A DNA stretch of 39,203 bases from UHGV virus genome UHGV-0043900; one strand, given 5' to 3'. Shown piece after piece: positions 1 through 39,203 of this stretch. Position numbers and translations under genes: made by a program. A model generated the notes under the pieces. It was not told the origin of the DNA. It saw nothing but the letters and a program-made list of their open reading frames with translations, and made no database searches. Positions within the stretch are counted from its first letter, which is position 1. Each line of letters begins with the position of its first letter. Source of the stretch: a virus.

Positions 1-49
1 ATCAGGCCCGCGATAAACCATCCTGTCTGCCGGAAAACGCGCAACCTGC

Positions 50-2344
50 TCATAAAACCGTTTCATCCTTTGTGACGGACTCGTCGTTCTGAGCATCTTC
101 CACGTCTGCCGTAAATGCGCCGTCCACTGCCGACAACCGAATCCGGGCAACCGCCGTATTCGCCGCCATTTTCTGCAACAGCAGCAGGGAGAGCGGCGGC
201 AGCATATTGCCGTCGATGACCGATTCCAGCATCCTCGCGCCGTTTTCCGCGCGGGTGACGCGGCTCATGATTTCGTCCGTCACTTCCGGTTCTATAATCA
301 CCTCCGCGCCAAAGCGGCTGCGCAGCACGTTATCCAGGCGGGCCAGTTTCCCGGCAATGATGGTGGCGAGCGTCTCTTTCGACAGCGGCAGGTACGGCAC
401 CACTTCCATACGCGCCAGCAGGGCAGGTTTGAAGAAGTCGGCCAGCACCGGATACAGTACTTCCTGCATGGTTTCCGGGTCATCGGCATGCTCGACTATT
501 ACCTGGTAGCCGAGGTTGGACGTCAGGAAGAAGACGATATTTTTGCAGTCAATCAGGCGGCCTTCACCGTCTGCCATTTCGCCCTTATCGAACGCCTGGT
601 AGAACAGGTTGAGCACATCCGGGTGCGCTTTTTCCACTTCATCGAGCAGTACTACCGAGTAGGGTTTCTGGCGAATCGCTTCGGTCAGTACGCCGCCTTC
701 ACCGTAGCCAACGTAGCCCGGAGGCGAACCAATCAGTCGCGAGACGGTATGTTTCTCCTGGAACTCGGACATATTGATGGTGGTCAGGTACTGGCGACCG
801 CCGTAGAGCAGCTCTGCCAGTTGCAGGACGGTTTCAGTTTTACCCACGCCGCTGGGGCCAGCCAGCAGGAACGCGCCCAGCGGGCGTCCCGGACGGCGCA
901 GGTCGGCGCGTGCGGTCAGCAGGTGTTTGTGCAGGCTGGCAATCGCCAGGTCCTGGCCTTTGATGGTGTCGCCGAGCCATTTTGGCAGGTCGGTGATGAC
1001 CGACATTTCATTCTGCGACAGGCGGTTAAGCGGCACGCCGGTCCATTCGGCAATCACCGCCGCAATCTGTTTTTTATCGACGTGCGGGGAAACCAGCAAC
1101 CGGTCGTTATGCAGGGCGTCCAGTTCGGCAGTGAGATGTGCCAGACGTTGTACCGGGGAAACTGTTTCAGCGGTCTCTTCCGGCTGTTCTCTGTCGGCCT
1201 CATCAGCCGGTACGGCACCGGTATTATCCTGTTCTGACTCTGACTCTGGCTGCGTATCCTCCACGGTATCTGCGTCCGGCAACGGCGCCGCATCGTCCTC
1301 TGCCACGCCCAGTAACTGCTGGCGCAGCGCAATAATCTCCCGGACCAGCGTCTGCTGCTGGTGCCAGGCCGCTTCCAGTTCATCCAGCGCCGTCAGCGTT
1401 TCATCATACTGCACCAGCACCTCGGTCATCCGTGATGTGTCGGTACGCAGTCCGATGCGAAGCTCGCGCTCAAGCTGGCGAATTTCCGCCTCCTGCTGGT
1501 GGCTCAGAGTGGTCAGCGCCGAGATTTGCTTCGGCGGCGACGACAGGTTGATGGCCACACGGGCGCAGGCGGTATCCAGCACATCAATCGCTTTGTCCGG
1601 TAACTGACGCCCGGAGAGATAACGCTCGCTTAATGTCGCAGCGGCCTGCAAGGCGTCATCATCAATCAGCACGCCGTGAGACTGTTCATAGACCGCCGAC
1701 AGACCGCGCAGAATAATGGTGGCTTCGGCAGCGTTGGGTTCGCTGACCTTCACCAACTGGAAGCGGCGCGACAGGGCGGCATCTTTTTCGAAGTATTTTT
1801 TGTACTCGCTCCAGGTGGTGGCGGCGATGGTTTTCAGCTCGCCGCGCGCCAGCGCCGGTTTGAGCAGGTTGGAGATATCCAGCCCGCCCTGCTGGTTGCC
1901 CGCGCCAATCAGGGTATGTGCTTCGTCGATAAACAGAATGACCGGCACCGGGGAGGAAATGACCTCCGCCATCAGCCCTTTGAAACGTTTTTCGAATTCA
2001 CCCTTCACCGACGCCCCGGCCTGCAATGCGCCCAGGTCAAGGGTCATGATATCGGTGTTTTTCAGCTTGTCCGGCACCTGGCCTGCCACGATGCGCAGCG
2101 CCAGCCCTTCAATCAGTGCGCTTTTGCCCACGCCCGCTTCGCCCACCACCACCGGGTTGTTTTTACGGCGGCGGCAGAGAATGTCGATCATCAGGTCGAT
2201 TTCGTGGTCGCGGCACAGTACCGGGTCAAGCCTGCCGTTACGGGCGTCTGCGGTCATGTTTTTGGCATAGCGGGCAAGCAGGGTGTCAGAGGCGTCCGTC
2301 ATTGTGCCTGCGCCTTTACCGTCTGCATCCGGCTGATCAGACAT
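50..2344 (-). pseudogene. tssH: T6SS AAA+ ATPase ClpV/TssH, C-terminal ~760 codons; gene split by prophage insertion (host sequence ends ~2333)
   Basis: 764-aa ORF with two AAA+ modules (Walker A GEAGVGKS and GPSGVGKT) and ClpV-type motif FYQAFDKGEMADGEGR. It lacks the Clp N-domain, which lies at 38666-39153 on the same strand. First codons ATG-TCT-GAT are supplied by the prophage left end, with no obvious RBS. Confidence 0.85.
2328..2333. repeat. Target-site duplication, left copy (TCCGGC; 5 or 6 bp, ambiguous by one base)
   Basis: TCCGGC immediately precedes the TG terminus and recurs immediately after the CA terminus at 38666-38671. Both copies sit in the same clpV codon phase (CCG GAT). 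Confidence 0.5.
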
Positions 2345-2379
2345 GAGATAAATGAAGGGGGATCCGTGAGATAAATAAC
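2334..2379 (+). repeat. Prophage left terminal sequence with two putative transposase-binding sites
   Basis: TGATCAGACAT followed by GAGATAAAT at 2345-2353 and GAGATAAATAAC at 2368-2379, 23 bp apart. The right end carries the same arrangement in inverted orientation. Confidence 0.6.
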
Positions 2380-2456
2380 GAATTGGAGTGGGTTAACATG
2401 GGTTCTGGTGAACAGAACTGAAATTCTTTTTCGCTATACGATAGATAAGTCGGACA

Positions 2457-2486
2457 TTGAAATCATCCTTTCTGGCAACTTAGAAT
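2457..2486 (+). promoter_or_regulatory. Candidate sigma70-type promoter reading inward from the left end
   Basis: TTGAAA, 18-bp spacer, TAGAAT, about 45 nt upstream of the 2530 ATG. By-eye match only. Confidence 0.3.
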
Positions 2487-2529
2487 CGAGTTTGCTGAAA
2501 CATGACCCGTAACAAAAAGGATGATTCCA

Positions 2530-2691
2530 ATGACTACTCAAAACAATAAGCATGACAGCCTTGATTACTCAGAAAGGCCCAAAAGCAAGCACATCGTGAC
2601 GTTCGAGCGCGATTCCGGTAGAAAAGGAGAATCGTCTTCCTCTGCCAATAAAACCACTATGCCGGCAGCCCCTGCTCCAGGGAAAAAATAA
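2530..2691 (+). CDS. Small hydrophilic protein (53 aa), unknown function; below the ORF-track size cut-off
   Basis: ATG at 2530 preceded by AAGGA at a 9-nt spacing and a candidate promoter. Ends 3 nt from the stop of the convergent 2695-3327 gene. No recognisable motif. Confidence 0.3.
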   Translation: MTTQNNKHDSLDYSERPKSKHIVTFERDSGRKGESSSSANKTTMPAAPAPGKK

Positions 2692-2694
2692 ACA

Positions 2695-3327
2695 TCATTC
2701 ATCGTTCGTTGCACGAACGCGCCTGATCTCCACTCTGGCAATCTGATCTGCTGGAATATAGGTTGCCAGAGCTCCCCAGTACTTATCAACCACGCCTTTA
2801 TACTCTTCCCATTCGTTACTGCCTGAAGGGCTGCTGTGCGTGACGTAAAGAACCATATCGCCTTTATTCCCCAGGGTAAACGGACCGTTAGGCCACTCTT
2901 CAAAGTTCCCTGGCAGTCGTGACATCATACCGGAACCATCGCGAAGAATCACTCTGACCTCGGTAACGCTGAAGCCTGTTTGATCAAACATTGCCTGCCA
3001 TGCTGAGCTGGTATCGTCAGACCATGAAATATCATTATTCCACAGTAATCTGTACATCCATTTGCGACCGTACCTGCGCCACCACGCACCGCATGTAACG
3101 GCACACAGAAGTGCTGGTGGTGTTGCCAGCCAGGCATTCAGACCTGCCCACATAACTGCCTGGTAAGCCATCATTGCTGTCAGGCCAAAAATCAGCGAAG
3201 AAAAAGTCACCTCAATGGGCTTGTGGTGATCCTTCAGTCCCACATTCGCAATAAAATACCCAATATAGCCACTGGTCAGGGTCACCAGTGTTGCCCATGG
3301 CAGATTTAACAACGAAACGTCAAACAT
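2695..3327 (-). CDS. Membrane protein (three predicted TM helices plus ~110-aa soluble C-terminal domain), unknown function; last gene of the early arm
   Basis: ORF 2695-3405 with start reassigned to the ATG at 3327 (MFDVSLL...), preceded by AGGGAG. Hydrophobic segments LPWATLVTLTSGYIGYFIANVGL, IEVTFSSLIFGLTAMMAYQAVMWAGL and WLATPPALLCAVTCGAWW. No family recognised. Confidence 0.6.
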   Translation of the reverse strand: MFDVSLLNLPWATLVTLTSGYIGYFIANVGLKDHHKPIEVTFSSLIFGLTAMMAYQAVMWAGLNAWLATPPALLCAVTCGAWWRRYGRKWMYRLLWNNDISWSDDTSSAWQAMFDQTGFSVTEVRVILRDGSGMMSRLPGNFEEWPNGPFTLGNKGDMVLYVTHSSPSGSNEWEEYKGVVDKYWGALATYIPADQIARVEIRRVRATNDE

Positions 3328-3441
3328 ATTTTCTCCCTGCATCCTGAATACTAAAGAAAGAGCATAAAAAAAGCACGGTAAGGGGTCTACCGTGCTTTTA
3401 TACAATAAAGAGATTTTTGAAAGGACTTTAACAAGCAGGAA

Positions 3442-3840
3442 TTATCTGGATTTGTTAACGTCTTTCGTCTCCTCTGGCAGATCTTCATCAAACAACCTGC
3501 CCTGCATCCGATCCAGTTCTTCTTTTCTGACCCGCTTAACCACGCTGTAGACCCACTGAAGCGAAACACCAAACTTGCGGGCCAGTTCGTGGTGGTTGCG
3601 TCCGTTAAACTCCCTGAAGATTTCCCGGTCGCGCTGACTGACCTTCCATACCATGCCCATCGGGAAATAAACGTTTTGCCCGCCCCAGACCTGCATCATT
3701 CGGTTCGCGACGGCCTGACCAATCTGGTCGGCAATTGCGGGCTCAATATCAATAATCTCGCGAACGGTCTCAGAGGTATGCTGTGCCAGTTCCACCAGGA
3801 GTTCCGGCCCTTTACTTCGAAACTGATTCAGGTCGCTCAT
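3442..3840 (-). CDS. mor: Mor/C-family transcriptional activator (middle/late gene activator)
   Basis: 132 aa; C-terminal HTH region REIFREFNGRNHHELARKFGVSLQWVYSVVKRVR matches the Mor pattern; sits directly after the GemA-like gene as in Mu. Confidence 0.7.
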   Translation of the reverse strand: MSDLNQFRSKGPELLVELAQHTSETVREIIDIEPAIADQIGQAVANRMMQVWGGQNVYFPMGMVWKVSQRDREIFREFNGRNHHELARKFGVSLQWVYSVVKRVRKEELDRMQGRLFDEDLPEETKDVNKSR

Positions 3841-4264
3841 GTTTTACTCCCGCAGCTCTGCGCTGCCACTTCTTCAGTTTCTCAATAACACTGCTTGCCT
3901 GTTCAGTACTGAGCCAGCGCAGGGCGCTGATGCCCGTTTCCCGCTTGATCCACCGCGCTAATGCATTTTCTGAACGGTCACGAACAATGCCGGCAGCAGC
4001 CATTTCAAGCCATAGCGCACGGATTTTCCTGGACTGCGGATGGTTATCCAGCTGTAAACCGGAGCTGGCTTTTCCGGCAGGCTTAACGCGAAAGCCTTTC
4101 CTTTTCATGGATTCCAGCACGCAGTTTAGTTGTGTGGTATCCATTCCTTTGGTTGAGGCTTTACCGGTCAGCCCCTCTAACATCTGGCGGTAGGTGTCTT
4201 CATCCATACCCAGTTCATTACGGGCAATATGAATGAGCTGGATAAGACGTTGTTTAGTCATCAT
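3812..4264 (-). CDS. gemA: GemA-like protein (Mu gp16 / DUF1018 family)
   Basis: Motifs LIQLIHIARNELGMDEDTYRQML, KIRALWLEMAAAGIVRD and ALRWL...IEKLKKW typical of Mu gp16. Start set at ATG-ATG 4264 with AAAGGAG RBS. Confidence 0.75.
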   Translation of the reverse strand: MMTKQRLIQLIHIARNELGMDEDTYRQMLEGLTGKASTKGMDTTQLNCVLESMKRKGFRVKPAGKASSGLQLDNHPQSRKIRALWLEMAAAGIVRDRSENALARWIKRETGISALRWLSTEQASSVIEKLKKWQRRAAGVKHERPESVSK

Positions 4265-4469
4265 CGTTGCTCCTTTTACCTGCGCCACCGATATAATCGA
4301 CATATAAAGGAAGCGCCACAGGCCAGCACAGGAACATCACCGACCAGCTAATCCAGTAGCCGGCACCACTGTAACGTGAATAAAACCCTGAACGGCGCTG
4401 CAGTTCAGCAGTACACCAACCGACAAAACAATACCAGAACAGGGCACATACAACAGATTCAGCCGTCAT
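4254..4469 (-). CDS. Small membrane protein (~71 aa), unknown function
   Basis: Internal start of ORF 4254-4625 (MTAESVVCALFWYCFVGW...); two hydrophobic segments; short overlap with the upstream gene. Confidence 0.4.
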   Translation of the reverse strand: MTAESVVCALFWYCFVGWCTAELQRRSGFYSRYSGAGYWISWSVMFLCWPVALPLYVDYIGGAGKRSNDDD

Positions 4470-4689
4470 TCTGAATATCCCCCCAACTGATATGAATATT
4501 ACGGGCAGCAATGACTGGGTCGTTATTCCACCATGCACCTGACATATATTTTTCAACCTGTTCGCGTCCGGCAATAACACCAATTGTGATCCCCGGCCTG
4601 ACGTTCTTAAAAAAGGCGCGGGCAAAAAGGTATCTGGCAGATATTCGGCAGGCTTTTAATTTCCGGCTGTTACCTGATAACGTCATCAT
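4459..4689 (-). CDS. Hypothetical early protein (76 aa)
   Basis: ORF in the early operon with start overlapping the stop of the upstream gene (ATGA at 4686-4689). Confidence 0.4.
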   Translation of the reverse strand: MMTLSGNSRKLKACRISARYLFARAFFKNVRPGITIGVIAGREQVEKYMSGAWWNNDPVIAARNIHISWGDIQNDG

Positions 4690-5369
4690 CTGGCCTCCAG
4701 TTTCTGCTGTTCCCGCCCACTGACCGGTCGGTGCAGTCTGACGTTCTGCCCTTCTCGAAACCCCGCATAGCGCGAGGTGTCGCCATTGCGACTTCTTCCC
4801 GGTTTACGCGCCCTGGTGGTTTGCGTCTGCGGGTATTTATGTTCCAGCCACTGCTGCATCAGTTCACGTTCGTCATCGGTCAGGGCGAAGGACTGTATTT
4901 CACTGATAACGGCCAGCACCCAGCCTTCAGCAAACTGGTCTCCACGGCTGGTGCGGGTGGCGGTTTTTATTCTTTTGTTCTGTGTACTGATATACTGCTG
5001 ACGCGCCTTTTTCAGCTGACGGGCCAGCACTTCCCAGGTGTACGCAGCCAGTGCGGCCCGTTCCCGGTTGCCGTAGAACCCCACACCCGGATATGTGCCG
5101 GGGTGAATGATGGAGTTAACACCAAATGCCTCGCGGATGATGTTCATCAGGCCCAGCATGTAGCGCGGCGGACGGAGGCTGCCTGTCGGCCAGTAGTGAC
5201 TGATGGTTTCATCAATATCACTCATGGCGATGTCGGAATGTGTGATGCCGTGAACATCCATCAGTTTACGGGCGCGGCGCAGTGCCAGAGCAGCCTCATG
5301 CGGGTTGCCGGATGCTGCCAGCGCCAGCAACTTTTTCAGTTTCTCAATGTGCTTATCCTGGTCTGTCAT
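4686..5369 (-). CDS. Early protein with DUF2786-like N-terminus
   Basis: 227 aa; N-terminus KHIEKLKKLLALAASGNPHEAALALRRARKLMDVHGIT resembles the DUF2786 helical motif common in phage early regions. Recalled family, not searched. Confidence 0.5.
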   Translation of the reverse strand: MTDQDKHIEKLKKLLALAASGNPHEAALALRRARKLMDVHGITHSDIAMSDIDETISHYWPTGSLRPPRYMLGLMNIIREAFGVNSIIHPGTYPGVGFYGNRERAALAAYTWEVLARQLKKARQQYISTQNKRIKTATRTSRGDQFAEGWVLAVISEIQSFALTDDERELMQQWLEHKYPQTQTTRARKPGRSRNGDTSRYAGFREGQNVRLHRPVSGREQQKLEAR

Positions 5370-5566
5370 TGTTCAGTATCTCCGGTATTTTTTTGCTGTT
5401 CCCATGCCCGAACAGCGTCGGACAGCTCTTTCAGGCTGTATGCTGCTTTAAGCTTTACCCACAACCACTGCGTCACCACGTGGGTCAGCAGGGCAACCAG
5501 GGCGAATCCGGCGCAGATGCACACGGCTATACCAGTAAGCAGGAAAGCCCATACCACAATTTCCAT
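5366..5566 (-). CDS. Small single-pass membrane protein (~66 aa)
   Basis: Internal start of ORF 5366-5803 (MEIVVWAFLLTGIAVCICAGFALVALL...); the long upstream extension of that ORF overlaps the neighbouring gene in another frame. Confidence 0.4.
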   Translation of the reverse strand: MEIVVWAFLLTGIAVCICAGFALVALLTHVVTQWLWVKLKAAYSLKELSDAVRAWEQQKNTGDTEQ

Positions 5567-5573
5567 AATGGTG

Positions 5574-5957
5574 TCAGTCACCGGTACCTCCTGTGGTGGT
5601 CTGGTCAGGTGCGGCGTGTGTCCTGTGGTATTTCCTGAACCAGTGGTACAGGGCAGCCAGTTTTCTGTCGATAACTTCAGTTTCCCTGTTGAAGTATTCC
5701 TGTGCCTCTTTCTCCTCTTGCGGCGGCAGTTCGCCCGGCCCACACAGGGTGTTGTAAATCCACGCCATGCCGTTCCTGGCATCACCGGTGGCCCGCCACT
5801 CAATCACTGCAGCTTTCATGACAACCAGATTGCGCCCGAAGTACAGGTCCACCTCTTCAAATCTCTTGCGCAGGTATTCGTTTTCGTCTTCCAGTACCCG
5901 AATACGCTGTGCAACATCTTCAGGCGTCAGTTGTGGCGTCTGTTCAGTGCAGTTCAT
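5574..5957 (-). CDS. Hypothetical early protein (127 aa), predicted helical
   Basis: ORF in early operon; start overlaps the stop of the upstream gene. Confidence 0.5.
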   Translation of the reverse strand: MNCTEQTPQLTPEDVAQRIRVLEDENEYLRKRFEEVDLYFGRNLVVMKAAVIEWRATGDARNGMAWIYNTLCGPGELPPQEEKEAQEYFNRETEVIDRKLAALYHWFRKYHRTHAAPDQTTTGGTGD

Positions 5958-6256
5958 ATGATTTCTCCGGTGTATGTGACGCCCAGCCGTGCGGCAAGGC
6001 GTTCCAGTTTTTTCTGTTTGTGGAAGTCAATCAGTCGGTCCATCCCCTGAAGGCGCAACTGCTCTGTCATGATTTCCACGTCTGCCAGTTCTGCCGCGAG
6101 GTCACTTTCGCTGCCCTGTCCGTTCAGGTTGCGGGCAGCACAGGCTGCCAGTTCAGCGGCCTCTTCTGTCAGTTTCAGTGACTGTGCATCCGGCCCGAAA
6201 CGCTGCAGGGCCAGACGATAGAGGGCGGTGCGTGTGCGTATGGTGTTACGTGTCAT
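5954..6256 (-). CDS. Possible MazG-like nucleotide pyrophosphohydrolase (small all-helical NTP-PPase fold)
   Basis: 100 aa with pattern LKLTEEAAELAACAARN...SDLAAELADVEIMTEQL resembling the EExxE...ExxD...D metal-binding helices of MazG-like proteins. Motif-level only. Confidence 0.45.
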   Translation of the reverse strand: MTRNTIRTRTALYRLALQRFGPDAQSLKLTEEAAELAACAARNLNGQGSESDLAAELADVEIMTEQLRLQGMDRLIDFHKQKKLERLAARLGVTYTGEII

Positions 6257-6265
6257 GCCGCGCCC

Positions 6266-6538
6266 TCAGTGCTTCCGATCGACGGTGATGTTCAGGTTGC
6301 CTTCTGCAGTGGTTTCCATCCGGTACGGCACTTCGTGCTGTGCCGTATGGGTGAGTGTGTTCACCAGTACCTGCAGGGCAGCCTCCTTTCCGTTGGTCGC
6401 CACAATGGCCTGAGCGGCCATGCTGATTAGCGCCGTCAGGACGTGCTTCACATCAGTGAGGTCGCGGCATTCACACTCGTTGACATAGTGTTCAACAAGG
6501 AGTCGGGTGCGCTGTCGTGCTTCCTGTGGGGTAATCAT
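6266..6538 (-). CDS. Hypothetical early protein (90 aa)
   Basis: ORF in early operon with 4-nt start/stop overlap with the upstream gene. Confidence 0.5.
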   Translation of the reverse strand: MITPQEARQRTRLLVEHYVNECECRDLTDVKHVLTALISMAAQAIVATNGKEAALQVLVNTLTHTAQHEVPYRMETTAEGNLNITVDRKH

Positions 6539-6729
6539 TGCGCGTCCTCCCTGTCAGGGCGGGAGAATTCCATGACGGGCACGTCCGCCGAAAAATGCTG
6601 GCTGCAGTACGGACAGACCAGGGTGACACGTACTGCAGGTACGTGGTACTTACCGGACATCACGGCGATGGCGCTGTGAAAACGCAGGGCTGTTATATCC
6701 CTCTCGCACTGAATACATTTAAATATCAT
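6535..6729 (-). CDS. Small zinc-ribbon protein (CxxC...CxxC)
   Basis: 64 aa with Cys pairs C5/C8 and C39/C42 (KCIQCERD ... CPYCSQHF). Confidence 0.45.
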   Translation of the reverse strand: MIFKCIQCERDITALRFHSAIAVMSGKYHVPAVRVTLVCPYCSQHFSADVPVMEFSRPDREDAQ

Positions 6730-6826
6730 GATTTAATTCTCCTCTGTTTCCGGCGTGCAGAAGCCCACGGCGCTGACGCCGGAATAAAAAAGAAAATGTT
6801 TTTATTAAATAATTAACGTGGTGTGT

Positions 6827-7357
6827 TTACTGCACATCCTGTTCAAAAGGAATTATTGAAAAATCCTCAATATCGCTTTTTATGGTAATACCGGGAATAT
6901 TTTTCACAGCCTCTTTTTCATTCAGGATAGCGTCTTTATTTATTTCCTCTTTTACACGAATAAAGCGCTCAAGCCCCAGACGTCTCAGTAGTTCAATAAC
7001 ATTATCCGCCCCGCGAATGCTGACTGACGGTGGACGGTTTCGCCACTGCACCTCGCCAGTGGTGAGGTTAGCGAACTTCACCTTCCCGTTGCCGGTCAGT
7101 TCGTCACGGTGCGCCTCACACCATGTCTGGATACCGGACTGCAGTTCGGCCATGCGTTTTTTCAGGCTCTCGGTGAGCGGGGCATAACGAGCGGTGATAT
7201 CGCCAATGGCGTCATTCATTTCTGTTTCAGCCCTGACCAGTTCACGTTGTGCGTCACCGAGCAGTCTGATTCCCTCAATGACCTCTTCACGTGTCCCCGG
7301 CACCCAGAGTGCTGCTGCGGCCTTGATACGTTTTGCCCCTTTTGTACTTTTTGCCAT
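6827..7357 (-). CDS. gam: Gam-like host-nuclease inhibitor (Mu Gam / Ku-like DNA-end-binding protein)
   Basis: 176 aa, near-colinear with Mu Gam: KRIKAAAALWVP, GKVKFANLTTGEVQWRNRPPSVSIRG, GLERFIRVKEEINKDAIL, DFSIIPFEQ. Strong RBS AGGAGG. Confidence 0.85.
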   Translation of the reverse strand: MAKSTKGAKRIKAAAALWVPGTREEVIEGIRLLGDAQRELVRAETEMNDAIGDITARYAPLTESLKKRMAELQSGIQTWCEAHRDELTGNGKVKFANLTTGEVQWRNRPPSVSIRGADNVIELLRRLGLERFIRVKEEINKDAILNEKEAVKNIPGITIKSDIEDFSIIPFEQDVQ

Positions 7358-7384
7358 ATTTTATGACTCCTCCTGTTGTGCTGA

Positions 7385-7654
7385 TTACCACAGAGATTCC
7401 GGCCACACGACGCGACAGCCGTGCAGTTCGAAAACGCCCTGACGGAAATGTCCCCTGTGGTCATGACCGGTATACAGATAACTGGCTTTCCCCTGCTCAA
7501 GCATGCGCATGCAATGCGCACTCCTGGAAACGCGAATGACAGGTTTGTTACCCCTGATGGTGATGCTTTGTACATCCGTGTTCGTCGCCTTAAGCGCCAT
7601 AATGGCTGACAGCACTTTGCTGATTTGCTGGTTGATACCTGTGGTGGATTTCAT
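7385..7654 (-). CDS. Hypothetical early protein (89 aa) directly downstream of B
   Basis: ORF with AAGGGG RBS; occupies the position of kil-type genes in Mu-like phages. No motif recognised. Confidence 0.5.
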   Translation of the reverse strand: MKSTTGINQQISKVLSAIMALKATNTDVQSITIRGNKPVIRVSRSAHCMRMLEQGKASYLYTGHDHRGHFRQGVFELHGCRVVWPESLW

Positions 7655-7656
7655 TA

Positions 7657-8823
7657 TTAAACCCCTTTGACAACGTCAGCGTTGACCTGTGGAACCCCGA
7701 TTTCAGCAGCCAGATTCATGGCGGCTATTACCAGGTTACTGACGGCCAGCGGATACAGCAGGCTGACCCTGTTTTTACGATGACTTCCCGGATTGCTCAG
7801 GCGGGCACGTATGGCATCCACTGCGCTGGCGTCCATAATGTCCGTCAGTTGTTTACCGGCCCGTTGCAGTTTGAACGTCAGAAACTCTTCAAGGTGATTG
7901 TCCAGAGGCAGAAGTTCGACCACCTCACAGCGCTGAACGACTTCACGGACTTCCATATTGCGTTCAGACAGTTTTGTCGCCAGTTCCGGCTGGCCAATCA
8001 GCACGATGGACAGCAGTTTTTTGAAACCGGACTCCAGCTCAAAAAAGCGTTTGAGGTGTTTCAGTGTCGGAATGGGCAGGCTGTGGGCCTCCTCAATCAC
8101 CAGAACGTGGCTGAACCCCGCCTGGCTGCTGTCTTTCAGGACGCGATGCAACTGGCGAAAGCGGGCGTCCTGACTGCGTCTGATGCTTTCCAGTGGTGCA
8201 ATGGTACTGATAATGGCTTCGGCAATCGCTGCTGCCTTCAGAGTTTTCCCTTTCACATCGTTGTCTTCCATAGCGATGACGTATGGCTCGATAACAATTA
8301 CCGGCGCATTCTCGCGGTTGATTCGTTCAGTCAGGTCGCGGCGCAGCGTGGATTTGCCCGCACCGGACTCACCGATGACGGCCATAAACCCACCATGACG
8401 GGCTGTCTGGTACAGCGCTTCACGCACATAGCGGATGTCCGGGGTGGTGAACACATCATCAGAACCCTGCATGGCTTCGTCGGCGAACGGGTCACGGAAA
8501 AGACCAAACGCTTTTTTGGTTGCTGGAAATAACACCTGTTTTTTGAGTAACATATTCTCTTCCTCACTGAGGCTCGTTTTATCTGTGGTACCCGCTGTAC
8601 GGGGCGTGGCCGCGCCCTGTACAGCATCAAAACTCTTCGTTGTATCAATCCCCTGACTTTCCAGCCAGGACGCAAGACGCCGGCGCACTTCTCCGGGGCG
8701 GGTGCGGGGCCACGCGTTATGATTCACAATCTGGGCCAGCGTGGCCTCAGAAACATCGACAGCTCTCGCCACCACCGCCTGTGGGATACGGGCCTCTTTC
8801 AGTTGCTGCTTCAGTACCAGCAT
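7657..8823 (-). CDS. DNA transposition protein B (AAA+ ATPase, MuB-like) with N-terminal HTH extension
   Basis: Walker A GESGAGKST and Walker B-like HVLVIEEAH; lies immediately downstream of the transposase. Start preferred at ATG 8823 (GAGGAGG RBS) over the GTG at 8862 used by the ORF track. Confidence 0.8.
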   Translation of the reverse strand: MLVLKQQLKEARIPQAVVARAVDVSEATLAQIVNHNAWPRTRPGEVRRRLASWLESQGIDTTKSFDAVQGAATPRTAGTTDKTSLSEEENMLLKKQVLFPATKKAFGLFRDPFADEAMQGSDDVFTTPDIRYVREALYQTARHGGFMAVIGESGAGKSTLRRDLTERINRENAPVIVIEPYVIAMEDNDVKGKTLKAAAIAEAIISTIAPLESIRRSQDARFRQLHRVLKDSSQAGFSHVLVIEEAHSLPIPTLKHLKRFFELESGFKKLLSIVLIGQPELATKLSERNMEVREVVQRCEVVELLPLDNHLEEFLTFKLQRAGKQLTDIMDASAVDAIRARLSNPGSHRKNRVSLLYPLAVSNLVIAAMNLAAEIGVPQVNADVVKGV

Positions 8824-8833
8824 GTTTTCCTCC

Positions 8834-10603
8834 TCAGTTGCCGTTAACAATGCTGATAACACTGCTGCGGACCGGCGTGGTCAGCGTGGCCATGACTTCA
8901 TCCAGTGCGGCTTCCGGTACGCCGTCCGGGTACTGTGCCGTTAACTGGCGGTAATGTTCCGGCGTCCAGGTAAGGCCGTTGGCGCTGAACTTATCGCGCA
9001 GGGCTTTCGCGGCCTCCACATGAGTCATGGGACGTTGTTCAGTGCGCGGCCCGCGTACGTCAGAGGCCTGACCACGCTTCGGCATATAGGCCGGAAGTGT
9101 GGCGTCATCAATATGTTTATACGGGTCAAGTCGTCCGCCGAACGGCAGTGCCTTCGCCTTGCGTGCGGCAGCTGCATCTGCGGCGTTGTCTGTACCGGTG
9201 ACCAGCGCTTCGGTTTCTTTTGCCGCCATCTGCGCCGGGGTTTCCGGCAGGGCTTTGTAACTTTCGCCAAATACCGCCGCGCCTTCAGCAAAGCCAAACT
9301 CGTTCTTTCTGACCTCTTCGACCAGGAAGAACGTCTCGTGGCCGTCCTCACCGGTCAGAACCACCTGTGCCACATCGCTGCGCCACGGGTTACGGGTAAT
9401 CATCAGTTTTTCACCGACCAGTACGCCCGGTACCGTTGATACGTCAAATTCAGTGCCCCGGAACGAGACACGAAGTTTTGGCGTGACTTTGCGGAGTTCT
9501 GGTGCCGCCACAGCCAGTTCACGACATACCTCAACGGAAGGCGCTTTTTTCAGCTGCTCAGCAGTAATCTTCAGCCAGATATCCGTGCGGGTTTTACCGT
9601 GGCGGCTGTGAACAGCCGTGGCGTTAAAGTGGCTGCGCCATTTCGCGGCCAGCGCGTTGAGTTCTTCCAGACTGTGAACCGGCCGGAACTTCAGACCCGG
9701 CTCCAGCTTGCGTTCGATAATGTCACGCGCCTTTTCCACCTGTCCGGTGGCGCGGGCGTTATGCGGCCTGTGCGCTATCAGGTCGATGCCCAGTGAGCGG
9801 CACATGTTTTTCGTCATACCCGCGGTGTTCGCCGAACCGGGGTCGAGATAGAGTATTTTCGGCACGCCGTGCAGCACGTCTGCGCCACCGCGCTCCTGCA
9901 TGGCGTTGATAAGCACAGAACACAGGTTCTCACCGGATTCCGCACCCGTCACATACTCAACGTAAATCCAGCCGCTGGCATGGTCGGTAATCTCGTAACT
10001 CCACACGCGGTCACTGGCGATACGGGCAAGGTTAGCGGGCTTGTTCTTGTAGAATTTCGCGCTGTCCATCACCTGCAGCCCTTTATGTCCATTGCTCAGG
10101 TAGTAAAGCGTGCATAGTGAGGCGTCAATCTGCCAGACATGATTGGGGTGCAGACTGGCCACTTCGGTATGCGGTGCAGGGGCATCCAGTTGTTCCGGGT
10201 GCAGGCCATAGTTACGCAGGGCACGACTGATGGCATCTTCGGACAACGGGAAAAACTCACCGGTGGTTTCATCTGTTCTGCCTGCGGAGATAAAGCCGTT
10301 AGCCCGCAGGGTTTCCACTGCATCCGCGATGGAATAAAGACGCTTACCGTTCTTGCGGGTGGCCTCACGCAGTGTGGCAGATATCAGCGCGGCTTCGTCG
10401 CGGGTCAGGGCGCTGCGCCCGGCATCGGCGCGTTTTTTGCGTTTATCAGTCACAGAGACCTCCTTCAGCCTGCGCAGCAGAGTGGCGCGGGACATGCCAA
10501 GTTCAGCACAGGCAGCGTCGTATATTGCACCGCGTTTACCATGCCCCGCGTCACGTGCCGCGCGGGCGACATAAACCAGTCGTTCAGTCAGGGCAGCATT
10601 CAT
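8834..10603 (-). CDS. DDE transposase A (rve/integrase-core superfamily, transposable-phage type)
   Basis: 589 aa; N-terminal HTH region and a central integrase-like catalytic core (HVWQIDASL ... YLDPGS ...). GGAGG RBS. Paired with the B ATPase. Confidence 0.85.
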   Translation of the reverse strand: MNAALTERLVYVARAARDAGHGKRGAIYDAACAELGMSRATLLRRLKEVSVTDKRKKRADAGRSALTRDEAALISATLREATRKNGKRLYSIADAVETLRANGFISAGRTDETTGEFFPLSEDAISRALRNYGLHPEQLDAPAPHTEVASLHPNHVWQIDASLCTLYYLSNGHKGLQVMDSAKFYKNKPANLARIASDRVWSYEITDHASGWIYVEYVTGAESGENLCSVLINAMQERGGADVLHGVPKILYLDPGSANTAGMTKNMCRSLGIDLIAHRPHNARATGQVEKARDIIERKLEPGLKFRPVHSLEELNALAAKWRSHFNATAVHSRHGKTRTDIWLKITAEQLKKAPSVEVCRELAVAAPELRKVTPKLRVSFRGTEFDVSTVPGVLVGEKLMITRNPWRSDVAQVVLTGEDGHETFFLVEEVRKNEFGFAEGAAVFGESYKALPETPAQMAAKETEALVTGTDNAADAAAARKAKALPFGGRLDPYKHIDDATLPAYMPKRGQASDVRGPRTEQRPMTHVEAAKALRDKFSANGLTWTPEHYRQLTAQYPDGVPEAALDEVMATLTTPVRSSVISIVNGN

Positions 10604-10606
10604 TGG

Positions 10607-11518
10607 TTATGCCTCCAGCCCGTTAATCTGTGGCGTCGGCTCAGTCAGCCATGAAGGCGCTGCATTGCCTGTTGGCTCGTCCGGCAGGTCAAATGTGGAG
10701 CGCAGGCTACGCGCTGTGCTTTCCAGTTGACAGACCAGGCCTGCCATGAAATCTCTGGGGGTATCAATCATGTTTTCAGCACAATATGCGCACAGTGTCT
10801 CAAAAGCGCTGGACAGTCGAACGGCGATAGCAGATTCCGCCTCAACCGCTAATGCTGTTACTTCCGCCCGCAGCTTCTTAACCTCCTCATCAGGCTCAGG
10901 CGGCTGAATACGGGATTTCTTCTCCAGTCTGGTGGAGAGTGAGTCTATTTTTTCATTTTTGTCGGCGAGTACGCGCTGTTGTGCTGCGTTGGTTTCGCGC
11001 GCTTCGCGCAGGGCCTGACGCAATTCACGTACTGACATGCGATCAACATCGTCAAGCGTCAGTCCTGCGACTGTGCCGCCGTCGGCCAGTTCAGCAAGGT
11101 CGTCGTCATCTTCAGCAACAAGTTCAAATAATTTTGCCTTACCTAAAAGCGACAACGTTGTCGCTTTTGGCTCTAGTTTTGGTGAAAGGTATTTCAAAGA
11201 TGCTTTCATCATTCGTTGTGCTGCGCGCACATGCAGACCAAGTTGTTCTTCTACAATTCCAACAAAGTCCCCGTGTGGTTCATTTTCTTTGAGAATAATA
11301 AGTCGTTTACCTGCTTCCAGCATGGCCTCAGCGCTCTGTGCCATATAAAACCGAGCCTCATGAACTATGCGATCACGCTCATAGGGCTGACCATCGCCAA
11401 ACTGCTGCATGATCTCCATGCGATGCTGTGTCATGGCGTTCAGACTGACATTGAGATCATCCGACAGCGGTACCTCGGCGTTCAGTTCAGTGTTAATCGG
11501 TGATTTGGTGCGTCCCAT
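10607..11518 (-). CDS. Conserved transposable-phage early protein (possibly DUF3102-like)
   Basis: 303 aa, helical and acidic; sits between the regulators and the transposase; AAGGAG RBS. Family name recalled, not verified. Confidence 0.55.
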   Translation of the reverse strand: MGRTKSPINTELNAEVPLSDDLNVSLNAMTQHRMEIMQQFGDGQPYERDRIVHEARFYMAQSAEAMLEAGKRLIILKENEPHGDFVGIVEEQLGLHVRAAQRMMKASLKYLSPKLEPKATTLSLLGKAKLFELVAEDDDDLAELADGGTVAGLTLDDVDRMSVRELRQALREARETNAAQQRVLADKNEKIDSLSTRLEKKSRIQPPEPDEEVKKLRAEVTALAVEAESAIAVRLSSAFETLCAYCAENMIDTPRDFMAGLVCQLESTARSLRSTFDLPDEPTGNAAPSWLTEPTPQINGLEA

Positions 11519-11528
11519 TTATTACTCC

Positions 11529-11837
11529 TTACAAACGACTACCTGAAATGACACGTTGGTTGATTTCGTTAATGCGATCCTGTGCACGTGCCATCTCGTT
11601 ACTGTGGGCCATAGCGATCTGCAGTAACTGGATGCCCGGCGCGAAACGCCCGTTTTCCAGTTTCAGGGCCAACCCTTCTTCAATGAGGGTGTTGAGTGCC
11701 CGGTTGATGTTTGCCGGTGACTCGTGCAGTGCTGCCGCCAGTTCACCGTTGGAAATACCGTTCAGGGCATGACCGCGCAGCGCTTTGAGTACCCGGAGGA
11801 TGCGACTGCCGGAGCTTGAAACATTCGTCTTACTCAT
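11529..11837 (-). CDS. Winged-helix DNA-binding protein (IclR-like HTH), putative early regulator
   Basis: Segment ILRVLKALRGHALNGISNGELAAALHESPANINRALNTLIEEGL resembles an IclR-type N-terminal HTH. Start set at the second ATG (11837), which has better RBS spacing. Confidence 0.5.
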   Translation of the reverse strand: MSKTNVSSSGSRILRVLKALRGHALNGISNGELAAALHESPANINRALNTLIEEGLALKLENGRFAPGIQLLQIAMAHSNEMARAQDRINEINQRVISGSRL

Positions 11838-11889
11838 CTGCATACCTCTTTTGCGATATGTGATAACCTTTTACAAAGACTCAAAATCT

Positions 11890-12078
11890 TCAGGCTGCCT
11901 GAGCTGTTGATTTCAGCCCCAACTTCACGGCGATTTCATGGGATTTACCGTAACGGGCTTTGGTCTGCCCATTGAGAACGCGGTATACCTCATTGCGGTT
12001 GTAGCCGTTTTCTTCTGCCCAGCGGGTGAAGGTGATCCCGCGCTGGCGGAAGAGAGCTTTGACTTGTTCTGCAGTCAT
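11890..12078 (-). CDS. Ner-like small DNA-binding protein (Ner/Nlp family); first gene of the early operon
   Basis: 62 aa with the Ner layout VKALFRQRGITFTRWAEENGY...GKSHEIAVKLGL. Divergent from the repressor gene. RBS AAAGGAGA. Confidence 0.6.
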   Translation of the reverse strand: MTAEQVKALFRQRGITFTRWAEENGYNRNEVYRVLNGQTKARYGKSHEIAVKLGLKSTAQAA

Positions 12079-12178
12079 CGTTGTCTCCTTTGTTGATGCA
12101 ATGATGTTTGCCTTATGTGTGATAGATTATGGTGCAGATTATCTCACCAGTCAACTTAAAGAGTGCAGAAAAACTCAC
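12079..12178. promoter_or_regulatory. Divergent early-promoter/operator region between the Ner-like gene and the repressor
   Basis: 100-bp AT-rich intergenic region between divergent regulators, with direct repeats of AGATTAT 12 bp apart within GTGATAGATTATGGTGCAGATTATCTCAC. Confidence 0.45.
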
Positions 12179-12517
12179 ATGATCGGGTTACGTATTAAAG
12201 AAGAAAGAGAGCGTCTATCTCTTACACAGCAAGGGTTGGCTGATGCTATAGGTGTGGCAAAGAGAACTTTCATTGATTGGGAAAAAGATCGCACTTCTCC
12301 TACTGCAGTGCAGTTATCTGCACTATCAGAAATCGGTGTAGATATTTTGTATGTAGTTACTGGGGTGCGGAGTCAGCCTGTTGTTGCACCTTATGTGTCA
12401 CAAGAAAAGAAAGAGTTAATGGATGCATTCGACGAAATGAGCCCCGAACAACGGAGGGCAATTCTTGAGGTCGGCAAAGTCTTCATTCAACCCAAACCAA
12501 GCAAACTCGCAGGCTGA
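12179..12517 (+). CDS. Putative prophage repressor (XRE-family HTH)
   Basis: Internal ATG of ORF 12026-12517; HTH LSLTQQGLADAIGVAKRTFIDWEKDRTSP; divergent from the early operon. GC-poor relative to neighbours. Confidence 0.65.
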   Translation: MIGLRIKEERERLSLTQQGLADAIGVAKRTFIDWEKDRTSPTAVQLSALSEIGVDILYVVTGVRSQPVVAPYVSQEKKELMDAFDEMSPEQRRAILEVGKVFIQPKPSKLAG

Positions 12518-12603
12518 TTTTGACCTGGACACAAAGGGCGCGTGGTTGATCTGGATGCTTTCAGAAAACATCGCCAGTGACATAGTGGAAGTTGTTTGGT
12601 TTA

Positions 12604-12637
12604 CCGGAAAGCATTGTGCTTTCCGGTTTTGTTTCAG
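12604..12637 (+). terminator. Rho-independent terminator between convergent repressor and Dam genes
   Basis: 10-bp perfect stem CCGGAAAGCA/TGCTTTCCGG with 3-nt loop, followed by TTTTGTTT. Confidence 0.5.
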
Positions 12638-13398
12638 AAGTTGCAGATTACCAGTTCACGGCGCGGCGTGGGTTTCCCCGCCAGACTGTAGTTGATATTC
12701 ACCGTCTGTATGTTCAGTTCAGTGAACACCCGACGCATCTGCGGAATGTCATTCACCGAGATAATCATCTTTCCTCTGATGCACCGTGCCAGTTCTGCGA
12801 GTAGTGTGTAGTTCTCTTCAGGAAAATCCACACCATAGCCTTCCGTCCCCAGATAGGGCGGATCACAGTAGAACAGCGTGTGCGGACGGTCATAACGCTT
12901 AATGCACTGGTGCCAGTCCATGTGTTCTATCACCGTTCTGGAAAGCCGCAGGTGTGCCGCTGACAGTTCTTCTTCAATCCGGAGCAGGTTGAAGCGTGGC
13001 GGGGAGGTGGTGGAGGTGCCGAAGCTGTGCTCTGCCACCTTGCCCCCAAACGCCTGCTTCTGGAGGTAGTAGAACCGTGCCGCACGCTGGATATCCGTCA
13101 GTGTTTCTTCCGGGGTGATCTGCTGCCATTTGTAGATCTGCCGGCTAACCAGCGCCCATTTGAATTGGCGGACAAATTCTTCCAGATGATGCTTTACTAC
13201 CCGATACAGATTTACCAGTTCACCGTTGATATCGTTAATGACTTCGATCTTGCTGGGAGTCTTGAGAAAATAAAGTGCTGCTGCGCCGCAGAATGGCTCC
13301 ACATAGCAGGTATGGAGTGGGAACTGGGGCAGAATGTGTTTGGCCAGACGACGTTTTCCCCCAATCCAGGGGACGATGGGTAAAGATTGTTCTTTCAT
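12634..13398 (-). CDS. Orphan DNA adenine methyltransferase (Dam/D12-class N6-adenine MTase)
   Basis: N-terminal IVPWIGGKRRLAKHIL, FCGAAAL AdoMet motif and catalytic DPPY (LFYCDPPYLGTEGYG). Start set at the internal ATG 13398 (MKEQSLPIVPW). No restriction partner evident. Confidence 0.8.
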   Translation of the reverse strand: MKEQSLPIVPWIGGKRRLAKHILPQFPLHTCYVEPFCGAAALYFLKTPSKIEVINDINGELVNLYRVVKHHLEEFVRQFKWALVSRQIYKWQQITPEETLTDIQRAARFYYLQKQAFGGKVAEHSFGTSTTSPPRFNLLRIEEELSAAHLRLSRTVIEHMDWHQCIKRYDRPHTLFYCDPPYLGTEGYGVDFPEENYTLLAELARCIRGKMIISVNDIPQMRRVFTELNIQTVNINYSLAGKPTPRRELVICNF

Positions 13399-13445
13399 TA
13401 TCTGTAAGCCTTTTTCATTAGATGAAAATGCGATAGGCTTCCCTT

Positions 13446-13457
13446 GTTCTCGAGAAC
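13446..13457. promoter_or_regulatory. Perfect 12-bp palindrome GTTCTCGAGAAC in the Dam / paralog-1 divergent intergenic region (candidate operator)
   Basis: The duplicated cassette carries a different perfect 12-bp palindrome at the equivalent position (14081-14092), so dyad symmetry is preserved despite sequence change. Confidence 0.35.
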
Positions 13458-13500
13458 GGAAGAGCCTCGGTTGACTCACAGCTCATACCTGTAAGTTGAT

Positions 13501-13550
13501 GACTCGCCTTGTGTTCGCTGCACAAGGTGAGTCGCTCTTTTCATGTTATT
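13501..13550 (+). terminator. Strong hairpin plus U-rich tract upstream of paralog 1 (terminator or attenuator-like element)
   Basis: 13-bp stem GACTCGCCTTGTG/CACAAGGTGAGTC (one G-U pair), 7-nt loop, then GCTCTTTTCATGTTATTTG. The cassette copy at 14138-14181 has a different stem with the same architecture. Confidence 0.45.
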
Positions 13551-13592
13551 TGCATATTTCATGGGCGACAATTAAAGGGAGTTACTAATACC

Positions 13593-13973
13593 ATGGCCCC
13601 AAAAAATATTGAGCGGTTTAATGAAATAGTTGGTGAGATATTTGGGAGACTCTACGAATCTTTCCCCGTCAAAATTGATATAAAGGCAGTTGATATCGTT
13701 AGACAGAATGAACTTACTTTTTTTCTTGATACCGTAGACTGGCTTAAAAACAGTGGCTATTTAATCGGGGCGCGTAGTTCTGGGGGGATCCACAACGCAG
13801 TGCTAACGGCTAAAGGTCTTGAGGTATTAAACGCTACGCCTGGAAGTCTGGAAAAACCGTTGGGGGCCAGAATATCTGACTCTATAAAAATTGAAGGGAA
13901 AGAAGCGTTGCGATCACTGGTTAGCCAGACTCTAGGAATAGGTCTGCAATATATGTCTCGTGGTCTTATGTAA
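13593..13973 (+). CDS. Small protein of unknown function (127 aa), paralog 1 of a duplicated pair
   Basis: Internal ATG of ORF 13509-13973 with RBS AAAGGGAG. Shares FxxIxGxIFxRL, DTxxWL and VLTxKxLxxLNATP blocks with the protein at 14439-14843. AT-rich codon usage. Confidence 0.6.
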   Translation: MAPKNIERFNEIVGEIFGRLYESFPVKIDIKAVDIVRQNELTFFLDTVDWLKNSGYLIGARSSGGIHNAVLTAKGLEVLNATPGSLEKPLGARISDSIKIEGKEALRSLVSQTLGIGLQYMSRGLM

Positions 13974-14033
13974 TATCGCAAGGCAGCGTTTGCCACCAAT
14001 CCATGGAACGATGGGTAATGTCTGCGTTTTCAT
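13932..14033 (-). pseudogene. Remnant 5' end of a second Dam methylase gene (about 20 conserved codons)
   Basis: Reverse strand encodes MKTQTLPIVPWIGGKR, homologous to the start of the intact Dam (MKEQSLPIVPWIGGKRR), then diverges into the 3' end of paralog 1 and stops after 33 codons. Confidence 0.55.
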
Positions 14034-14080
14034 AATCTGTAAACATTTTACAATTATTAAAAATATGGCAGGCTAGTCTG

Positions 14081-14092
14081 GTCTCGCGAGAC
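14081..14092. promoter_or_regulatory. Perfect 12-bp palindrome GTCTCGCGAGAC (candidate operator of the duplicated cassette)
   Basis: Positional equivalent of GTTCTCGAGAAC at 13446-13457, with the same flanking conserved block CCTCGGT-G-CTCACAGC. Confidence 0.35.
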
Positions 14093-14137
14093 TGACTGAA
14101 CCTCGGTCGGCTCACAGCCACTTCTGTGGGACGATGG

Positions 14138-14181
14138 CCAGCCCGGTGGGTCCGAAGCACCGGGCTGGTCGTTCTTTCATG
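14138..14181 (+). terminator. Hairpin plus U-rich tract, second copy of the cassette leader element
   Basis: 11-bp perfect stem CCAGCCCGGTG/CACCGGGCTGG, 9-nt loop, then TCGTTCTTTCATG. Confidence 0.45.
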
Positions 14182-14224
14182 ATGCGGCAGGGATGAAGTG
14201 ATTTCTGTTAATGTGGTTTAGGGA

Positions 14225-14440
14225 TTATCCGGGGCGATTTTCTGACCTTATCTGGTCCAGGGCATAAGTAATACCTTCTGCAAAAACAGAAGTATCAAAC
14301 TGCTTTTGTATTTCCTGAAAATGAACTGTGGCACGACAGACACTCAGTTCTCCGCGATGTAACCGGATAATATCTTCCAGAACATTGTTCACTGCTTCAG
14401 CACGGCGCTGATGTTCTGTTAACGTTAATCGGGGATTCAT
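14225..14440 (-). CDS. Hypothetical 71-aa helical protein
   Basis: ORF whose ATG overlaps head-to-head with the ATG of the 14439 gene (CATGATG). No recognisable motif. Confidence 0.4.
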   Translation of the reverse strand: MNPRLTLTEHQRRAEAVNNVLEDIIRLHRGELSVCRATVHFQEIQKQFDTSVFAEGITYALDQIRSENRPG

Positions 14441-14843
14441 GATGCACTCCTTAAATGATGATTTTTATGCACTCACCGGCAAAATATTCTGCCGATTACT
14501 GAACACGCATCCGGCACCTCAGGTTTTGATTTATTCTGGTTTTTTCGATATCCCGGACCAGGTTGATCACGACCAGAAAAAGTGCCGGTATTTTATTGAT
14601 ACGCTGATATGGCTTCGGGATAACAGCTATATTCGTTACTCTCAGTTGCTGGCTGTGGGAGCGGCTGATGTCGTCCTCACGGAAAAAACGCTCCGTCTGC
14701 TCAATGCCACGCCGACCCTTCTGCAGCCCCGGCCCGCACCATTTAAAGAGTCACTTCTGGATGCAGTAAAAACCGGTGAAAATGCAGTCATCGCTGAACG
14801 CGTATCCCGGATTATGAGTTACGTGTTTAATGAACGTAAGTGA
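14439..14843 (+). CDS. Small protein of unknown function (134 aa), paralog 2 of the duplicated pair
   Basis: RBS GGGGA then ATG-ATG. Roughly 25-30% identity by eye to paralog 1 over conserved blocks. 3' end overlaps the convergent P-loop gene by 25 nt. Confidence 0.6.
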   Translation: MMHSLNDDFYALTGKIFCRLLNTHPAPQVLIYSGFFDIPDQVDHDQKKCRYFIDTLIWLRDNSYIRYSQLLAVGAADVVLTEKTLRLLNATPTLLQPRPAPFKESLLDAVKTGENAVIAERVSRIMSYVFNERK

Positions 14844-15562
14844 GGTTTATCCGCTGTCTGCATAATCCCGATAGCCAGTGCGAGGGGAAGTAATTCCGGG
14901 GAAGTTCTTTCAAACAGCGATTCCCATTCTCCTCTCGCCATCACTCTGTCCAGCCCGCCCTCCAGTTGCATTTCAGCAATCTTCCTGATTTCCCGGAACA
15001 ACGCCTCTTTGATCACTTCATGCTCAGCTTTATTTTCCGGTGTCAGAATGTATTCGTCGAAGAACCGGGGAGGCTGGTTAACGGGGATTGTGTTCACCGG
15101 GATGTGTTCCTGCTTCCCGTACTTCGGGGCCGAAAAACATTCTGTTGGCTGACCAGTGAGTTTACGTAGCTCCTTCATGAGCAGCTCCTGATCGTAAACT
15201 GCCATCAGTGCCGCAATAGTGGCATGCAGTGCATCGGGCAGTGTCCATGGGTACTGGCCTGTGGGGCATATAACATCCAGCAGTGCATTCGTCCGGAGAA
15301 TGCATCCCTCGCTGTATGACATCGGAGTTTTTTCTGTGTATTCCTCCAGTCGGATAAGTGTGCCTGCCCGTGGTTTCTGCCATGTGCTCAGATCACCCCC
15401 ACTCATACGGCGCTCACCGTCCACGTCTGCGGCGTCGACAATGACGCTGTTTCCGAATTCCTGTTTCACCACTTCCTCTATCCGCGCCAATATGTAACTT
15501 TTACCGCTGCCCACAGGACCGGACACGGTGACAGTGATGACCGGATTCAGTGTCTGCGTCAT
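14819..15562 (-). CDS. Small P-loop NTPase/kinase-like protein (247 aa), unknown function
   Basis: N-terminal Walker A VTVSGPVGSGKSY, followed by hhhhD-like SVIVDAADVDG. Strong RBS GAGGAG. Resembles small nucleotide-kinase or zeta-toxin-like folds in layout only. Confidence 0.7.
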   Translation of the reverse strand: MTQTLNPVITVTVSGPVGSGKSYILARIEEVVKQEFGNSVIVDAADVDGERRMSGGDLSTWQKPRAGTLIRLEEYTEKTPMSYSEGCILRTNALLDVICPTGQYPWTLPDALHATIAALMAVYDQELLMKELRKLTGQPTECFSAPKYGKQEHIPVNTIPVNQPPRFFDEYILTPENKAEHEVIKEALFREIRKIAEMQLEGGLDRVMARGEWESLFERTSPELLPLALAIGIMQTADKPHLRSLNT

Positions 15563-15634
15563 ATCGTATTCTCCTCTGTGAATAATTCATCGTTTATCCT
15601 GCACATCCCGTATCCCCGGCTCTCTTAACGCGCT

Positions 15635-15673
15635 TTAAAATCCTTCGCGCCCTGTATTTGTGATGCTGTCTCC
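15635..15673 (+). promoter_or_regulatory. Candidate activator-dependent late promoter of the lysis operon
   Basis: TTAAAATC-N23-CTGTCTCC with inner CTGTATTT, about 20 nt upstream of the holin ATG. The same bipartite motif at identical spacing occurs at 23030-23068. Confidence 0.4.
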
Positions 15674-15692
15674 ACCAGATAAGGAGACACAC

Positions 15693-16043
15693 ATGAAAAA
15701 CCTGAAAACATTCATTCCCCCTGTTAAAAAACCTCGCCTCAGCGGCTGGCTGCTGACCTCAGTGCTGTTGCTGGGCACCATCGCTCTGGTCTCACCACAG
15801 CAACTGCCTGTTGTGATCTACAAGCTGGCACTCATCACGCTGGCAGCAGTGCTGGGTTACTGGCTTGACCGTTCGCTCTTCCCCAAAGCCCGTCCCGGTC
15901 AGTACCTGAAACATGACGACAGGCTGATGGCTGAAGGGCGTTTCCCGGTACAGACCGGCCTTCACCTGGTGTTTTCTGCTGCGTTAATCCGCCGTGCACT
16001 GATTGTTGCAGCGGTCTGCCTGGCTGTTGCGATGGGGCTTTAA
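15693..16043 (+). CDS. Putative holin (three predicted TM segments)
   Basis: Internal ATG of ORF 15660-16043 with RBS AAGGAGA; 116 aa, three hydrophobic helices; immediately upstream of the endolysin. Confidence 0.55.
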   Translation: MKNLKTFIPPVKKPRLSGWLLTSVLLLGTIALVSPQQLPVVIYKLALITLAAVLGYWLDRSLFPKARPGQYLKHDDRLMAEGRFPVQTGLHLVFSAALIRRALIVAAVCLAVAMGL

Positions 16044-16045
16044 TC

Positions 16046-16786
16046 ATGAACTGGCCGCAGATCACCTGGATTGTATGCATGTCCCTGAAACTGGCTTTCG
16101 AAGCCTTTCGGGTCTTCATCAGAACCGAACGCCTGTCAGTCCGCGCCGGGACCTTTCTGGTTCATATGGCATGGGTATTCTTTGTCGCAATATTGCTCTG
16201 GTGTGGCGGCTTTTTCAGCCAGGCATGCGCAGCACAACCTCCGCAGGCTGCGCTGCAGTATCGCGATGATGTGATCCGTAATGCCCGGCTTGAATGGGGA
16301 CTGTCTGCGCCGGTGGCCGACTTTGCCGCGCAACTGCATCAGGAAAGCGGCTGGCGACCTGATGCGGTCTCACCGGCTGGCGCTCAAGGACTGGCGCAGT
16401 TCATGCCTGCCACTGCCGACTGGATAAGCCAGTTGATACCGATGCTGAGCAGTCGTGAGCCGTTTAATCCTGCATGGGCTATCCGGGCGCTGGTCAGCTA
16501 TGACCGCTGGCTGTGGCAGCGCGTCAGCGCCGCCAACGACTGCGAGCGTATGGCCATGACACTGTCGGGCTATAACGGTGGTCTGGGCTGGGTACAACGG
16601 GACAGGCGGCTTGCATCACAGAAAGGTCTGGACAGCACCCGCTGGTTTGGTCATGTCGCCACGGTGAATGCCGGACGCAATGCGGCCAGCTGGCGGGAGA
16701 ACCGTCATTATCCGCAACGCATTCTGCGTGAGCTGGCACCGCGATATCTCACATGGGGAGGCAGCAGTTGTGTGGCATCTGGTTAA
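16046..16786 (+). CDS. Endolysin: lytic transglycosylase (SLT domain) with hydrophobic N-terminal signal or SAR-like segment
   Basis: SLT motifs EWGLSAPVADFAAQLHQESGWRPDAVSPAGAQGLAQFMPATADWI; N-terminal hydrophobic stretch MAWVFFVAILLWCGGFFSQACAA. Confidence 0.8.
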   Translation: MNWPQITWIVCMSLKLAFEAFRVFIRTERLSVRAGTFLVHMAWVFFVAILLWCGGFFSQACAAQPPQAALQYRDDVIRNARLEWGLSAPVADFAAQLHQESGWRPDAVSPAGAQGLAQFMPATADWISQLIPMLSSREPFNPAWAIRALVSYDRWLWQRVSAANDCERMAMTLSGYNGGLGWVQRDRRLASQKGLDSTRWFGHVATVNAGRNAASWRENRHYPQRILRELAPRYLTWGGSSCVASG

Positions 16787-17420
16787 AAAACTGCCATGGC
16801 GCGGCATTCTTCTGGCCATTCTTATCAATGCCTTTCTGATCGGCCTGTATGCCATGGGATACAGAAGTGGTCATGACTCTGCAAAGCGTGACGGTGATAC
16901 CGCGCTCAGTCAGTTGCAGTCAGCATTTGACGCGTACAAAACGGAGCAGGCAATGCTTGAGAACGCTGCGTTGCGAGCATGGGCAAAACGGTATCAGGAG
17001 CAGGTGGCCGCCGGGCAGCAGGCTGAAGCCAGTTACCTTGAGCAGATTGCTCAACTGGAGAGCCGGAACAAACAACTACAGGGGCAAATTAACGATGTCA
17101 CACAGCGCTGGATTGATGAAAAAGGTAAGAGCCATCCCATTGAGTGCGTGTTTACTCGCGGTTTCGTGCGCCAGTACAACGCCGCACTCGGATATGACAA
17201 CGCATCCGTCGACACCGGTCATTCAGACGCAACTGCCGCCGCTGGCACCGGCACTGGCGCAGCGACCGGGCAACCTGAAACCGCTGACGCCCGGTTACGC
17301 AATTCGGGTGTCTCCCAGCGTGACGTCCTCGCCAATATCATCGACAACGCAGGGCAATGTCGTCGCTGGCGGAACCAGATAAACGCGCTGCTGAATGAAC
17401 GGGAAGGATTACAGAAATGA
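16770..17420 (+). CDS. Rz-like i-spanin (type II membrane protein with periplasmic coiled coil)
   Basis: GTG start with GGGGAGG RBS inside ORF 16668-17420; N-terminal TM (WRGILLAILINAFLIGLYAMGY) then coiled-coil; overlaps the endolysin 3' end. Confidence 0.65.
   Translation: MWHLVKKLPWRGILLAILINAFLIGLYAMGYRSGHDSAKRDGDTALSQLQSAFDAYKTEQAMLENAALRAWAKRYQEQVAAGQQAEASYLEQIAQLESRNKQLQGQINDVTQRWIDEKGKSHPIECVFTRGFVRQYNAALGYDNASVDTGHSDATAAAGTGTGAATGQPETADARLRNSGVSQRDVLANIIDNAGQCRRWRNQINALLNEREGLQK
17116..17382 (+). CDS. Rz1-like o-spanin lipoprotein, embedded in the +1 frame of Rz
   Basis: Internal ATG of ORF 16849-17382 giving MKKVRAIPLSACLLAVSCAS... with a lipobox-like LAVSC and a Pro-rich mature region; entirely inside the Rz gene. 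Confidence 0.6.
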   Translation: MKKVRAIPLSACLLAVSCASTTPHSDMTTHPSTPVIQTQLPPLAPALAQRPGNLKPLTPGYAIRVSPSVTSSPISSTTQGNVVAGGTR

Positions 17421-17743
17421 CACTGCAGGTTGAATTCTGGACGGTGGTGAGTTTTCTGCTCACCTTCATGGGGTTTGTGGGAGGGCTCGCCAAATGGCTG
17501 TTCAGTAAAGCGGAAGAACGCCAGACTGCACGATTCGCCTCTCTTGAGCAGTCACTGCAGCAGTCCGCCTCCAACTGGGGCGAGCTGGAAAAAGAATTTA
17601 TGCGATTTAAGGCGGATTTACCGCTGAATTATGTCCGTCGCGAGGATTATATCCGTGGCCAGACAGTTATCGAGGCCAAACTGGACGCGCTTTACAACAA
17701 ACTGGAAGTGGTACAGCAGTACCGCAATACCGGAGGTCAATAA
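17417..17743 (+). CDS. Hypothetical protein with N-terminal TM helix (108 aa)
   Basis: ATG overlaps the Rz stop (ATGA); TM segment WTVVSFLLTFMGFVGGLAKWLF; lies between lysis and terminase genes. Confidence 0.5.
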   Translation: MTLQVEFWTVVSFLLTFMGFVGGLAKWLFSKAEERQTARFASLEQSLQQSASNWGELEKEFMRFKADLPLNYVRREDYIRGQTVIEAKLDALYNKLEVVQQYRNTGGQ

Positions 17744-18054
17744 TGGTCGATATTACCCGGGTACGCCGCGAATCCCTGCGCTGGAGTCTGCTGGTTGCCC
17801 TGAACAAAACCCGCCCTTACACCGCCAGCGAGACGTTGCTGCTGGAAGTGTCCCGCGCCATCTACCCGGACACCACGCAACTGGAGCTGCGCCGTGAGCT
17901 TGATTACCTGGCAGATCGCAAAATGGTGGAACTGGAGAGGAGACCGTCCGGTGACTGGTTTGCCGATCTGAGCCGCCTTGGGGTGGATATTGTGGAATAC
18001 ACCGTGGAATGCAGCCCCGGTATTGCCCGCCCGGAAAAATACTGGAGTGAGTGA
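17743..18054 (+). CDS. Hypothetical late protein (103 aa)
   Basis: Translationally coupled ORF between lysis and terminase genes. Confidence 0.5.
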   Translation: MVDITRVRRESLRWSLLVALNKTRPYTASETLLLEVSRAIYPDTTQLELRRELDYLADRKMVELERRPSGDWFADLSRLGVDIVEYTVECSPGIARPEKYWSE

Positions 18055-18056
18055 TT

Positions 18057-18599
18057 ATGGGACGTCGCAGCAGCATTGATTCTCTGCCGAAGGAGGTCCG
18101 TCGCTGGATTGAGCGGGCACTGACGGAGAATAATTTCACCGGCTATGCAGAGCTTGAAAGCCTGCTGAAGGAAAGGGGTTACAGCATCACCCGCTCTTCC
18201 CTGCAGCGGTTTGGCTACAAAATGGAGCAGCAACTGGCCCGTGTGCGGGCAGCAACCGAGGCGGCACGTCTGCTTGCTCGGGAGGCCGGAGACGATCCTG
18301 ATGACCGTTCAGCCGGGCTGATAACCCTCGTCCAGACCGAAATGACGGACATCCTGATGCGCCTGCAGGAGTCGCGGGAAAATGACGATCCCTTCGCCCG
18401 GGCAAAACTGCTGGCAACGGCTTCAAAAAATATCGCCACACTGACCCGCGCCTCGGTCACCCTCAAGCGCTATCAGGCAGAAGTCAGGGAGAGGGTTGAA
18501 CGTGCTGCCGCCGCTGCCGAGAAAATTGCCCGTAAGGGCGGGCTGTCTGCGGATGCTGTACAGGCACTGCGACGGGAAATTCTGGGAGTGGCATCATGA
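18057..18599 (+). CDS. Terminase small subunit (Mu gp27-like)
   Basis: N-terminus MGRRSSIDSLPKEVRRWIERALTENNFTGYAELESLLKERGY typical of Mu-like small terminase proteins; directly upstream of the large subunit. Confidence 0.65.
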   Translation: MGRRSSIDSLPKEVRRWIERALTENNFTGYAELESLLKERGYSITRSSLQRFGYKMEQQLARVRAATEAARLLAREAGDDPDDRSAGLITLVQTEMTDILMRLQESRENDDPFARAKLLATASKNIATLTRASVTLKRYQAEVRERVERAAAAAEKIARKGGLSADAVQALRREILGVAS

Positions 18600-20119
18600 T
18601 GAACATCCCTTCGCATATCCCGGACACAACAGCGTGTGCAGCCCCACCGGTGCTGCTGCCTTATCAGCAACGCTGGGTGGCAGATGCCTCTCCGCTTAAG
18701 GTGATGGAAAAGAGCCGTCGTACCGGTATTACATGGGCTGAGGCATCCGATAACGTACTGACCGCCGCCTCTTCTGCGCCAGCAGGCGGGATGAATGTGT
18801 ATTACATCGCCTATAACCAGGACATGACCGTCGAATACATTCAGGCGTGTGCGATGTGGGCACGGGCATTCAACTATGCGGCCAGTGAAATTGAAGAAGG
18901 ATTCTGGGAAGAGGACGACGACGACAAACACATCAAGACTTACACCATCAAATTTCCTGACTCCGGCTTTCGTATTGTTGCGCTCTCCAGCCGCCCGTCT
19001 AACCTGCGTGGCCGTCAGGGTATTATTGTTATCGACGAAGCGGCGTTCCATGAGCAACTGGACGAACTGCTGAAAGCGGCGCTGGCGATGCTTATCTGGG
19101 GGGGAAAGGTACGCGTTATCTCCACCCATAACGGTGACGACAATCCGTTCAATACGCTTATCGGGGATATCCGTACCGGACGTCAGGGAGGCAGCGTACA
19201 TCGCATCACTTTCCGGGAAGCCGTATCTGAGGGGCTGTTCCGGCGCGTCTGTCTGCGCACCGGGAAGGAATGGTCGGAGGCATCCGAGCAGGCCTGGATG
19301 GCATCGGTGTACAAATTCTACGGTGCCGGCGCATCCGAAGAGCTTGACTGTATTCCGGCCAACGGTGGCGGTGCCTGGCTGTCCCGTGCCCTGATAGAGT
19401 CCCGCATGTCCGCTGATACGCCGGTATTGCGTCTGACCTGTCAGGAAGGTTATGAACTGCTGTCTGATGAGGTTCGCTTCCGCGAGACGCAGGACTGGCT
19501 TGATGAGCATCTGAAACCATTGCTGGAGGCACTCCCCACTGATGCCCGCTCTTTCCTGGGGCGCGACTTTGGCCGCAGCGGTGATTTGTCGGTGGACTAT
19601 CCCCTGCTGCAGGAGAAGAACCTGGTACGACGCGTGCCATTTGTACTGGAGCTGCGTAACGTGCCGTTCAGACAGCAGGAGCAAATCACCTGGTATCTGA
19701 TGGATGGACTGCCCGGTCTGCTGGGTGCAGCGTTTGATGCCCGTGGTAATGGTGCCTATCTGGCTGAATACGCCATGCAGCGCTACGGCTCCAGCCGGGT
19801 TCAGCAGGTGATGCCAACCGAAGGCTGGTACCGGGAACATATGCCTCCGGTCAAAGCTGCACTGGAAGACGGTAACCTGGTGGACTTACCAAAAGATGAA
19901 GACACACTGGATGACCTGCGGGCCGTTCAGGTGGTGAACGGTGTCCCCCGCGTGCCGGAGCAACGCTCAAAAGCAAAGGCTGATGGTGGTAAACGCCACG
20001 GGGATTCAGCCATCGCACTGGCGCTGGCGTATTTCGCCAGCCGTGAAATTAACAAAGGGCCGGTGAAAGCAAGCTCACGACGACGTCGTCAGGCGGCCCG
20101 TATACTGGAGGGATTCTGA
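18596..20119 (+). CDS. Terminase large subunit (Mu gp28-like)
   Basis: 507 aa; position and size; ATPase-like region GRQGIIVIDEAAF; followed by the portal gene. Confidence 0.85.
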   Translation: MMNIPSHIPDTTACAAPPVLLPYQQRWVADASPLKVMEKSRRTGITWAEASDNVLTAASSAPAGGMNVYYIAYNQDMTVEYIQACAMWARAFNYAASEIEEGFWEEDDDDKHIKTYTIKFPDSGFRIVALSSRPSNLRGRQGIIVIDEAAFHEQLDELLKAALAMLIWGGKVRVISTHNGDDNPFNTLIGDIRTGRQGGSVHRITFREAVSEGLFRRVCLRTGKEWSEASEQAWMASVYKFYGAGASEELDCIPANGGGAWLSRALIESRMSADTPVLRLTCQEGYELLSDEVRFRETQDWLDEHLKPLLEALPTDARSFLGRDFGRSGDLSVDYPLLQEKNLVRRVPFVLELRNVPFRQQEQITWYLMDGLPGLLGAAFDARGNGAYLAEYAMQRYGSSRVQQVMPTEGWYREHMPPVKAALEDGNLVDLPKDEDTLDDLRAVQVVNGVPRVPEQRSKAKADGGKRHGDSAIALALAYFASREINKGPVKASSRRRRQAARILEGF

Positions 20120-21615
20120 TGGCGAGGGGTATCTGGGTTTCACCCGATGAATTTGTTGCTTTTTCTGAGTCTCAGAAATCACTGACCGCGCAGATTGCCT
20201 CGCGCAGCCGCTCCATCGACTTTTTCGGGCTGGGGATGTACCTGCCTAACCCTGACCCCATTCTGAAATCTCAGGGCCGGGATATACGTATCTATCGCGA
20301 GCTGCGTACCGACCCGCTGGTCGGCGGCTGCATCCGCAGGCGTAAAGCGGCGGTCAAATCACTGGAGCGCGGCCTTGAACGAGGTCATGCCCCGGCGCGG
20401 GTATTCAGTTTCATCCGGGATATGCTTGACGATCTGGATCTGTCCCGCATCATCGGCGAGATGACCGACGCCGTTCTCTACGGGTATCAACCTTGTGAGA
20501 TCATGTGGGGACGCTCTGTTAAATCCTGGGCCATTGCCGATATCGTGGGTAAACCCCCTGAGTGGTTCCAGTTCGACAACGACAACCTGTTGCGCTTTCG
20601 TGCTAAAGACGCCGGGCTGGAAGGTGAGCCGGTACCGCTGAACAAGTTCGTGGTACCGCGTCAGGATGCGACCTACGATAACCCATATGGCTTCCCTGAT
20701 CTGTCGATGTGTTTCTGGCCCGTGACATTCAAAAAAGGCGGCATGAAGTTCTGGGTACGTTTTGCCGAGAAATACGGCTCTCCGTGGGTTATCGGCAAGC
20801 ATCCGCGTGGTACCGCACAGGGCGAGATTGACCTGCTGCTGGACTCCATGGAGGCAATGGTGGAAGACGCGGTGGCCGCTATCCCTGACGATTCATCCAT
20901 TGAAATTAAGGAGGCCGCAGGCAAGGCCGACAGCAGCGATATTTATCAGAACCTGATCACGCTTGCCCGCAGTGAAATCTCCATCGCCCTGCTGGGGCAG
21001 AACCAGACCACCGAGGCCAACAGTAACCGCGCCTCCGCGCAGGCCGGACTGGAGGTCACCGATGATATCCGCGATGCGGATGCAGATATCGTGGAAAGTG
21101 CGGTGAATCAGGCCATCAGGATGGCGGTATCGATGAACTTTGGCGATGTGGCCAGCCCCGTCTGGAAGATGTGGGAACAGGGAACGGTCGACGATATCCA
21201 GGCAACCCGCGACGAGAAACTCAGCCGCGCTGGTGTGGTCTTCACCTCGCAATACTTCAAACGGGAGTACCAGCTGCAGGACGGCGATATTGACGAGACA
21301 CCACCGTCAGAACGCGAGAAGAACATGCTTCCGCTGTCATTTGCCGAGGCGATTGATGCCGATATTCAGGCTCAGCAGCAGCTTGACGACGCGCTGGACA
21401 TTCTGATGAACGGAGGCGTGTTAACTGGCACGCTGGAATCCGTCCTGGCAGCTCTGTTCAAGCGGGTCGAAAACGGGGTTAACCCGTCTGAGCTGCTGGG
21501 CGAACTGGCGGAGCTCTACCCTCAGATGAACACGGACGATCTGCAGGAACGGCTGGCCCGCATTCTCTTTGTGGCAAATATCTGGGGGCGTCTGCATGAG
21601 CATGACAACGGCTGA
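20119..21615 (+). CDS. Portal protein (Mu gp29-like)
   Basis: 498 aa; N-terminal region DIRIYRELRTDPLVGGCIRRRKAAV typical of Mu-like portals; terminase-portal-F gene order. Confidence 0.85.
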   Translation: MARGIWVSPDEFVAFSESQKSLTAQIASRSRSIDFFGLGMYLPNPDPILKSQGRDIRIYRELRTDPLVGGCIRRRKAAVKSLERGLERGHAPARVFSFIRDMLDDLDLSRIIGEMTDAVLYGYQPCEIMWGRSVKSWAIADIVGKPPEWFQFDNDNLLRFRAKDAGLEGEPVPLNKFVVPRQDATYDNPYGFPDLSMCFWPVTFKKGGMKFWVRFAEKYGSPWVIGKHPRGTAQGEIDLLLDSMEAMVEDAVAAIPDDSSIEIKEAAGKADSSDIYQNLITLARSEISIALLGQNQTTEANSNRASAQAGLEVTDDIRDADADIVESAVNQAIRMAVSMNFGDVASPVWKMWEQGTVDDIQATRDEKLSRAGVVFTSQYFKREYQLQDGDIDETPPSEREKNMLPLSFAEAIDADIQAQQQLDDALDILMNGGVLTGTLESVLAALFKRVENGVNPSELLGELAELYPQMNTDDLQERLARILFVANIWGRLHEHDNG

Positions 21616-22417
21616 ACTGGCGTACTGCATGACGCTTCCCCCGAAGCGGGCAGTCAGTTACCTGAAGTCCAAAGGGTATCAGATTACCTGGGACTGGGAA
21701 GAAATGTGGCAGGAAGCCCATGCCCGCGCCTTTACCGTCGCTAAAGTGACCCGCCTGGATATCCTGGAAGATATTCGTGGGGCACTGCAGCAGGCTGTCG
21801 ATGAAGGAAAAACCGATCGCTGGTTCCGGCAGGAGCTGGAGCCGGTGCTGAAGCGTAAGGGATGGTGGGGACCACGTGACACGACTGACCCGGTAACGGG
21901 TGAGCCGGTCACCATTCAGCAGGGCAGCACGTGGCGGCTCGACACCATCTTTCGCACCAATATGTCCGTACTCTACAGCGCCGGTCGTTGGGCGGAACAG
22001 ATGGAAAACGTCGACGACAGGCCGTACTGGATGTATACCGGCATCAACGACAGCCATACCCGCAGGAGCCATCTGGCGCTGCATGGTCTGGTGCTGAGCT
22101 GGGATGACCCGTTCTGGCAGGCATTTTACCCGCCGAACGGCTGGCGTTGCCGCTGTAGTGTGATTGCCCTGAGTGCGGCGGATGTCCGTGCCCGTGGACT
22201 GAAGGTTATCAGCTCCGGCTCTGCCATGGGCCAGGAACTGAAACTGGTCTCAGAGAAAACCGGCGAAATGCGGAACGTGGCCACCTTTAATACCGGCACC
22301 ACGAAGGTGACCACCGACGTCGGCTGGTCTTATGCACCGGGGGCAGCATACCGTCCCGACCTGGCCCGCTATCAGGGTACGCTTCAGCCACTGGCACAAC
22401 AGGAACTGAGAGGATAA
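21596..22417 (+). CDS. Head morphogenesis protein (Mu F-like, gp30)
   Basis: Follows the portal; ORF 21569-22417 trimmed to the ATG cluster near 21596. Start position uncertain. Confidence 0.7.
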   Translation: MSMTTAELAYCMTLPPKRAVSYLKSKGYQITWDWEEMWQEAHARAFTVAKVTRLDILEDIRGALQQAVDEGKTDRWFRQELEPVLKRKGWWGPRDTTDPVTGEPVTIQQGSTWRLDTIFRTNMSVLYSAGRWAEQMENVDDRPYWMYTGINDSHTRRSHLALHGLVLSWDDPFWQAFYPPNGWRCRCSVIALSAADVRARGLKVISSGSAMGQELKLVSEKTGEMRNVATFNTGTTKVTTDVGWSYAPGAAYRPDLARYQGTLQPLAQQELRG

Positions 22418-22419
22418 CA

Positions 22420-22878
22420 ATGGCTTCCGATAACCTGGTCAGTATCACCATTAACGATAAATCCCTGCGCCGGAGCCTCCGTGCGCTGGATCTTGCTGCC
22501 ACAGACCTGGAGCCCGCGATGCGCAAAATCGCCGGAACCTTGCTGGCGGAAACACAGTTTAACTTTCTTGATGAGGGGCGTCCGGGGTGGATACCCTCGC
22601 TGGCAGCAGAAGAACGTGACGGACAGACACTGCAGGATACCGGGCGTCTGATGGGGTCAGTATCAACCGACCATGACGACCGGCAGGCTGTTGTGGGGAC
22701 CAACGTTGTTTACGGTGCCATTCACCAGTTCGGGGGTAAAACGGGGCGTAATGAGTCTGTTGAACTTCCGGCCCGCCCGTTCCTGCCGGTGACGGGGGAT
22801 GGAGAACTACAGCCTGAAGTGGTAATCCCCATCCTCGATACCATTGTCCGCCATCTTGAATCAGCGGCCCGTCGCTGA
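22420..22878 (+). CDS. Virion morphogenesis protein (Mu G-like)
   Basis: 152 aa in the conserved position after F, with a terminator downstream. Confidence 0.6.
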   Translation: MASDNLVSITINDKSLRRSLRALDLAATDLEPAMRKIAGTLLAETQFNFLDEGRPGWIPSLAAEERDGQTLQDTGRLMGSVSTDHDDRQAVVGTNVVYGAIHQFGGKTGRNESVELPARPFLPVTGDGELQPEVVIPILDTIVRHLESAARR

Positions 22879-22924
22879 GGTTTCTCTCTTCAGGCGGGTG
22901 ATTTATCATTGCCAGCGAATGAGG

Positions 22925-22966
22925 GGCTGTATTACCTTTATAAAGGCTTTACAGCCTCTGTTTTAT
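22925..22966 (+). terminator. Rho-independent terminator after gene G
   Basis: Near-perfect 32-bp palindrome GGCTGTATTACCTTTATAAAGGCTTTACAGCC followed by TCTGTTTTAT. Confidence 0.45.
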
Positions 22967-23029
22967 AACCGCCTCCGGTTCACCGCATTGCTTTCCCTGT
23001 CCTTCACTCCTGATGTTTTCTAAAGCAGA

Positions 23030-23068
23030 TTAAAATCGCCGGGCCTGCATTTCTCACAAACTGTCTCC
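23030..23068 (+). promoter_or_regulatory. Candidate activator-dependent late promoter of the head operon
   Basis: TTAAAATC-N23-CTGTCTCC with inner CTGCATTT; same motif pair and 31-bp offset as at 15635-15673. Confidence 0.4.
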
Positions 23069-23092
23069 GACAACATAACGCGGGACAGCAAA

Positions 23093-24208
23093 ATGCCAGC
23101 CATTCACATTTTTAAAGCCGGTACTCATACCGATATGCACGGCAAAAAACTGCCGTTCACGCCAGACGATCTTGCCGCCTGCGTGAAAGCCTATGACCCG
23201 TCCGTCCATGAAGCTCCACTCGTGATTGGTCATCCCAGAACGGAAGACCCGGCGTGGGGCTGGGTGAAAGCCCTGTCGCTCAGCGGCGCCGATCTGATGG
23301 CAGAGCCTGCCCAGCTGGACCCGCAGTTTGCTGAGATGGTCACCGACGGGCGATTCAAAAAGGTATCCGCCTCTTTCTACCTCCCGGATTCACCGTCCAA
23401 TCCGAAGCCCGGCGTGCTCTACCTTCGCCATGTGGGCTTTCTCGGGGCACAGCCACCTTCCGTCAAAGGGCTGAAACAGGTGTCCTTCAGTGAGCAGGAA
23501 GAAGGTGTGGTGGAGTTCGCCGACTGGCAGGCCATCACGAATGCCTCCCTGTGGGGAAAGCTGCGCGATTTTCTGATCGCCCGCTTCAGTCTGGACGAGG
23601 CAGAAAAAGTCCTGCCGGAATGGCAGCTCAACAGTCTGCGCGAAGAGGCGTACCGCGACACACCGTCGCAGGATGCAGCAGGTGCGCAATTCAGTGAGAC
23701 AGGCCAGGTGCTGTCTTCCAAAAGTAACGAGGAATCATCGATGACAAAAGAAGAGATTGAAGCCCTTCAGGAGGAGAACCGCCGCCTGAAGCAGCAGGCT
23801 GCTGATCGCGATGCGCGTGATGCACAGGTCAGACAGGATCAACTGCATAAGGACAATGTGGCCTTTGCAGAAAAACTGGTCGCAGAGGGTCGTCTGGCTC
23901 CCCGCGCCTCCTCCGTGGTGGTTGCCCTGCTGGATGCCGTCGCCGGTGGCGACAAGCCGGTGGAGTTTGCTGAGGGGGAAAGCCGCACACCGCTGGCCAC
24001 CGCCTTCCGTTCATTGCTCTCCGACGGGGAGCCGGTGATGAACTTCGCCGAACAGGCCACAAAGGATCGTGTCGGCGACGCGGTGAAGGTGGATGTGGCG
24101 GAGTTTGCAGAAGCCGATCCTGAGCGTCTGGCCCTGCATCAGAAAGCAGTGGCCCTGTCCAAAAAAGAAGGCATCAGCTATGAGGCTGCTGTCGCACGCT
24201 GCCTGTAA
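23093..24208 (+). CDS. Prohead protease / scaffold protein (Mu I-like)
   Basis: 371 aa; N-terminal protease-like region and charged coiled-coil C-terminal half (EEIEALQEENRRLKQQAADRDARDAQ); located before the major capsid gene. Confidence 0.7.
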   Translation: MPAIHIFKAGTHTDMHGKKLPFTPDDLAACVKAYDPSVHEAPLVIGHPRTEDPAWGWVKALSLSGADLMAEPAQLDPQFAEMVTDGRFKKVSASFYLPDSPSNPKPGVLYLRHVGFLGAQPPSVKGLKQVSFSEQEEGVVEFADWQAITNASLWGKLRDFLIARFSLDEAEKVLPEWQLNSLREEAYRDTPSQDAAGAQFSETGQVLSSKSNEESSMTKEEIEALQEENRRLKQQAADRDARDAQVRQDQLHKDNVAFAEKLVAEGRLAPRASSVVVALLDAVAGGDKPVEFAEGESRTPLATAFRSLLSDGEPVMNFAEQATKDRVGDAVKVDVAEFAEADPERLALHQKAVALSKKEGISYEAAVARCL

Positions 24209-24222
24209 TTTAAGGAGAGAGC

Positions 24223-25176
24223 ATGTCTGATTACTTAAAAGGTAAACGTGTCGTTGATCCGGTACTGACCAGTATCGCCCGAGGCTATAAAAATGCCGCA
24301 TTCATTGGCGAACGTATTTTCCCCGTCGTGCTGACGGACAAGGAAGGCGTGCGTGTGCCGACCTTCGGGAAAACCGCCTTTGTGGAATATGACACCGAGC
24401 GTGCCGTCGGGGCGGACAGCAATGTTCTGGTCCGTGAGAAAACCGGCACGCTTGATCTGGTGCTGGGTGAGCACGATCTGGCTGCGCCAGTGGACTATCG
24501 CGAACAGGCGGAGTCCATGTTTAACGAGGAGAGCAAGGCCATCCGTCGCGCCACGAATGGCGTGAATCTGCGCCGTGAACTTATCGCCGCCCGTCTGGCT
24601 CAGGATGAAAAGGTCTACCGTACCGGGCACGTTAAAAAACTGACAGCCGGCGACCGCTGGGCCGGTGGTAAGGGGGACCCCATCGGGGTGATTGAAGCCG
24701 GTATGGAAGCGGTCCGTACGGCCACGGGGCTGCGTCCTAACCTGATGACCATGGGGGCCGGCGTGATGGCGCTGCTGAAGTTCCACCCGGCAATTCAGGC
24801 AGCCATCGGAGCCAACGAACGCAAGCGCATCACCACGGAGATCCTGCAGGACCTCTTTCAGATCGAAGAGATCGTCATCGGTGCTCCTGTCTCCCTGCCG
24901 TCCATGAAAGCGGCAATGGATAAGGACAGCGTGCCGACGGATATCTGGGGAGACAATCTGATGCTGCACTACGTCGGCAAGCCGCAGCCGGGGGCGGACA
25001 GCGCGGACGAGAACGAGCCGTCCTTCGGCTACACCCTGCGCCGTAAGGGGATGCCTGTTGCCGACAAGTACGACGGAGCCGGCGGCAAGGTGAAGTACTG
25101 CCGTTATACCGATATCTACAAAGTCGCCGTGGTTGGTGGCGATGCCGGGTATCTCATTACCGGTATCAGTAAATAA
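24223..25176 (+). CDS. Major capsid protein (Mu T-like)
   Basis: 317 aa; immediately follows protease/scaffold. Strong RBS AAGGAGAG. Confidence 0.65.
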   Translation: MSDYLKGKRVVDPVLTSIARGYKNAAFIGERIFPVVLTDKEGVRVPTFGKTAFVEYDTERAVGADSNVLVREKTGTLDLVLGEHDLAAPVDYREQAESMFNEESKAIRRATNGVNLRRELIAARLAQDEKVYRTGHVKKLTAGDRWAGGKGDPIGVIEAGMEAVRTATGLRPNLMTMGAGVMALLKFHPAIQAAIGANERKRITTEILQDLFQIEEIVIGAPVSLPSMKAAMDKDSVPTDIWGDNLMLHYVGKPQPGADSADENEPSFGYTLRRKGMPVADKYDGAGGKVKYCRYTDIYKVAVVGGDAGYLITGISK

Positions 25177-25185
25177 GGAGGCGTT

Positions 25186-25524
25186 ATGGGAACCACTCAG
25201 CAGGTCATTCTGATCACAACCGTAACGGCAGGGGCCGCACTGGCACAGCAGCGTTTTGTCGGGGCAGATAATACCCCCTGTAAAGCCGGTGCCGCAGCGC
25301 TCGGGGTTGCCGAAGTGGATGCTGTTACCGGCGACAGCACGCCGGTGAGCGTTCTGGGCATTATTGCTGTCGAGGCCGGGGCCGCTGTCAGCCGTGGTGT
25401 GGCTGTTCAGTCAGATGCTCAGGCCAGAGCCGTGCCGCAGTCCGGCGACGGTAAATCCTGTGGTATTGCACTTGATGAAGCCGGGGGTGAAGGCGACGTC
25501 ATTCGTATCCTGCGCGGGGTGTGA
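25186..25524 (+). CDS. Ala/Gly-rich small head-associated protein (possible decoration/cement protein)
   Basis: 112 aa, low complexity, directly after the capsid gene. Confidence 0.4.
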   Translation: MGTTQQVILITTVTAGAALAQQRFVGADNTPCKAGAAALGVAEVDAVTGDSTPVSVLGIIAVEAGAAVSRGVAVQSDAQARAVPQSGDGKSCGIALDEAGGEGDVIRILRGV

Positions 25525-25525
25525 C

Positions 25526-25972
25526 ATGTACTGCACCCTGGAGGATTTGCTTGCGCAGGTGCCGGAACGAACGCTGATCGAGCTCACCAGTGAAGAGATG
25601 GACTTCGACTCGCCTGCAACAGTGAATACCCGTGTGGTGGACAGCTGTATCCGCTATGCCGACGAGCTGATTGATGCCCATCTGCGCGGACGCTATATCC
25701 TGCCACTGGCAGAGATACCGACTGTTCTGCGGGACATTGCCATCACGCTGGTCCGTTACCGGCTCTACGCCCGCCGCCCGGAAGGTGACCTCCCGGATAC
25801 GGTGAAGGATGACCACAAAGAAGCGCTGCGGCAACTCAGGGAGTTACGTGATAACAGGCTCACGCTGGGGCTGCCGTCCACTCAGAAAGATGTGCCTGAG
25901 CCTGGCGAGTTTCGTGTACGCAGCCGTCCGGCCACTTTCGGCGGTCGTGACGGCTTACTGGAGAAATACTGA
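25526..25972 (+). CDS. Head-tail joining protein (Mu gp36-like)
   Basis: Internal ATG of ORF 25364-25972 (MYCTLEDLLAQVPERTL...); conserved position between capsid and tail genes. Confidence 0.55.
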   Translation: MYCTLEDLLAQVPERTLIELTSEEMDFDSPATVNTRVVDSCIRYADELIDAHLRGRYILPLAEIPTVLRDIAITLVRYRLYARRPEGDLPDTVKDDHKEALRQLRELRDNRLTLGLPSTQKDVPEPGEFRVRSRPATFGGRDGLLEKY

Positions 25973-26436
25973 TGAACGTTCTGCCCGTCCTTGATGCGGT
26001 GCTGGCCCGGTTGCGCGAGAAGCTGCCTCAGCTGCAGGTTGAGTACTTCCCGGAAAAGCCGTCCGAATATCGCCTCAATCATTCTGTCGGCGCGTTGCTG
26101 CTGAGCTATGCCGGTTCGCGCTTTGACAGGCCGGATGATACCGGTGCGGTGATCCAGCCTCAGACTATCCAGCTCTGCGTCACGGTGGTCTTCCGCCAGC
26201 TCAACGGTAAAAAAGGGGCGATTAATGTCCTGGATGCTGTCCGCCGCATTCTCGGTGGCTACACCCCGCCCGGGTGCCGCCGCCGTATCTGGCTGACCCG
26301 CGAGGTGTTTATCGGTGAAGTCAGGGGGCTGTGGCAATACGCCCTCGACTTCGCGACTGAAAGCGTCTTTATCGAAGACAGCGATTTACCGTCCGGCCCG
26401 CTGTTAACCGAAGTGAACTATGAGGAAAGCGAGTGA
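25972..26436 (+). CDS. Tail completion / head-tail connector protein (Mu gp37-like)
   Basis: 154 aa; ATG overlaps the upstream stop (ATGA). Confidence 0.55.
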   Translation: MNVLPVLDAVLARLREKLPQLQVEYFPEKPSEYRLNHSVGALLLSYAGSRFDRPDDTGAVIQPQTIQLCVTVVFRQLNGKKGAINVLDAVRRILGGYTPPGCRRRIWLTREVFIGEVRGLWQYALDFATESVFIEDSDLPSGPLLTEVNYEESE

Positions 26437-26687
26437 TGAAAGCATACCGCTATTCCGGCCCGGCCAGCGGCGTCACGCTGTCGGACGGAACCGAAGTCCT
26501 GCTCTGGCCGGGGAAAACTGTTTCCCTGCCGGAGGAGCATGACTACGTGAAGGTACTGGTGGCGCTGAAGCATCTGACGCCGGTATCTGAAGAGACAAAA
26601 CCCGCCGGCACACCGGCTGTGCAGTCACCAAAGCGCAGAAGCAGCAGTGACAGCGAAGTGAAAACGGAGGACTCCCATGGCAGCTAA
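26433..26687 (+). CDS. Small structural-module protein (Mu gp38-like position)
   Basis: 84 aa ORF immediately upstream of the sheath gene. Confidence 0.45.
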   Translation: MMKAYRYSGPASGVTLSDGTEVLLWPGKTVSLPEEHDYVKVLVALKHLTPVSEETKPAGTPAVQSPKRRSSSDSEVKTEDSHGS

Positions 26688-28104
26688 CTATCTGCATGGC
26701 GTCGAAACCATTGAAGTGGAAAACGGTGCCCGCCCGGTTAAAACGGTGAAATCTGCCGTTATTGGCCTGATTGGTACCGCACCAATGGGGGACGTCAATA
26801 CGCTGGTACAGTGCCTGTCTGAGAAAGACGCGGCGGCATTTGGCAGCCAGTTCACCGGCTTTACCATTCCGCAGGCGCTGGATGCGATTTATGACCATGG
26901 TGCAGGCACCGTTCTGGTCATTAACGTCCTCGATCCGTCTGTGCATAAAACCGCTGTGGTCAGTGAGAATGTGTCGTTCGACAAGGCGACAGGCAGAGCC
27001 CGGCTGGCTAATCCGGTGGTCGCGCAGCTGGTACTGAAACCGGACAGCGACGGTCAGCCTTATGTTGAAGGTCAGGACTACTCGCTTGATGCACAGACCG
27101 GGGTGATTACTAACCTGGGTAAAAGCATTGCTGCAGATGCAACGGTGAAGGCCAGCTATAACTATGCTGATCCGACCAAAGTCACCCCGGCTGATATCAT
27201 CGGTACCGTTAACGCTGCAGGCAACCGTACCGGCATGAAGCTGCTTAACGACAGTTTTAACCTGTTTGGCTACTTCGCCAAAATCCTGATTGCTCCGGTA
27301 TTCTGCACCCAGAACAGCGTCTCGGTTGAGCTTATCGCCATGGCTGAGAAACTGGGAGCAGTAACCTATATTGATGCGCCGGTTGGTACCACTTTTGCGC
27401 AGGCTCTGGCGGGACGTGGCCCGGAAGGCAACATTAACTTTAATACCAGCTCTGACCGTGTCCGCCTGTGCTACCCGCATGTGAAGGTATATGACCCGGT
27501 GACGAACACGGAGCGTCTGGAGCCACTGAGCCAGCGTGCTGCGGGCCTGCGTGCCAAAGTCGACCTGGATAAAGGGTACTGGTGGTCATCCTCCAATCAG
27601 GAAATTCTGGGGATCACCGGCGTGGAGCGCCAGCTGTCGGCAATGATTGACGATCCGCAGAGCGAGGTGAACCTGCTTAACGAACAGGGGATCACCACGG
27701 TATTCAGCAGTTACGGCAGCGGCCTTCGTCTGTGGGGGAACCGGATGGCAGCATGGCCAACGGTCACCCATATGCGCAACTTTGAGAACGTTCGTCGCAC
27801 CGGTGATGTGATCAACGAGTCCATTCGTTACTTCAGTCAGCAGTACATCGACATGCCGATTACTCAGGCGCTGATTGATGCACTGACGGAGTCGGTCAAC
27901 GCCTACGGTCGAAAGATGATTAGTGATGGTGCCCTGCTGGGCTTCAACTGCTGGTTTGATCCGGCCCGCAATCCGGAGACGGAACTGGCCGCCGGTCACC
28001 TGCTGCTGAGCTACAAATACACGCCACCACCGCCGCTGGAACGACTGACGTTTGAGACTGAGATCACCTCGGAATACCTGTTAACCCTGAAAGGGGGCAA
28101 CTGA
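26677..28104 (+). CDS. Tail sheath protein (Mu L-like)
   Basis: 475 aa; size and position directly upstream of the tube gene. Confidence 0.85.
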   Translation: MAANYLHGVETIEVENGARPVKTVKSAVIGLIGTAPMGDVNTLVQCLSEKDAAAFGSQFTGFTIPQALDAIYDHGAGTVLVINVLDPSVHKTAVVSENVSFDKATGRARLANPVVAQLVLKPDSDGQPYVEGQDYSLDAQTGVITNLGKSIAADATVKASYNYADPTKVTPADIIGTVNAAGNRTGMKLLNDSFNLFGYFAKILIAPVFCTQNSVSVELIAMAEKLGAVTYIDAPVGTTFAQALAGRGPEGNINFNTSSDRVRLCYPHVKVYDPVTNTERLEPLSQRAAGLRAKVDLDKGYWWSSSNQEILGITGVERQLSAMIDDPQSEVNLLNEQGITTVFSSYGSGLRLWGNRMAAWPTVTHMRNFENVRRTGDVINESIRYFSQQYIDMPITQALIDALTESVNAYGRKMISDGALLGFNCWFDPARNPETELAAGHLLLSYKYTPPPPLERLTFETEITSEYLLTLKGGN

Positions 28105-28625
28105 TGTCAAAGATTGAGATAAACCGAATCACGAATGCCAACATCTATCTGGATGGTACTAACCTGCTGGGACGGGCTGAGGAGGTTAAACTCCCCGATG
28201 TCTCCATGATTATGCAGGAACACAAGGCACTGGGGATGGTGGGTAAGGTGGAACTCCCGGCTGGTTTTGACAAACTGGAAGGCGAAATCAAATGGAACAG
28301 CTTTTACCGCGATGCGATGCTGTCTGCCGCGAACCCGTACAGGTCGCTGGCGCTGCAGTGTCGCTCCAGCGTCCAGCGCTACAGCTCGCAGGGGCTGATT
28401 GACGAAATCCCGCTGGTCACCTTCCTGACAATTATGTTCAAGAAGAACCCGCTGGGGACGTTCAAACAGCACGAGAACGCCGAGTTCTCCAGCAGCTTCA
28501 CCTGCACGTATATCAGACAGGTACTGGATGGTGAAGAGCTGCTGATGCTGGACTACCTGGCCAACATCTTCCGCGTCGGTGGCGTTGATCAACTGACCGA
28601 CTACCGCATCAATATCGGAGGCTGA
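28104..28625 (+). CDS. Tail tube protein (Mu M-like)
   Basis: 173 aa immediately after the sheath with ATGA overlap. Confidence 0.75.
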   Translation: MSKIEINRITNANIYLDGTNLLGRAEEVKLPDVSMIMQEHKALGMVGKVELPAGFDKLEGEIKWNSFYRDAMLSAANPYRSLALQCRSSVQRYSSQGLIDEIPLVTFLTIMFKKNPLGTFKQHENAEFSSSFTCTYIRQVLDGEELLMLDYLANIFRVGGVDQLTDYRINIGG

Positions 28626-28627
28626 CG

Positions 28628-28909
28628 GTGAGTGTTGAACTGACGGATAAAGGAGGACGATGTGCGGCACTGGGCATGTCAAATGGTACGTGGTTTACCC
28701 TCCTTGATATTCCGGGGGTGGAAACCCTTTTTAATACCCGTAAAACCAATGACCCGATTGACTGCTCGCGTTCAAAGGCCCGCAAACTGGCGGATTTGAT
28801 TGAAGCATGGGAGCCACCCGATCACTGGTTCTCCGGCATCGACAAATCTGAGGGAAAGGCGCTTCTCATCGCTTTCCTGCGTAACTGCAAGGGGTTTCGC
28901 ACTTGCTGA
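28628..28909 (+). CDS. Hypothetical tail-module protein (93 aa, GTG start)
   Basis: GTG start 5 nt after GGAGG; followed by a terminator. No motif recognised. Confidence 0.45.
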   Translation: MSVELTDKGGRCAALGMSNGTWFTLLDIPGVETLFNTRKTNDPIDCSRSKARKLADLIEAWEPPDHWFSGIDKSEGKALLIAFLRNCKGFRTC

Positions 28910-28916
28910 TATCACA

Positions 28917-28940
28917 GGGGCTCCGGCCCCTTTCTTCTTA
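28917..28940 (+). terminator. Rho-independent terminator (GC stem plus T-tract) within the tail gene cluster
   Basis: GGGGCTCCGGCCCC stem-loop followed by TTTCTTCTT. Confidence 0.5.
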
Positions 28941-29007
28941 ATCTCCTTTAATATCCGTCACGTCCACCGCCAGACATACTGCCCTGAACTTACACAGGAG
29001 CACGATC

Positions 29008-29343
29008 ATGTCACAGACCCAGCCAGATACTTTTACGCTGTCTTATCCTTTCACCACTGCTGCCGGCACCAGAATTGAGCAGATTGAACTGAAACGCCTG
29101 ACGGTAAAAGACCTGAAGCAGGTGCGCAAAATCAACAAAGACCCGGCAGACTGGGACGAACCGCTGATTGCCCGTAGCACTGGTATCCTCCCGGAGGACC
29201 TCGATAACATGGATCTTGCCGACTATATGGAGCTGCAGAAACGATTTCAGAAAATCACTGGGCTGGACAAGAGCGACAAAAACGCTGACGCAGGCGCAGG
29301 GGCTGCTGGCAAGGTGGTTCAGGTTTCAGCCGGGGGAGATTGA
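29008..29343 (+). CDS. Tail assembly chaperone (Mu gp41 / P2 E / lambda G analogue)
   Basis: 111 aa acidic protein directly upstream of the tape measure gene; its 3' half is overlapped by a long open +1 frame. Confidence 0.6.
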   Translation: MSQTQPDTFTLSYPFTTAAGTRIEQIELKRLTVKDLKQVRKINKDPADWDEPLIARSTGILPEDLDNMDLADYMELQKRFQKITGLDKSDKNADAGAGAAGKVVQVSAGGD

Positions 29344-29425
29344 TGCCCTCGATACTGACGATCTGGAGATGTGGCTGGAGCAGGCTGAAGAGCAAATCAA
29401 AAGCGAGTTCGGCGACAATCAGTAA
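29332..29425 (+). other. Putative programmed frameshift extension of the tail chaperone (+1 or -2 at a G5 run)
   Basis: The +1 frame (ORF 29168-29425) is open across the chaperone 3' region and continues 82 nt past its stop as an acidic tail EIDALDTDDLEMWLEQAEEQIKSEFGDNQ. The GGGGG run at 29332-29336 lies just before the frame-0 stop. Confidence 0.4.
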
Positions 29426-29518
29426 CAACGTATCACTTAACAGCCGTCAGTCGCGGCTGTTCTACATGGGTTTCAGATACTTCCCTTCCGTTTTTTTTGC
29501 TTTCAGAGGATAGCCACC

Positions 29519-31984
29519 GTGGCCAGTGAATTTTCAGTCGGCGTCATTATTGGCGGCATTGTCGGGAGCAGCTTCCGCTCAGCCGTCAGTGGCACCCGAC
29601 GCGCCCTTGATTCCCTTGGTGATACCTCCCGCCGTCTGCAGGAACGTCAGAATGCCTTAACCCGGGCAACAGAACGTTATGGTCAGTTGGGTTCTTCCCG
29701 GATGCAGCGTCTCAACAGCGAGTTGCTGCGGGTAAGCCGCACCATGGAGCAAATTGAACGTCAGCAGCGCCGTCTGTCAGCAGTATCAGCCACCGATGAT
29801 GCGTTGAAGGCTAACCGCATGGCGCTCTATGGTCAGGGTGCAGAAACCTATGCTATTGGCAGAACGCTGGGCGCACCGGTCATAGCCTCGGTTAAACAAT
29901 ATGCCTCGTTTGAATCACAGTTGCGGGATATCAGTGTCACAGGAGACCTGGATGCAAAACAGGAACGTGCAATTGGCTTGGCTATCAGACAGGCCGCACT
30001 GAAGGTTAACCAACTGCAGGAGTCTCTGTTAGGGGGAGTCGGACAATTAGTTGCTGATGGTATGGCCCCTGAACGGGCAGCAACGTTTGCAGAGATGCTT
30101 GGAAAGACCGCTACAGCAACCAAAGCCGATATGACCGACCTTGCCAAAATGACTTATGCCTTCAGCGATGCGCTCAGAATCACCGATGCGAAAGAACTGG
30201 AACAGGCGTTTGGTATTGCGGCAACAGGAGCCAAACTTGGGTCATTTGAGCTGAAGGATATGGCAAAAGCATTACCCGGTATGGCTAAAGCCTTCGCTGC
30301 TCGTGGCATTTATGGAAAAGATGCAATTACCCAGATTGTTGCCAGTCTGGAGGTCGGTAAAGGTAGTGGCTCTGCAGAGGAAGCGGTCACCAATATGTCC
30401 AACTGGCTGGCAGCGATGGGCCGCGGAGATACCATCCAGAAATATGCTAAAGCCGGGGTAGATTACCAGGGGTCAATGCAGAATTACGTCGCTCAGGGTT
30501 TTTCGCAGTACGAAGCTTCACTGATGATTGCCAACCGTTTTATCGACAGTAAAGGCAAAGCGTTTTTGCAGCAATGGAAAGTCGCAGGAGCAAGAGGCGA
30601 TCAGGAAGGTCAGCAGAAACTCATGGAGTCATTTGGTCTGGCTGAGGTCTTTACCGATATTCAGACTGTCAACCATTTACTGTCAATGCGACAGGGCTGG
30701 GATAAATACCTTTCCAGTAAGCAGGAAATGAATGCTCCGGCTGCAATGTCTACCCTGGATAAGGATGCTGCAAAGCAGAATGATACGCTTGAAGGTCGCT
30801 GGCGCAGAATGCAGATCGGCTTTAATGATTCTGCTATCAGCATCGGGCAATCCTTGCGTCCGGCTTTGCTCCAGTTGGGTGAAACATTTATTCCTTTAAT
30901 GGACAGCGTTGGCAAATGGATAGCGGCAAATCCGCAGCTCGTCAGCAGCACCATAAAGGTTGTGGGCGCATTACTCGCTTTCAGGATGGCCACTATCGGT
31001 CTCAAGCTTGGGCTGAATCTCCTTATTTCCCCCTTTGTAAGCGTCTGGAAAAATGCTGTTTTGCTTCGGGCCAACTGGCTTCGTCTGACGCTTGCACTGG
31101 GGGAAGGCGGTAAGCTCCGCTGGCTGGTGACAGGTTTTGGTGCCGTCGCCAGAGGAGCCAGAACACTGGGTAGTGTGCTCTCAGGGGGGCTGGTTCGCGG
31201 CATTATGATCGCCGGGCGTGCCGTTCTCTGGATTGGCCGGGCGCTGCTGATGAATCCCATCGGTCTCGCTATCACCGCCGTTGCGGCAGCAGCTTACCTT
31301 ATCTACCGTAACTGGGGCGCAGTCAGTAGCTGGTTTAAACAGCGCTGGGCTGACATTAAAGAAGCCTTTAACGGCGGTATAGTGGGAATTGGTAAACTGC
31401 TGGTTAACTGGTCTCCTGCGGGGCTGCTTTATAAAGCCTTTGCAGCTGCGCTGAAATATCTCGGCGTTGATTTGCCGACGAAGTTCACCGACTTCGGTGG
31501 TCATCTTATCGACGGGCTGATAAATGGCATCAGAAACAAATGGGAGTCGCTCAAAACCAGCATAACCGAAATGAGTGACAGCATCAGTGGCTGGTTCAGC
31601 GAAAAGCTGGGCATCCATTCACCGAGTCGAGTATTTATGGGATTTGGTGACAATATCGCACAGGGGGCCGCCATTGGCCTGCAACGAACCACTCCGCTTG
31701 CAGCTCTGGCCGGGCAGCGTCTGGCCGCTGAAATGACACCGGATGTTCCCCGTATCCCGTCGCCGGAAATTATGACTGCCGGATATTCAGGCCGTGGAGC
31801 AACTGCCACTGGCGGTGGAACGTCTGGCAGTATCCAGATCAGCTTTAATCCTCAGTTTTTCCTCAATGGTAAGGAAACCGCAGCGCCTGCCGGGCTGACT
31901 GGTGCCCTGAATATGAGCCTGCATGAGCTGGAAAAAATGCTGGAGCGTCTGCTGATTCAGAAACAACGTAAGGAGTACAGCTGA
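29519..31984 (+). CDS. Tail tape measure protein
   Basis: 821 aa, GTG start with GAGGA RBS, helical with central hydrophobic segments; located between the chaperone and baseplate genes. Confidence 0.85.
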   Translation: MASEFSVGVIIGGIVGSSFRSAVSGTRRALDSLGDTSRRLQERQNALTRATERYGQLGSSRMQRLNSELLRVSRTMEQIERQQRRLSAVSATDDALKANRMALYGQGAETYAIGRTLGAPVIASVKQYASFESQLRDISVTGDLDAKQERAIGLAIRQAALKVNQLQESLLGGVGQLVADGMAPERAATFAEMLGKTATATKADMTDLAKMTYAFSDALRITDAKELEQAFGIAATGAKLGSFELKDMAKALPGMAKAFAARGIYGKDAITQIVASLEVGKGSGSAEEAVTNMSNWLAAMGRGDTIQKYAKAGVDYQGSMQNYVAQGFSQYEASLMIANRFIDSKGKAFLQQWKVAGARGDQEGQQKLMESFGLAEVFTDIQTVNHLLSMRQGWDKYLSSKQEMNAPAAMSTLDKDAAKQNDTLEGRWRRMQIGFNDSAISIGQSLRPALLQLGETFIPLMDSVGKWIAANPQLVSSTIKVVGALLAFRMATIGLKLGLNLLISPFVSVWKNAVLLRANWLRLTLALGEGGKLRWLVTGFGAVARGARTLGSVLSGGLVRGIMIAGRAVLWIGRALLMNPIGLAITAVAAAAYLIYRNWGAVSSWFKQRWADIKEAFNGGIVGIGKLLVNWSPAGLLYKAFAAALKYLGVDLPTKFTDFGGHLIDGLINGIRNKWESLKTSITEMSDSISGWFSEKLGIHSPSRVFMGFGDNIAQGAAIGLQRTTPLAALAGQRLAAEMTPDVPRIPSPEIMTAGYSGRGATATGGGTSGSIQISFNPQFFLNGKETAAPAGLTGALNMSLHELEKMLERLLIQKQRKEYS

Positions 31985-32868
31985 TGTTTGCCGTACTGGG
32001 TGATATTGAGTTTGAACTGATTACCTACTGGGACGGCTTCGAGGCCACGTTCGGCGTCGATTATGCGGAGCATGCCCGCATCGAGGGTAAACCCGGCCTG
32101 CAGTTCGTCGGCGACAGGCTGGACGAAATCCAGATAAGTCTGATCTTCCATCAGCATTATTGTGTGCCCGACGTGGAGCTGGCGAGACTGCGAACAGCCA
32201 TGAAGGCCCATCAGGCACTGGCGCTGGTTTTCGGCAACGGTGACTATCGCGGCTGGTTCGTGATTACCGATGTGACCGCAACCAGCGAGCAGACAGACAG
32301 CACCGGTAACGTGCTGGCTGTCAGTGCCACCGTGTCTCTCCGGGAATACACCGGTGACCCCAAAAATCCTCTGCAACCGCCGGCAATACGCAGGCAGGTT
32401 CCCGGAGCCGGGGCCGTATCTGGTGCTGTTCCATCGCCTTCCGGGGTGGCTCAGTTCGTCCGTAACGGTGTCAACTATGCGAAACAGGCGCAGTCTGTAC
32501 TCCAGACTACCATCAGTGCCGTTCGGGTGGCGCAGAAAATGAAAGGTAACCCCGTTGTCGCGCTGACCCGTGTGCCGGGACTGATGAGCGGACTGGGTAA
32601 TATATCCGGATCTCTGGGGAAAAGTATTCCGGCATTTAATGCTCTCTCTGAATCCATGCCCGATGCCATCAGTCTGGCCAGAACAGCCAGCGAAGCAGTC
32701 ATGTGTGTACAGCAGGCGCAGTCGGCGCTGAGTGGTGTGGACAAAAGAAATATTGCAGGTGCTCTGGATACCGTTTCCGGGCAGCTTAACGCTGCCGGCA
32801 CCGCATTCAACCGCATGTCTCCGGGATTAAGTGCAATGGCCGCCAGAATACTGACGAGGAGTGTGTGA
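31984..32868 (+). CDS. Tail/baseplate protein (Mu N 'DNA circulation' / P2 gpU-like position)
   Basis: 294 aa immediately after the tape measure with ATGA overlap. Confidence 0.55.
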   Translation: MFAVLGDIEFELITYWDGFEATFGVDYAEHARIEGKPGLQFVGDRLDEIQISLIFHQHYCVPDVELARLRTAMKAHQALALVFGNGDYRGWFVITDVTATSEQTDSTGNVLAVSATVSLREYTGDPKNPLQPPAIRRQVPGAGAVSGAVPSPSGVAQFVRNGVNYAKQAQSVLQTTISAVRVAQKMKGNPVVALTRVPGLMSGLGNISGSLGKSIPAFNALSESMPDAISLARTASEAVMCVQQAQSALSGVDKRNIAGALDTVSGQLNAAGTAFNRMSPGLSAMAARILTRSV

Positions 32869-33080
32869 TGTTTCTTGAACATATTACCTGTGACGGAGAG
32901 CGCTGGGATTCGCTGGCATGGCAGTACTACGGTGACCCGTTGGGCTATCCCCGGATTATTGCCGCCAATCCGCACGTGGCCATTACGCCAGTGCTGCCCT
33001 CCGGGTTGTTGTTACTGATCCCGGTTATTGAGGCTGAAGATGCCCGTACAGAAGAGGATATTGCCCCATGGCTGAGATAA
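32865..33080 (+). CDS. Tail protein X-like (LysM-like small tail protein)
   Basis: 71 aa; DSLAWQYYGDPLGYPRIIAANP resembles the P2 gpX motif. Confidence 0.6.
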   Translation: MMFLEHITCDGERWDSLAWQYYGDPLGYPRIIAANPHVAITPVLPSGLLLLIPVIEAEDARTEEDIAPWLR

Positions 33081-34222
33081 AGAGCACTTCGCAAGGCGCA
33101 TCAGCGTTAACCGGCGTCAGTGATGTGCTGACACCGGTATTCACTCTGTGGTATCTGCAGAAAAACATCACCTCAGATATCGCGCCTTATGTTACCCGTG
33201 TGACCTGGAGCGATAACATCAAAAATGAGTCCGATACCATCGAGGTGGAGCTGGACGATACCGATGGTCGCTGGCTGGATAAGTGGTATCCGGGTAAGGG
33301 TGATACTCTGACGCTGAAAATGGGCTATCAGGGCGAGAAACTGCTGTCCTGCGGTACATTTTCAATAGACGAGATCGAAGTGAGTTCGCCCGCGTCCGTT
33401 GTCGCTATCCGTGGGGTGGCCACCTCGGTTAACAGTGCTCTGCGGACTAAATCCAGCCGTGGTTTTGAGAACACCACGCTGGCGGCTGTTGCGGGGCGGA
33501 TTGCCAGAAAGCACCGGCTGAAACTGGTGGGCAGCATTGAGTCCATCAAAATCGACCGGGTGACCCAGTATGCTGAAACCGACGTGGGTTTTCTGCGCCG
33601 GCTGGCCAGCGAGTATGGTTATGCAGTGAAAGTTGTCAGTGACCAGCTGATTTTTTCTCATCTGGCCACACTGCGCAGTCAGGAGCCGGTCAGGCAGTTA
33701 AAACCGCAGGATGTGGCCCGCTTTTCCCTGCGTGACACCATCAACCGGGTCTATAAATCTGCAAAGGTAAAACACCAGAAAAGCAGCAGTAAAAAACTGA
33801 TCGTCTACGAAGCTGATGGTGGTACCCGTGAAAGCGACAAAAAGCTCAAAGGTGGTAAGGTTACCAGCGCTGACTCACTTAAAGTTAACAGCCGTGTCAG
33901 CGACCCGGACAGTGCCCGGATTAAAGCGGATTCAGCACTGGCCAGATATAACGAATACCAGCAGAACGGCTCCCTGACGCTGACGGGAACGCCTCAACTG
34001 ACAGCAGGCAACAAAATTGAACTGGTGGGCTTTGGACAGTTATCCGGTCCATGGCTGATAATTACTGCCCGCCATGCGTTTGAGCGTAACAGCGGCTACA
34101 CCACAGAGCTGGAAGTGGCACGGGGGCCAGTCACAAGAGGGAAAAAACAAAAAACTCAGAAACTCACGGTTTATCACCCGGATGGCAGTACATCGACGGT
34201 GATTAAGGAGAAGAAAAAATGA
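33068..34222 (+). CDS. Baseplate hub protein (Mu P / P2 gpD 'late control D' family)
   Basis: 384 aa, size and position after X; basic Lys-rich C-terminal tail. Confidence 0.8.
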   Translation: MAEIKSTSQGASALTGVSDVLTPVFTLWYLQKNITSDIAPYVTRVTWSDNIKNESDTIEVELDDTDGRWLDKWYPGKGDTLTLKMGYQGEKLLSCGTFSIDEIEVSSPASVVAIRGVATSVNSALRTKSSRGFENTTLAAVAGRIARKHRLKLVGSIESIKIDRVTQYAETDVGFLRRLASEYGYAVKVVSDQLIFSHLATLRSQEPVRQLKPQDVARFSLRDTINRVYKSAKVKHQKSSSKKLIVYEADGGTRESDKKLKGGKVTSADSLKVNSRVSDPDSARIKADSALARYNEYQQNGSLTLTGTPQLTAGNKIELVGFGQLSGPWLIITARHAFERNSGYTTELEVARGPVTRGKKQKTQKLTVYHPDGSTSTVIKEKKK

Positions 34223-34731
34223 CTGGTGTCACCCGTCAGGTCGGTACGGTCAGTGCCGTTGATGCAGACAGGGTTCAGGCCCGCGTGCGTCTGCCTGAAT
34301 GCGATAACCTGCGCACAAACTGGCTTAACGTGCTGCAGCACAATACCCAGGATAATAAGGATTACTGGCTCCCTGACGTGGGGGAACAAGTTGAGGTGTT
34401 GCTCGATGCTAACGGCGAGGATGGTGTTATACTGGGCGCGGTGTACTCAGACGTCGATAAACCACCGTTCAGTGATAAAAACGTCCGGGGCACGAAATAC
34501 GCTGATGGCGCGGAGTTCAGTTATAACCGCGCGACCCATACGCTGACAGTCAAAGGCGGTATTGAGCATGTGGTGATCGAGGTTGCAGTGGATATCAGCC
34601 TGAAAGGGAAAACTATTGTTCTGACCGCTGACACCACCACTGTAAATGGCAACCTTGAAATTAACGGCAATGCCCACTCGACAGGCAGTATGTTGTCAGA
34701 TGGCCAGAACTCTAATCATCACTCGCACTGA
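34219..34731 (+). CDS. Baseplate spike / assembly protein V-like (Mu gp45)
   Basis: 170 aa; N-terminal OB-like region (GTVSAVDADRVQARVRL...QVEVLLDANGEDGVILGAVYS) typical of gpV spikes. Confidence 0.7.
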   Translation: MTGVTRQVGTVSAVDADRVQARVRLPECDNLRTNWLNVLQHNTQDNKDYWLPDVGEQVEVLLDANGEDGVILGAVYSDVDKPPFSDKNVRGTKYADGAEFSYNRATHTLTVKGGIEHVVIEVAVDISLKGKTIVLTADTTTVNGNLEINGNAHSTGSMLSDGQNSNHHSH

Positions 34732-34786
34732 AGTTTCTTAAACGCCTTTAATATCGGCGTTCCCTTCCGGGGGCAATACTGCTCCT

Positions 34787-35134
34787 ATGAAAACGACCTC
34801 AGTATTCTGGCAACCAGCTCTGCAGGCTCCCGGCGAAATCGTCCGGGGGCTGGATGATATCCGGCAGTCCATCCAGATCATCCTGCGGACTCCCCGCGGC
34901 AGCGACCCGCATCGCCCGGAGTTCGGCAGCAATCTGCACCTTTATATCGACTGGCCTGTCGACCGGGCCATTCCGCATGTGGTTCGCGAATCCGTCGATG
35001 CCATCAGGCGCTGGGAACCCCGCTGCCAGCTTATGTCGGTTAAACCCGCCGTCGACGGCGAACATCTTACGCTCCGGGTGAGCTGGAAAGGCTCAGACGG
35101 ACAACCCCGTACTCAGGAACTGCTATGGCGCTGA
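34787..35134 (+). CDS. Baseplate wedge protein (gpW / T4 gp25-like, lysozyme-like fold)
   Basis: 115 aa with the GPW/gp25 motif GSDPHRPEFGSNLHLYIDWPVD. Confidence 0.7.
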   Translation: MKTTSVFWQPALQAPGEIVRGLDDIRQSIQIILRTPRGSDPHRPEFGSNLHLYIDWPVDRAIPHVVRESVDAIRRWEPRCQLMSVKPAVDGEHLTLRVSWKGSDGQPRTQELLWR

Positions 35135-36228
35135 CAGAACCCGATTTTATTGAACGCGATGCCGATAAAATCACGGCAGAAATGATTGCGAAATATGAGG
35201 CAGATACCGGAAAAAAGCTGTATCCGGCGCAGGCAGAACGTCTGTTGATCGACCTGTGGGCCTATCGTGAAACCCTGGTCAGGGTGGCGGTACAGGAAGC
35301 GGCGAAGCTGAATCTGGTCGCCTTTTCCCGCGAGCCGATGATTGACTACCTCGGTGAACTGGTTGGTGTGTACCGCCTTGCCGCGCAGCCTGCCACCACC
35401 ACACTTCAGTTTTCCTTGGATGAGGCACTGGCCATTGATGTGCTGATCCCGGCAGGCACCCGTGTCAGCGCTTCCGACAGTGTTATTTTTGCCACCAATA
35501 CAGATGTGGTGCTGAAGGCCGGATTGCAACTGGTCAATGCCCCGGCCACCTGTACCGAGCCGGGTACCTCTGGCAACGGCTGGCAACCTGCGCAGGTCAG
35601 TCAGTTGCTTGATGAGATTGATAATGTTGACCTGCTGGTGACCAATCTGACGGCCAGTTCTGGTGGTTCAGAGCAGGAAGACAATGACCGACTCCGGGAG
35701 CGTATCAGGCTGGCCCCGGAGTCCTTCACCAATGCCGGAAGCCGTGGTGCATACCGTTTTCATGCTATGGGCGCGCATCCCAGCATTGTCGACGTCGCCG
35801 TGCTATCCCCGGTTCCTGGCACTGTCGAGCTGTATCCGCTGCTCAGTACTGGTCTGCCAGACAGCAGTATCCTCACTCTGGTAGAGAGTTTCTGTTCTGA
35901 CGAAAAAGTCAGGCCGCTCACTGATACCGTGCGGGCGAAAACACCTGTTCAAGTGGATTACACTATTGAAGCCAGGATTACGATCTATCGTGATCAGGAT
36001 GCCAACTCGGTAAAGGATAACGCTAACAGTGCCATACAGAACTGGGTGGCTTCTCGTACTGCCACGCTGGGGCGCGATATTGTTCCCAGCCAGATTATCA
36101 GTGTGCTGTCCGTTTCCGGGGTGTACCAGGTTGAACTGGTGACACCGACACTACGGGTGCTGGCAGAAAACGAATGGGCAAACTGTACGGCGATCACTCT
36201 TAACATGACCGGAGTGTCCGATGACTGA
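35125..36228 (+). CDS. Baseplate J-like protein (Mu gp47)
   Basis: 367 aa following gpW with overlapping start. Confidence 0.8.
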   Translation: MALTEPDFIERDADKITAEMIAKYEADTGKKLYPAQAERLLIDLWAYRETLVRVAVQEAAKLNLVAFSREPMIDYLGELVGVYRLAAQPATTTLQFSLDEALAIDVLIPAGTRVSASDSVIFATNTDVVLKAGLQLVNAPATCTEPGTSGNGWQPAQVSQLLDEIDNVDLLVTNLTASSGGSEQEDNDRLRERIRLAPESFTNAGSRGAYRFHAMGAHPSIVDVAVLSPVPGTVELYPLLSTGLPDSSILTLVESFCSDEKVRPLTDTVRAKTPVQVDYTIEARITIYRDQDANSVKDNANSAIQNWVASRTATLGRDIVPSQIISVLSVSGVYQVELVTPTLRVLAENEWANCTAITLNMTGVSDD

Positions 36229-36802
36229 GCCGTTACAACTCCCGCCACCGCTTGAGGGTGATATCAGTCTCAGAACACTGGGAAGACTGGCCGGGCGGCT
36301 GGATAACATTGACCTGAGCGTACTGATGGTCTGTCTCGTCGATATCGTCGACAGTTCCGCGCTGCCATGGTTGGGCGAGCAGTTCTCACTGTTCGGTGAT
36401 GGCTGGGAGCTTGCTGAATCGGACGATGTTCGTCGCATGCTTATCAAATCTGCTATCGAGCTGCACCGCTACAAAGGAACGCCGTGGTCAGTCAGAGAGA
36501 TTATTCGGCGTTTCGGTTTTGGGGAGGTAGACATAATCGAAGGCCTGGGGGGATTACATTATAACGGCCAAAGACAGTTCAATGGGTATTGCCTTTATGG
36601 TGACGAAAGTTCCTGGGCTATATACAGAGTAATATTACAGAGGCCAATAACTAATGACCAGGCAACATTATTACGCCGTGTACTTTCATTTTTTGCCCCC
36701 GCGCGATGCCATCTTATTAGCCTTGATTATCAGTCTGTACCCGTTCGTTATAACGCAGAAGCCTGTTATGACAGTAATTATAATTATGGGAGTCATCAGT
36801 AA
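36221..36802 (+). CDS. Tail protein I-like (Mu gp48 / P2 gpI)
   Basis: 193 aa; between baseplate J and the tail fibre gene. Confidence 0.65.
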   Translation: MTEPLQLPPPLEGDISLRTLGRLAGRLDNIDLSVLMVCLVDIVDSSALPWLGEQFSLFGDGWELAESDDVRRMLIKSAIELHRYKGTPWSVREIIRRFGFGEVDIIEGLGGLHYNGQRQFNGYCLYGDESSWAIYRVILQRPITNDQATLLRRVLSFFAPARCHLISLDYQSVPVRYNAEACYDSNYNYGSHQ

Positions 36803-37794
36803 TGGCGAAACTAAATGAATCTGCTGTCTGGGAAGACGGCATTTACCAGCTTGAAGTTTCTGATCCAGTTTTGGGTGGTCCAGGGGGGATTGCAAACCGA
36901 CAGGCTGAACAACTGGCAAACAGAACAGCATATTTAAAAAAGAAAGCTGAACGTCAGGATAAGGGACTGGAGGACCATCAAAAAGCATCTGATCCACATA
37001 CCCAGTATGCCCACAAAGAATCTCCGGCGTTTAGCGGCACCCCGACTGCACCAACTGCGGATAAAGCGGATAACAGCAATAAGCTGGCCACGACAAAATT
37101 TGTAAAAGGGGCAATCGCTGATCTGCAGTCAAAATTAGATAATAACCAGCCCGTTGACTGCTATACAAAAGCCGAATCAGATACCAGGTATCCGGATTCA
37201 GGAAGTGTTGCATACCTGACGAAAAGTACAATTCAGCGTTTTCAGGGAAGTATTGAAGTCAGGGATATTTTCAGTATCTACACATTAAATGATGTAAACG
37301 GTCTCAGGCTCGAACCGGGACTAAAAAATAACATTGGACTGAAACGCAGGGGAAAATGGACTTATTACAGCTTCCCGGATAAGGATGGGGAACTGGCATT
37401 AAAATCTGATTTAACTTCGCTTCTGGACGGTCTGGACATATATCCTGTGGGAGCACCACTTCCCTGGCCATTAGCCACACCGCCATCGGGTTACTTAATC
37501 TGTAACGGACAACGATTTAACCCGTCCACCTACCCCGGGCTGGCTTCTGCCTATCCAGGTGGTGTCCTGCCGGATTTGCGCGGTGAATTTATTCGTGGCT
37601 GGGATAATGGTCGTGGTGTGGATACAGGAAGACGCATCCTCAGTCAGCAATTCGGCAATACCCCAGTTATGGATTATGAATATCCAGTAGGCAGTGGTTT
37701 TTCGGTAACGATTCGCACTGTAGGAAATGATGAAGGTGCAAATGAAACGCGTCCGCGAAATATCGCTTTTTTATATATCGTGAGGGCTAAATAA
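36802..37794 (+). CDS. Tail fibre protein with C-terminal phage 'tail collar' domain
   Basis: 330 aa; C-terminal motif YLICNGQRFNPSTYPGLASAYPGGVLPDLRGEFIRGWDNGRGVDTGR matches the Tail_Collar consensus. Lower GC than the core tail genes. Confidence 0.75.
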   Translation: MAKLNESAVWEDGIYQLEVSDPVLGGPGGIANRQAEQLANRTAYLKKKAERQDKGLEDHQKASDPHTQYAHKESPAFSGTPTAPTADKADNSNKLATTKFVKGAIADLQSKLDNNQPVDCYTKAESDTRYPDSGSVAYLTKSTIQRFQGSIEVRDIFSIYTLNDVNGLRLEPGLKNNIGLKRRGKWTYYSFPDKDGELALKSDLTSLLDGLDIYPVGAPLPWPLATPPSGYLICNGQRFNPSTYPGLASAYPGGVLPDLRGEFIRGWDNGRGVDTGRRILSQQFGNTPVMDYEYPVGSGFSVTIRTVGNDEGANETRPRNIAFLYIVRAK

Positions 37795-38414
37795 TGCAAA
37801 AATATAACGTCAATATTCAGGAAGGAAAAATTGGTGAGAACGGTCTGGCCAGCGTGGCCGGATGGGTTAAGTGCTACCTTGCTAATCCTGTAACACGCGA
37901 ATACATGGGGTCCACCATGGAATATGTCATGTTCGATGTGTCCCTGTCAGAAGGTGCATATCTGGATGAACCTCAGTTACCAGTAAAAGCCAGTCAGGCG
38001 GTTCGACGCACGGAAGATGGAACAGCCTGGGAAATTGTCGACGATTATCGTGGGATGGAAGCCTTTAATACACAAACCAGAGAGTCCGTAACCATTAATT
38101 TTATTGGTCCGTTGCCCGAAATATTAACAATGCACAAACCCACAAGCGAATTTGACAGATGGGATGGCCATCGCTGGGTGGAGGACAAAGAAGCAGCCAG
38201 AAAAGCCAGGATTGATGCTGTCAGAAAACACAAAGCAGTGTTATCAGAAGAAGCGGAAACACGCATCGCTCAGCTTGAGCGAAAAGTTCGTCTGGAACTT
38301 GCATCAGATGAAGAAAAAGAACTGCTTAAAGCGTGGGAGATCTACACAATAAGACTTAGTGACGTTAATCCAGAAATAAACCAGGACATCGAATTCCCTC
38401 AGAAACCTGAATAG
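37794..38414 (+). CDS. Tail fibre assembly chaperone (Tfa-like)
   Basis: 206 aa immediately downstream of the tail fibre; C-terminus (KAWEIYTIRLSDVNPEINQDIEFPQKP) typical of Tfa proteins. Confidence 0.75.
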   Translation: MQKYNVNIQEGKIGENGLASVAGWVKCYLANPVTREYMGSTMEYVMFDVSLSEGAYLDEPQLPVKASQAVRRTEDGTAWEIVDDYRGMEAFNTQTRESVTINFIGPLPEILTMHKPTSEFDRWDGHRWVEDKEAARKARIDAVRKHKAVLSEEAETRIAQLERKVRLELASDEEKELLKAWEIYTIRLSDVNPEINQDIEFPQKPE

Positions 38415-38428
38415 TTATCTACAATTAC

Positions 38429-38480
38429 GGCCTGTACTCATGATGGCGGTAAAATCCATGAGTACAGGCTGGTGTATGTC
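38429..38480 (+). terminator. Hairpin terminator at the end of the late operon
   Basis: 13-bp perfect stem GGCCTGTACTCAT/ATGAGTACAGGCC with ~15-nt loop, followed by a moderately T-rich tract. Confidence 0.4.
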
Positions 38481-38623
38481 TGAATATATGCATTTCTGTT
38501 ACAGGTTAGTTGATACAAAAGAATAACATGGATATTTACAAGTGATGAGGCCAGGGTTAAGGTTTGAAGCTATTGTGTAAAATTGCAATTCTTTTTCAAT
38601 ATCCGTAACGTAAAGCTTGTTCC

Positions 38624-38665
38624 ATTTATCTCGCTTTTTTGTGTTATTTATCTCGCGCCGCATCA
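38624..38665 (-). repeat. Prophage right terminal sequence with two putative transposase-binding sites (inverted relative to left end)
   Basis: Reverse complement reads TGATGCGGCGC-GAGATAAATAAC-N10-GAGATAAATGG. First site is 11 bp from the terminus, as at the left end; sites are 22 bp apart. Confidence 0.6.
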
Positions 38666-39153
38666 TCCGGCACGACTGATTCCGCCGACTCCTGTGTCCA
38701 CTGCACAAAGTCCTGTTGCAGACGGTCACGGTTAATGCCGGTCAACAGCCGGGCGGCAGCAGGCGGTATATAACGCAGCGGCGAATGCAGCAGGGCCAGC
38801 AGCAACACGCCGCCGCGCAGTTCGCTGTGCTGCATCTCAGCCGACGCCAGCAGCCAGCCCTCTTTAAGCCACTCAACCAGCATCGGGGAAAACGCCGGGT
38901 AGCTGTCCGCAGAACGGGCGGTTGTGTAGTTCTCTACCGTCAGCGCCTGGCGCAACTCTTCCATGCCAATATCGCCCTGGCGGGTAATAACCCGCAGGTC
39001 ACTGCGTGGCATGGCGAGCATCTGAATGAGCACATGGCTGACGGTAATTTCCGCTGCCTGCTGACTCATACATTCAGAGGCGGCCATCTCCAGCGCCTGG
39101 CGGGAGAACAGGTTCAGCCGTTTTACCAGCGTGGGAAGATCAATCTGGATCAT
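38644..39153 (-). pseudogene. tssH: ClpV/TssH N-terminal fragment (Clp N-domain); host part 38666-39153, ORF runs ~22 nt into the prophage right end before a stop
   Basis: 169-aa ORF with strong RBS (AAGGA) and a Clp_N-like sequence (LNLFSRQALEMAASECMSQQAAEITVSHVLIQML...GGVLLLALL). Joining 39153..38672 to 2333..50 in silico gives one continuous frame (...ESAESVVPDADGKGAG...). Confidence 0.8.
38666..38671. repeat. Target-site duplication, right copy (TCCGGC)
   Basis: Direct repeat of 2328-2333 abutting the prophage CA-3' terminus. Confidence 0.5.
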
Positions 39154-39203
39154 AAACGTCCTTATCGAAGTAATTTGTTTAGCTGGTGCAGGATGTCCTG
39201 CGT

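What the first reader, a model, noticed from the sequence alone, without database searches (positions are those of the whole stretch)
2328..38671. T6SS ATPase gene clpV/tssH is split in two by a 36.3 kb transposable prophage
The Clp N-domain (38666-39153) and the two AAA+ modules (50-2333) lie on the same strand 36 kb apart. Deleting 2334-38665 plus one TCCGGC copy restores a continuous frame (...ESAESVVPDADGKGAG...). ClpV recycles the contracted T6SS sheath, so this strain probably carries a prophage-inactivated T6SS. The phage left end supplies an in-frame ATG (ATG TCT GAT CAG), so an N-domain-less ClpV could in principle be made, though no RBS is visible.
Basis: partly seen in the sequence, partly recalled or inferred. 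Interest (0 to 1): 0.8.

Follow-up and report, generated by a model that had tools for sequence, protein, structure and literature searches.

The report
Mu-like prophage splits E. coli tssH
A 36.3 kb transposing (BcepMu-type, Mu-like) prophage has landed inside the E. coli type VI secretion ATPase gene tssH/clpV and cut it in two; this is a real but ordinary case of gene knockout by a transposable phage.

Summary
A 36,332-bp element (2334-38665) with TG...CA ends sits between two copies of TCCGGC (2328-2333, 38666-38671). Removing it and one repeat copy gives 2,865 nt colinear with the tssH region of E. coli O103:H2 12009, with 2 mismatches and no gap. The restored 921-aa protein matches the TssH model TIGR03345 end to end. 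The empty site is 100% identical in many complete E. coli genomes. None of 5,426 complete genomes has this junction, but both junctions appear in an independent short-read assembly (SRR12695069).

The element is a BcepMu-like transposable prophage (Bcepmuvirus), not Mu proper. Its rve/DDE transposase is 68.5% identical to BcepMu gp09. It has an AAA+ transposition protein, Gam, Mor and GemA, and an inverted early arm. 34 of 47 BcepMu proteins match colinearly.

Related copies lie in adeP (3 mismatches over the full length), phnP and wcaJ, each with its own 6-bp duplication.

The likely consequence (inferred) is loss of ClpV function plus polarity on vasI-tssA-tssM. The matching SRA contig also has a private tssK frameshift.

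The event is ordinary: a new insertion of a known phage kind.

The parts
1..53 (-). 5' end of vasI, the gene downstream of tssH. Its ATG (53-51) overlaps the tssH stop codon (52-50).
   Evidence: Sequence. RefSeq annotation of intact loci shows vasI overlapping tssH by 4 nt.
50..2333 (-). tssH/clpV 3' fragment: native codons 162-921, with both AAA+ modules and the stop codon.
   Evidence: TIGR03345 profile positions 161-851, 1022.8 bits. Pfam AAA, AAA_lid_9, AAA_2 and ClpB_D2-small are recorded for the same protein.
2328..2333 (.). Left copy of the 6-bp target-site duplication, TCCGGC.
   Evidence: The empty site with a single copy is 100% identical in complete genomes.
2334..38665 (.). BcepMu-like transposable prophage, 36,332 bp, with TG...CA termini.
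   Evidence: A copy with 3 mismatches lies in adeP of strain IGC_RcoliRes_1.1.
2334..2376 (+). Phage left end: TG terminus plus two exact GAGATAAAT repeats (2345-2353, 2368-2376), presumed transposase-binding sites. It contains the outward-facing ATG (2344-2342, minus strand) that opens the 764-aa fusion ORF.
   Evidence: All four exact copies in the window lie at the two ends. BcepMu ends have the same geometry.
2695..3327 (-). 210-aa protein of unknown function (phrog_12870). It is the last phage gene before the left end and is transcribed toward the tssH 3' fragment.
   Evidence: PGAP annotation of the near-identical prophage. Gene call in the Logan contig.
3369..3399 (-). Terminator-like hairpin (13-bp stem, T-run) just downstream of mor.
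   Evidence: This is a consensus scan only.
3442..3840 (-). Mor-family middle/late transcription activator.
   Evidence: Pfam Mor, E 1.1e-43. 56% identical to BcepMu gp01.
3812..4261 (-). GemA/gp16-family protein.
   Evidence: 46% identical to BcepMu gp02. PGAP and Pfam GemA annotations.
6827..7357 (-). Mu Gam-like DNA-end protection protein.
   Evidence: Pfam Phage_Mu_Gam, E 5.6e-41.
7657..8823 (-). AAA+ DNA transposition protein (MuB analogue, ExeA family).
   Evidence: AAA_22, E 3e-20. phrog_296. 58% identical to BcepMu gp08.
8834..10603 (-). DDE (rve) transposase, 589 aa.
   Evidence: Pfam rve. phrog_310, E 3e-147. 68.5% identical to BcepMu gp09 and 56% to B3. No Mu or D108 match.
11890..12078 (-). 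Small HTH DNA-binding protein at the head of the leftward early operon.
   Evidence: phrog_925. 46% identical to BcepMu gp16.
12059..12517 (+). HTH_3 (cI/Cro-type) putative lysogeny repressor, divergent from the early operon.
   Evidence: Pfam HTH_3. Same position as the BcepMu gp17 repressor. PGAP coordinates.
12634..13398 (-). D12-class DNA adenine methylase.
   Evidence: Pfam MethyltransfD12, E 2.9e-27. PGAP annotation.
15693..38414 (+). Lysis, head and contractile-tail module. It comprises holin, SLT endolysin, TerS/TerL (18057-20119), portal (20119-21615), F and G, protease and major head protein (23093-25176), sheath and tube (26677-28625), tape measure (29519-31984), a P2-like baseplate, tail fibre (36802-37794) and fibre assembly protein (37794-38414).
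   Evidence: Colinear tblastn matches to BcepMu gp21-gp52. PGAP names on the near-identical prophage.
38624..38665 (-). Phage right end: two inverted GAGATAAAT repeats (38646-38654, 38624-38632) and the CA terminus. It supplies the 6 extra codons and the stop codon that end the N fragment.
38666..38671 (.). Right copy of the 6-bp target-site duplication, TCCGGC.
38666..39153 (-). tssH/clpV 5' fragment: native codons 1-163, which is the complete ClpV N domain.
   Evidence: TIGR03345 profile positions 4-151. Match to chain 3ZRI, E 7.6e-35, over residues 2-159; I recall 3ZRI as the V. cholerae ClpV N domain, though its record names it 'ClpB protein'.
39162..39203 (-). 3' end of tssL (annotated icmH/dotU), the gene upstream of tssH.
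   Evidence: Coordinates mapped from the O103:H2 annotation. Gene order also seen in the Logan contig.

Best explanation
A BcepMu-type transposable temperate phage integrated by DDE-transposase strand transfer into the linker codons between the N domain and the first AAA+ module of tssH. The gene lies in the yafT-linked E. coli T6SS cluster that I take to be T6SS-1. The staggered 6-bp cut was repaired into the TCCGGC duplication.

The gene is now two pieces. The first is a free ClpV N domain (163 native plus 6 phage-coded residues), still behind the T6SS operon promoter. The second is an N-domain-less AAA+ body 36 kb away, with only a phage-supplied ATG and no ribosome-binding site.

What is shown: the insertion, its precise boundaries, the phage family, and the mobility of this phage to other loci.

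What is inferred: ClpV-dependent sheath recycling is lost, and transcription of the co-oriented downstream genes (vasI, tssA, tssM, vasL, hcp) is cut off from the operon promoter. This T6SS is therefore crippled and is unlikely to revert, because Mu-type prophages rarely excise precisely.
For: - Precise junctions and a 6-bp duplication.
- The empty site is 100% identical in complete genomes.
- The joined flanks are colinear with O103:H2 tssH, with 2 mismatches in 2,865 nt.
- The joined protein scores 1123.7 bits on TIGR03345 (cutoff 885), and the fragments cover complementary profile ranges.
- Both junctions are present in an independent short-read assembly, SRR12695069 contigs 63 and 10.
- Phage identity: rve transposase 68.5% identical to BcepMu gp09. 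AAA+ transposition protein, Gam, Mor, HTH repressor and Dam are present. 34 of 47 BcepMu proteins match colinearly. The ends have TG...CA and repeated GAGATAAAT, like BcepMu ends.
- Mobility: the same prophage (3 mismatches in 36,332 bp) lies in adeP with duplication GCTGCA. Relatives lie in phnP with CCTCGC and in wcaJ with CATAGC. The family is in 640 of 5,426 complete E. coli genomes.
- Operon context: every gene from tssB through tssH to hcp is on one strand.
- The ClpV N domain determines TssC recognition (PMC5048182).
Against: - No expression or secretion data exist for this strain.
- In EAEC Sci-1, a delta-clpV strain served as a control for reduced, not absent, T6SS activity (bioRxiv 10.1101/2025.02.08.637259). 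ClpV loss alone may therefore not abolish secretion.
- Internal promoters could still drive the downstream T6SS genes. So could read-out from the phage left arm, which runs in the same direction as tssH with no terminator-like site found between 2695 and 2334 on that strand.
- A second T6SS elsewhere in the genome cannot be excluded from a 39-kb window.
- The tssK frameshift in the matching contig means the prophage may not be the first or the only lesion.
Confidence: 0.93

Rival explanations
1. Assembly artefact: the prophage was mis-joined into tssH by the assembler and the gene is really intact.
For: No complete E. coli genome among 5,426 has this junction.
Against: - A perfect 6-bp duplication sits exactly at TG...CA phage termini.
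- Both junctions were recovered in an independent Logan assembly of SRR12695069. One 36.8-kb contig runs from T6SS genes across the left junction deep into the phage.
Confidence: 0.01
2. The two pieces are independent paralogue fragments of different Clp/ClpV genes, not halves of one gene.
For: None beyond the 36-kb separation.
Against: - The joined flanks are 100% identical to single intact loci over 1000 nt and colinear over 2,865 nt.
- The fragments cover TIGR03345 positions 4-151 and 161-851 without overlap.
- Complete genomes carry a median of one copy of the 3' fragment sequence (window 1-2333).
Confidence: 0
3. Site-specific integration: tssH is a dedicated attachment site, and the prophage acts as a reversible 'active lysogeny' switch on the T6SS.
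For: The insertion falls neatly in the inter-domain linker, and the phage end supplies an in-frame ATG.
Against: - The prophage encodes no tyrosine or serine integrase.
- The same or related phages sit in adeP, phnP and wcaJ with unrelated 6-bp duplications.
- None of 5,426 complete genomes has this junction in tssH.
- To my knowledge, Mu-type elements rarely excise precisely.
Confidence: 0.02
4. The element is a classical Mu (Muvirus) prophage.
For: TG...CA ends, Gam, Mor and GemA homologues, and Mu-like head genes.
Against: - The transposase finds BcepMu, phiE255 and B3 relatives but no Mu or D108 record at E<=1e-5. It also finds no MuA structure by sequence.
- The duplication is 6 bp, not Mu's 5 bp.
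- The early operon is inverted relative to the late genes, and the tail is P2-like.
Confidence: 0.02

Closest known systems
Burkholderia phage BcepMu (NC_005882; Bcepmuvirus)
   Same: - Inverted early arm: mor, gemA, AAA+ transposition protein, rve transposase, gp10.
- Divergent HTH repressor.
- Mu-like head genes and a P2-like contractile tail.
- TG...CA ends with a repeated GAGATAWWT-type motif about 12 and 34 nt from each end.
- 34 of 47 proteins match colinearly at 28-77% identity.
   Different: - Different host: E. coli rather than Burkholderia.
- Several early accessory genes of BcepMu (gp03-gp07) have no match here; this prophage has Gam, DUF2786 and Dam there.
- It lacks the gp53 acyltransferase at the right end.
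- The tail-fibre C-terminus is different.
Prophage in adeP of E. coli IGC_RcoliRes_1.1 (NZ_CP054662.1); Escherichia phage PhiKM (PQ738613, partial)
   Same: The IGC prophage is the same phage: 36,332 bp with 3 mismatches, all in the tail-fibre region. PhiKM is 94% identical over 79% of the 10-kb left-arm query, its transposase is 98% identical, and NCBI classifies it in Bcepmuvirus.
   Different: The insertion site differs: adeP with duplication GCTGCA, against tssH with TCCGGC. PhiKM is a partial record without ends.
Escherichia phage Mu
   Same: It works the same way: a temperate phage that integrates by DDE transposition at near-random sites and so mutates host genes. It shares Gam, Mor, GemA and head-morphogenesis homologues and TG...CA ends.
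   Different: - The transposase family is unrelated at the sequence level.
- The duplication is 6 bp rather than 5 bp.
- The early region is inverted.
- This copy has no invertible G segment.
Natural T6SS decay in E. coli and other bacteria (IS insertion in tssM, point mutations in clpV/tssM)
   Same: A core T6SS gene is knocked out by a mobile element or small mutation. The literature describes this as recurrent (bioRxiv 10.1101/2025.02.08.637259, discussion and its references).
   Different: Here the mutagen is a whole 36-kb transposable prophage. No paper describing this particular insertion turned up in my searches.

Membership tests
TssH/ClpV T6SS ATPase (NCBIfam TIGR03345) | Full-length match above the curated cutoff | tested here: met
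   The reconstructed 921-aa protein scores 1123.7 bits against a cutoff of 884.95, over profile positions 4-851 of 852.
TssH/ClpV T6SS ATPase (NCBIfam TIGR03345) | ClpV-type N domain that binds the sheath subunit | tested here: met
   The N fragment matches chain 3ZRI (E 7.6e-35, residues 2-159), which I recall as the V. cholerae ClpV N domain. It also matches 4HH5, which I recall as the EAEC ClpV1 N domain. Binding itself was not tested.
TssH/ClpV T6SS ATPase (NCBIfam TIGR03345) | Encoded inside a T6SS gene cluster | tested here: met
   Intact loci have the order tssK-tssL-tssH-vasI-tssA-tssM. The same neighbours appear in the SRA contigs that carry the insertion.
TssH/ClpV T6SS ATPase (NCBIfam TIGR03345) | Uninterrupted reading frame (a functional gene) | tested here: not met
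   The gene is split after codon 163 by 36,332 bp. It is a disrupted member of the family.
BcepMu-like transposable phages (Bcepmuvirus) | rve/DDE transposase of the BcepMu (Tn552/IS1604-related) type, with an adjacent AAA+ transposition protein | tested here: met
   68.5% identity to BcepMu gp09. 58% identity to gp08. Pfam rve and AAA_22.
BcepMu-like transposable phages (Bcepmuvirus) | 5'-TG...CA-3' termini with repeated terminal transposase-binding motifs | tested here: met
   PMC2628397 states that BcepMu-related prophages have TG...CA termini.
BcepMu-like transposable phages (Bcepmuvirus) | Genome organisation: early operon inverted relative to the late genes, Mu-like head, P2-like tail | tested here: met
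   Colinear matches to 34 of 47 BcepMu proteins with the same strands.
BcepMu-like transposable phages (Bcepmuvirus) | Insertion at many unrelated sites with a short target duplication | tested here: met
   Four loci (tssH, adeP, phnP, wcaJ), each with a different 6-bp duplication.
BcepMu-like transposable phages (Bcepmuvirus) | Replicative transposition and headful packaging with host DNA flanks | not testable with these tools
   This needs induction and virion DNA sequencing.
Mu proper (Muvirus) | MuA-family transposase | tested here: not met
   No Mu or D108 record among the 69 phage records matched at E<=1e-5. No MuA chain among PDB sequence hits.
Mu proper (Muvirus) | 5-bp target-site duplication | tested here: not met
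   The duplication is 6 bp in four of four insertions. Mu's 5-bp value is from my own knowledge.

The most novel reading that the evidence does not exclude
The prophage does more than kill the T6SS: it rewires it. Leftward phage transcription runs in the same direction as tssH, and no terminator-like site was found between the last phage gene and the left end. It could read out across the phage-supplied ATG into the tssH 3' fragment and vasI-tssA-tssM. That would place an N-domain-less ClpV and the distal T6SS genes under phage control, while the free ClpV N domain made from the native promoter binds TssC.
Probability: 0.03. Interest if true: 0.5.

Novelty: new member of a known kind. Interest (0 to 1): 0.22.

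Why it matters
- For this strain, it predicts a crippled T6SS cluster and hence weaker contact-dependent competition. The lesion is essentially irreversible.
- More generally, it documents that BcepMu-type transposable prophages are currently mobile in E. coli. They occur in about 12% of complete genomes, and near-identical copies sit in different genes. They act as insertional mutagens of accessory systems.
- It gives a clean set of four junctions showing a 6-bp duplication for this phage group.
- None of this challenges existing knowledge.

Tried and rejected
- Junction in complete genomes: I searched the left junction against 5,426 complete E. coli genomes and none has it. The event is therefore strain-specific.
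- Papers on a Mu-like prophage in clpV: none found.
- Provenance: I looked for the accession names and read the IGC mouse-gut evolution papers, because the near-identical prophage is in their resident strain. None mentions T6SS, tssH, adeP or transposable phage. One search was wasted on an over-general term.
- Published BcepMu duplication length: not found in the open-access papers I searched. The 6-bp value rests on my four junction pairs only.
- Automated end-finding: exact-ish terminal 24-mers missed the more divergent relatives. I read those junctions by eye instead.
- Target-site consensus: I considered one (three of four duplications end in GC next to the left end) and dropped it because the sample is far too small.
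- Second copy of the phage in the SRA strain: unlikely, because a single contig crosses the left junction and, by my arithmetic from the contig coordinates, runs about 24 kb into the phage.


Full report
**Observation**

tssH/clpV lies on the minus strand.

- The ORF 38644-39153 encodes 169 aa. Residues 1-163 are native ClpV N domain, and 6 residues plus a stop codon are read from the phage right end.
- The ORF 50-2344 encodes 764 aa. The first four residues (MSDQ) come from the phage left end, and the rest are native residues 162-921.
- Between them lies a 36,332-bp element (2334-38665). It starts with TG, ends with CA, and is flanked on both sides by TCCGGC.
- Removing the element with 0, 3, 6 or 9 extra bases all keep the frame open, so frame restoration alone is weak evidence.

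The decisive test is comparison with natural empty sites.

- The 1000-nt reconstruction that keeps a single TCCGGC is 100% identical over its full length in many complete E. coli genomes, where it is annotated as intact tssH.
- The whole 2,865-nt joined flank is colinear with E. coli O103:H2 12009, with 2 mismatches and no gap. The resulting 921-aa protein differs from that strain's TssH at one residue.
- The joined protein scores 1123.7 bits on NCBIfam TIGR03345 (cutoff 885), end to end. The two fragments cover profile positions 4-151 and 161-851, so they are complementary halves and not paralogues.
- The N fragment contains the whole ClpV N domain. Its best solved relative is chain 3ZRI (E 7.6e-35), which I recall as the V. 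cholerae ClpV N domain.

**Is the insertion real?**

None of 5,426 complete E. coli genomes has this junction. However, exact look-ups of both chimeric proteins found them in an independent short-read assembly, Logan SRR12695069.

- Contig 63 carries tagH-tssJ-tssK-tssL, the N fragment and the phage right end. It is identical to the window over the 907 overlapping bases.
- Contig 10 (36.8 kb) runs from the phage left arm across the left junction into vasI-tssA-tssM.

An assembly artefact is therefore very unlikely. Because one contig crosses the junction and continues far into the phage, that strain probably has a single copy of the phage.

**What the element is**

Pfam and PHROG scans found the following on the minus-strand left arm:

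- a 589-aa rve/DDE transposase;
- an adjacent AAA+ 'DNA transposition protein';
- Mu Gam;
- Mor;
- small HTH regulators;
- a D12 Dam methylase.

A divergent HTH_3 repressor candidate lies on the plus strand.

- The transposase is 68.5% identical to BcepMu gp09, 69% to phiE255 and about 56% to B3. No Mu or D108 record is matched at E<=1e-5, and no MuA chain is found in the PDB by sequence.
- 34 of 47 BcepMu proteins have colinear, same-strand matches at 28-77% identity. These run from mor at the left end through lysis, terminase, portal, head, sheath, tube, tape measure and a P2-like baseplate to the tail fibre.
- The ends resemble BcepMu's. Both have TGA..., and an exact GAGATAAAT occurs twice in each end in inverted orientation, at about nt 12 and 34-35. 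These are the only four exact copies in the window.
- Published descriptions agree. BcepMu-related prophages carry an Rve-core transposase related to Tn552 and have TG...CA termini (PMC2628397). B3-type genomes differ from Mu by inversion of the early operon (PMC5977238).
- NCBI classifies the closest phage record, Escherichia phage PhiKM, in Bcepmuvirus.

The element therefore works like Mu but is a BcepMu-like phage, not a Muvirus.

**Evidence of transposition and current mobility**

The transposase and transposition-protein segment is found in 640 of 5,426 complete E. coli genomes, with up to 3 copies per genome. Known insertions and their duplications are listed below.

| Locus | Strain(s) | Relation to the window's phage | 6-bp duplication |
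|---|---|---|---|
| tssH | this window | the phage itself | TCCGGC |
| adeP | IGC_RcoliRes_1.1 (mouse isolate) | full length, 3 mismatches, all in the tail-fibre region | GCTGCA |
| phnP | 3347558 | relative | CCTCGC |
| wcaJ | AR_0067 and EE72d (same event) | relative | CATAGC |

Four unrelated genes carry four different 6-bp duplications, and the element encodes no site-specific integrase. This is the signature of near-random DDE transposition. It rules out tssH as a dedicated attachment site. The 6-bp duplication differs from Mu's 5 bp. It fits the Tn552 kinship; I recall 6-7 bp for Tn552, but I did not check this here.

**Consequences (inferred)**

- The break is in the linker after the N domain.
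- The ClpV N domain is what recognises the N-terminal helix of the cognate TssC. In EAEC the two ClpVs are not interchangeable for that reason (PMC5048182). An N-less ClpV, even if it were made from the phage ATG, should therefore not be recruited to contracted sheaths.
- The phage ATG at 2344-2342 is real, but the 15 nt upstream (CCTTCATTTATCTC) contain no Shine-Dalgarno-like motif.
- ClpV loss alone may not be a null. In EAEC Sci-1, a delta-clpV strain served as the control for reduced, not absent, activity (bioRxiv 10.1101/2025.02.08.637259).
- Polarity is probably more damaging. In intact loci all genes from tssB through tssK, tssL, tssH, vasI, tssA, tssM and vasL to hcp lie on one strand. 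The vasI start overlaps the tssH stop. The 36-kb insertion thus separates essential tssA and tssM from the upstream promoter.
- One caveat applies. The phage's left arm is transcribed in the same direction as tssH. The simple scan found a strong terminator-like hairpin after mor (3399-3369), but none between the last phage gene (2695-3327) and the left end. Some read-out into tssH' and beyond is therefore conceivable.
Allelic restoration is the right experiment.

**A second lesion**

In the SRA contig that carries the insertion, tssK has a 1-bp deletion (CCAGGACGC to CCAGACGC, about nt 244). This splits it into 110-aa and 333-aa ORFs. No complete genome shares it; the best hits are identical apart from that one-base gap. 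If it is real, the cluster has two private lesions, and the prophage may have landed in a T6SS that was already dead. This lies outside the window and rests on one short-read assembly.

**Comparison with what is known, and verdict**

Everything here belongs to known kinds.

- The host gene is an ordinary TssH.
- The phage belongs to the known BcepMu group. Essentially the same prophage is already in RefSeq at another locus.
- Insertional inactivation is what transposable phages are named for.
- Decay of T6SS genes by mobile elements and small mutations is described as recurrent (bioRxiv 10.1101/2025.02.08.637259).

The particular insertion is not in any complete genome, and no paper I searched describes it. 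I rate it a new member of a known kind, with low to moderate interest.

Noticed in passing
Outside the window: L005 896-2226 (Logan SRR12695069 contig 63), upstream of window position 39203: tssK in the contig that carries this insertion has a 1-bp deletion (CCAGGACGC to CCAGACGC). This splits it into 110-aa and 333-aa ORFs. No complete E. coli genome shares it. It is either a second private T6SS lesion or an assembly error.
   Followed up: partly
window about 1230-1260 (minus strand, TssH linker between the two AAA+ modules): The Glu-Ser dipeptide repeat in the acidic linker varies in length between strains. Strain 07-4299 has 8 extra ES units (48 bp, giving a 937-aa TssH against 921 aa here and in O103:H2).
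   Followed up: partly
window 36802-38665, compared with L004 14643-18826 and L010 37511-40916: This prophage ends with a short tail fibre and an assembly gene. It lacks the invertible tail-fibre segment and the Gin-like 'recombinase family protein' that the relatives in phnP and wcaJ carry at their right ends.
   Followed up: partly
window 2334-38665, compared with NZ_CP054662.1 5205250-5241581 (L008): An essentially identical prophage (3 mismatches, at 37239, 37838 and 37871, all in tail-fibre genes) sits in adeP of a mouse-gut E. coli from Oeiras, Portugal. This implies very recent spread or re-insertion of this phage.
   Followed up: yes
window 2457-2691 (+) and 2695-3327 (-): Two genes of unknown function lie at the extreme left end, beyond the terminator-like hairpin that follows mor. 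One is a 53-aa ORF with a promoter-like site (TTGAAA-18-TAGAAT). The other is a 210-aa protein (phrog_12870, no Pfam match). Their position suggests moron or lysogenic-conversion cargo.
   Followed up: no
window 5387-5963 and 34219-34731: Two small structural differences from relatives. First, a segment of about 577 bp in the early arm is absent from the phnP prophage and includes an ORF that PGAP marks as partial. Second, baseplate V is 84 bp shorter than in the relatives (513 nt against 597 nt), and the difference is in frame.
   Followed up: partly
L010/L011 (AR_0067 and EE72d), wcaJ: A related prophage interrupts the colanic-acid gene wcaJ at the same position in two strains from different sources. 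It is probably a lineage marker.
   Followed up: no

Follow-up and report, generated by a model that had tools for sequence, protein, structure and literature searches.

The window analyzed here (i.e., the whole 39,203-base stretch of DNA) carries a prophage inside the Escherichia coli gene tssH, and a 9-base motif occurs twice near each end of this prophage. The locus thus raises three questions: where exactly the element begins and ends, which kind of transposable phage it represents, and what recognizes the paired motifs.

Boundaries of the prophage and the interrupted host gene

The left end of the element opens with TGATCA at position 2334, and the right end closes with GCATCA at position 38665 (TGATGC when read inward). 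The complement of the left TG is 3'-CA, the point at which cleavage by a transposase would be expected. The element, its termini, and the flanking host features are as follows.

2334..38665, + strand: complete BcepMu/B3-type transposable prophage (36,332 bp; TGATCA...GCATCA), with boundaries as in the adeP copy described below
2334..2335, + strand: left terminal TG, invariant in 48 distinct left ends of the B3/BcepMu family
38664..38665, + strand: right terminal CA-3'; GCATCA closes all of the right ends read
2328..2333, no strand: left copy of the target-site duplication, TCCGGC, in host tssH (sequence read; single-copy empty site known)
38666..38671, no strand: right copy of the target-site duplication, TCCGGC (sequence read, frame, and empty site)
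50..2333, - strand: C-terminal part of tssH, the interrupted host gene (type VI secretion ATPase)
38666..39153, - strand: N-terminal part of tssH, the interrupted host gene

When the two flanks were joined with a single TCCGGC, many E. coli genomes contained the resulting empty site in tssH, with 100% identity across 316 nt. Removal of the prophage together with 6 bp restored a tssH open frame of at least 937 amino acids, whereas removal together with 5 bp shifted the frame. The initial annotation had placed TG...CA termini at 2334 and 38665 with TCCGGC outside each of them, and all of these coordinates were correct; both the empty site and the independent insertions described in the next section agree with them. 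We conclude that a transposable prophage of approximately 36.3 kb lies inside E. coli tssH, with its exact ends at 2334 and 38665. In the strain from which the window derives, this type VI secretion ATPase gene is inactivated by the prophage.

Length of the target-site duplication

The direct repeat flanking the prophage can be read in the window as up to 8 bp long (CATCCGGC at 2326-2333 and at 38664-38671) because the last CA of the element matches the host bases preceding the duplication, and the length of the duplication is therefore not fixable from the window alone. The termini were defined on the basis of eight insertions with both ends read and eight further left junctions. Seven of the former are insertions of this prophage or of its relatives at loci other than tssH (i.e., adeP, gspF, phnP, kefF, otsA, rfaH, and flgJ), and all seven began and finished at bases identical to those in the window. 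The duplication was exactly 6 bp in six of them, with mismatches on both sides outside the 6-bp repeat, and 6 or 7 bp in the remaining one (L006). Read as 6-bp sequences, the duplications of the eight insertions were TCCGGC, GCTGCA, TCGGGT, CCTCGC, TCCTGT, TCCAGC, GCTCGC, and ACAGGC. The target-site duplication is 6 bp. Of the two lengths that had been allowed for in the initial annotation (5 or 6 bp), the longer one is supported by the tssH frame and by the other insertions, and the shorter one fails on the frame.

Paired 9-base motifs at both ends

Each end contains two copies of the motif GAGATAAAT, at the following positions.

2345..2353, + strand: L1 core, GAGATAAAT (element positions 12-20), where the family left-end alignment is most conserved
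2368..2376, + strand: L2 core, GAGATAAAT (element positions 35-43), 23 bp after L1
38646..38654, - strand: R1 core, GAGATAAAT (positions 12-20 inward from the right end)
38624..38632, - strand: R2 core, GAGATAAAT (positions 34-42 inward), 22 bp from R1

These are the only exact copies in the 39,203 bases, two per end and inverted between the ends. Shuffled sequences contained 0.14 copies on average, and none of 100 shuffles reached four. Element position 12 (i.e., 11 bp in) is where the first site starts at either end, and the starts of the two sites are 23 bp apart at the left end and 22 bp apart at the right end; an arrangement of this kind, with a first site 11 bp in, a second site 22 to 23 bp further, and inversion at the right end, had been described earlier, and every position was exact. 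Together with the preceding T, the L1 repeat reads TGAGATAAAT (2344-2353), and the right repeat unit extends to 18 nt (38617-38634 versus 38639-38656; 83% identity). The conserved portion of each presumed 22- to 23-bp unit amounts to only about 10 to 11 bp.

Allowing one mismatch added no site near either end and yielded a total of nine matches in the window, which is not above chance (4.99 expected); at the same stringency, no third copy was found within 4 kb of either end. The degenerate form GMGATAWWT had five matches inside the prophage (at 13635, 18428, 20936, 31454, and 37758), and the core by itself is thus not confined to the ends.

Conservation of the ends across the family

When related prophages were searched for the end motif, BcepMu, B3, and 48 left ends from other Proteobacteria proved to have both sites where the window has them, in a common layout of a TG terminus followed by G[AC]GATAA[AT]T at 12-20 and again at 35-43. 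The left-end alignment comprised 48 distinct ends from 80 loci, for which the transposases were 50 to 94% identical. Information in this alignment peaked at the TG and at the two sites, while the spacers and flanks were unconserved and the 10 bases outside the left TG carried no information. At both ends, BcepMu and B3 align position for position (TG, 9 bases, G[AC]GA[AT]A[AT][AT]N at 12-20, then the site again 22 to 23 bp on).

Both sites were also present in 24 right ends from IMG/VR (11 distinct). At the position of R2, the right ends of the family carry G[AC]GATAAAT at a spacing of 22 or 23 bp. Apart from L006 (GCGATAAAC) and L110 (GCGATAAAA), the other right ends read from E. coli and IMG/VR carry GCGATAAAT as the counterpart of R1.

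Several of these properties are known from described phages. The ends of BcepMu and phiE255 carry imperfect direct repeats of 23 bp, which are possibly recognized by the transposase (PMC2920897), TG...CA termini are characteristic of BcepMu-like prophages (PMC2628397), and the 6-bp duplication of B3 has been called a footprint of the B3/Tn552-family transposase (PMC8705779). Given that TG-CA ends, a 6-bp duplication, and 23-bp repeats are already in the literature, binding of the transposase to the end repeats appears to be well supported by comparison. The GAGATAAAT pairs are the described, conserved end repeats of the BcepMu/B3 family and most likely bind the transposase, an assignment that we infer from their position, symmetry, and conservation. 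No reports of binding or footprinting for the B3/BcepMu family were found in the searchable literature. The paired sites had initially been attributed to the transposase of a Mu-type element; the attribution to a transposase fits the comparative evidence from BcepMu, B3, and the 48 left ends, but the type is that of B3/BcepMu, not of Mu proper.

The conservation of a 9-bp core across transposases that are only 50% identical suggests that ends and transposases may be interchangeable between genera, which could aid the building of mini-transposon tools. A role for Dam through the GATC in the left terminus TGATCA was also considered and was set aside, as the terminus sequence is not conserved in the B3/BcepMu family.

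Gene content and transposase

The early genes of the prophage lie on the - strand (about 2565-11843) and the late genes on the + strand (about 14439-38414), and gene content and order match those of BcepMu. Homologs of Mor, GemA, and Gam are encoded, as are several small helix-turn-helix (HTH) proteins (e.g., 11529-11843 and 12026-12517). Two early genes bear directly on transposition.

8834..10603, - strand: transposase TnpA (589 aa; DDE/rve, B3/BcepMu/Tn552 type), the presumed reader of the four sites (Pfam rve, E = 2.7e-9)
7657..8862, - strand: AAA+ ATPase of the ExeA family, a putative TnpB/MuB analogue directly downstream of the transposase (Pfam AAA_22, E = 3.3e-20)

The RefSeq start of the ATPase is equivalent to position 8823; the protein is named "ExeA family protein" in an identical prophage copy and is collinear with BcepMu gp08. 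TnpA was 68.5% identical to BcepMu gp09 over 98% of the protein and 56.5% identical to the B3 transposase over 100% (tblastn). Its only Pfam match at E ≤ 0.01 was rve, with no Mu-transposase family, and its NCBIfam matches (IS481 and IS21) were all below threshold. We conclude that the element is a B3/BcepMu-type transposable phage with a Tn552-related rve transposase and is not Mu proper.

Sequence searches of the PDB with TnpA, either as a single query or as a 24-member profile, matched the retroviral-integrase-like catalytic core only (TnsB, E = 0.05) and were uninformative on the DNA-binding domains. An AlphaFold2 model of TnpA based on a 28-sequence alignment was of low confidence (mean pLDDT, 59.5; pTM, 0.35), with pLDDT below 50 over most of the catalytic core. 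Foldseek with this low-confidence model ranked TnsB first (7svw_B, E = 2.8e-6), followed by IS21 IstA, with TM-scores of 0.13 to 0.20 overall and equally low values of 0.13 to 0.16 for TnsB; this match supports the mechanism proposed below weakly.

Proposed transposition mechanism and alternative explanations

The explanation that we favor, with a probability of roughly 85%, is B3/BcepMu-type DDE transposition into tssH with a 6-bp staggered cut, in which each end would provide two transposase-binding units of about 22 to 23 bp with inward-pointing GAGATAAAT cores. The staggered cut in the target would give rise to TCCGGC on both sides. The binding units would be adjacent, with cores at 12-20 and 34/35-42/43 at both ends, and four TnpA protomers would occupy L1, L2, R1, and R2 through N-terminal HTH domains. 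These protomers would pair the ends in a transpososome comparable to that of MuA at L1/R1/R2 and of TnsB at its 22-bp repeats, and the protomers at the terminal sites would nick at 3'-CA and join the ends to the target 6 bp apart. The adjacent ExeA-type AAA+ ATPase may act in target capture in the manner of MuB and TnsC. We infer the identity of the site-binding protein, the 2 + 2 stoichiometry, and the role of the ATPase.

The 9-base motifs might instead be bound by a different protein (e.g., a phage HTH regulator or a host architectural protein), in which case the transposase would recognize the terminal bases only. The prophage encodes the small HTH proteins listed above, and there are further conserved subterminal motifs that may bind other factors (see below). 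However, in all relatives examined, the sites are inverted and separated from each cleavage point by a constant 11 bp; their geometry is the same as that of the transposase sites of Mu, Tn7, and Tn552, and one would look for the operators of a regulator around the early promoter region (about 11.8 to 12.1 kb) rather than symmetrically at the termini. We consider a different binder improbable. Less probable again is that the repeats are packaging (pac) signals for the terminase and not transposition sites. Headful packaging of Mu-like phages begins at the left end, but a pac site is needed at one end, whereas these motifs are equally conserved at both ends and inverted; moreover, the phased GGGA boxes found at left ends only (see below) are a better pac candidate.

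Two other explanations are refuted by the comparative data, and we give them next to no weight. In the window alone, the junction can be read as that of a genuine Mu-family (Muvirus) prophage that starts one base earlier (C at 2333) and has a 5-bp duplication, because base 2333 is the same as base 38671. Besides the frameshift that a 5-bp duplication would imply in tssH, the multicopy comparison stands against this, in that six of the seven other insertions show an unambiguous 6-bp repeat, L006 is compatible with 6 or 7 bp, and the base preceding TG differs among the prophage copies; nor does a transposase matching Pfam rve only, at 68.5% identity to BcepMu gp09, fit Muvirus. In view of the shortness of the motif, the four copies might be suspected of having arisen by chance or of being left over from an old duplication, with no function today, but four were found where 0.14 were expected, and their positions are conserved at 50% transposase identity while the spacers have fully diverged.

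Additional subterminal motifs

Directly after L2, left ends of the family contain four GGGA boxes with an 11-bp phasing (positions about 46, 57, 68, and 79), and these phased boxes are absent from the right ends of the family. In the E. coli lineage of the window, the left array is partly decayed, with two GGGT boxes left. Right ends of the enterobacterial relatives carry a conserved subterminal motif of their own (TTTCA..ATTTG.AAAAGAATT), of which BcepMu has a looser version; nothing similar was seen in the 120 bases read of the B3 right end. No description of the GGGA array or of the right-end motif was found in searchable papers, and a literature search for the pac site of B3-type phages yielded nothing relevant. 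It is conceivable, if somewhat doubtful, that the ends hold more than the four putative transposase sites and that the GGGA array or the right-end motif could make them functionally different. The left GGGA array might be a recognition array for the terminase (pac); alternatively, either element might serve an accessory protein as its binding array.

Spread and target choice in E. coli

A near-identical copy of the prophage resides in adeP (NZ_CP054662), with the same boundaries and three SNPs in 36,332 bp; the very ends found in the window have therefore moved recently. The left end was detected in 113 of 5,426 complete E. coli genomes. At least 14 different E. coli insertion loci were read, including tssH, adeP, gspF, phnP, kefF, otsA, rfaH, flgJ, flgA, clbG, phoX, a GGDEF gene, sfaA, and gspL. 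Within the duplicated target, C was present at position 2 in 11 of 16 cases and G at position 5 in 12 of 16. A strict target rule of N-C-N-N-G-N, suggested by the first eight duplications, was abandoned after eight more left flanks left only this bias, and left-end flanks across the wider family showed no conservation. A literature search on phage PhiKM, the closest phage record, returned nothing relevant.

The main value of these results lies in annotation, as they define exactly where a transposable prophage that is widespread in E. coli begins and ends. The ends of B3/BcepMu-type prophages are often missed by prophage finders, and a portable end signature (TG, 9 bases, G[AC]GATAA[AT]T, 13 to 14 bases, the motif repeated, and a 6-bp duplication) could help in locating them.

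Comparison with known systems

The window prophage shares with Mu a transposable temperate lifestyle, TG...CA ends, many insertion sites, homologs of Mor, GemA, and Gam, and, presumably, several sites of about 22 bp per end that are read by a DDE transposase with an ATPase helper; relatives of the window prophage additionally carry a Gin-like invertase and an invertible tail-fiber segment. In Mu, each end contains three sites (L1-L3 and R1-R3), and L1 and L2 are set apart, whereas the window prophage has two contiguous sites per end. Its transposase lacks the match to a Mu-transposase family noted above, and transcription of its early genes runs away from the late genes. The duplication generated by Mu is 5 bp (PMC8705779), compared with 6 bp here.

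Among transposons, Tn7 offers a parallel in TnsB, the best structural match of the low-confidence TnpA model, which binds 22-bp repeats at TG...CA ends. Tn7 has a 5-bp duplication and 3 + 4 sites. The Tn552 transposase reportedly footprints two directly repeated 23-bp motifs per end, and Tn552 duplications are said to be 6 to 7 bp. Both Tn552 and Tn7 differ from the window prophage in being transposons rather than phages, and no sequence similarity beyond the catalytic core was detectable with HMMER.

The Pseudomonas phage B3 (Beetrevirus), whose TnpA is related to the Tn552 transposase (PMC8705779), resembles the window prophage in its transposase (56.5% identical), TG...CA ends, and 6-bp duplication (PMC8705779). 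It also has two sites per end, at 12-20 and 34/35-42/43, and its spacings (left, 23 bp; right, 22 bp) are identical to those in the window. B3 differs in being a siphovirus with other late genes and in having more degenerate cores (GAGAAATAC and GCGATAAAG on the left, GCGAAATTT and GCAATAAAT on the right).

In BcepMu and phiE255, the transposases are 68.5 to 69.4% identical to TnpA of the window; genes from Mor and GemA to the ExeA-type ATPase and rve transposase lie on one strand, and lysis, head, and P2-like tail genes lie on the strand opposite the transposase. Their ends are likewise TG...CA, with two repeats per end at 12-20 and 35-43. These phages differ from the window prophage in their host (Burkholderia, versus E. 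coli) and in their termini (TGAA, versus TGAT), while the window prophage has no right-end acyltransferase, carries a D12 adenine methylase, and shows a weaker run of GGGA boxes after L2. The cores of BcepMu are GAGATATTT/GCGATATTT on the left and GCGATATTT/GCGATAAAT on the right, with a right spacing of 23 bp, whereas the window prophage has four identical cores (GAGATAAAT) and a right spacing of 22 bp. The understanding of transposition is unchanged by these comparisons, and the prophage represents a clear but ordinary example of a known family.

Ends of the element and their paired sites

The prophage in the window has a short direct repeat on either side, and each of its ends carries two copies of the same 9-mer. 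The following features were read from the sequence.

2328-2333 and 38666-38671: TCCGGC, direct repeat flanking the element
2334: left end of the element, starting TGATCAGACAT
38665: right end of the element, closing ...GCGCCGCATCA (inward, TGATGCGGCGC)
2345 and 2368, + strand: GAGATAAAT, left sites L1 and L2
38646 and 38624, - strand: GAGATAAAT, right sites R1 and R2

The repeat, the termini, and the 9-mer positions are all as described in the initial annotation. In an exact search, GAGATAAAT had four copies in the 39,203 bases and none outside the two ends (chance expectation, 0.14 copies; 0 of 100 shuffles reached four). Copies with one mismatch were not enriched in the window, and none lay near either end. 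The first site begins at position 12 of the element on the left as on the right, and the start-to-start spacing from the first to the second site is 23 bp on the left and 22 bp on the right. On the left, the repeat unit reads TGAGATAAAT; its counterpart at the right end spans 18 nt at 83% identity. The degenerate site pattern GMGATAWWT occurs nine times in the window (1.4 expected), counting five internal matches (13635, 18428, 20936, 31454, and 37758), all of which are unpaired single copies of the ...ATATTT type.

Insertion site and target-site duplication

A - strand open reading frame (ORF) (50..2344) crosses out of the left junction, and another (38644..39153) enters the right junction. 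Removal of 2334-38671 (i.e., the prophage and one TCCGGC) leaves one uninterrupted reading frame of 937 aa or more. In the empty-site comparison suggested with the original proposal of these termini, many complete E. coli genomes carried a prophage-free tssH that matched the reconstructed site over 316 nt at 100%. The insertion thus splits tssH, a type VI secretion ATPase gene, into 50-2333 and 38666-39153 (- strand), and has therefore probably inactivated the T6SS cluster of the host strain. The prophage was at the tssH site in none of the complete E. coli genomes of the collection.

Given that the flanking repeat may be read as up to 8 bp long (CATCCGGC), or as a shorter one if the junction is shifted, the duplication length cannot be fixed from the window by itself; it is settled by other copies. 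The left end is present at many loci in 113 complete E. coli genomes. Seven other insertions were read at both junctions, and all had identical termini with a 6-bp repeat flanking each.

adeP: GCTGCA
gspF: TCGGGT
phnP: CCTCGC
kefF: TCCTGT
otsA: TCCAGC (the preceding base matches too, giving 6 or 7 bp)
rfaH: GCTCGC
flgJ: ACAGGC

Because the bases beside the repeat mismatch in most of these insertions, 6 bp is exact there, and the same first T was found at eight more E. coli left junctions. The choice between 5 and 6 bp, previously left open, is thus decided in favor of 6. The adeP copy, from the mouse E. coli strain IGC_RcoliRes_1.1, differs from the window prophage by three substitutions across 36,332 bp (window 2334-38665 versus 1001-37332 of locus L001), at 37239, 37838, and 37871, all within tail-fiber genes. 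Since this nearly identical copy occupies another locus and is flanked by another duplication, the ends of the window prophage have been used, and the phage has been mobile, recently.

Among 16 E. coli sites (including the window), duplication position 2 was C in 11 (binomial P = 3e-4) and position 5 was G in 12 (P = 4e-5). This palindromic N-C-N-N-G-N preference recalls the N-Y-S-R-N of Mu; left-end flanks from the wider family did not show it.

Conservation of the sites in relatives

The paired sites recur in BcepMu and B3, as follows.

BcepMu, left end: TGAAGAGAGGT-GAGATATTT-14 nt-GCGATATTT
BcepMu, right end, inward: TGAAGCGCGGC-GCGATATTT-14 nt-GCGATAAAT
B3, left end: TGAGAGAGAGT-GAGAAATAC-14 nt-GCGATAAAG
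B3, right end, inward: TGTAGCGCGGC-GCGAAATTT-13 nt-GCAATAAAT

BcepMu and B3 have the layout of the window at both ends, and in B3 the spacing (23 bp on the left, 22 bp on the right) agrees as well. A transposase scan (one genome per species) gave 80 loci with 50 to 94% identity, spanning Enterobacterales, Burkholderiales, Neisseriales, Pseudomonadales, and other orders. From these, 55 left ends were recovered and aligned with that of the window (56 in total; 48 distinct). The 10 bases beyond the element carry no information and TG is invariant; a strong peak, T-GAGATAAAT (positions 11 to 20), is followed by an unconserved spacer and a second peak, G[AC]GATAA[AT]T (positions 35 to 43). The search for the end motif in related prophages, as had been proposed, thus recovered the pair as the conserved positions of the 48 distinct left ends. 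The IMG/VR right ends (n = 24; 11 distinct) read TGATGCGCCGC-GCGATAAAT-13/14 nt-G[AC]GATAAAT. The right ends of the other E. coli copies follow this pattern, whereas that of the window, in which both sites are GAGATAAAT, is a rarer variant. The last ~60 nt of one IMG/VR contig (L101; IMGVR_UViG_3300018478_000110) are Illumina adapter (AGATCGGAAGAGCGTCGTGTAGGGAAAGAGTGT), an assembly artifact in the public record.

Identity of the element

The early region (- strand) encodes a 589-aa protein with the integrase core rve as its sole Pfam match, an AAA+ ATPase directly downstream that carries an ExeA family annotation, and homologs of Gam, GemA, and Mor. The late region (+ strand), in which the head genes are Mu-like and the tail genes P2-like, is separated from the early region by helix-turn-helix (HTH) regulators together with a D12 adenine methylase. 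Compared with the transposases of other phages, that of the element shows 98% identity for Escherichia phage PhiKM, 93% for Klebsiella phage KP12, 68.5 to 69.4% for the Burkholderia phages BcepMu and phiE255, and 56.5% for Pseudomonas phage B3. The BcepMu gene order is collinear with the prophage, and all the defining features of the B3/BcepMu family that could be tested were found. Mu proper was rejected on three of its defining features: the duplication is not 5 bp, no MuA-type domains were found, and the ends do not have three sites each. We conclude that the element is a transposable prophage like BcepMu rather than Mu proper.

In most E. coli relatives, the right end is preceded by an invertible tail-fiber segment and a Gin-like serine recombinase. 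The window has a rare variant without this invertase module, in which 36802-38665 holds a short right end together with a fixed tail fiber and its assembly gene; this right end is shared with only one complete E. coli genome (NZ_CP054662), versus 113 with the left end.

Other features near the ends

GGGA boxes follow L2 directly in the 48 distinct family left ends, at approximately positions 46, 57, 68, and 79 (11-bp period; loci L010-L088, positions 44 to 82 from the end). In the window counterpart (2379-2415), only GGGT at 2390 and 2400 is kept. No such boxes occur at the right ends of BcepMu, B3, or the relatives from E. coli and IMG/VR. The array may serve pac/terminase, or an accessory protein that makes the two ends different.

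Right ends of enterobacterial relatives carry a subterminal motif, TTTCA..ATTTG.AAAAGAATT (inward, ~55 to 80 bp from the end); the window has AATTCTTTTTCAA at 38587-38599. AATTCTTTTTC also occurs near the left end (2422-2432), just past a terminator-like hairpin (2401-2419). As both copies lie on the + strand, they are direct rather than inverted repeats. A perfect 13-bp inverted repeat (38430-38442/38457-38469) lies just past the tail-fiber assembly gene, and a 20-nt inverted repeat (2455-2474/2513-2532; 90% complementary) near the left end flanks a promoter-like site ahead of a small + strand ORF.

GATC is found within the left terminus TGATCA (2335-2338) and in GGATCC between L1 and L2 (2360-2365), and the D12-class adenine methylase gene is at 12634-13479 (-). 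Any role for Dam methylation is speculative, because the family does not conserve the sequence of the terminus.

Proposed transposition mechanism and comparison with known systems

Sites at a fixed distance from the cleavage points, inverted between the ends, and kept amid drift are the signature of transposase sites of the Mu/Tn7/Tn552 class. The paired 9-mers were confirmed as an observation, and their proposed role as transposase sites is supported by position, inversion, and conservation in relatives. Most likely, four protomers of the 589-aa transposase (TnpA) would bind L1, L2, R1, and R2 and synapse the ends; TnpA would then nick at the terminal CA-3' and join the ends to target DNA with a 6-bp stagger, the adjacent AAA+ ATPase bringing the target. 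The established part of this mechanism consists of DNA-level facts; TnpA binding and stoichiometry are what we infer. PDB sequence searches with the transposase detected the catalytic core and nothing beyond. A low-confidence structure model (mean pLDDT, 59.5) predicts that the N-terminal domains (residues 1-50 and 65-145) are helical and that a beta-barrel follows the core. In the PDB, it best matches the strand-transfer complex of TnsB (7svw_B; E = 2.8e-6) and IS21 IstA, which is weakly suggestive of the proposed mechanism.

The Tn552 transposase footprints on two 23-bp direct repeats per end. BcepMu-like prophages that have an rve transposase are characterized by TG...CA termini (PMC2628397), and the 6-bp duplication of B3 has been called the footprint of a B3/Tn552-family transposase, that of Mu being 5 bp (PMC8705779). 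The ends in the window are thus a clean new example of an already described kind: the element operates as Mu does, yet belongs to the B3/BcepMu family.

Follow-up and report, generated by a model that had tools for sequence, protein, structure and literature searches.

At the left end of a Mu-like prophage, two small genes run toward each other and end with their stop codons 3 nt apart, one encoding a 210-aa membrane protein and the other a 53-aa hydrophilic protein. Are these separate pieces of cargo or parts of one system, and what might such a system do for the element that carries it? We address these questions in the window, by which we mean the whole 39,203-nt stretch of DNA that was analyzed (UHGV virus genome UHGV-0043900).

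An accessory cassette at the left end of a Mu-like prophage

The window holds a BcepMu-type transposable (Mu-like) Escherichia coli prophage at 2334-38666, inserted in clpV. Its termini read 5'-TG at 2334 and CA at 38666, and they are flanked by a 6-bp target-site duplication, TCCGGC, which can be read directly from the sequence at 2328-2333 in clpV and again at 38667-38672. The identical phage (100%) lies in adeP of NZ_CP054662, where the match to the window starts exactly at TGATCAGACATGAGATAAAT; this second insertion, together with the TCCGGC duplication, confirms the left boundary at 2334. The insertion site is variable, with copies near adeP, tar/cheW, cysJ, hofQ and ycaL in other strains. 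Each prophage end carries two copies of a GAGATAAAT repeat, inverted between the ends: the left terminus (2334-2376, plus strand) contains two putative transposase-binding repeats, TGAGATAAAT, at 2344-2353 and 2367-2376, and their mirror copies lie at 38624-38632 and 38646-38654. In the RefSeq annotation of the identical prophage, the early arm encodes a DDE transposase, a MuB/ExeA-like ATPase, Gam, GemA and Mor, reading toward the end, and Pfam matches were obtained for Mor and GemA. Termini, repeats, duplication and early-arm genes are thus all those of a BcepMu-type prophage.

The conserved part of the early arm ends with the gene for the transcription activator Mor (3442-3840, minus strand; PF08765, E 1e-43). 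In BcepMu, Mor is gp01, the terminal gene (389-721 of that phage, minus strand), with nothing beyond it. On the terminus side of the window's prophage, a conserved end-proximal site, AATTCTTTTTCGCTATACG (2422-2440, plus strand), has a same-orientation copy at 38587-38605, and relatives carry a motif related to AATTCTTTTTCGCTATACG at the corresponding place. The conserved phage end extends inward as far as this site, and the cargo begins directly after it. Comparison with related prophages shows that the interval 2445-3441 is an accessory cassette of about 1 kb between Mor and the transposase-binding end. Both genes are missing from KP12 and PhiKM, whose Mor proteins are 91-93% identical to that of the window, and the pair is likewise absent from BcepMu and from most E. 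coli prophages with a Mor about 97% identical. In prophages adjacent to ycaL in ST131, host DNA begins about 140 bp from Mor, with no cassette. Overall, 640 E. coli genomes carry this Mor/GemA type, and 118 carry a near-identical cassette. The same slot in relatives holds variant cassettes and an extra 80-aa gene. An earlier note on this DNA had proposed that the region is end-of-prophage cargo, and its absence from BcepMu, KP12, PhiKM and the ST131 ycaL prophages bears this out. The literature on the prophage in ST131 and on end cargo of transposable phages yielded general background only.

The two genes and their pairing across genomes

The larger gene (2695-3327, minus strand) encodes a 210-aa inner-membrane protein with transmembrane segments at 3241-3303 (TM1), 3148-3210 (TM2) and 3079-3138 (TM3). 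The AF2 model contains three uncharged hydrophobic helices at residues 11-28, 37-60 and 65-97 (mean KD 0.9-1.3), followed by a basic RRYGRK anchor and an acidic, beta-rich domain of about 110 aa (2698-3027; pI 4.7). The C-terminal domain is predicted to be a small beta-barrel located in the cytoplasm, and by the positive-inside rule we infer an N-out, C-in topology for the protein. The earlier note's description of a three-TM protein with a soluble domain of about 110 aa agrees with both the topology and the AF2 predictions. The protein belongs to a deep family of single, uniform architecture with invariant polar residues at H35, S101, D104, D157, Y161, T163 and H164. Its substitution pattern (dN/dS 0.08-0.11) shows a genuine gene under purifying selection.

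Searches with the 210-aa protein returned no Pfam, NCBIfam, PADLOC or PDB assignment, including no PADLOC-DB v2 family at E <= 1. Thus, the earlier note's statement that the protein has no recognized family stands as far as Pfam, NCBIfam and PADLOC are concerned; it does not stand for PHROGs, where both proteins of the pair match entries of unknown function, and relatives of the membrane protein score 24-26 bits on DUF6338 (PF19865), a family of uncharacterized integral membrane proteins. The lengths are alike, at 205 profile positions versus 210 aa, and a co-linear partial match covers TM2/TM3 and the beginning of the C-terminal domain, aligning protein positions 43-136 with positions 54-143 of the 205 in the profile. 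This profile is matched by 19 of 34 close relatives (E down to 8.5e-6) and by 5 of 40 distant representatives, all below threshold: the best relatives reach 23.9-25.9 bits against the gathering threshold of 26.5 that defines membership, and the window protein itself gives no match at E <= 1. We describe the 210-aa protein as a putative distant sister of DUF6338, its nearest family, with relatives lying just below the threshold. Membership would in any case explain nothing, since the family has no known function. In Pseudomonas stutzeri, downstream of a DUF6338 gene lie genes for three small proline-rich proteins that mass spectrometry has detected (PMC10433244); the small ORFs of that locus are co-directional and downstream, whereas here the small gene is convergent.

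The smaller gene (2530-2691, plus strand) encodes the 53-aa protein MTTQNNKHDSLDYSERPKSKHIVTFERDSGRKGESSSSANKTTMPAAPAPGKK (phrog_15726; WP_171840579.1), and RefSeq annotates both genes. The protein is hydrophilic and basic (GRAVY -1.41, pI 9.8) with a proline/lysine tail; it is probably disordered, bears no folded-domain signature, and has no match in Pfam, NCBIfam or PADLOC. Patterns of substitution confirm that the frame is a genuine gene under purifying selection. It has a pN/pS of 0.26 and no stops, whereas the other five frames range from 0.36 to 2.6 and contain stop codons, and variable sites fall 7/9/22 across the three codon positions. For the pair formed by the window and its relative at locus L029, the pattern has P = 1.5e-6 under neutrality, and dN/dS values range from 0.08 to 0.52. 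Across genera in which dS is saturated, the frame stays open at similar length and the motifs of the protein persist. The earlier note had read this interval as a hydrophilic 53-aa ORF with a plausible promoter and ribosome-binding site, pointing inward, and it has proven to be a real gene with its own conserved promoter and under purifying selection. An alternative start codon at 2521 was rejected, as it is unconserved in relatives.

Evidence that the two genes belong together comes from other genomes. A convergent ORF of 33-66 aa, hydrophilic and with a proline/lysine tail, accompanies the membrane-protein homolog in about 25 of about 30 distinct loci. The gap between the two stop codons ranges from -19 to +7 nt, so that in some loci the two reading frames share as many as 19 nt, and the small proteins end in PP.P.KK, PKPPGK or PPP.RD. 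The pair occurs in Citrobacter, Serratia, Symbiopectobacterium, Salmonella and IMG/VR contigs, and also in Afipia, Bradyrhizobium, Devosia, Rhizobiaceae and Allosphingosinicella; the alpha-proteobacterial copies lie on chromosomes, outside Mu-like prophages. Short motifs recur within the small proteins, with [NS][YFH].P.T present two or three times in alpha-proteobacterial copies and [DE][YF][ST]E.PK in gamma-proteobacterial ones. Identity between the two groups is weak (18-33%), and their putative homology is argued from position, composition and the C-terminal motif. Profile searches of databases with the small protein found 26 clusters, every one annotated "hypothetical". The type of C-terminal domain in the membrane protein co-varies with the type of small protein, which could reflect mere physical linkage. 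At the nucleotide level, blastn in distant mode found no match to the region among 50,697 phage records; a protein search of phage records found a single homolog, 29% identical, at the very end of Synechococcus phage Ssp-JY41.

No further neighbor is conserved beyond the small ORF, except among close relatives in Afipia and Bradyrhizobium. In Bradyrhizobium a resolvase-type HTH_7 gene lies upstream of the pair, and in Allosphingosinicella a DUF4411 and Peptidase_M78 gene pair adjoins it, surroundings that resemble those of mobile elements or defense genes and favor a conflict role. These comparisons of gene order show that the two genes constitute one conserved convergent module, to all appearances undescribed, rather than independent cargo genes. 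The earlier note's treatment of the two ORFs as separate items accordingly gives way to that of one conserved convergent pair, which occurs outside phages as well. Loss of one partner is also seen. In three Bradyrhizobium loci the membrane gene is frameshifted and the small ORF intact, a pattern resembling toxin loss. In three insect-symbiont prophages the small ORF is deleted and the membrane gene apparently intact, although in two of the three the basic anchor is missing four residues; these loci argue against an obligate antitoxin role for the small protein, unless the copies are silent or crippled.

Signals flanking the pair

The small gene is preceded by a close match to a sigma-70 promoter (2457-2486, plus strand), consisting of TTGAAA (2457-2462), an 18-nt spacer and TAGAAT (2481-2486) and agreeing with the consensus at 10 of 12 positions. 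A Shine-Dalgarno sequence, AAGGA (2517-2521), lies 8 nt upstream of the ATG. Promoter hexamers, spacing and Shine-Dalgarno sequence, the last at the right distance, are kept in 11 of 13 related loci from five genera (Escherichia, Citrobacter, Serratia, Symbiopectobacterium and Salmonella, the last represented by diarizonae), in which the flanking DNA has diverged. We infer that transcription of the small gene starts from this near-consensus promoter of its own.

Two further elements appear to insulate this gene from transcription that enters from the host flank. The first is a terminator-like hairpin, GGTTCTGGTGAACAGAACT, followed by a T-rich tail (2401-2429, plus strand), which reads inward from the host flank and would stop read-in transcription ahead of the promoter. 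The second is a fold-back formed by a 20-nt inverted repeat that is 90% complementary. Its upstream arm, CATTGAAATCATCCTTTCTG (2455-2474, plus strand), overlaps the -35 hexamer and spacer, and its downstream arm, CAAAAAGGATGATTCCAATG (2513-2532, plus strand), holds both AAGGA and the start codon (2530-2532). Because the upstream arm overlaps the -35 and spacer, it is missing from transcripts begun at the gene's own promoter, and the fold-back would be expected to occlude the Shine-Dalgarno sequence and AUG in read-in transcripts only. In the alignment of relatives the structure has 14 pairs with 91% of cells paired, and four of these pairs show compensatory changes; none of 500 shuffles reached the observed covariation score, and slid controls showed 29-55% pairing. 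An Rfam scan of 2250-3900 returned sub-threshold noise only.

This arrangement recalls IS10/Tn10, in which, as Davis, Simons and Kleckner are said to have described in 1985, fold-back inhibition protects the transposase gene from external promoters. In both cases a segment upstream of the gene's own transcription start is complementary to the Shine-Dalgarno/AUG region of an end-proximal gene that reads inward, and this complementarity has been maintained in evolution at the prophage end. As in IS10, only transcripts initiated outside would be able to form the occluding hairpin. Like IS10, the prophage inserts at random and therefore faces variable read-in transcription. The parallel has limits: the protected gene here encodes a 53-aa accessory protein, not a transposase, the two systems share no sequence relationship, and an extra terminator-like hairpin precedes the protected gene. 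Nonetheless, the covarying fold-back suggests that transposable phages, like IS10, may guard end-proximal genes from read-in at random insertion sites.

On the other side of the cassette, the interval between Mor and the membrane gene contains a strong intrinsic terminator, AAAAGCACGGTAGACCCCTTACCGTGCTTTT followed by TTTTTTT (3362-3399, minus strand; 13-bp stem, 3399-3369, plus T7). Opposite its stem an A-tract gives possible weak bidirectional action. The terminator keeps its position 30-45 nt upstream of the membrane gene in six further variants, from E. coli, Citrobacter, Serratia and Salmonella, in which the stem sequences differ. The membrane gene had been called the last gene of the early arm in the earlier note, which this strong and conserved terminator makes doubtful, as it cuts the gene off from Mor and the early operon. 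No sigma-70 promoter with at least 9 of 12 consensus matches was found for the membrane gene on the minus strand, and no element is conserved among relatives between the terminator and the gene's start codon.

Two other readings of the post-Mor hairpin were considered and rejected. One, taken from Mu, is that it doubles as a site for Mor at a Pm-like middle promoter. Its dyad occurs only once in the window, however, and relatives share no -10 element downstream of it, so it is treated here as a terminator. The other is that it belongs to the module itself; it is absent in alpha-proteobacteria and in phages whose membrane gene is coupled to an upstream ORF.

Candidate functions of the pair

We hold with high confidence that the two genes are real, that they form a conserved convergent module and that the module is accessory cargo. 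For the explanation as a whole, in which this module also carries the expression signals described above and serves in conflict, we would give roughly even chances. The module recurs from enterobacterial phages to Bradyrhizobium and probably acts in phage/host conflict. A specific role, with a membrane effector and its small antagonist taking part in exclusion, abortive infection or addiction, we put forward tentatively and think less likely than not, since we argue for it from architecture and genomic context. In this proposal, the hairpin and fold-back would shield the small gene from read-in host transcription, and its own transcript would run antisense into the membrane gene, since the stops lie too close together to leave space for a terminator. 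The post-Mor terminator would keep the membrane gene low. With this terminator ahead of it and no recognizable promoter of its own, the membrane gene would depend entirely on read-through from the early operon, once that is active. Its product would be the effector, perturbing the envelope or membrane, and the small protein, aided by the antisense transcript, would be a constitutively made antagonist or regulator that binds the cytoplasmic beta-barrel. On this view, the pair would be an exclusion, abortive-infection or addiction-type conflict module of mobile elements.

A more far-reaching version, which we consider somewhat less likely still, makes the pair the first example of a widespread two-gene conflict system of mobile elements that has not been described before. 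Here, the three-TM protein with its Sm-like barrel would be a membrane-disrupting or gating effector, held in check by the constitutive, disordered, proline/lysine-tailed mini-protein and by the obligatory 3' antisense overlap that reinforces it. The effector would be set free once the mini-protein was lost or titrated, whether in the course of phage infection or because the element had been lost. The IS10-like fold-back would have been acquired in transposable phages, making dosage of the antagonist independent of the random insertion site.

Small multi-pass inner-membrane proteins are known to mediate superinfection exclusion and abortive infection in temperate phages, as with P22 SieA, lambda RexB and T4 Imm. 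Like these, the 210-aa protein is a small multi-pass inner-membrane protein encoded in accessory prophage DNA and dispensable for the phage. Unlike them, it lies behind a terminator with no lysogen-type promoter, and its partner gene is convergent rather than co-transcribed; we found no similarity in sequence or fold between it and known exclusion or defense proteins, SieA, RexB and Imm among them. With respect to known defense systems, neither protein of the pair matches a PADLOC-DB v2 model at E <= 1. The pair also differs from type II toxin-antitoxin systems, being convergent rather than a bicistronic operon, and neither product matches a toxin or antitoxin family in Pfam, NCBIfam or PADLOC. 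Convergent orientation is atypical for protein-protein toxin-antitoxin pairs in general, which counts against a conflict reading.

If the proposal is true, a pair carried by about 2% of complete E. coli genomes, those of pandemic ST131 strains among them, and present also in Salmonella, Klebsiella, Serratia, insect symbionts and rhizobia, would define a new class of conflict or regulatory modules on mobile elements, with the unusual architecture of a membrane protein and a disordered mini-protein encoded stop to stop. It would provide an experimental handle on DUF6338-like proteins, which make up 521 clusters at 50% identity and whose function is so far unassigned, and the conserved protein of about 50 aa, maintained by selection, would join the short list of functional bacterial small proteins. 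Should the cassette prove inert, the finding would shrink to an ordinary prophage moron of unknown function.

One of the two leading alternatives, which we think unlikely, is antisense control of a type I-like kind: in lysogens, RNA from the small-gene promoter would silence the membrane gene through transcriptional interference, pairing into a duplex or cleavage by RNase III, and the 53-aa peptide would be secondary. Some prophage toxins are known to be controlled by antitoxin RNAs that are convergent and overlap at the 3' end, for example txpA/RatA and bsrG/SR4 in B. subtilis prophages, and our locus shares with these a prophage-borne membrane product opposed by a convergent gene with 3' overlap. 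Because the stops are 3 nt apart here, and elsewhere the coding regions overlap by as much as 19 nt, the two mRNAs must be complementary at their 3' ends; moreover, the plus strand lacks a terminator before 3369-3399, and the promoter of the opposing gene is strong, conserved and, in the comparison drawn, presumed constitutive. Unlike those systems, however, the putative toxin has 210 aa and two domains, one of them folded and cytoplasmic, rather than being a small hydrophobic peptide of less than 60 aa, and the opposing transcript matches no Rfam family and encodes a conserved protein. The peptide frame is under clear purifying selection, with its motifs kept where DNA has diverged to saturation. 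The covarying fold-back, in turn, specifically protects the Shine-Dalgarno sequence and AUG, which makes sense only if translation matters and hence argues against an RNA-only mechanism. Antisense control is nonetheless compatible with our preferred explanation as an extra layer.

An about equally small chance remains with the view of the earlier note, that the membrane gene is the last early gene and the small ORF an unrelated moron, each serving lysogenic conversion or exclusion on its own. The cargo status and the small gene's own promoter, both of which it claimed, are confirmed, and at three loci (L054, L056 and L059) the membrane gene is translationally coupled to the gene upstream, in the same operon. 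Against it stand the conserved terminator that parts the membrane gene from Mor and the tail-to-tail co-occurrence in about 25 of 30 loci, spanning two proteobacterial classes and including non-phage contexts, since such linkage is unexpected for unrelated morons. The comparison with phage morons and the plasticity regions of Mu-like phages (the Hendrix/Juhala concept; Cazares et al. 2014, PMC4378225) divides along similar lines. Like a moron, the cassette is extra DNA between conserved phage features, present or absent among close phages at the same position, and the promoter of the small gene and the insulation by terminators may permit expression independent of the phage. Unlike a moron, it consists of a convergent pair in which only the small gene has a recognizable promoter and a terminator stands upstream of the larger gene, and the same pair also lives outside phages.

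Less probable than either is that the small protein is a substrate or cargo that the membrane protein processes, modifies or exports, as a RiPP-like or signaling peptide, perhaps for communication between cells or between phages. The repeated short motifs and conserved tail of the small proteins and the invariant polar residues of the membrane protein would fit such a role, and DUF6338 proteins have been reported in biosynthetic gene clusters, beside abundant proline-rich small proteins (PMC10433244). On the other hand, the membrane protein has no similarity, by sequence or fold, to peptidases, transporters or RiPP enzymes, the peptide is very hydrophilic and lacks leader or signal features, and three TM segments joined to a small beta-barrel offer little on which to build an exporter.

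We consider it very unlikely that the pair is an accessory of lysis timing, with a holin- or pinholin-like membrane protein and the small protein as its antiholin. The membrane gene does lie downstream of the lytic early operon; in Foldseek searches of BFVD its TM region weakly matches LydA-type and other holins (E 0.02-0.7), and one distant family member weakly matches Phage_holin_9. These fold matches are at the level expected of any small TM bundle, however, and no holin PHROG or Pfam match was found for the membrane protein. The gene is not positioned by an endolysin gene, and the phage already encodes its own holin (15660-16043; phrog_1528, E 2e-54) and endolysin (16046-16786). Viable relatives (BcepMu, KP12 and PhiKM) do without the cassette, and the pair also occurs in phage-free chromosomes. 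Last, and strongly disfavored to the point of being scarcely credible, is the idea that the 53-aa ORF is spurious and the conserved DNA merely promoter, terminator or transposase-binding sequence: the ORF is short, of low complexity, near the transposase-binding end and retrieves only its 26 hypothetical clusters, but it shows third-position bias and low pN/pS as the only stop-free frame of six, is kept open at similar length across genera behind a well-placed Shine-Dalgarno sequence, and starts 90 nt downstream of 2440, where the transposase-binding repeats stop.

A conserved convergent gene pair

We show that the 210-aa membrane-protein ORF at 2695-3327 (minus strand) and the 53-aa ORF opposite it at 2530-2691 (plus strand) form a single two-gene module: convergent, conserved, under selection and accessory to the phage. 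An earlier note on this DNA had treated them as two separate ORFs; every element that it described is found in the window sequence, but the two belong together. When we inspected the region 3' of the membrane gene in loci drawn from reference genomes, IMG/VR and exact-protein look-ups, a small ORF was present in ~25 of ~30 distinct loci. Within the enterobacterial Mu-like prophage group, a convergent ORF of 46-53 aa occupies the same place in Citrobacter braakii, Serratia sp. Ag1 (two copies), Symbiopectobacterium, S. enterica diarizonae and many IMG/VR contigs. These small proteins open with M-[TSN]-x-[KQ]-x-[ND] and have [DE][YF][ST]E.PK together with a V-T-F-E-like segment inside; their C-termini read PP.P.(G)KK or PPP.RD. 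Alpha-proteobacterial loci (Afipia, several Bradyrhizobium, Devosia riboflavina, a Rhizobiaceae MAG and Allosphingosinicella) encode a membrane protein 34-47% identical to that of the window, with no prophage and the convergent small ORF still present; several unassigned viral contigs show the same. Their small ORFs are hydrophilic, 33-66 aa long, with two or three [NS][YFH].P.T motifs and tails of PPPSPKKK, PPKPKK or PKPPGK whose codons differ synonymously between loci. Homology between the gamma and alpha small proteins is suggested by position, composition and tail motif rather than by strong sequence identity. Nearly all loci have their two stops -19 to +7 nt apart (a single case has +43), and no other conserved neighbours were seen except in close Afipia and Bradyrhizobium relatives.

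The small ORF is missing from four prophages, found in insect symbionts or in relatives of these, and from one locus with no context assigned. Three insect-symbiont prophages among them, those of Pantoea persica (L006, about 6609-6680), Phlomobacter (L015) and a Symbiopectobacterium-like contig (L053), have lost it by deletion: the promoter -35 region (ATTGAAATCATC) still adjoins the membrane-gene stop. No such remnant was found in the stretch examined of the fourth, an Arsenophonus prophage (L007). In L006 and L007 the membrane gene is also short of 4 residues in the basic anchor that follows the third transmembrane helix. The reverse state, a frameshifted membrane gene beside an intact small ORF, occurs at three Bradyrhizobium loci (L013 2053-2656, L014 5974-6598 and L016 1679-2280), and the L014 small protein is the same as that of L021, whose partner gene is intact.

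That the small ORF is spurious is disfavoured by its pattern of substitution. Summed over pairs, its annotated frame has a pN/pS of 0.26 and zero stops, against 0.36-2.6 with stops present in the five alternative frames, and its variable sites fall 7/9/22 over codon positions 1/2/3. Among four E. coli variants (dS 0.2-0.65), dN/dS is 0.08-0.52, and the comparison with the L029 variant gives 15 synonymous and 6 non-synonymous changes (neutral probability 1.5e-6). The conserved start is the ATG at 2530; the ATG at 2521 was rejected. The protein is very hydrophilic and basic (GRAVY -1.4, pI 9.8) and has no direct database matches outside close relatives. A profile of 21 small proteins matches just 26 clusters in the database, each labelled "hypothetical" and free of Pfam domains; RefSeq annotates both genes of the pair, as hypothetical proteins.

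The membrane protein begins with a conserved M-x-D-x-x-L-L-N-L-P-W. Structure prediction (AF2, pLDDT 84.8) bears out its earlier description as a three-helix membrane protein, with three uncharged hydrophobic helices (11-28, 37-60 and 65-97; mean Kyte-Doolittle 0.9-1.3) followed by RRYGRK and a beta-rich domain of ~110 aa. By the positive-inside rule, its N-terminus would be periplasmic and its acidic C-domain (pI 4.7) cytoplasmic. The family is deep: a word-indexed search gives 72 clusters, and an exhaustive HMM search gives 521 representatives at 50% identity, of which 430 have E <= 1e-10. Nearly all are 200-215 aa long and share a single architecture. In the family alignment, invariant or near-invariant residues lie in TM1 (P10, W11, G20, Y21, Y24, G30), the first cytoplasmic loop (H34, H35) and the C-domain (S101, D104, D157, Y161, T163, H164, R202), and dN/dS among E. 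coli variants is 0.08-0.11. A 20-kb record of the cyanophage Synechococcus phage Ssp-JY41 (PP438431.1), not obviously Mu-like, has a homolog (29% identical, E 4e-21) as its terminal gene (positions 1-744) and stops at that gene.

The prophage and its cargo slot

The prophage is a 36.3-kb transposable phage of the BcepMu type in an E. coli chromosome. Strain IGC_RcoliRes_1.1 carries the same phage in adeP, 100% identical over the region, and its left end is placed at 2334 because identity between the two copies begins exactly at TGATCAGACATGAGATAAAT. The right terminus (...GCCGCATCA) is at 38666, and the target-site duplication TCCGGC flanks both ends (2328-2333 and 38667-38672). Each end carries two GAGATAAAT repeats, inverted between ends. 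The 19-nt motif AATTCTTTTTCnnTATnCG, with 0 occurrences expected by chance, lies near both ends (2422-2440 and 38587-38605) in the same orientation, not inverted, and divergent relatives have a related motif at the equivalent place; it may be a third transposase site or a host-factor site. The insertion interrupts clpV, which encodes a ClpV-type AAA+ ATPase belonging to a type VI secretion system, and has probably inactivated this system in the window's strain. The two minus-strand parts of the gene are a 764-aa ORF (50-2344) and a 169-aa ORF (38644-39153). The 764-aa ORF opens at an ATG (2344) that lies inside the phage end and is therefore a fortuitous start.

On the minus strand, the early arm begins in the repressor region near 12 kb and reads toward the left end, in the order DDE transposase, ExeA/MuB-like ATPase, Gam, DUF2786, GemA and Mor (3442-3840). 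Late genes run rightward, with a holin (15660-16043) and an endolysin (16046-16786) among them. A DNA adenine methyltransferase gene unrelated to the cassette (12634-13479, minus strand; phrog_56, E 9e-98) separates them from the immunity region and is opposite in orientation to the late operon. Two paralogous ORFs (13509-13973 and 14439-14843; phrog_2266, function not assigned) open the late arm, separated by ~450 bp without a listed ORF of at least 110 aa.

As a kind of element, an accessory cassette in the plasticity slot of Mu-like phages is familiar (PMC4378225), and the reading of this end as cargo was right: BcepMu, KP12, PhiKM and the ST131 ycaL prophage all lack the cassette. In BcepMu, Mor (gp01) is the terminal gene with nothing outward of it; Klebsiella phage KP12 and E. 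coli phage PhiKM (Mor 91-93% identical) have different small ORFs and neither cassette gene; and the widespread ST131 prophage beside ycaL has ~140 bp from Mor to host DNA. This Mor/GemA type occurs in 640 of 5,426 complete E. coli genomes; a near-identical cassette occurs in 118. The cargo is delimited by the conserved end-proximal site at 2422-2440 on the outside and the Mor stop codon on the inside. The slot is variable: strain NRZ14408 combines the same promoter with a C-terminal domain and a small ORF that are each of another type, and some variants have one more gene, of 80 aa, between Mor and the cassette. This further occupant (MFMRNCGLRGCIAYSEPD...SPPPRD; family not assigned) lies between Mor and the terminator ahead of the membrane gene in E. 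coli variants L026 (3894-4136), L027 and L028 (same coordinates) and L072 (2677-2919). As far as our searches show, the gene pair itself, its stop-to-stop architecture kept across two proteobacterial classes, and a fold-back that would protect an accessory gene close to the end of a transposable phage are undescribed.

A ~90% identical relic of the left end (window 2343-2487, 145 bp) is present on 70 conjugative IncF/ColV-type plasmids (66 from E. coli, 4 from Klebsiella), with the transposase-binding repeats, the hairpin and the small gene's promoter. In p1ColV5155, the sole plasmid inspected (L069 2501-2644), it lies between IS-transposase-like ORFs without annotated genes, and no further phage sequence was found outside it.

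Predicted expression signals around the pair

The small gene has a putative promoter, TTGAAA-18-TAGAAT (2457-2486, plus strand; 10/12 consensus matches), and a Shine-Dalgarno sequence, AAGGA, 8 nt 5' of its ATG; hexamers, 18-nt spacing and AAGGA are kept in 11 of 13 enterobacterial loci amid divergent flanking sequence. Upstream on the same strand lies a terminator-like hairpin with a T-rich tail (2401-2419 plus tail). A 20-nt inverted repeat would pair 2455-2474 (-35 hexamer and spacer) with 2513-2532 (Shine-Dalgarno and AUG). Aligning nine distinct sequences gives 14 pairs with 91% of cells paired, against 29-55% in slid registers; at four of the pairs both bases have changed in a compensatory way (such as U-A to C-G, split 4:3, and TTGAAA/TTCCAA becoming TTGTAA/TTACAA), and none of 500 shuffles reached the covariation score. 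Because the upstream arm lies 5' of where the small gene's own transcript should begin, this hairpin would be possible only in RNA entering from outside, the same logic as the known fold-back inhibition of IS10. Protection against read-in RNA would make sense for a randomly inserting phage.

No membrane-gene promoter was found in the window or conserved among variants, and a strong intrinsic terminator (3399-3369, minus strand; 13-bp stem, T7) separates the gene from Mor. Six further variants have a terminator 30-45 nt 5' of the start codon, with differing stem sequences, and those with the extra 80-aa gene retain this position; since it is absent from the module elsewhere, it is best seen as an early-operon terminator. 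Read-through out of the early operon is thus probably the only source of the membrane protein, whose gene is translationally coupled to an upstream early gene in three relatives. With stops 3 nt apart there is no room to terminate, so the two mRNAs are predicted to overlap in antisense, and the small-gene transcript probably runs through the entire membrane gene as far as the hairpin at 3369-3399, which is flanked by A/T.

Proposed function of the pair

The function of the module is not given by homology. Neither protein matches Pfam, NCBIfam or PADLOC, the PDB profile search gave no match, and the two PHROGs matched (12870 and 15726) have no function assignment; BFVD returned one uncharacterised siphovirus protein of the same size and weak holin-like transmembrane matches. 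The closest curated family is DUF6338, against which relatives of the membrane protein score 23.9-25.9 bits over a co-linear stretch (cut-off 26.5). The window protein has no match at E <= 1, and it is therefore classed here as a sister group of DUF6338, not a member. In P. stutzeri, a DUF6338 gene is followed by genes for three proline-rich small proteins of 36-47 aa, abundant by mass spectrometry (PMC10433244), an independent hint that such membrane proteins may work with proline-rich mini-proteins; those ORFs are co-directional, whereas the window's is convergent.

We propose that the pair is a conflict module. The small protein would be expressed constitutively from an insulated gene and the membrane protein in an attenuated, lytic-phase manner, from mutually antisense transcripts. 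The beta-barrel and the small protein, both predicted to be cytoplasmic and complementary in charge, may bind one another through the latter's proline/basic tail and a short strand-forming motif, as linear peptides do on Sm/SH3-like barrels, antagonising or gating a membrane-acting effector. The pair would serve the mobile element in exclusion, abortive infection or addiction. Consistent with this are its presence in phages, an island in Bradyrhizobium next to a resolvase gene, an adjoining DUF4411/ImmA-like pair in Allosphingosinicella, and a decay pattern like toxin loss, with the membrane gene frameshifted and the small ORF intact. Against it, no defence model is matched in PADLOC, three loci retain the membrane gene without its partner, and the orientation is atypical of protein toxin-antitoxin pairs. 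With its function at the stage of a proposal, the cassette is a clearly delimited candidate for a new mobile-element module, cheap to approach by experiment, and gives first access to a DUF6338-like family.

Control mainly at the RNA level, type-I-like, is compatible with the conflict reading as an extra layer. Two independent morons find partial support in the translational coupling seen in three relatives, set against the conserved convergent arrangement, and a peptide substrate or export system is a further rival. A lysis-timing accessory is disfavoured: the phage has its own holin and endolysin, related phages lack the cassette, and the pair is found in chromosomes without a prophage.

Follow-up and report, generated by a model that had tools for sequence, protein, structure and literature searches.

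Divergent early and late arms around a central repressor and cargo block in a BcepMu/B3-type transposable prophage inserted in tssH

The region at positions 2530–15562 very probably represents the early arm and the immunity/cargo segment of a single, intact transposable prophage of BcepMu/B3 type, that is, a Mu-like phage with a Tn552-related rve transposase. We studied it within the whole window, the 39,203-nt UHGV virus genome UHGV-0043900, in which the prophage occupies positions 2334–38665. As a preliminary description of this DNA had claimed, the early operon runs leftward, the lysis, head and tail genes run rightward and the repressor and cargo are central: early genes start at 12.08 kb (18 minus-strand genes, 2695–12078), late genes at 15.66 kb (~30 plus-strand genes, 15660–38414), and GC skew is negative in the left arm and positive in the right one. 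This seemingly inverted layout is real, yet it is the standard design of the BcepMu/B3 group and no anomaly. The divergent organisation has already been described (PMC5977238; PMC8705779), and Toussaint and Van Gijsegem (2018), as cited in these two papers, reported the same one.

The prophage is complete and measures 36.3 kb (36,332 bp). Similarity to the host T6SS gene tssH halts at 2333 and resumes at 38666, with the hexamer TCCGGC on both sides as a 6-bp target duplication. This moves the left terminus, placed at ~2530 in the preliminary description, to 2334. The element reads TGATCAG...GCATCA and thus has TG...CA termini, which together with a 6-bp target duplication characterise the group (PMC8705779; PMC2628397); the 6-bp duplication itself is a footprint ascribed to B3/Tn552-family transposases (PMC8705779). 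The motif GAGATAAAT occurs four times in the window (0.14 expected), two copies per end and in the BcepMu/B3 register, and these are putative transposase-binding sites. A search for internal end sites (this motif, TG...CA ends, target duplication) inside the element, including 12–16 kb, found none. Insertion into tssH very probably took place by transposition. Replication by transposition and packaging with attached host DNA, both traits of the group, may apply here too, with indirect support from the presence of two near-identical copies at unrelated loci.

A second copy, equally long (36,332 bp) and differing by 3 mismatches, is inserted in adeP of Escherichia coli strain IGC_RcoliRes_1.1, bordered by its own 6-bp duplication, GCTGCA. 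So few differences between the tssH and adeP copies of the 36.3-kb unit imply very recent movement. The layout is also found in hundreds of E. coli genomes: related prophages, recognised by a match to the central 5.5 kb, are present in 637 of 5426 complete genomes, 472 of which match at least 80% of positions 10600–16100, an interval that spans the junction region (Table 1).

Table 1 Features of the prophage and its ends in window coordinates; promoter and binding-site entries are predictions.
Feature	Position	Strand	Remarks
Target-site duplication TCCGGC, left copy	2328–2333		Host homology ends at 2333; same hexamer past the right end
Left phage end	2334–2376	+	Begins TG; two GAGATAAAT at positions 12–20 and 35–43
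Accessory gene, predicted membrane protein (phrog_12870)	2695–3405	−	Left end beyond Mor; missing in BcepMu and PhiKM
Mor/C-family transcription activator	3442–3840	−	Pfam Mor E 1e-43; 56% identity with BcepMu gp01
GemA	3812–4303	−	Pfam GemA E 2e-40
DUF2786/DUF7168 early protein	4686–5369	−	B3 homologue ORF5
Gam host-nuclease inhibitor	6827–7357	−	62% identity with Mu Gam, 67% with D3112 Gam; missing in BcepMu and B3
Transposition ATPase (TnpB analogue), ExeA/AAA_22 type	7657–8862	−	Pfam AAA_22 E 3e-20; 60% identity with BcepMu gp08
DDE (rve) transposase, Tn552/B3/BcepMu type	8834–10603	−	Pfam rve
DUF3102 early protein	10607–11518	−	Homologue of BcepMu gp10 and B3 ORF13
Winged-helix (wHTH) regulator (phrog_1368)	11529–11843	−	Homologue of B3 ORF14
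Small HTH protein, BcepMu gp16 family	11890–12078	−	Opens early operon; TIGR04111; 71% identity with B3 ORF17
Divergent switch region	12079–12178		Holds leftward sigma-70-like promoter candidate
Repressor, HTH_3 (cI/DicA-like)	12179–12517	+	Kin of BcepMu gp17 and B3 ORF18
Orphan Dam-type N6-adenine DNA methyltransferase	12634–13479	−	63% identity with B3 ORF48
Cargo remainder	13509–15562		Four genes and Dam-derived duplicate
phrog_2266 paralogue 1	13509–13973	+	
phrog_4490 gene	14225–14440	−	
phrog_2266 paralogue 2	14439–14843	+	
Walker-A protein (phrog_3787)	14819–15562	−	
Candidate late promoter site 1, TCTTAACGCGCTTTAAAATC	15623–15642	+	Ahead of holin
Lysis cassette: holin, endolysin, Rz-like ORF	15660–17420	+	
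Holin (Holin_2-3)	15660–16043	+	
SLT transglycosylase endolysin	16046–16786	+	
Mu gp27-like terS	18051–18599	+	Pfam Phage_Mu_Gp27
Mu-type terminase, portal, F-like and G-like head genes	18051–22878	+	44–62% identity with BcepMu gp27–31; matches to Mu gp28–31
Candidate late promoter site 2	23018–23037	+	Ahead of protease/scaffold gene
Head protease, major capsid, P2-like contractile tail, baseplate, tail fibre, fibre assembly	23093–38414	+	Colinear with BcepMu gp32–gp52; RefSeq annotation of near-identical copy
Candidate late promoter site 3	28936–28955	+	Ahead of tail assembly and tape-measure genes
Candidate late promoter site 4	34736–34755	+	Ahead of baseplate W/J/I and tail fibre genes
Right phage end	38624–38665	−	Final CA; two GAGATAAAT, inverted orientation
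Target-site duplication TCCGGC, right copy	38666–38671		Same hexamer as at left end

The transposition genes also place the element in the BcepMu/B3 group. We compared the transposase with the BcepMu, B3-like and Mu A proteins: it shares 68.5% identity with BcepMu gp09 over 98% of its length and 57% with B3-like phages, and tblastn gave no match to Mu A. The HMM classification that the preliminary description had proposed as a check found rve as the only Pfam domain, which agrees with the Tn552/B3/BcepMu type (the Tn552 label comes via BcepMu and B3). The ATPase encoded next to it is of ExeA type and had no tblastn match to Mu B. More generally, homologues of Mu A, Mu B, the Mu repressor and Ner were sought by tblastn among the 54 window ORFs and no match appeared. 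Of the names first given to the early genes, Gam, GemA and Mor hold, but 'A' and 'B' do not if taken as homologues of Mu A and Mu B. Likewise, 'Ner-like' fits the small HTH gene by position but not by homology: its product scores 97 bits against TIGR04111 (cutoff 34), has no match to Mu Ner, and is a Cro/Ner analogue in position only. GemA and the Mor/C-family gene lie at the far end of the early arm, where the latter is the final regulatory gene. When ORFs from all six frames were searched with the family profile, this gene was retrieved with E 7.5e-49 and no second family member appeared (next-best match E >1), in agreement with the earlier remark that a separate C-type activator is not evident; a single Mor/C gene is a trait of the family.

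The central 100 bp may constitute a back-to-back lysogeny switch. The repressor ORF extends over 12026–12517, with 12179 as its likely start. Facing the early arm there is a candidate sigma-70-like promoter (TTGACT-17-CATAAT, 12154 to 12126), and two AGATTAT repeats overlie the -10 element of this promoter-like site; homology with heteroimmune relatives stops at 12131. The rightward-encoded repressor would turn off this leftward early promoter. Upon induction, the early transcript would begin with the Cro/Ner analogue, proceed through the regulator genes, those for transposase and ATPase, Gam and others, and reach the lone Mor/C-family activator after ~8.5 kb. This activator would then act in trans on four rightward promoters, at ~15.63, 23.03, 28.94 and 34.74 kb, to switch on the lysis, head and tail genes. 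Sequence patterns and the parallel with Mu are the grounds on which we infer these promoters, the operators and the resulting two-tier cascade.

The candidate late promoters share a distinctive pattern. TCTTAA-N5-TTTAAWATC has three exact sites, against 0.02 expected, and a fourth at 3 mismatches, and the pattern TTAANNNNNNTTAAWAT with at most one mismatch retrieves exactly these four sites, all of them plus-strand and intergenic, 51–75 nt 5' of the first ATG of a gene block. Each contains a TTAA-N6-TTAA dyad centred ~42–43 bp upstream of the presumed start and a weak xAxxCT -10-like hexamer (GATGCT, CAAACT, CATACT, AATACT), without a -35 element. The late promoters of Mu are activator-dependent, with a dyad centre near -43: Mu C binds a 16-bp imperfect dyad, centred at -43.5, at four late promoters without -35 hexamers (PMC2582627). 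Equivalent gaps in BcepMu carry similar dyad sites. The pattern had no match in B3 and, therefore, the late motif is not common to the whole group. A terminator-like hairpin (28916–28931) sits just 5' of candidate site 3.

Between the repressor and the first candidate late promoter lies a ~3-kb block with the Dam methylase and four further genes on alternating strands, as well as a duplicated, now diverged Dam 5' end with its leader (13978–14179). Relatives carry three alternative gene sets in this same interval, and homology with these cargo variants restarts at 15622–15626, at the first base of late motif 1. The interval would thus behave as an exchangeable cargo slot.

The preliminary description had itself named an assembly inversion and the juxtaposition of two elements as readings that could overturn its interpretation. 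Inversion of the early region by an assembly artefact can be practically discarded. The PhiKM record, circularly permuted and partial, gives a weak hint that assembly can rearrange phages of this kind, but the adeP copy belongs to an independent complete genome and has, at another locus, the same order and orientation; the 472 junction-spanning E. coli genomes and the shared order and orientation of the BcepMu and B3 genomes likewise rule out this artefact. We give just as little credit to a transposon-like early module adjoining an unrelated P2/Mu-like structural prophage. The genome is certainly mosaic, with a P2-like tail, a Mu-like head and a Mu/D3112-like Gam missing in BcepMu and B3. However, a single pair of ends and a single 6-bp duplication flank all 36.3 kb, the search for end motifs retrieved none inside, the full unit moved together into adeP in another strain, and its length agrees with those of BcepMu (36.7 kb) and B3 (38.4 kb).

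A true Mu (Muvirus) relative with a recently inverted early operon would explain why Gam, GemA, Mor and several head proteins are 28–62% identical to their Mu homologues, and why the tail-fibre assembly gene resembles Mu U. Nevertheless, this is highly improbable: neither the transposase, with its rve domain only, nor the ATPase detectably resembles Mu A or Mu B, the 6-bp duplication is of B3/Tn552 type (PMC8705779), the end sites are of the kind seen in BcepMu and B3, and one-way nucleotide similarity to Mu is ~2%. The hallmarks of Muvirus (Mu A/Mu B, a left-end c repressor, colinear gene order, and Mor and C as distinct genes) were not found: the C gene is absent, and the searches for Mu repressor and Ner homologues retrieved none. 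Less far-fetched, although still unlikely, is that the layout is of BcepMu type but that this copy is a defective, non-inducible remnant with its circuit out of use. RefSeq indeed labels an early ORF (5574–5894 in window coordinates) as partial in a near-identical copy. However, all recognised essential genes are full length compared with BcepMu, both ends are intact, the adeP copy, so similar over 36 kb, points to very recent movement, and the 94%-identical PhiKM was deposited as a phage record. An intact BcepMu/B3-type prophage is the reading that we retain.

Comparison with annotated records of known phages, also suggested in the preliminary description, places the window with BcepMu and B3 and apart from Mu and D3112. 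Escherichia phage Mu (NC_000929; Muvirus) and Pseudomonas phage D3112 have the repressor leftmost and the early and late genes on the same strand, that is, they are colinear as had been stated. They resemble the prophage in being temperate and transposable, in their size of ~37 kb and in encoding homologues of its Gam, GemA, Mor and several of its head proteins, whereas its transposase and ATPase show no relationship with Mu A and Mu B. The prophage, BcepMu, B3 and D3112 have one Mor/C gene each, but Mu has two, and its cascade is three-tier, with an extra middle tier in which Mor acts on Pm to produce C. Mu also has an invertible G segment and mom, both missing in the window.

Pseudomonas phage B3 (NC_006548; Beetrevirus) has the same divergent plan with central regulators, is colinear with the window in the early, lysis and head modules, and has the same end architecture. 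Besides homologous lysis and head genes and the Dam methylase (63%), similarity includes the transposase (56% identity), the ATPase (55%, ORF11), the DUF3102 protein (54%), the wHTH regulator (56%) and the gp16-family HTH protein (71%). Nevertheless, its flexible siphovirus tail has no homology to the window tail genes, and its Dam gene lies in the tail region beside a Com-like gene instead of in the central slot.

Burkholderia phage BcepMu (NC_005882; Bcepmuvirus) shares gene order and strands across nearly the whole genome: ~40 of the 54 window ORFs match it by tblastn in an unbroken colinear series, confirming the earlier assignment of the inverted arms to this type. In its annotated record, gp01 (Mor/C) to gp16 are on the minus strand, the gp17 repressor is on the plus strand at 9.2 kb, and the holin gp21 is at 11.5 kb. 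Both phages have Mor/C and GemA at the far left, a leftward rve transposase, ExeA-type ATPase, gp10 homologue and gp16-family HTH protein, then a rightward cI-like repressor, accessory genes, holin, SLT endolysin and Rz, followed by a head module like that of Mu and a contractile tail of P2 type. They also share TG...CA termini with paired 9-bp sites; in BcepMu and B3, as in the window, G(A/C)GATAWWT stands at positions 12–20 and ~34–43 of both ends.

Protein identity with BcepMu is only 30–77%. Among the early genes, the window has Gam, DUF2786 and others where BcepMu has HU, SSB-like and DUF3164 proteins; the cargo consists of Dam and four genes instead of gp18–gp20; an extra membrane-protein gene lies past Mor at the left; and the right end lacks an acyltransferase. 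One-way blastn similarity is ~23% (34% of the prophage aligned), whereas the ICTV genus threshold is about 70% nucleotide identity, so membership refers to the BcepMu-like group and not necessarily to the ICTV genus Bcepmuvirus in the strict sense. Named relatives of BcepMu are phiE255 and Escherichia phage PhiKM. The latter, whose GenBank record is partial and circularly permuted and gives a multidrug-resistant urinary tract infection as its source, is filed under Bcepmuvirus, and its DNA is 94% identical to the window over 80% of query positions 2400–16100.

ORF listing and family searches placed every recognisable gene from 12078 down to 2695 on the minus strand and all genes from 15660 to 38414 on the plus strand, and the GC skew flips its sign from one arm to the other. 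The arrangement proposed in the preliminary description, with divergent arms and a central repressor and cargo, was thus borne out. Its gene calls needed some correction: the layout stood, but the left end lies at 2334, the genes named "A" and "B" are not homologues of Mu A and Mu B, and "Ner-like" is apt by position only. Since the published literature describes the same organisation, this layout is already known. It is the defining organisation of BcepMu/B3-type transposable phages, textbook-standard since publication of the B3 and BcepMu genomes, and serves as a criterion by which transposable phages with Tn552-related transposases are classified. Only a late-promoter motif, an exactly bounded cargo slot and several side observations go slightly beyond the published description.

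Features of the prophage and its flanks (window coordinates)
Feature	Coordinates	Strand	Remarks
Host tssH, AAA+ part	50-2344	-	left of prophage
56-aa ORF	2521-2691	+	left accessory region
Membrane-protein gene, phrog_12870	2695-3405	-	about 210-236 aa; left accessory region
Mor	3442-3840	-	
GemA	3812-4303	-	
DUF2786/DUF7168 protein	4686-5369	-	several small ORFs also in early arm
ORF matching PADLOC "DpdH"	5574-5957	-	127 aa
Gam	6827-7357	-	
ATPase, AAA_22/ExeA-type	7657-8862	-	
rve DDE transposase	8834-10603	-	
DUF3102 protein	10607-11518	-	
Winged-helix regulator	11529-11843	-	
HTH protein, BcepMu gp16 family	11890-12078	-	62 aa; TIGR04111, 97 bits (cutoff 34)
Switch region	12079-12178		
HTH_3 repressor	12026-12517 (ORF)	+	HTH starts just past ATG at 12179
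Dam-type methylase	12634-13479	-	between arms
Four cargo genes		alternating	between arms; without assignable function
Dam-leader direct repeat	13343-13482; 13978-14118		72-74% identity
Inserted phrog_2266 gene	13509-13973		between repeat copies
Promoter-hairpin element	14027-14178	+	
Candidate late sites 1-4 (start)	15623; 23018; 28936; 34736	+	
Lysis genes		+	holin, SLT endolysin, Rz-like ORF
Head genes		+	Mu gp27-like terS, terL, portal, F-like, G-like, protease/scaffold, capsid
Tail genes		+	P2-like sheath, tube, tape measure, baseplate, fibres
Hairpin with TTTATAAA	22922-22959		between G-like and protease genes
Host tssH, N-domain part	38644-39153	-	right of prophage

We compared 54 ORFs of the window by tblastn with the records of BcepMu, B3, Mu and D3112. 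BcepMu gave a single unbroken colinear run of matches on identical strands, from Mor (56% identity) to gp52, which took in GemA (46%), the ATPase (60%), the transposase (69%), gp10, gp12, gp16, the repressor, the holin, the endolysin and the head and tail genes. B3 was likewise colinear for the early arm, lysis and head genes, its tail giving no match, whereas matches to Mu and D3112 were limited to Gam, GemA, Mor and some head proteins, and no window ORF matched Mu A, Mu B, Ner or the Mu repressor. In Mu and D3112 the early genes share a strand with the late genes, so that their relative orientation is opposite to that observed here. Among all phage records, the transposase was 69% identical to those of BcepMu-like Burkholderia and Ralstonia phages, 57% to those of B3-like Pseudomonas phages and 93-98% to those of three enterobacterial phages (PhiKM, KP12 and Phi06_2974 B). 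Together, the colinear matches and the transposase relationships upheld the suggested BcepMu/B3-type assignment. Escherichia phage PhiKM (PQ738613), filed under Bcepmuvirus, shows 94% DNA identity over 80% of the stretch 2400-16100. Compared with BcepMu, one-way nucleotide similarity is only about 23%, and the phage is therefore BcepMu-like in a broad sense and not close kin of the type phage. Its Gam shares 62-67% identity with those of Mu and D3112 and has no tblastn counterpart in BcepMu or B3, which makes the middle of the early arm a mosaic of both kinds of transposable phage.

A divergent layout might also arise from an assembly inversion or from two juxtaposed elements, and the prophage ends bear on this directly. 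We located them through host-homology breakpoints; a generic inverted-repeat search missed them. In BLAST comparisons with complete E. coli genomes, homology to host tssH ends at 2333 and resumes at 38666, so that the prophage spans 2334-38665 (36,332 bp). It starts with TGATCAG, finishes with GCATCA and has the direct 6-bp repeat TCCGGC on both sides. Such a 6-bp repeat has been interpreted as the footprint of a B3/Tn552 family transposase in a paper that also notes conserved TG-CA ends (PMC8705779), and BcepMu-related prophages with an rve core have TG...CA termini (PMC2628397). Two GAGATAAAT sites lie at each end, inverted at one end relative to the other; this 9-mer has four matches in the window (0.14 expected), none of them outside the ends. 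The BcepMu and B3 ends follow the same plan, TG and then G(A/C)GATAWWT at positions 12-20 and about 34-43. A search of the window found the composite pattern at the two ends only and nowhere in the interior. Furthermore, a copy of equal length with 3 mismatches disrupts adeP in strain IGC_RcoliRes_1.1, with GCTGCA on both sides. With no internal ends and the entire unit relocated as one piece, both the inversion and the two-element explanations are disposed of. The true ends of such phages cannot be read from the PhiKM record, which is circularly permuted and partial, starts in terS and joins the tail-fibre end to the Mor end at about 20.2-20.7 kb.

The insertion splits tssH (clpV), the gene for the ClpV-type ATPase of the T6SS, at junctions 2333/2334 and 38665/38666, and thereby knocks it out in this strain. 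The left fragment is a 764-aa ORF whose ATG is supplied by the phage end sequence. As it is oriented like the early operon, read-through might yield a truncated ClpV.

Next to this junction, between the left end and Mor, lies a second accessory region (2334-3441). PhiKM has no homology to it, its match to the query starting at 3482, and the phrog_12870 gene has no match in BcepMu. Further along the early arm, the 127-aa ORF matches the PADLOC model "DpdH" from end to end (E 1e-89). This ORF has no Pfam or NCBIfam match, is missing from PhiKM and BcepMu, and is tagged as partial by RefSeq in an identical prophage; a literature search for DpdH returned unrelated papers only. The model may itself derive from close relatives.

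Of 5426 complete E. coli genomes, 637 match the central 5.5 kb (10600-16100), and in 472 of these the match covers 80% or more of that segment; this prophage type thus occurs in about 12% of the genomes, ST131 included. In pairwise blastn with relatives, homology is lost at 12131, within the switch region, and regained at 15622-15626, which indicates that the repressor and cargo form a replaceable cassette. Relatives carry three alternative gene sets between repressor and holin: two hypothetical genes with a small ATPase, a set including a DUF2441 protein, and a nucleoid-associated protein with Dam in a different position. The interval, whose limits coincide exactly with the operator (12131) and the first late site (15622), may be a cargo slot defined by recombination. 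Its load here comprises an orphan Dam, with 63% identity to B3 ORF48, a pair of wHTH-like phrog_2266 paralogues, a 71-aa phrog_4490 protein and a Walker-A protein of phrog_3787. The four genes beside Dam could represent an exclusion or anti-defence cassette expressed by the prophage. Pfam and NCBIfam searches of the cargo recognised only Dam, plus a sub-threshold AAA_30 match to 14819-15562. PADLOC matched Dam, the HTH domains of the repressor and, weakly, 14819-15562 (E 0.002-0.007), besides DpdH in the early arm. The cargo had no match among PDB sequences, and single-sequence AlphaFold2 models of 14819-15562 (pLDDT 36) and 14439-14843 (pLDDT 44) were too poor for use.

Within the cargo, the 5' codons of Dam and its leader are duplicated as a direct repeat whose copies flank an inserted phrog_2266 gene. 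The second copy is kept in 556 E. coli genomes, where it is positioned at the Dam 5' end. Three features mark the plus-strand element at 14027-14178, which overlaps this copy: a site resembling a promoter, 119 nt that fold strongly (z-score -3.9), and a hairpin accompanied by a run of T residues, with a compensatory change in PhiKM. These features led us to consider a free-standing sRNA at 14060-14178, which we downgraded since the conserved block turned out to duplicate, in diverged form, the leader and 5' end of Dam. The element may instead provide antisense RNA or leader control of Dam. Rfam gave no match at gathering thresholds in the whole window, and only chance-level ones in 13900-14300.

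In the late arm, a hairpin with the palindrome TTTATAAA separates the G-like gene from the protease gene. It has counterparts in BcepMu (about 18725-18760) and B3 (about 19745-19765), in whose GC-rich genomes the octamer occurs once, at about 51% of the length. Mu has an annotated strong gyrase site in the corresponding G-I gap. By analogy, the hairpin could be a counterpart of this central site; it could also be a terminator. Taken jointly, single-activator two-tier late control, a recombination-defined slot with an exclusion or anti-defence load and a gyrase-site analogue at TTTATAAA make up a tentative proposal that we consider rather unlikely to hold as a whole. The significance as a discovery is low; the practical value lies in annotation, which gains exact prophage boundaries, a marked variable cargo slot and predicted, testable locations of one early and four late promoters.

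Regulation was examined from the centre outwards. Between the two divergent start codons lie 100 bp with a predicted leftward promoter (TTGACT-17-CATAAT), whose -10 element is overlapped by two AGATTAT repeats at 12123-12144, consistent with a cI/Cro-like switch between the arms. The predicted early transcript would start near 12119, run leftward for about 8.5 kb and finish with the sole Mor/C-family gene. A profile search of all six-frame ORFs detected that gene (E 7.5e-49) and nothing else below E = 1, and tblastn with five family members found no second one; with this profile Mu yields two genes, and BcepMu, B3, D3112 and PhiKM a single one each. Four intergenic sites of the right arm share the motif TCTTAA-N5-TTTAAWATC, three of them exactly (0.02 expected) and the other with 3 mismatches, and the core TTAA-N6-TTAAWAT with at most one mismatch retrieves exactly these four, all on the plus strand. 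Each precedes one of the lysis, protease-capsid, tail-assembly and baseplate blocks, 51-75 nt before its first ATG; where relatives differ in cargo, their homology restarts exactly at the first of the four sites. No sigma-70 consensus promoter was called at any of the four, and the literature examined contained no published description of these late promoters.

The simplest reading of these sequence patterns, by analogy with Mu, is a two-tier cascade. In the E. coli lineage of BcepMu-like phages, a single Mor/C-family protein may directly drive all late transcription through the four TTAA-N6-TTAA sites, and the delay before the late phase would come from the distal placement of the activator gene. 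A -10-like hexamer (A2 and T6 invariant) follows the late motif by 19 nt and so centres the dyad near -42 or -43. These hexamers lie at 15662-15667, 23057-23062, 28975-28980 and 34775-34780, and late transcripts would be expected to begin about 7 nt beyond them. Mu C binds a 16-bp imperfect dyad centred at -43.5 in each of its four late promoters, which have no -35 element (PMC2582627), and a study of Mor at Pm gives the same geometry as for Mu C (PMC4390567). The late sites described here therefore match the geometry of Mu C at the Mu late promoters, and BcepMu has similar sites in the equivalent gaps; the putative two-tier cascade would replace the three tiers of Mu.

Follow-up and report, generated by a model that had tools for sequence, protein, structure and literature searches.

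The stretch of DNA analysed here (the window, 39,203 nucleotides) carries a BcepMu-like transposable prophage that sits in E. coli adeP. Between its repressor and lysis genes, positions 12634-15562 hold six elements, all of which had been listed in a preliminary description and were found in their places: an orphan Dam methylase, two paralogous small proteins, a Dam remnant, a 71-aa protein and a 247-aa protein with a P-loop motif (Table 1). As had also been described, their orientations alternate (- + - - + -). The immunity region of the prophage lies at 11890-12517, and a credible LexA box was found neither in the island nor close to it.

Table 1. Features of the island and its borders, by position in the window
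Feature	Position	Strand	Details
Intrinsic terminator 3' of the repressor gene	12603..12627	+	11-bp stem, U-run; dG -18.5, z -4.8
Dam, orphan D12-class N6-adenine DNA methyltransferase, 254 aa	12634..13398	-	PF02086; PADLOC MTase_II 1e-113; DPPY
Structured Dam mRNA leader	13396..13486	-	RNAalifold and pair counts; covariance model R1, 104 bits
15-bp hairpin upstream of Dam	13501..13535	+	T-run on + strand only
Winged-helix family protein, copy 1, 126 aa	13593..13973	+	phrog_2266, 1e-35
First 19 codons of the resident Dam gene, a remnant	13977..14033	-	MKTQTLPIVPWIGGKRCLA; followed by the old upstream region
Second, decaying Dam leader copy, native upstream region of the displaced Dam	14031..14122	-	R1, 92 bits
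16-bp hairpin, now downstream of copy 1	14133..14173	+	T-rich tail on + strand; counterpart of 13501-13535
71-aa helical protein, head-to-head partner of copy 2	14225..14440	-	phrog_4490, 5e-51
Winged-helix family protein, copy 2, 134 aa	14439..14843	+	phrog_2266; antisense to both flanking genes
247-aa gene	14819..15562	-	phrog_3787; Walker A GPVGSGKS
Partner domain at the C-terminus of the 247-aa protein (residues ~155-247)	14822..15100	-	Homology to free-standing partners
P-loop module at the N-terminus of the 247-aa protein (residues ~1-135)	15158..15562	-	Walker A
Intergenic region separating the leftward P-loop/Dam operon from the divergent holin (late lysis) operon	15563..15692	.	Promoters presumed

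The GC content of the island is 49.1%, compared with 53.9% for the prophage and 55.2% for its late arm, in agreement with the reported drop below the core; a value this low is reached by only 8% of prophage segments of equal length. Three genes account for the drop: copy 1 at 42.4%, the 71-aa gene at 43.5% and copy 2 at 47.2%. Dam is at 52.4% and the P-loop stretch of the 247-aa gene at 54.1%, values like those of the core. GC separates the two groups, and the island consists of two layers: a resident leftward frame, made of the P-loop gene and Dam, and an inserted low-GC cargo. The codon usage of the inserted cassette, like its GC, is foreign to the prophage. By comparing this position among relatives, we found that the P-loop gene and Dam are adjacent, co-oriented and kept in all the enterobacterial relatives examined. 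The frame occurs there without cargo (L009/L010) or with different cargo (L015-17, KP12 and Salmonella), and BcepMu itself has other genes at this position. The region is thus mosaic and, as first proposed, accessory and moron-like. The idea of a single six-gene module has to be given up, as Dam and the P-loop gene form a conserved frame and the low-GC genes are a separate travelling cassette. The preliminary description had taken conserved genes at this position as an argument against its proposal, and the conservation of the frame brings this about for part of the island.

Regarding Dam, its translation shows the catalytic DPPY and, in EPFCGAAAL, the FxGxG motif, and it matches PF02086 with an E-value of 2.9e-27 (96.4 bits, gathering cut-off 22). 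Its score against TIGR00571 (112.1 bits) is slightly below the cut-off of 114.85, and that against NF008152 (64 bits) lies below the cut-off of 441; equivalog-level identity with E. coli Dam was therefore rejected. A type II restriction-modification system was also discarded: the gene is flanked by the repressor and a winged-helix protein, with no nuclease domain found, so that its description as an orphan holds. The protein belongs to a clade distributed over temperate phages. Phage-borne orphan Dam enzymes are classical candidates for counter-restriction and, judging from its family, the enzyme here most likely methylates phage DNA, for self-marking or anti-restriction.

The mRNA leader of Dam contains a long-range helix (13473-13481/13402-13410) that encloses two hairpins and base-pairs with the segment in which the Shine-Dalgarno sequence probably lies. 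This helix spans the AGG located 4-12 nt 5' of the Dam AUG and is 98% paired across 7 sequences. The structure obtained by RNAalifold and pair counts is 94.6% paired, with 12 compensatory pairs and none of 500 shuffles matching it, and as a whole it scores above all controls. The corresponding covariance model detected the leader in Vibrio phage VP882 and not in B3, and a search of positions 11500-16500 on both strands with the Rfam covariance models (E <= 1) gave no match. We propose that Dam translation may be gated by this conserved pairing with the ribosome-binding region. In the com-mom system of Mu, translation of a DNA-modification gene is controlled with its ribosome-binding region held in an RNA helix. 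The predicted Dam leader is similar in holding the ribosome-binding region of a modification gene in this way; unlike com-mom, there is no Com-like zinc-finger ORF in the island, and the leader is a different, three-helix structure absent from Rfam. B3 has a homologous Dam (about 71% nt identity) that is preceded by a Com gene, in contrast to the Dam gene here. The leader could thus represent a second, Com-independent route to the translational gating of phage DNA modification.

Each unit of the island had been said to carry its own palindromes and terminators. Three strong hairpins do exist (z about -5; 12603-12627, 13501-13535 and 14133-14173), but they are attached to the end of the repressor gene and to the Dam upstream region rather than one to each gene unit, and the total of 6 terminator-like sites is not in excess of that in shuffled sequences (3.8 +/- 1.8). 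In the hairpin upstream of Dam, A-C mismatches on the Dam-sense strand become G-U pairs on the + strand, and it is probably a + strand terminator or insulator. Its counterpart at 14133-14173 has a dG of -40 when the neighbouring hairpin is counted (z -5.0), and shows compensatory changes with respect to the other allele.

Positions 13978-14074 are 72% identical to 13343-13439, confirming the Dam remnant, and in other E. coli genomes the same stretch forms the 5' end of an intact Dam gene. In the second leader copy, mutations have turned the 3' arm into UGUUUACAG, and the MFE fold no longer contains the helix. Only 6 of 5426 complete E. coli genomes contain the second winged-helix copy, here copy 1, together with the Dam remnant, which are the mark of a separate recombination; the Dam allele found here arrived together with copy 1. 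Copies 1 and 2 share 27% identity (E 2e-12) and each matches phrog_2266, so that they are indeed paralogues. Copy 1 is an orphan without head-to-head partner, an arrangement also present in Salmonella (L087).

The 247-aa protein carries the Walker A pattern GxxxxGK[ST] at residues 15-22, and its putative label as a P-loop NTPase, already given in the preliminary description, is taken from this motif alone. Its Pfam matches are all below cut-off and span only the P-loop (AAA_30 16 bits, KAP 13 bits), and it has no PDB sequence match; the AF2 model (pLDDT 40) is unusable. In a distant homologue (P0032) the Walker A is degenerate, GAESSGKN. The C-terminal domain is homologous to stand-alone partners of winged-helix genes in other phages (BLASTP 1e-6 to 2e-9, HMM 1e-7 to 8e-24); the 89-aa partner of Serratia, for instance, matches positions 176-230 of phrog_3787. 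In relatives the P-loop module is a separate protein of 141-158 or 244 aa adjoining Dam. By these alignments, the 247-aa protein is a fusion of a P-loop protein with one small partner. Such a fusion is limited to the E. coli lineage, and the Serratia partner is a free protein.

Copy 2 and the 71-aa gene are arranged head-to-head with their ATG codons overlapping by 2 nt (CATG), and the AAGGAG ribosome-binding site of the 71-aa gene falls within the first codons of copy 2, whose 3' end runs 25 nt into the 247-aa gene. With start codons and ribosome-binding sites overlapping, the two transcripts must have complementary 5' ends. The same 2-nt overlap is found in E. coli, 43 P2-like loci, Aeromonas, two Pseudomonas lineages and Pectobacterium, and a gap of 1-4 nt in Serratia, Yersinia and Laribacter, among winged-helix proteins that are only about 25-35% identical to each other. 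Both genes of the head-to-head pair are under purifying selection (pN/pS 0.33 and 0.14); the value is 0.43 for the 71-aa gene, and about 1, with very few changes, for the E. coli alleles of the 134-aa gene. The 71-aa protein has only borderline similarity to the canonical partner family, and the 63/64-aa partner of P2-like phages has no detectable homology to it. In one variant (L029/L030) the winged-helix gene is deleted and the partners are retained, so these are not lethal alone. We located no promoter inside the cassette.

Structural modeling of the winged-helix protein gave a confident model with the helix and beta-hairpin wing topology of this fold, in which a variable loop takes the place of the first HTH helix. 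Among the top structural matches are protein-binding winged helices (Z-alpha, kleisin, RPA32, cullin) as well as DNA-binding ones, so that on the basis of the fold DNA binding is only a possibility. The family (phrog_2266) comprises at least 915 clusters at 50% identity and is found in Gamma- and Betaproteobacterial prophages. None of 76 members matched any Pfam model, DUF2513 included, at E <= 0.01; although UniRef gives this name to some of them, DUF2513 identity was rejected (0/76). Neither paralogue matched Pfam at E <= 0.1, and the family has no sequence-level membership in MarR, PadR, Rrf2-type or other winged helices. Two functional assignments were also rejected: Mor/C late-transcription activators, as neither paralogue matches Pfam Mor (PF08765) and the Mor-family gene of the prophage lies at 3442-3840, outside the island; and a SOS antirepressor of the 186 Tum type, given the hhalign probability of 0.8% and the lack of a credible LexA box.

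The cassette is also carried by P2-like, lambdoid and other prophages. In P2-like phages it occupies the gpA-portal (old/tin) hotspot, a position already described (10.1101/2024.10.15.618418; PMC9122126), where its neighbours include a retron RT, AbiP2 and GmrSD-like, Fic, AriA-like and NsnA-like proteins. Elsewhere it lies in tail, terminase, early-operon and immunity regions, and also between Q and holin in Yersinia and after cI in Aeromonas, and every one of these locations is a known moron or hotspot position. In 10 of the 11 contexts compared, which were those retrievable and not a random sample, the winged-helix gene opposes the phage neighbours and its partner runs along with them; the exception in polarity is Aeromonas. 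These findings resemble the moron and defence hotspots of temperate phages (P2 old/tin, lambdoid Q-S, rexAB after cI), with a variable slot between conserved arms, foreign GC and genes opposed to their neighbours; unlike them, the cargo here matches no described defence system.

The island had been put forward as a candidate for defence or counter-defence, with profile scans and structure comparison named as checks. A scan of PADLOC-DB 2.0 gave MTase models only for Dam, no match for copy 1, copy 2, the 71-aa protein and the remnant ORF, and only weak P-loop matches (E 0.002-0.06) for the 247-aa protein; on the structural side it is the winged-helix fold that was gained. Besides, the alternative cargo of this slot in relatives contains no known defence. 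In the literature searched we found no description of the winged-helix family or of the repressor-lysis slot of BcepMu-like phages. The company of known anti-phage genes in other phages makes a candidate defence role plausible, and this, together with the orphan Dam and the accessory, mosaic nature of the region, speaks for the original proposal.

Our best explanation, a tentative one, is that of a resident P-loop/Dam operon with a gated Dam, plus an inserted self-sparing cassette whose likeliest use is competition with other phages. In enterobacterial BcepMu-like phages, the resident operon consists of a small P-loop protein followed by the orphan Dam, divergent from the holin operon, and + strand terminators would shield it from read-through of the repressor gene. 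Within the phage operon the winged-helix gene lies antisense, and the partner genes are co-oriented with it. In the lysogen, a promoter of its own would drive production of the winged-helix protein, a moron product that would target DNA or a protein of another phage. Once the surrounding lytic operon fires, read-through would shut down the winged-helix gene, both through transcriptional interference and through antisense pairing, and the same read-through would make the partners, which would bind the existing winged-helix protein and switch it off. Through this double effect, the prophage's own lytic cycle would be spared. We infer this cassette mechanism as a whole. A bolder version, which we consider rather doubtful, holds that the cassette is a new and widespread prophage conflict module, an antisense exclusion gene with a head-to-head antidote, active only in lysogeny and disarmed at induction, and that the Dam leader is a new Com-independent cis-regulatory RNA gating methylation.

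One could argue instead that the cassette is a local transcriptional regulator or insulator that sets the expression of its neighbours, as regulators of defence islands do, and not an effector. We rate this about as doubtful as the bolder version. The winged-helix protein has no enzymatic domain, the overlapping divergent layout looks like a genetic switch, and here the cassette is located inside the Dam operon; in the 43 P2-like loci the pair is constant and the cargo on either side varies. However, in Yersinia, Pseudomonas, Laribacter and Pectobacterium it stands amid common phage genes for structure, lysis or replication and has no cargo to control, the frame works without it in relatives, and we found no operator-like inverted repeat at the junction.

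That the whole island is a lytic counter-defence unit, in which Dam, the P-loop protein and the small proteins jointly shield phage DNA from restriction or other immunity, seems improbable. The clade of the orphan Dam, the constant pairing of Dam with the P-loop gene, the partner domain fused to the P-loop protein in E. coli and an operon divergent from the late lysis promoter region would all fit; against this, many phages have the cassette but neither Dam nor the P-loop gene, the fusion occurs in one lineage only, and E. coli has its own Dam and already methylates GATC. We give slightly less credit still to a selfish, toxin-antitoxin-like addiction module stabilising itself or the prophage: the genes are small, paired, tightly linked, mutually exclusive in their expression geometry and mobile across unrelated phages, but a toxin-antitoxin module is co-transcribed and always inherited together, and here the genes are divergent, winged-helix genes without partners (copy 1, the Salmonella type, L031) and partners without the winged-helix gene both exist, and no toxin-like domain, PADLOC or Pfam match was found. 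Equally unlikely are ordinary housekeeping or timing genes, such as lysis or late-gene modulators, with no conflict role, for although the frame is conserved in position and the cassette often adjoins holin genes (E. coli, Serratia, Yersinia, L031), it also occupies tail, terminase, early-operon and immunity regions, is missing from most members of each phage group and has foreign composition.

The self-sparing logic proposed here has precedents in P22 sieB/esc and in BstA with aba, prophage defence genes with built-in self-immunity. In these systems a harmful prophage protein is likewise accompanied by an element of the same locus that spares the own lytic cycle; they have no sequence or fold relationship to the cassette, in which one or two small proteins from lytic read-through would serve as the antidote. 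The layout also recalls the lysis-lysogeny switches with opposed promoters of 186 (pR/pL), P2 (C/Cox) and Mu (c/ner), in which the genes for a 60-90-aa protein and for a larger one of helix-turn-helix type are likewise divergent and the transcription units must interfere. Unlike in these switches, the back-to-back overlap of the start codons leaves no intergenic operator region; the switches are the phage immunity region, whereas the cassette is accessory and mobile, and it has no homology to CI, Cox, Apl, Ner or Tum.

A layout conserved at such low identity provides a hypothesis, testable by cloning, of how prophages may safely carry a harmful or exclusion function. As a defence module, the cassette would enrich the hotspot repertoire by a two-gene system of very small size; as a regulator, it would account for a constant element that recurs within the P2 hotspot. 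In E. coli, the core cassette is present in 499 of the same 5426 complete genomes (~9%), including ST131.

The region between the repressor and the holin is a prophage cargo slot. It contains a widespread cassette that is uncharacterised and of unusual architecture, and an undescribed leader RNA of the Dam methylase gene. Identical in sequence to E. coli IGC_RcoliRes_1.1 (NZ_CP054662.1), the window carries a complete BcepMu-like (Bcepmuvirus-type) transposable prophage, from about 2340 to 38660, whose insertion splits adeP, the adenine permease gene, as integration by transposition would lead one to expect. The early arm runs leftward, with a Mor-family gene, a gemA-like gene, Gam, an ExeA-type B protein, a DDE transposase, an IclR-like and a Ner-like gene; the late arm runs rightward and begins with the holin (15693), the SLT endolysin and the spanin. 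Judging by coordinates and family matches, all six elements that the preliminary description had placed in the island (12634-15562) are present.

Coordinates of the features in and around the island
Feature	Position	Strand	Remarks
adeP (adenine permease gene)	1260-2333 and 38666-38935		interrupted by prophage insertion
Repressor	12059-12517	+
Dam	12634-13398	-	PF02086 (2.9e-27); DPPY motif; PADLOC MTase_II (1e-113); no nuclease neighbour
Dam leader	13396-13486	-	three helices; ~90 nt before Dam AUG, Dam-sense strand
Copy 1 (paralogue 1, 126 aa)	13593-13973	+	phrog_2266; 27% identity to copy 2 (E 2e-12)
Dam remnant (19 codons)	14033-13977	-	its former upstream region follows
Decayed leader copy	14031-14122	-	long-range helix lost
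71-aa gene	14225-14440	-	phrog_4490
Copy 2 (paralogue 2, 134 aa)	14439-14843	+	phrog_2266
247-aa gene	14819-15562	-	phrog_3787; Walker A GPVGSGKS

As had been claimed, the GC content of the island is below that of the prophage (49.1% vs 53.9%). The dip is due to copy 1 (42.4%), the 71-aa gene (43.5%) and copy 2 (47.2%), and the values are core-like in Dam (52.4%) and in the P-loop part of the 247-aa gene (54.1%). Low GC (0.42-0.50) was also found at 2401-4800 (far end, early arm) and at 36300-38700 (tail-fibre end), which are likely to be more mosaic segments. One relative (L016) has a 182-aa Mor-family gene at 7558-8106, between the repressor and the Ner-like gene, so the immunity region is mosaic too.

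We compared the same position across relatives, the enterobacterial BcepMu-like prophages being those that could be retrieved. Every one of them has a P-loop gene and Dam, leftward and divergent from the holin. The P-loop gene (244 aa) directly adjoins Dam in L009 and L010; an opposite-strand 164-aa gene lies between the P-loop gene (141 aa) and Dam in L015-17, and a copy-1-type winged-helix gene between the P-loop gene (158 aa) and Dam in Salmonella L087. Regarding KP12, a 188-aa DUF2441-like gene adjoins Dam, and BcepMu has the unrelated genes gp18-gp20 at this position. Given the conserved pair, Dam and the N-terminal ~135 residues of the 247-aa protein are resident, and the interval between Dam and the P-loop gene is the cargo slot. 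The region is hence accessory and mosaic, as proposed, with cargo that differs among relatives; it is a frame plus cargo, however, and not one six-gene module. Dam and the P-loop gene form the conserved frame, and the winged-helix cassette is mobile. None of the alternative cargo genes that relatives carry here (the 164-aa and 188-aa genes, BcepMu gp18-20 and others) could be assigned convincingly to a defence system or a Pfam family.

Within the cassette, the start codons of the 71-aa gene and copy 2 lie back-to-back: the two ATGs overlap by two bases (CATG), and the Shine-Dalgarno of each gene sits inside the first codons of the other. The same 2-base overlap recurs in Aeromonas, Pectobacterium, two lineages of Pseudomonas and 43 of 43 P2-like loci, and Serratia, Yersinia and Laribacter leave 1-4 nt between the two starts; the winged-helix proteins that share this geometry have only ~25-35% identity to that of the window. 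The small ORFs are real genes, since their pN/pS in P2-like loci is 0.33 in the annotated frame, vs at least 1.08 in the frames without common third positions. With a pN/pS of 0.14 for the P2-like winged-helix gene, both members of the pair are under purifying selection. For the 134-aa gene, a comparison of six E. coli alleles that are nearly identical (the window and L018-L027) gave a pN/pS of ~1, from substitutions too few to interpret. No head-to-head partner was found for copy 1, for the Salmonella type or for locus L031. In L029 and L030 (3778-4799), the winged-helix gene is deleted to its first 18 codons and the 74-aa and 247-aa genes are intact. An 8-nt direct repeat, ATGCACTC, lies at 14442-14449 and 14466-14473 (24 nt apart), at a site just inside copy 2 where the 71-aa gene has its 5' UTR region; it may represent an operator or have arisen by chance.

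The partner proteins have 74 aa in Yersinia, 91 in Aeromonas, 83 and 78 in Pseudomonas, 72 in Pectobacterium and 106 in Laribacter, and this canonical family shows the motif D-x3-R-x2-[FY]-W ... P-x-E-[IL]-L-x-E-A-L. The C-terminus of the 247-aa protein and a Serratia 89-aa protein belong to the same family. The 141-158-aa homologues of the 247-aa protein stop near residue 135, and in Serratia the free 89-aa gene, which matches phrog_3787 at positions 176-230 only, replaces the 247-aa gene. Linker residues 137-174 are almost devoid of predicted secondary structure in a low-confidence AF2 model (pLDDT 40, from a shallow 12-sequence alignment). The 247-aa protein is an E. coli-lineage-specific fusion of a P-loop protein (141-158 aa) with a ~90-aa cassette partner. 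The cassette of E. coli and Serratia therefore reads partner(-) / winged-helix(+) / small partner(-), and in E. coli its first partner is now fused to the resident P-loop protein. By sequence, the 71/73-aa proteins can be no more than distantly related to the canonical partners, with borderline values (hhalign P 7e-4; hmmsearch E 0.01-0.03). BLASTP of the 71-aa, 73-aa and 63-aa partners against the canonical family gave no match, and profile methods found no relationship for the P2-like 63/64-aa partner either.

A profile of the two paralogues and their close relatives retrieved at least 915 cluster representatives (E <= 0.001), nearly all of 125-160 aa. The named members come from Pseudomonas, Aeromonas, Yersinia, Serratia, Pectobacterium, Laribacter and Salmonella, and all of them are annotated as hypothetical or 'DUF2513'. 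Modelling shows a winged-helix fold. The relevant Pfam models matched 0 of 76 family members, a profile of the family had no more than weak similarity to winged-helix proteins among PDB sequences (eS10, AspA, YjcQ; E 0.25-0.7), and a BFVD fold search gave nothing below E 0.03. No paper on these genes came up in literature searches that covered DUF2513, the RefSeq accessions and E. coli BcepMu-like prophages.

The cassette resides at many phage positions. In Laribacter it lies between tail-fibre assembly and sheath genes, which is where the P2 Z/fun hotspot lies; in three lambdoid prophages of Yersinia, between antiterminator Q and the holin; in Aeromonas, directly after a cI-type repressor; in Pectobacterium, within a P2/186-type early operon; and in Pseudomonas, between terminase and W/portal and elsewhere between tail tube and chaperone. 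The latter arrangement is that of a Mu-type prophage of Pseudomonas chlororaphis (L096 4766-5444), where the chaperone is the tail assembly chaperone, and the equivalent site of the window (28625-29008) holds a 93-aa gene of unannotated function (28628-28909). In P2-like phages the cassette occupies the gpA-portal (old/tin) hotspot, a position described in PMC9122126 and 10.1101/2024.10.15.618418. Its neighbours there include known defence genes (retron RT_VI, AbiP2, GmrSD/Orf5-like, PDC-M48B, Fic/PDC-S04, AriA-like, NsnA-like). In the P2-like viral contigs L046-L086, the winged-helix/small-ORF pair is constant, often with a 90-aa gene, and the cargo on both sides is variable, much of it known defence genes. 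The defence reading is supported in part, by the neighbours of the cassette in other phages, which make the cassette a candidate defence module. Among 11 hand-picked contexts, the winged-helix gene opposes the surrounding phage genes and the small partner runs along with them in 10, Aeromonas being the sole exception.

Regarding the mechanism, the head-to-head mRNAs would be complementary over both ribosome-binding sites, and their expression would thus be mutually exclusive. The winged-helix gene may be a moron expressed in lysogeny, and lytic read-through would make the partners, which would neutralise the winged-helix protein; the role would be inter-phage competition. We advance this whole chain tentatively, as possible rather than probable. 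A scan for consensus promoters found none within the cassette. A purely regulatory or insulating role for the cassette seems to us unlikely, and TA-like, joint counter-defence or housekeeping readings are each less probable again. The paralogues were rejected as Mor/C-type proteins, and so was an SOS/antirepressor reading (no LexA box, no similarity to Tum).

Some part of the 4.1-kb region was found in 636 of 5426 complete E. coli genomes. The 71/134 pair (the 71-aa gene and copy 2) is present in 499 E. coli genomes with 95-99% identity, including ST131 and phage PhiKM. The arrangement of copy 1 with the Dam remnant occurs in 6 complete E. coli genomes, and the exact copy-1 protein is common among raw assemblies. 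In other E. coli genomes, the counterpart of 13978-14224, at 88-96% identity, is the 5' end of an intact Dam gene together with its upstream region. Since the remnant and second leader copy go along with copy 1 in Salmonella too, copy 1 came with a diverged Dam allele and took the place of the resident Dam at codon 19. The event is independent of the 71/134 cassette.

We analysed the Dam leader in an alignment of seven Dam upstream regions. Its long-range helix pairs CUGUGAG(U/C)C with GGCUUACAG, encloses two hairpins and covers the likely Shine-Dalgarno; 4 nt separate its end from the AUG. Paired cells amount to 94.6%, vs 34-47% with partners slid, and twelve pairs show compensatory changes (0 of 500 shuffles equalled the observed values). 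Because of G-U pairs, the helices belong to the Dam-sense RNA. Every enterobacterial BcepMu-like locus matched a covariance model of the leader ahead of its Dam gene, at 80-105 bits; in Vibrio phage VP882, a 30-bit match (E 4.7e-4 over 372 kb) immediately precedes Dam (L098 2070-2163). The model had no match in B3, phiE125 or BcepMu, and Rfam gave no match to the leader; in B3, a Com gene overlaps the Dam start in place of the leader. From its family, Dam would be expected to methylate phage DNA under translational gating, and its specificity and benefit in a Dam-positive host are putative. The observed/expected ratio of GATC (0.67) is uninformative.

Finally, three hairpins (12603-12627, 13501-13535 and 14133-14173) are much more stable than their shuffles (z about -5). 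Further upstream of Dam than the leader, the 13-15-bp hairpin has A-C mismatches on the Dam-sense strand that are G-U on the + strand, with a T-run on the + strand only, and is best read as a + strand terminator. In the long hairpins 13501-13535 and 14133-14173 (+), the differences between the two alleles are compensatory, so that pairing is maintained; these hairpins resemble back-up terminators, halting repressor-gene read-through before the + strand genes and the lysis operon. Together with the 12603-12627 terminator, we infer that the upstream hairpin shields the lysis genes from this read-through.

Follow-up and report, generated by a model that had tools for sequence, protein, structure and literature searches.

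Few accessory genes of temperate phages are as common as those for orphan Dam methylases; to our knowledge, control of these methylases outside phage Mu is essentially unknown. In Mu, the com-mom control region combines the divergent promoters momP1 and momP2 with the activator C and Com, and momP2 is reportedly leftward. The C4/CI antisense RNAs of P1, P7, and P4, about 80–100 nt long and built from a closing stem and two hairpins, base-pair on the ribosome-binding region of the adjacent mRNA, using segments that differ between related phages; they arise by processing of the 5' leader of the controlled operon and pair via loops. IS10 RNA-OUT/RNA-IN, lambda OOP, and P22 sar are small, stable, structured antisense RNAs with a constitutive promoter and the translation start as target.

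The locus compared with these systems lies in a window of 39,203 nt (the whole stretch of DNA analyzed, UHGV virus genome UHGV-0043900), which is a BcepMu-like transposable prophage of E. coli. Upstream of its dam gene is an element that, on balance and judged from sequence, appears to be a previously undescribed structured small RNA gene of about 100 nt, back-to-back with dam in many temperate phages. Phage Dam now has a conserved, covariation-supported RNA partner, which is also present in the model phages B3, VP882, phiE125, KS9, and phiHAP-1.

The repeat upstream of dam

The intact dam gene (12634–13398, minus strand) encodes a D12-class N6-adenine DNA methyltransferase (Pfam PF02086, E 2.1e-27; 'DNA adenine methylase' in RefSeq), and its ATG start codon is the complement of 13396–13398. 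The segment 13343–13545 recurs at 13978–14180 with 72–78% identity. A repeat search aligned 13343–13439 with 13978–14074 (97 nt, 72%) and 13448–13482 with 14084–14118 (35 nt, 74%), the two units being offset by 635–636 bp, and their mean column identity in a MAFFT alignment was 78%. Homology in that alignment stops directly after TCTTT(T)C, which sets the repeat length at about 203 bp. The duplication reported in the first-pass annotation, put there at about 140 bp and 70% identity, is real and larger than described.

The same annotation had seen some 20 dam codons in the second unit. A remnant of the dam 5' end does lie there (13978–14033, minus strand), with 16 residues rather than 20: the ORF at 13932–14033 on the minus strand reads MKTQTLPIVPWIGGKR, which matches the N-terminus of Dam from single-copy relatives, and thereafter unrelated residues. 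ORF reading, the alignment of the units, and the single-copy relative L002 all identify this remnant, and comparison with L002 disclosed mutation of AAGGCTTACAG to AATGTTTACAG in the Shine-Dalgarno region of the remnant.

The region was found in 556 of 5426 complete E. coli genomes, placing an RNA that is absent from Rfam in about 10% of them; 68 of the 556 carry the insert and about 490 are single copy. Most relatives likewise have one copy, and the second RNA copy in the window came with a 635-bp insert. Annotation places in this insert an accessory gene (13593–13973, plus strand), a paralog of 14439–14843 (27% identity, E 2e-12), whose 126-aa product had no match in a Pfam search. From its -35 hexamer to its tail, copy 2 is identical to the RNA of single-copy relatives. 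Recombination probably put a block of dam, type-1 RNA, and accessory gene ahead of a type-2 module, which accounts for the truncated dam 5' end and for the additional, intact RNA gene. The site just 3' of the RNA is a hotspot for the swapping of phage cargo genes.

Structure and strand of the RNA

Each unit carries on the plus strand, divergent from dam, a putative sigma70-type promoter (-35 TTTnCA, spacer of 16–17 nt, -10 TAGGCT) no more than about 50 bp from the dam start codon. The copy-1 promoter (13412–13439) has TTTTCA at 13412–13417 and, after a 16-nt spacer, TAGGCT at 13434–13439; that of copy 2 (14047–14074) has TTTACA at 14047–14052 and, with the same spacing, CAGGCT at 14069–14074. 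A consensus promoter scan misses the TAGGCT site because only three of its six bases match the consensus. Across the family, the -10 hexamer follows TAnnnT: A2 and T6 are present in all 62 sequences and T1 in 48. The -35 matches at least four of six bases in 33 of the 62. The palindrome begins 6–7 nt 3' of the -10.

From these signals, the RNAs are predicted to start at about 13446 and 14081. The 5' end would be formed by the palindrome, P1, followed by a Y-shaped domain in which helix P2 encloses hairpins P3 and P4, and then by a U-tract. In copy 1, P1 (GTTCTCGAGAAC, 13446–13457), identified by palindrome search and family comparison, lies 6 nt past the -10, at about +1. The P2 5' strand (GGAAGAGC, 13458–13465) pairs with 13534–13541, also in the single-sequence MFE fold, and is followed by a CTCGG junction (13466–13470). 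P3 (13471–13499), read from the sequence and backed by folding and covariation, consists of TTGACTCACAG, the loop CTCATAC, and CTGTAAGTTGA. P4 (13501–13533) is a 14-bp inverted repeat that appears in the fold and covaries, its stem sequence being unrelated to that of copy 2. The P2 3' strand with the U-tract (GCTCTTTTC, 13534–13542), supported by P2 covariation and the fold, is the probable RNA 3' end and was called terminator-like by a scan. In copy 2 (14081–14179; 109 bits with our covariance model R1), P1 is GTCTCGCGAGAC (14081–14092), P2 pairs GAAC (14098–14101) with GTTC (14171–14174) ahead of the U-tract, and P3 and P4 occupy 14107–14134 and 14136–14170. All these parts are on the plus strand.

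The 12-bp palindromes of different sequence at the same place, and the strong hairpins with unrelated stems, had been recognized from the sequence of the two copies and are confirmed here. Hairpin arms 13501–13513/13521–13533 and 14138–14148/14158–14168 are inverted repeats of unrelated sequence, and both regions are more stable than shuffles (z -4.9 and -3.6). The conserved block and the U-rich tail, taken earlier for separate elements, each contribute one strand to a single covarying helix, P2, which in our model closes the Y-shaped domain; between the copies, a G-to-A change in the block is offset by a C-to-U change in the tail. Since a U-tract follows it, this domain resembles a branched intrinsic terminator. 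The tract is weak in many members, with a mean of 3.9 T in the 10 nt after P2 (range 1–9).

The proposal that structure is kept while sequence changes, and that the element is functional, could be evaluated in homologous cassettes. Stems covary in about 60 diverged phage contigs, and the palindrome, the hairpins, and the block-tail helix show compensatory changes across dozens of phages, in agreement with a conserved function. P1, P2, P3, and P4 all covary, with a plus-strand ratio of G.U to A.C of roughly 10:1 or more. The P3/P4 covariation score of 0.445 was reached in none of 500 shuffles (0.200), and slid controls did not exceed 0.14; 11 of 12 P4 pairs displayed double-sided changes. On the plus strand, 94.7% of P3/P4 cells can pair (132 G.U cells vs 10 A.C), against 78.3% on the dam-sense strand. 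P2 occurs as 31 distinct helices, with 6.35 of 7 pairs formed vs 5.22 after permutation (0 of 5000 as high) and 30 G.U vs 2 A.C. The 34 distinct palindromes found at the P1 position contain 208 Watson-Crick, 16 G.U, and no A.C inner pairs; the center is self-complementary in 31, and in the other three it is GUGC, which is wobble-symmetric. Single-sequence MFE folds gave P1 and the P2-closed Y in B3, VP882, phiE125, MuM16-1, phiHAP-1, and copy 1; in type-2 E. coli elements, P2 has only 4 bp and the MFE fold departs from the consensus. Covariation supports conserved secondary structure (P1, P2, P3/P4) on one strand, as befits a small RNA gene.

These strand data bear directly on the role first proposed for the element, namely a protein operator (the palindrome) plus a leader or attenuator of dam (the hairpin and U-rich tail). 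The palindromes are perfect dyads, mostly with self-complementary centers, and their position, near +1 of the RNA promoter and some 40 bp ahead of the expected local dam start site, is classical for an operator or activator site. However, structure and signals alike belong to the strand opposite dam: besides the lower pairing of the dam-sense strand, the conserved -10 and the U-tract are both on the plus strand and directed away from dam. The asymmetries of the palindrome are all G.T on the plus strand, whereas a pure DNA site would show G.T and A.C equally, which shows pairing at the RNA level; in addition, the outer extensions of P1 carry asymmetric bulges. Searches for a second copy of the palindrome were negative both in the window, with up to 2 mismatches allowed, and in the VP882 genome, and comparison of phages disclosed no cognate regulator or co-varying protein. 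Palindrome type also does not follow Dam sequence, as L015 combines a Dam 96% identical to that of the window with the other palindrome. A late-activator site of the Mor/C type was rejected as well, given that the palindrome is unique in the window and that the conserved dyad upstream of the holin gene, a putative late-promoter element (TTAACGCGCTTTAA, ~15625–15640), is unrelated in sequence. We consider the operator and leader proposal improbable, while the palindrome may act as a protein operator besides its pairing as RNA.

For the element as a small RNA gene, a doubtful but specific suggestion is that the 5'-terminal palindrome is a dimerization element, through which two RNAs would pair via P1 into a perfect 12–22 bp duplex and form a two-fold symmetric dimer. 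The 12-nt P1 versions form marginal hairpins (-0.9 to -3.8 kcal/mol) and strong homoduplexes (-18 to -26 kcal/mol), and a simple hairpin gives no explanation for the palindromic center. Dimerization would explain together the self-complementary center, the restriction of deviations to G.U, and these hairpin and homoduplex energies. If this is true, the fast-evolving P1 is a specificity code for RNA pairing and the window encodes two incompatible types. A perfect palindrome anchored at the predicted start site that tolerates only G.U deviations is, with the apparent branched terminator, a notable feature of the family.

Other readings of the sequence were set aside. The hammerhead-like core UGAUGA between P3 and P4 is not conserved and has no Rfam match, and complementarity of the P3 loop to sequence past the tail showed no covariation. 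A small ORF inside the RNA, from GATG before P4, lacks a conserved ATG (GACG, ACTG, or GCTG in relatives). A minus-strand leader peptide of 22 codons, from the ATG in CATG past the tail to the conserved CTGTGA, is equally long in the two copies, but L009, L012, and L017 lack its ATG.

Linkage to dam and candidate modes of control

R1 matched about 60 of 72 Dam loci (IMG/VR phage contigs); without exception, the RNA is encoded opposite to dam and lies immediately upstream of dam or a Com-like gene. The model also places the RNA next to dam or com-dam in phages VP882 (a strong member; NC_009016 20850–20975, minus strand), B3, phiE125, KS9, phiHAP-1, AM106, and MuM16-1. The RNA and dam (or com-dam) move as a two-gene module among Mu-like, lambda-like, and P2-like/hapunavirus temperate phages, whose hosts are Gamma- and Betaproteobacteria. 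In some records, the RNA locus is overlaid by tiny spurious ORF annotations. Rfam 15 at gathering thresholds gave no match in the whole window, and a permissive search of 13380–14260 returned only chance-level scores of at most 21 bits vs thresholds of 50–85. A literature search yielded no prior description of the RNA, save for a possible overlap with VpdS (see below). The covariance model is ready for annotation use.

The neighborhood allows an evaluation of the element as a 5' leader, riboswitch, or attenuator of plus-strand genes downstream, for example 13593–13973 or the holin operon. The co-oriented gene 13593–13973 starts 47 nt after copy 1 and is without a strong promoter of its own, so copy 1 could also be a leader there. 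A holin/SLT operon directly follows the element in L009 and L017, and the architecture, a three-way junction closed by a helix with a U-tract behind it, is reminiscent of an aptamer joined to a terminator. In contrast, the downstream context is not conserved: genes are convergent after copy 2 and in L030, L064, L070, L072, and L073, and in VP882, phiE125, and others the RNA 3' end abuts the 3' end of a convergent late gene. Homology between phages always ends right after the tail, dam is the only invariant neighbor, and the element has no Rfam riboswitch match. A downstream leader is, in our judgment, very improbable.

Attention therefore falls on dam itself. Its translation-initiation motif GGCUUACAG (13402–13410, minus strand), in the Shine-Dalgarno-to-AUG spacer, is a near-copy of the P3 5' arm. 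Similarity between the dam ribosome-binding region and its cognate P3 arm was 6.36 of 9, compared with 5.70 ± 0.14 in permutations (0 of 5000 as high), and variants of the motif, for example CUUGCAG, CUCACG, and GGCCAGC, covary with the arm. In copy 1, the P3 3' arm CUGUAAG is perfectly complementary to CUUACAG in the dam motif, a fit that leaves P3 itself with a C.A mismatch. Mimicry is weaker in com-containing phages. Complementarity of the RNA to the dam ribosome-binding region is maintained by co-variation, as expected of an antisense regulator, which suggests that the RNA regulates dam translation.

We lean towards the view that each repeat unit is an independent small RNA gene of about 100 nt, divergent from dam on the plus strand and governing dam (or com). 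Because the P3 3' arm is complementary to the Shine-Dalgarno-to-AUG region that the 5' arm mimics, pairing would occlude the ribosome-binding site. The conserved G.U pairs of P3 would let one 3' arm pair with either partner; its duplex with the ribosome-binding region is rich in G.U, and P3 would have to open for this duplex to form. A local dam promoter would have room only in a stretch that the RNA promoter overlaps, and the two should therefore compete. Ribosome-binding-site mimicry and promoter overlap together make a testable regulatory hypothesis, in which dam is probably controlled by its neighboring RNA; we infer transcription of the RNA, its target, and the sign of regulation from sequence comparison. 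Two related candidates were rejected. An anti-Shine-Dalgarno role for the junction AGCCUU loses its complementarity in type-2 elements, where P2 covariation explains the G-to-A change, and a face-to-face dam promoter with RAGGCT right of the palindrome is not conserved (L052, L084, L065).

The co-variation of the ribosome-binding region with the P3 arm fits equally well a functional dam-sense transcript, made either by read-through of late genes upstream or from a distant upstream promoter, in which the complement of the P3 5' arm (CUGUGAGCC) sequesters GGCUUACAG. The plus-strand RNA would then serve this leader as a full-length antisense partner in cis, opening or cleaving it and perhaps activating dam. 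The B3 module has the tail chaperone gene on one side and the tape-measure gene on the other, all in the orientation of dam, so that late transcripts must run through the RNA gene in the antisense direction; late genes and dam are likewise co-oriented in VP882, phiE125, KS9, phiHAP-1, and MuM16-1. A structure without a following U-tract on the dam-sense strand is in agreement with such a leader, as are dam-sense MFE folds in which the ribosome-binding region pairs with the CUGUGAGCC segment in phiE125 (14 pairs) and AM106 (11). This long-range pairing is, however, absent from the MFE in six of eight dam-sense folds. The simplest BcepMu-like relatives, L009 and L017, have no obvious source of a long dam-sense leader because a divergent holin operon lies immediately upstream, and such a leader alone leaves the plus-strand selection of G.U pairs, the promoter, and the U-tract unexplained. 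We judge it unlikely, though worth serious consideration; it complements the RNA-gene reading and does not exclude it.

Comparison with known systems

The RNA family occupies the same slot as Mu com-mom, immediately upstream of a DNA-modification gene, and part of the family lies upstream of a Mu-Com-like zinc-finger gene (B3; L046–L060). A promoter that reads away from the modification gene, overlapping the region upstream of it, is a further common point, although the one in the RNA family is putative; the term momP2 occurs in PMC4287176 and PMC3378877. Unlike Mu Pmom, the element has no GATC cluster in 13400–13545 or 14035–14180, and the TTAT-N6-ATAA C site is missing as well; it differs from Mu mom further in coding for a conserved structured RNA. 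The Mu right-end sequence shares no motif with the element. Homologs considered in Mu (the momP2 transcript) and in BcepMu were not found by R1, whose best score on the Mu right end was 6 bits; in Mu, about 20 bp separate the end of gin from the mom promoter region.

VpdS of vibriophage VP882 (Sprenger et al. 2024) is, as summarized in PMC12197685, an Hfq-binding sRNA of about 50 nt and a trans-acting regulator of host and phage mRNAs. In the VP882 member of our family, the P4 hairpin and tail span about 46 nt, near the length given for VpdS in that summary, and an overlap between the two is possible.

With the C4/CI RNAs, the RNA shares its phage origin, similar size, and a closing stem with two hairpins. 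It differs in having a putative divergent promoter of its own, a 5' palindrome, and putative stem-arm pairing, and it has no Rfam match at E <= 10 beyond chance level. As for IS10 RNA-OUT/RNA-IN, lambda OOP, and P22 sar, the putative promoter of the RNA adjoins or overlaps the 5' end of the gene that it would regulate. Since the RNA and dam genes are back-to-back, a dam mRNA started locally would have no overlap with the RNA, unlike the IS10 RNA-OUT type; complementarity here comes instead from a separate, co-evolving mimic of 7–9 nt.

Genomic setting and duplication of the element

The window, a transposable E. coli prophage of BcepMu-like type (genus Bcepmuvirus), is 100% identical to NZ_CP054662, with Escherichia phage PhiKM as its nearest phage record. 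Local gene order runs from an early operon with a DDE transposase (- strand) through an HTH repressor gene (+), dam (12634-13398, -; Pfam D12 methyltransferase) and several small accessory genes to the holin/SLT late operon (+). A perfect 11-bp inverted repeat followed by a T-run (ACCGGAAAGCA TTG TGCTTTCCGGT TTTGTTT, 12603-12627) separates the repressor gene from the 3' end of dam and is likely a terminator common to these convergent genes.

The first-pass annotation had described a duplicated cassette retaining a Dam 5' remnant, with a 12-bp palindrome and a hairpin of unrelated stem in each copy. Alignment of the two units confirmed the duplication: 13343-13439 matches 13978-14074 at 72% identity and 13448-13482 matches 14084-14118 at 74%, both at a spacing of 635-636 bp, and column identity over the global alignment is 78%, with homology stopping directly after TCTTT(T)C. 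Repeat search, folding and motif search recovered both palindromes and both hairpins, and the remnant in copy 2 is the stub MKTQTLPIVPWIGGKR (ORF 13932-14033).

The region occurs in 556 of the 5426 complete E. coli genomes. In about 490 of them the match, at 90-95%, is in two pieces with 635 bp missing, so these are single-copy; the 635-bp insert is present in 68. Given this single-copy majority, the duplication is a recombinational insertion of the dam 5' part, the type-1 element (copy 1) and the gene at 13593-13973 ahead of the type-2 module (copy 2). The inserted gene and the resident one at 14439-14843 are paralogues (27% identity, E 2e-12), and a Pfam search returned no match for either.

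The stretch from the RNA tail to the holin promoter (13546-15660) is a cargo hotspot: in loci L009 and L017 the holin gene comes directly after the RNA, in the window 3-4 accessory genes intervene, and other genes occupy the site in L023-L025, L030 and L032-L035. In the window, a 71-aa gene (14225-14440, -) and a 134-aa gene (14439-14843, +) overlap at their divergent starts, and a 247-aa gene (14819-15562, -) has a weak P-loop match only. Upstream of the holin gene (15620-15680) is a conserved motif, TCTTAACGCGCTTTAAAATCC ... ATTTGTGATGCTGTCTCCAC, common to L009, L012 and L017-L031, where it reads CACTATTAACGCTGTTTAAAATCC; it includes an imperfect dyad (TTAAcGC and GCtTTAA) and is probably a late (Mor/C-type) promoter.

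A probable structured RNA directed away from dam

The hairpin and its U-rich tail had been interpreted as a leader or attenuator; for dam they lie on the wrong strand. The functional molecule lies on the + strand and is directed away from dam, as pairing statistics, a putative -10 hexamer, the U-rich stretch and the end of homology all agree. Pairs in hairpins P3 and P4 are 94.7% standard on the + strand versus 78.3% if dam-sense, with 132 G.U cells against 10 A.C on the + strand. A hexamer fitting TAnnnT (TAGGCT, CAGGCT, TAGAAT, TAGACT, TAAACT, TATACT and others) precedes the palindrome by 6-7 nt; A2 and T6, the hallmark positions of the sigma70 -10 element, occur in 62/62 sequences, about half of which also have a TTTnCA-like -35 located 16-17 nt upstream. 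A pyrimidine/U-rich stretch follows the structure on the + strand only, and inter-phage homology ends immediately past it, whatever sequence comes next. That the element is an RNA gene is very probable.

As modelled, the RNA has four helices, P1-P4, an architecture reproduced independently by single-sequence minimum-free-energy folds. P1 is the palindrome, starting at the predicted +1; it occurs as 34 distinct sequences of 8-22 nt, and its inner seven pairs comprise 208 Watson-Crick, 16 G.U and 0 A.C. P2 is a new helix, formed between the conserved block and the U-rich tail; the conservation of structure proposed earlier holds, while the listing of block, hairpin and tail as separate parts does not. 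Its strands are GGAAGAGC/GCUCUUUU in copy 1, GAAC/GUUC in copy 2 and, for example, ACGGUGC/GCACCGU, ACAGGGC/GCCCUGU and GUUUGGC/GCCAAAC elsewhere, so the G/A and C/T differences between the window copies in block and tail are a compensatory pair. Over 31 distinct P2 helices, 6.35 of 7 positions are paired versus 5.22 with partners permuted (0/5000 as high), with 30 G.U versus 2 A.C. The P3 arms are GGCUCACAG ... CUGUGGGUU, and both sides change in 11 of 12 P4 pairs; P3 and P4 together score 0.445 for covariation versus 0.200 in shuffles and <=0.14 in slid controls. The suggested compensatory changes are therefore borne out. P2 closes a three-way junction that is followed by a U-tract in most members, making the domain a branched terminator-like structure. 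The top of P4 (alignment A3; window 13511-13523) is conserved in distant phages as GGUG-(U/C)Unnn(G/A)-CACC above a freely varying lower stem, and may serve as a loop contacting protein or RNA.

Both window copies are full-length members by R1, a covariance model derived from an alignment of 31 diverse copies (A2), scoring 99.7 and 109 bits, and the window is predicted to encode two RNAs differing in their P1, P3-loop and P4 sequences. Copy 2 does not differ from the RNA of single-copy relatives at any position from the -35 hexamer to the end of the tail, whereas decay has turned GCC into ACA in the Shine-Dalgarno region of its dam stub. In L007, a sister contig that shares the duplication, the copy-2 palindrome has gained a central A.C, GTCTCACGAGAC. 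The sole promoter-scan call near the element, TTTTCA-16-TACAAT (+, 14027-14054), overlaps the dam-stub start and is probably fortuitous, as copy 1 lacks a conserved counterpart.

The P1 centre is self-complementary in 31/34 variants, a symmetry that the hairpin does not explain, since a hairpin loop needs none. The 12-nt palindromes form marginal hairpins (-0.9 to -3.8 kcal/mol) and strong homoduplexes (-18 to -26 kcal/mol). One option is RNA homodimerisation via P1; the other is an additional dimeric binder at the DNA level, for which no candidate emerged from the window, the VP882 genome or the relatives' Dam loci, nor any second site or co-varying protein.

Proposed link to dam

The predicted -35 of the RNA and the start codon of dam are separated by only ~14 nt, and in some phages carrying com, a small Mu-Com-like zinc-finger gene preceding dam, the com start codon sits at the -35 itself; any local dam or com promoter must therefore overlap the one predicted for the RNA. 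A near-copy of the P3 5' arm lies in the Shine-Dalgarno-to-AUG region of dam (AAGGCUUACAGAUAAUG), and changes in one are matched in the other: CUUGCAG appears in both, as do CUCACG (L087), GGCCAGC (L069), GCUUUUG..CAGG (AM106) and CCCAC (phiHAP-1). Cognate similarity is 6.36/9 versus 5.70±0.14 for permuted pairs (0/5000). Because of this mimicry, the P3 3' arm is able to pair with the ribosome-binding region; the copy-1 arm, CUGUAAG, is complementary to CUUACAG at every position, at the cost of a C.A mismatch within P3.

The main rival is a cis-antisense or anti-RBS variant, in which the dam-sense transcript has a long leader whose segment complementary to the P3 5' arm pairs with the ribosome-binding region. 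Such pairing appears in the phiE125 and AM106 minimum-free-energy folds, and upstream late genes co-oriented with dam make read-through leaders plausible in B3, VP882, phiE125 and others, but not in the simplest BcepMu-like relatives; the two arrangements may coexist. In the reading we consider most likely, a stable small RNA produced constitutively would restrain dam (or com) expression, its promoter competing with that of dam/com and the RNA occluding their ribosome-binding site, with the P3 5' arm serving as an internal mimic of the target. Regulation of dam by the RNA is reasonably probable; this specific mechanism of promoter competition plus occlusion is a tentative proposal.

Distribution among phages and relation to known RNAs

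Relatives were gathered by an exact-pattern scan and from Dam homologues in IMG/VR. The dam upstream region is conserved well outside E. coli, in loci of GC content 0.39 to 0.68, and R1 matches the element at ~60 of 72 Dam loci; every match is on the other strand from dam and directly upstream of dam or of com. Matches include Vibrio VP882 (65.7 bits; single copy, 20850-20975, minus strand), Shewanella MuM16-1, Burkholderia phiE125 and KS9, Acinetobacter AM106, Halomonas phiHAP-1 and Pseudomonas B3, in the last upstream of com-dam; each of these records leaves a ~130-190 nt gap without real annotation ahead of dam. R1 searches found the element absent from phage Mu and from BcepMu, itself without dam.

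Tiny or overlapping ORFs annotated atop the RNA gene, ORF45 and ORF46 in B3 (L097, 1067-1292) and gp36 in VP882 (L105, 20588-20920), are probably spurious calls. At L056/L058 (1330-1460) the RNA and the downstream dam are ~1 kb apart, separated by a gene that, judging by its sequence, is possibly a second methyltransferase, so the module can hold more than one gene. Bacillus phage vB_BpuM-ZY1 (L104, OR820920) encodes a Dam that shares 66% identity with this proteobacterial phage Dam and has a 127-nt gap upstream, with no R1 match at E<0.1; its host assignment or record origin looks odd.

The element had no match in Rfam 15 even at E<=10, and the RNA was not described in any of the literature that our searches returned. 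For VP882, an Hfq-binding sRNA of ~50 nt, VpdS, has been published (PMC12197685), which may or may not derive from the VP882 locus of the RNA described here.
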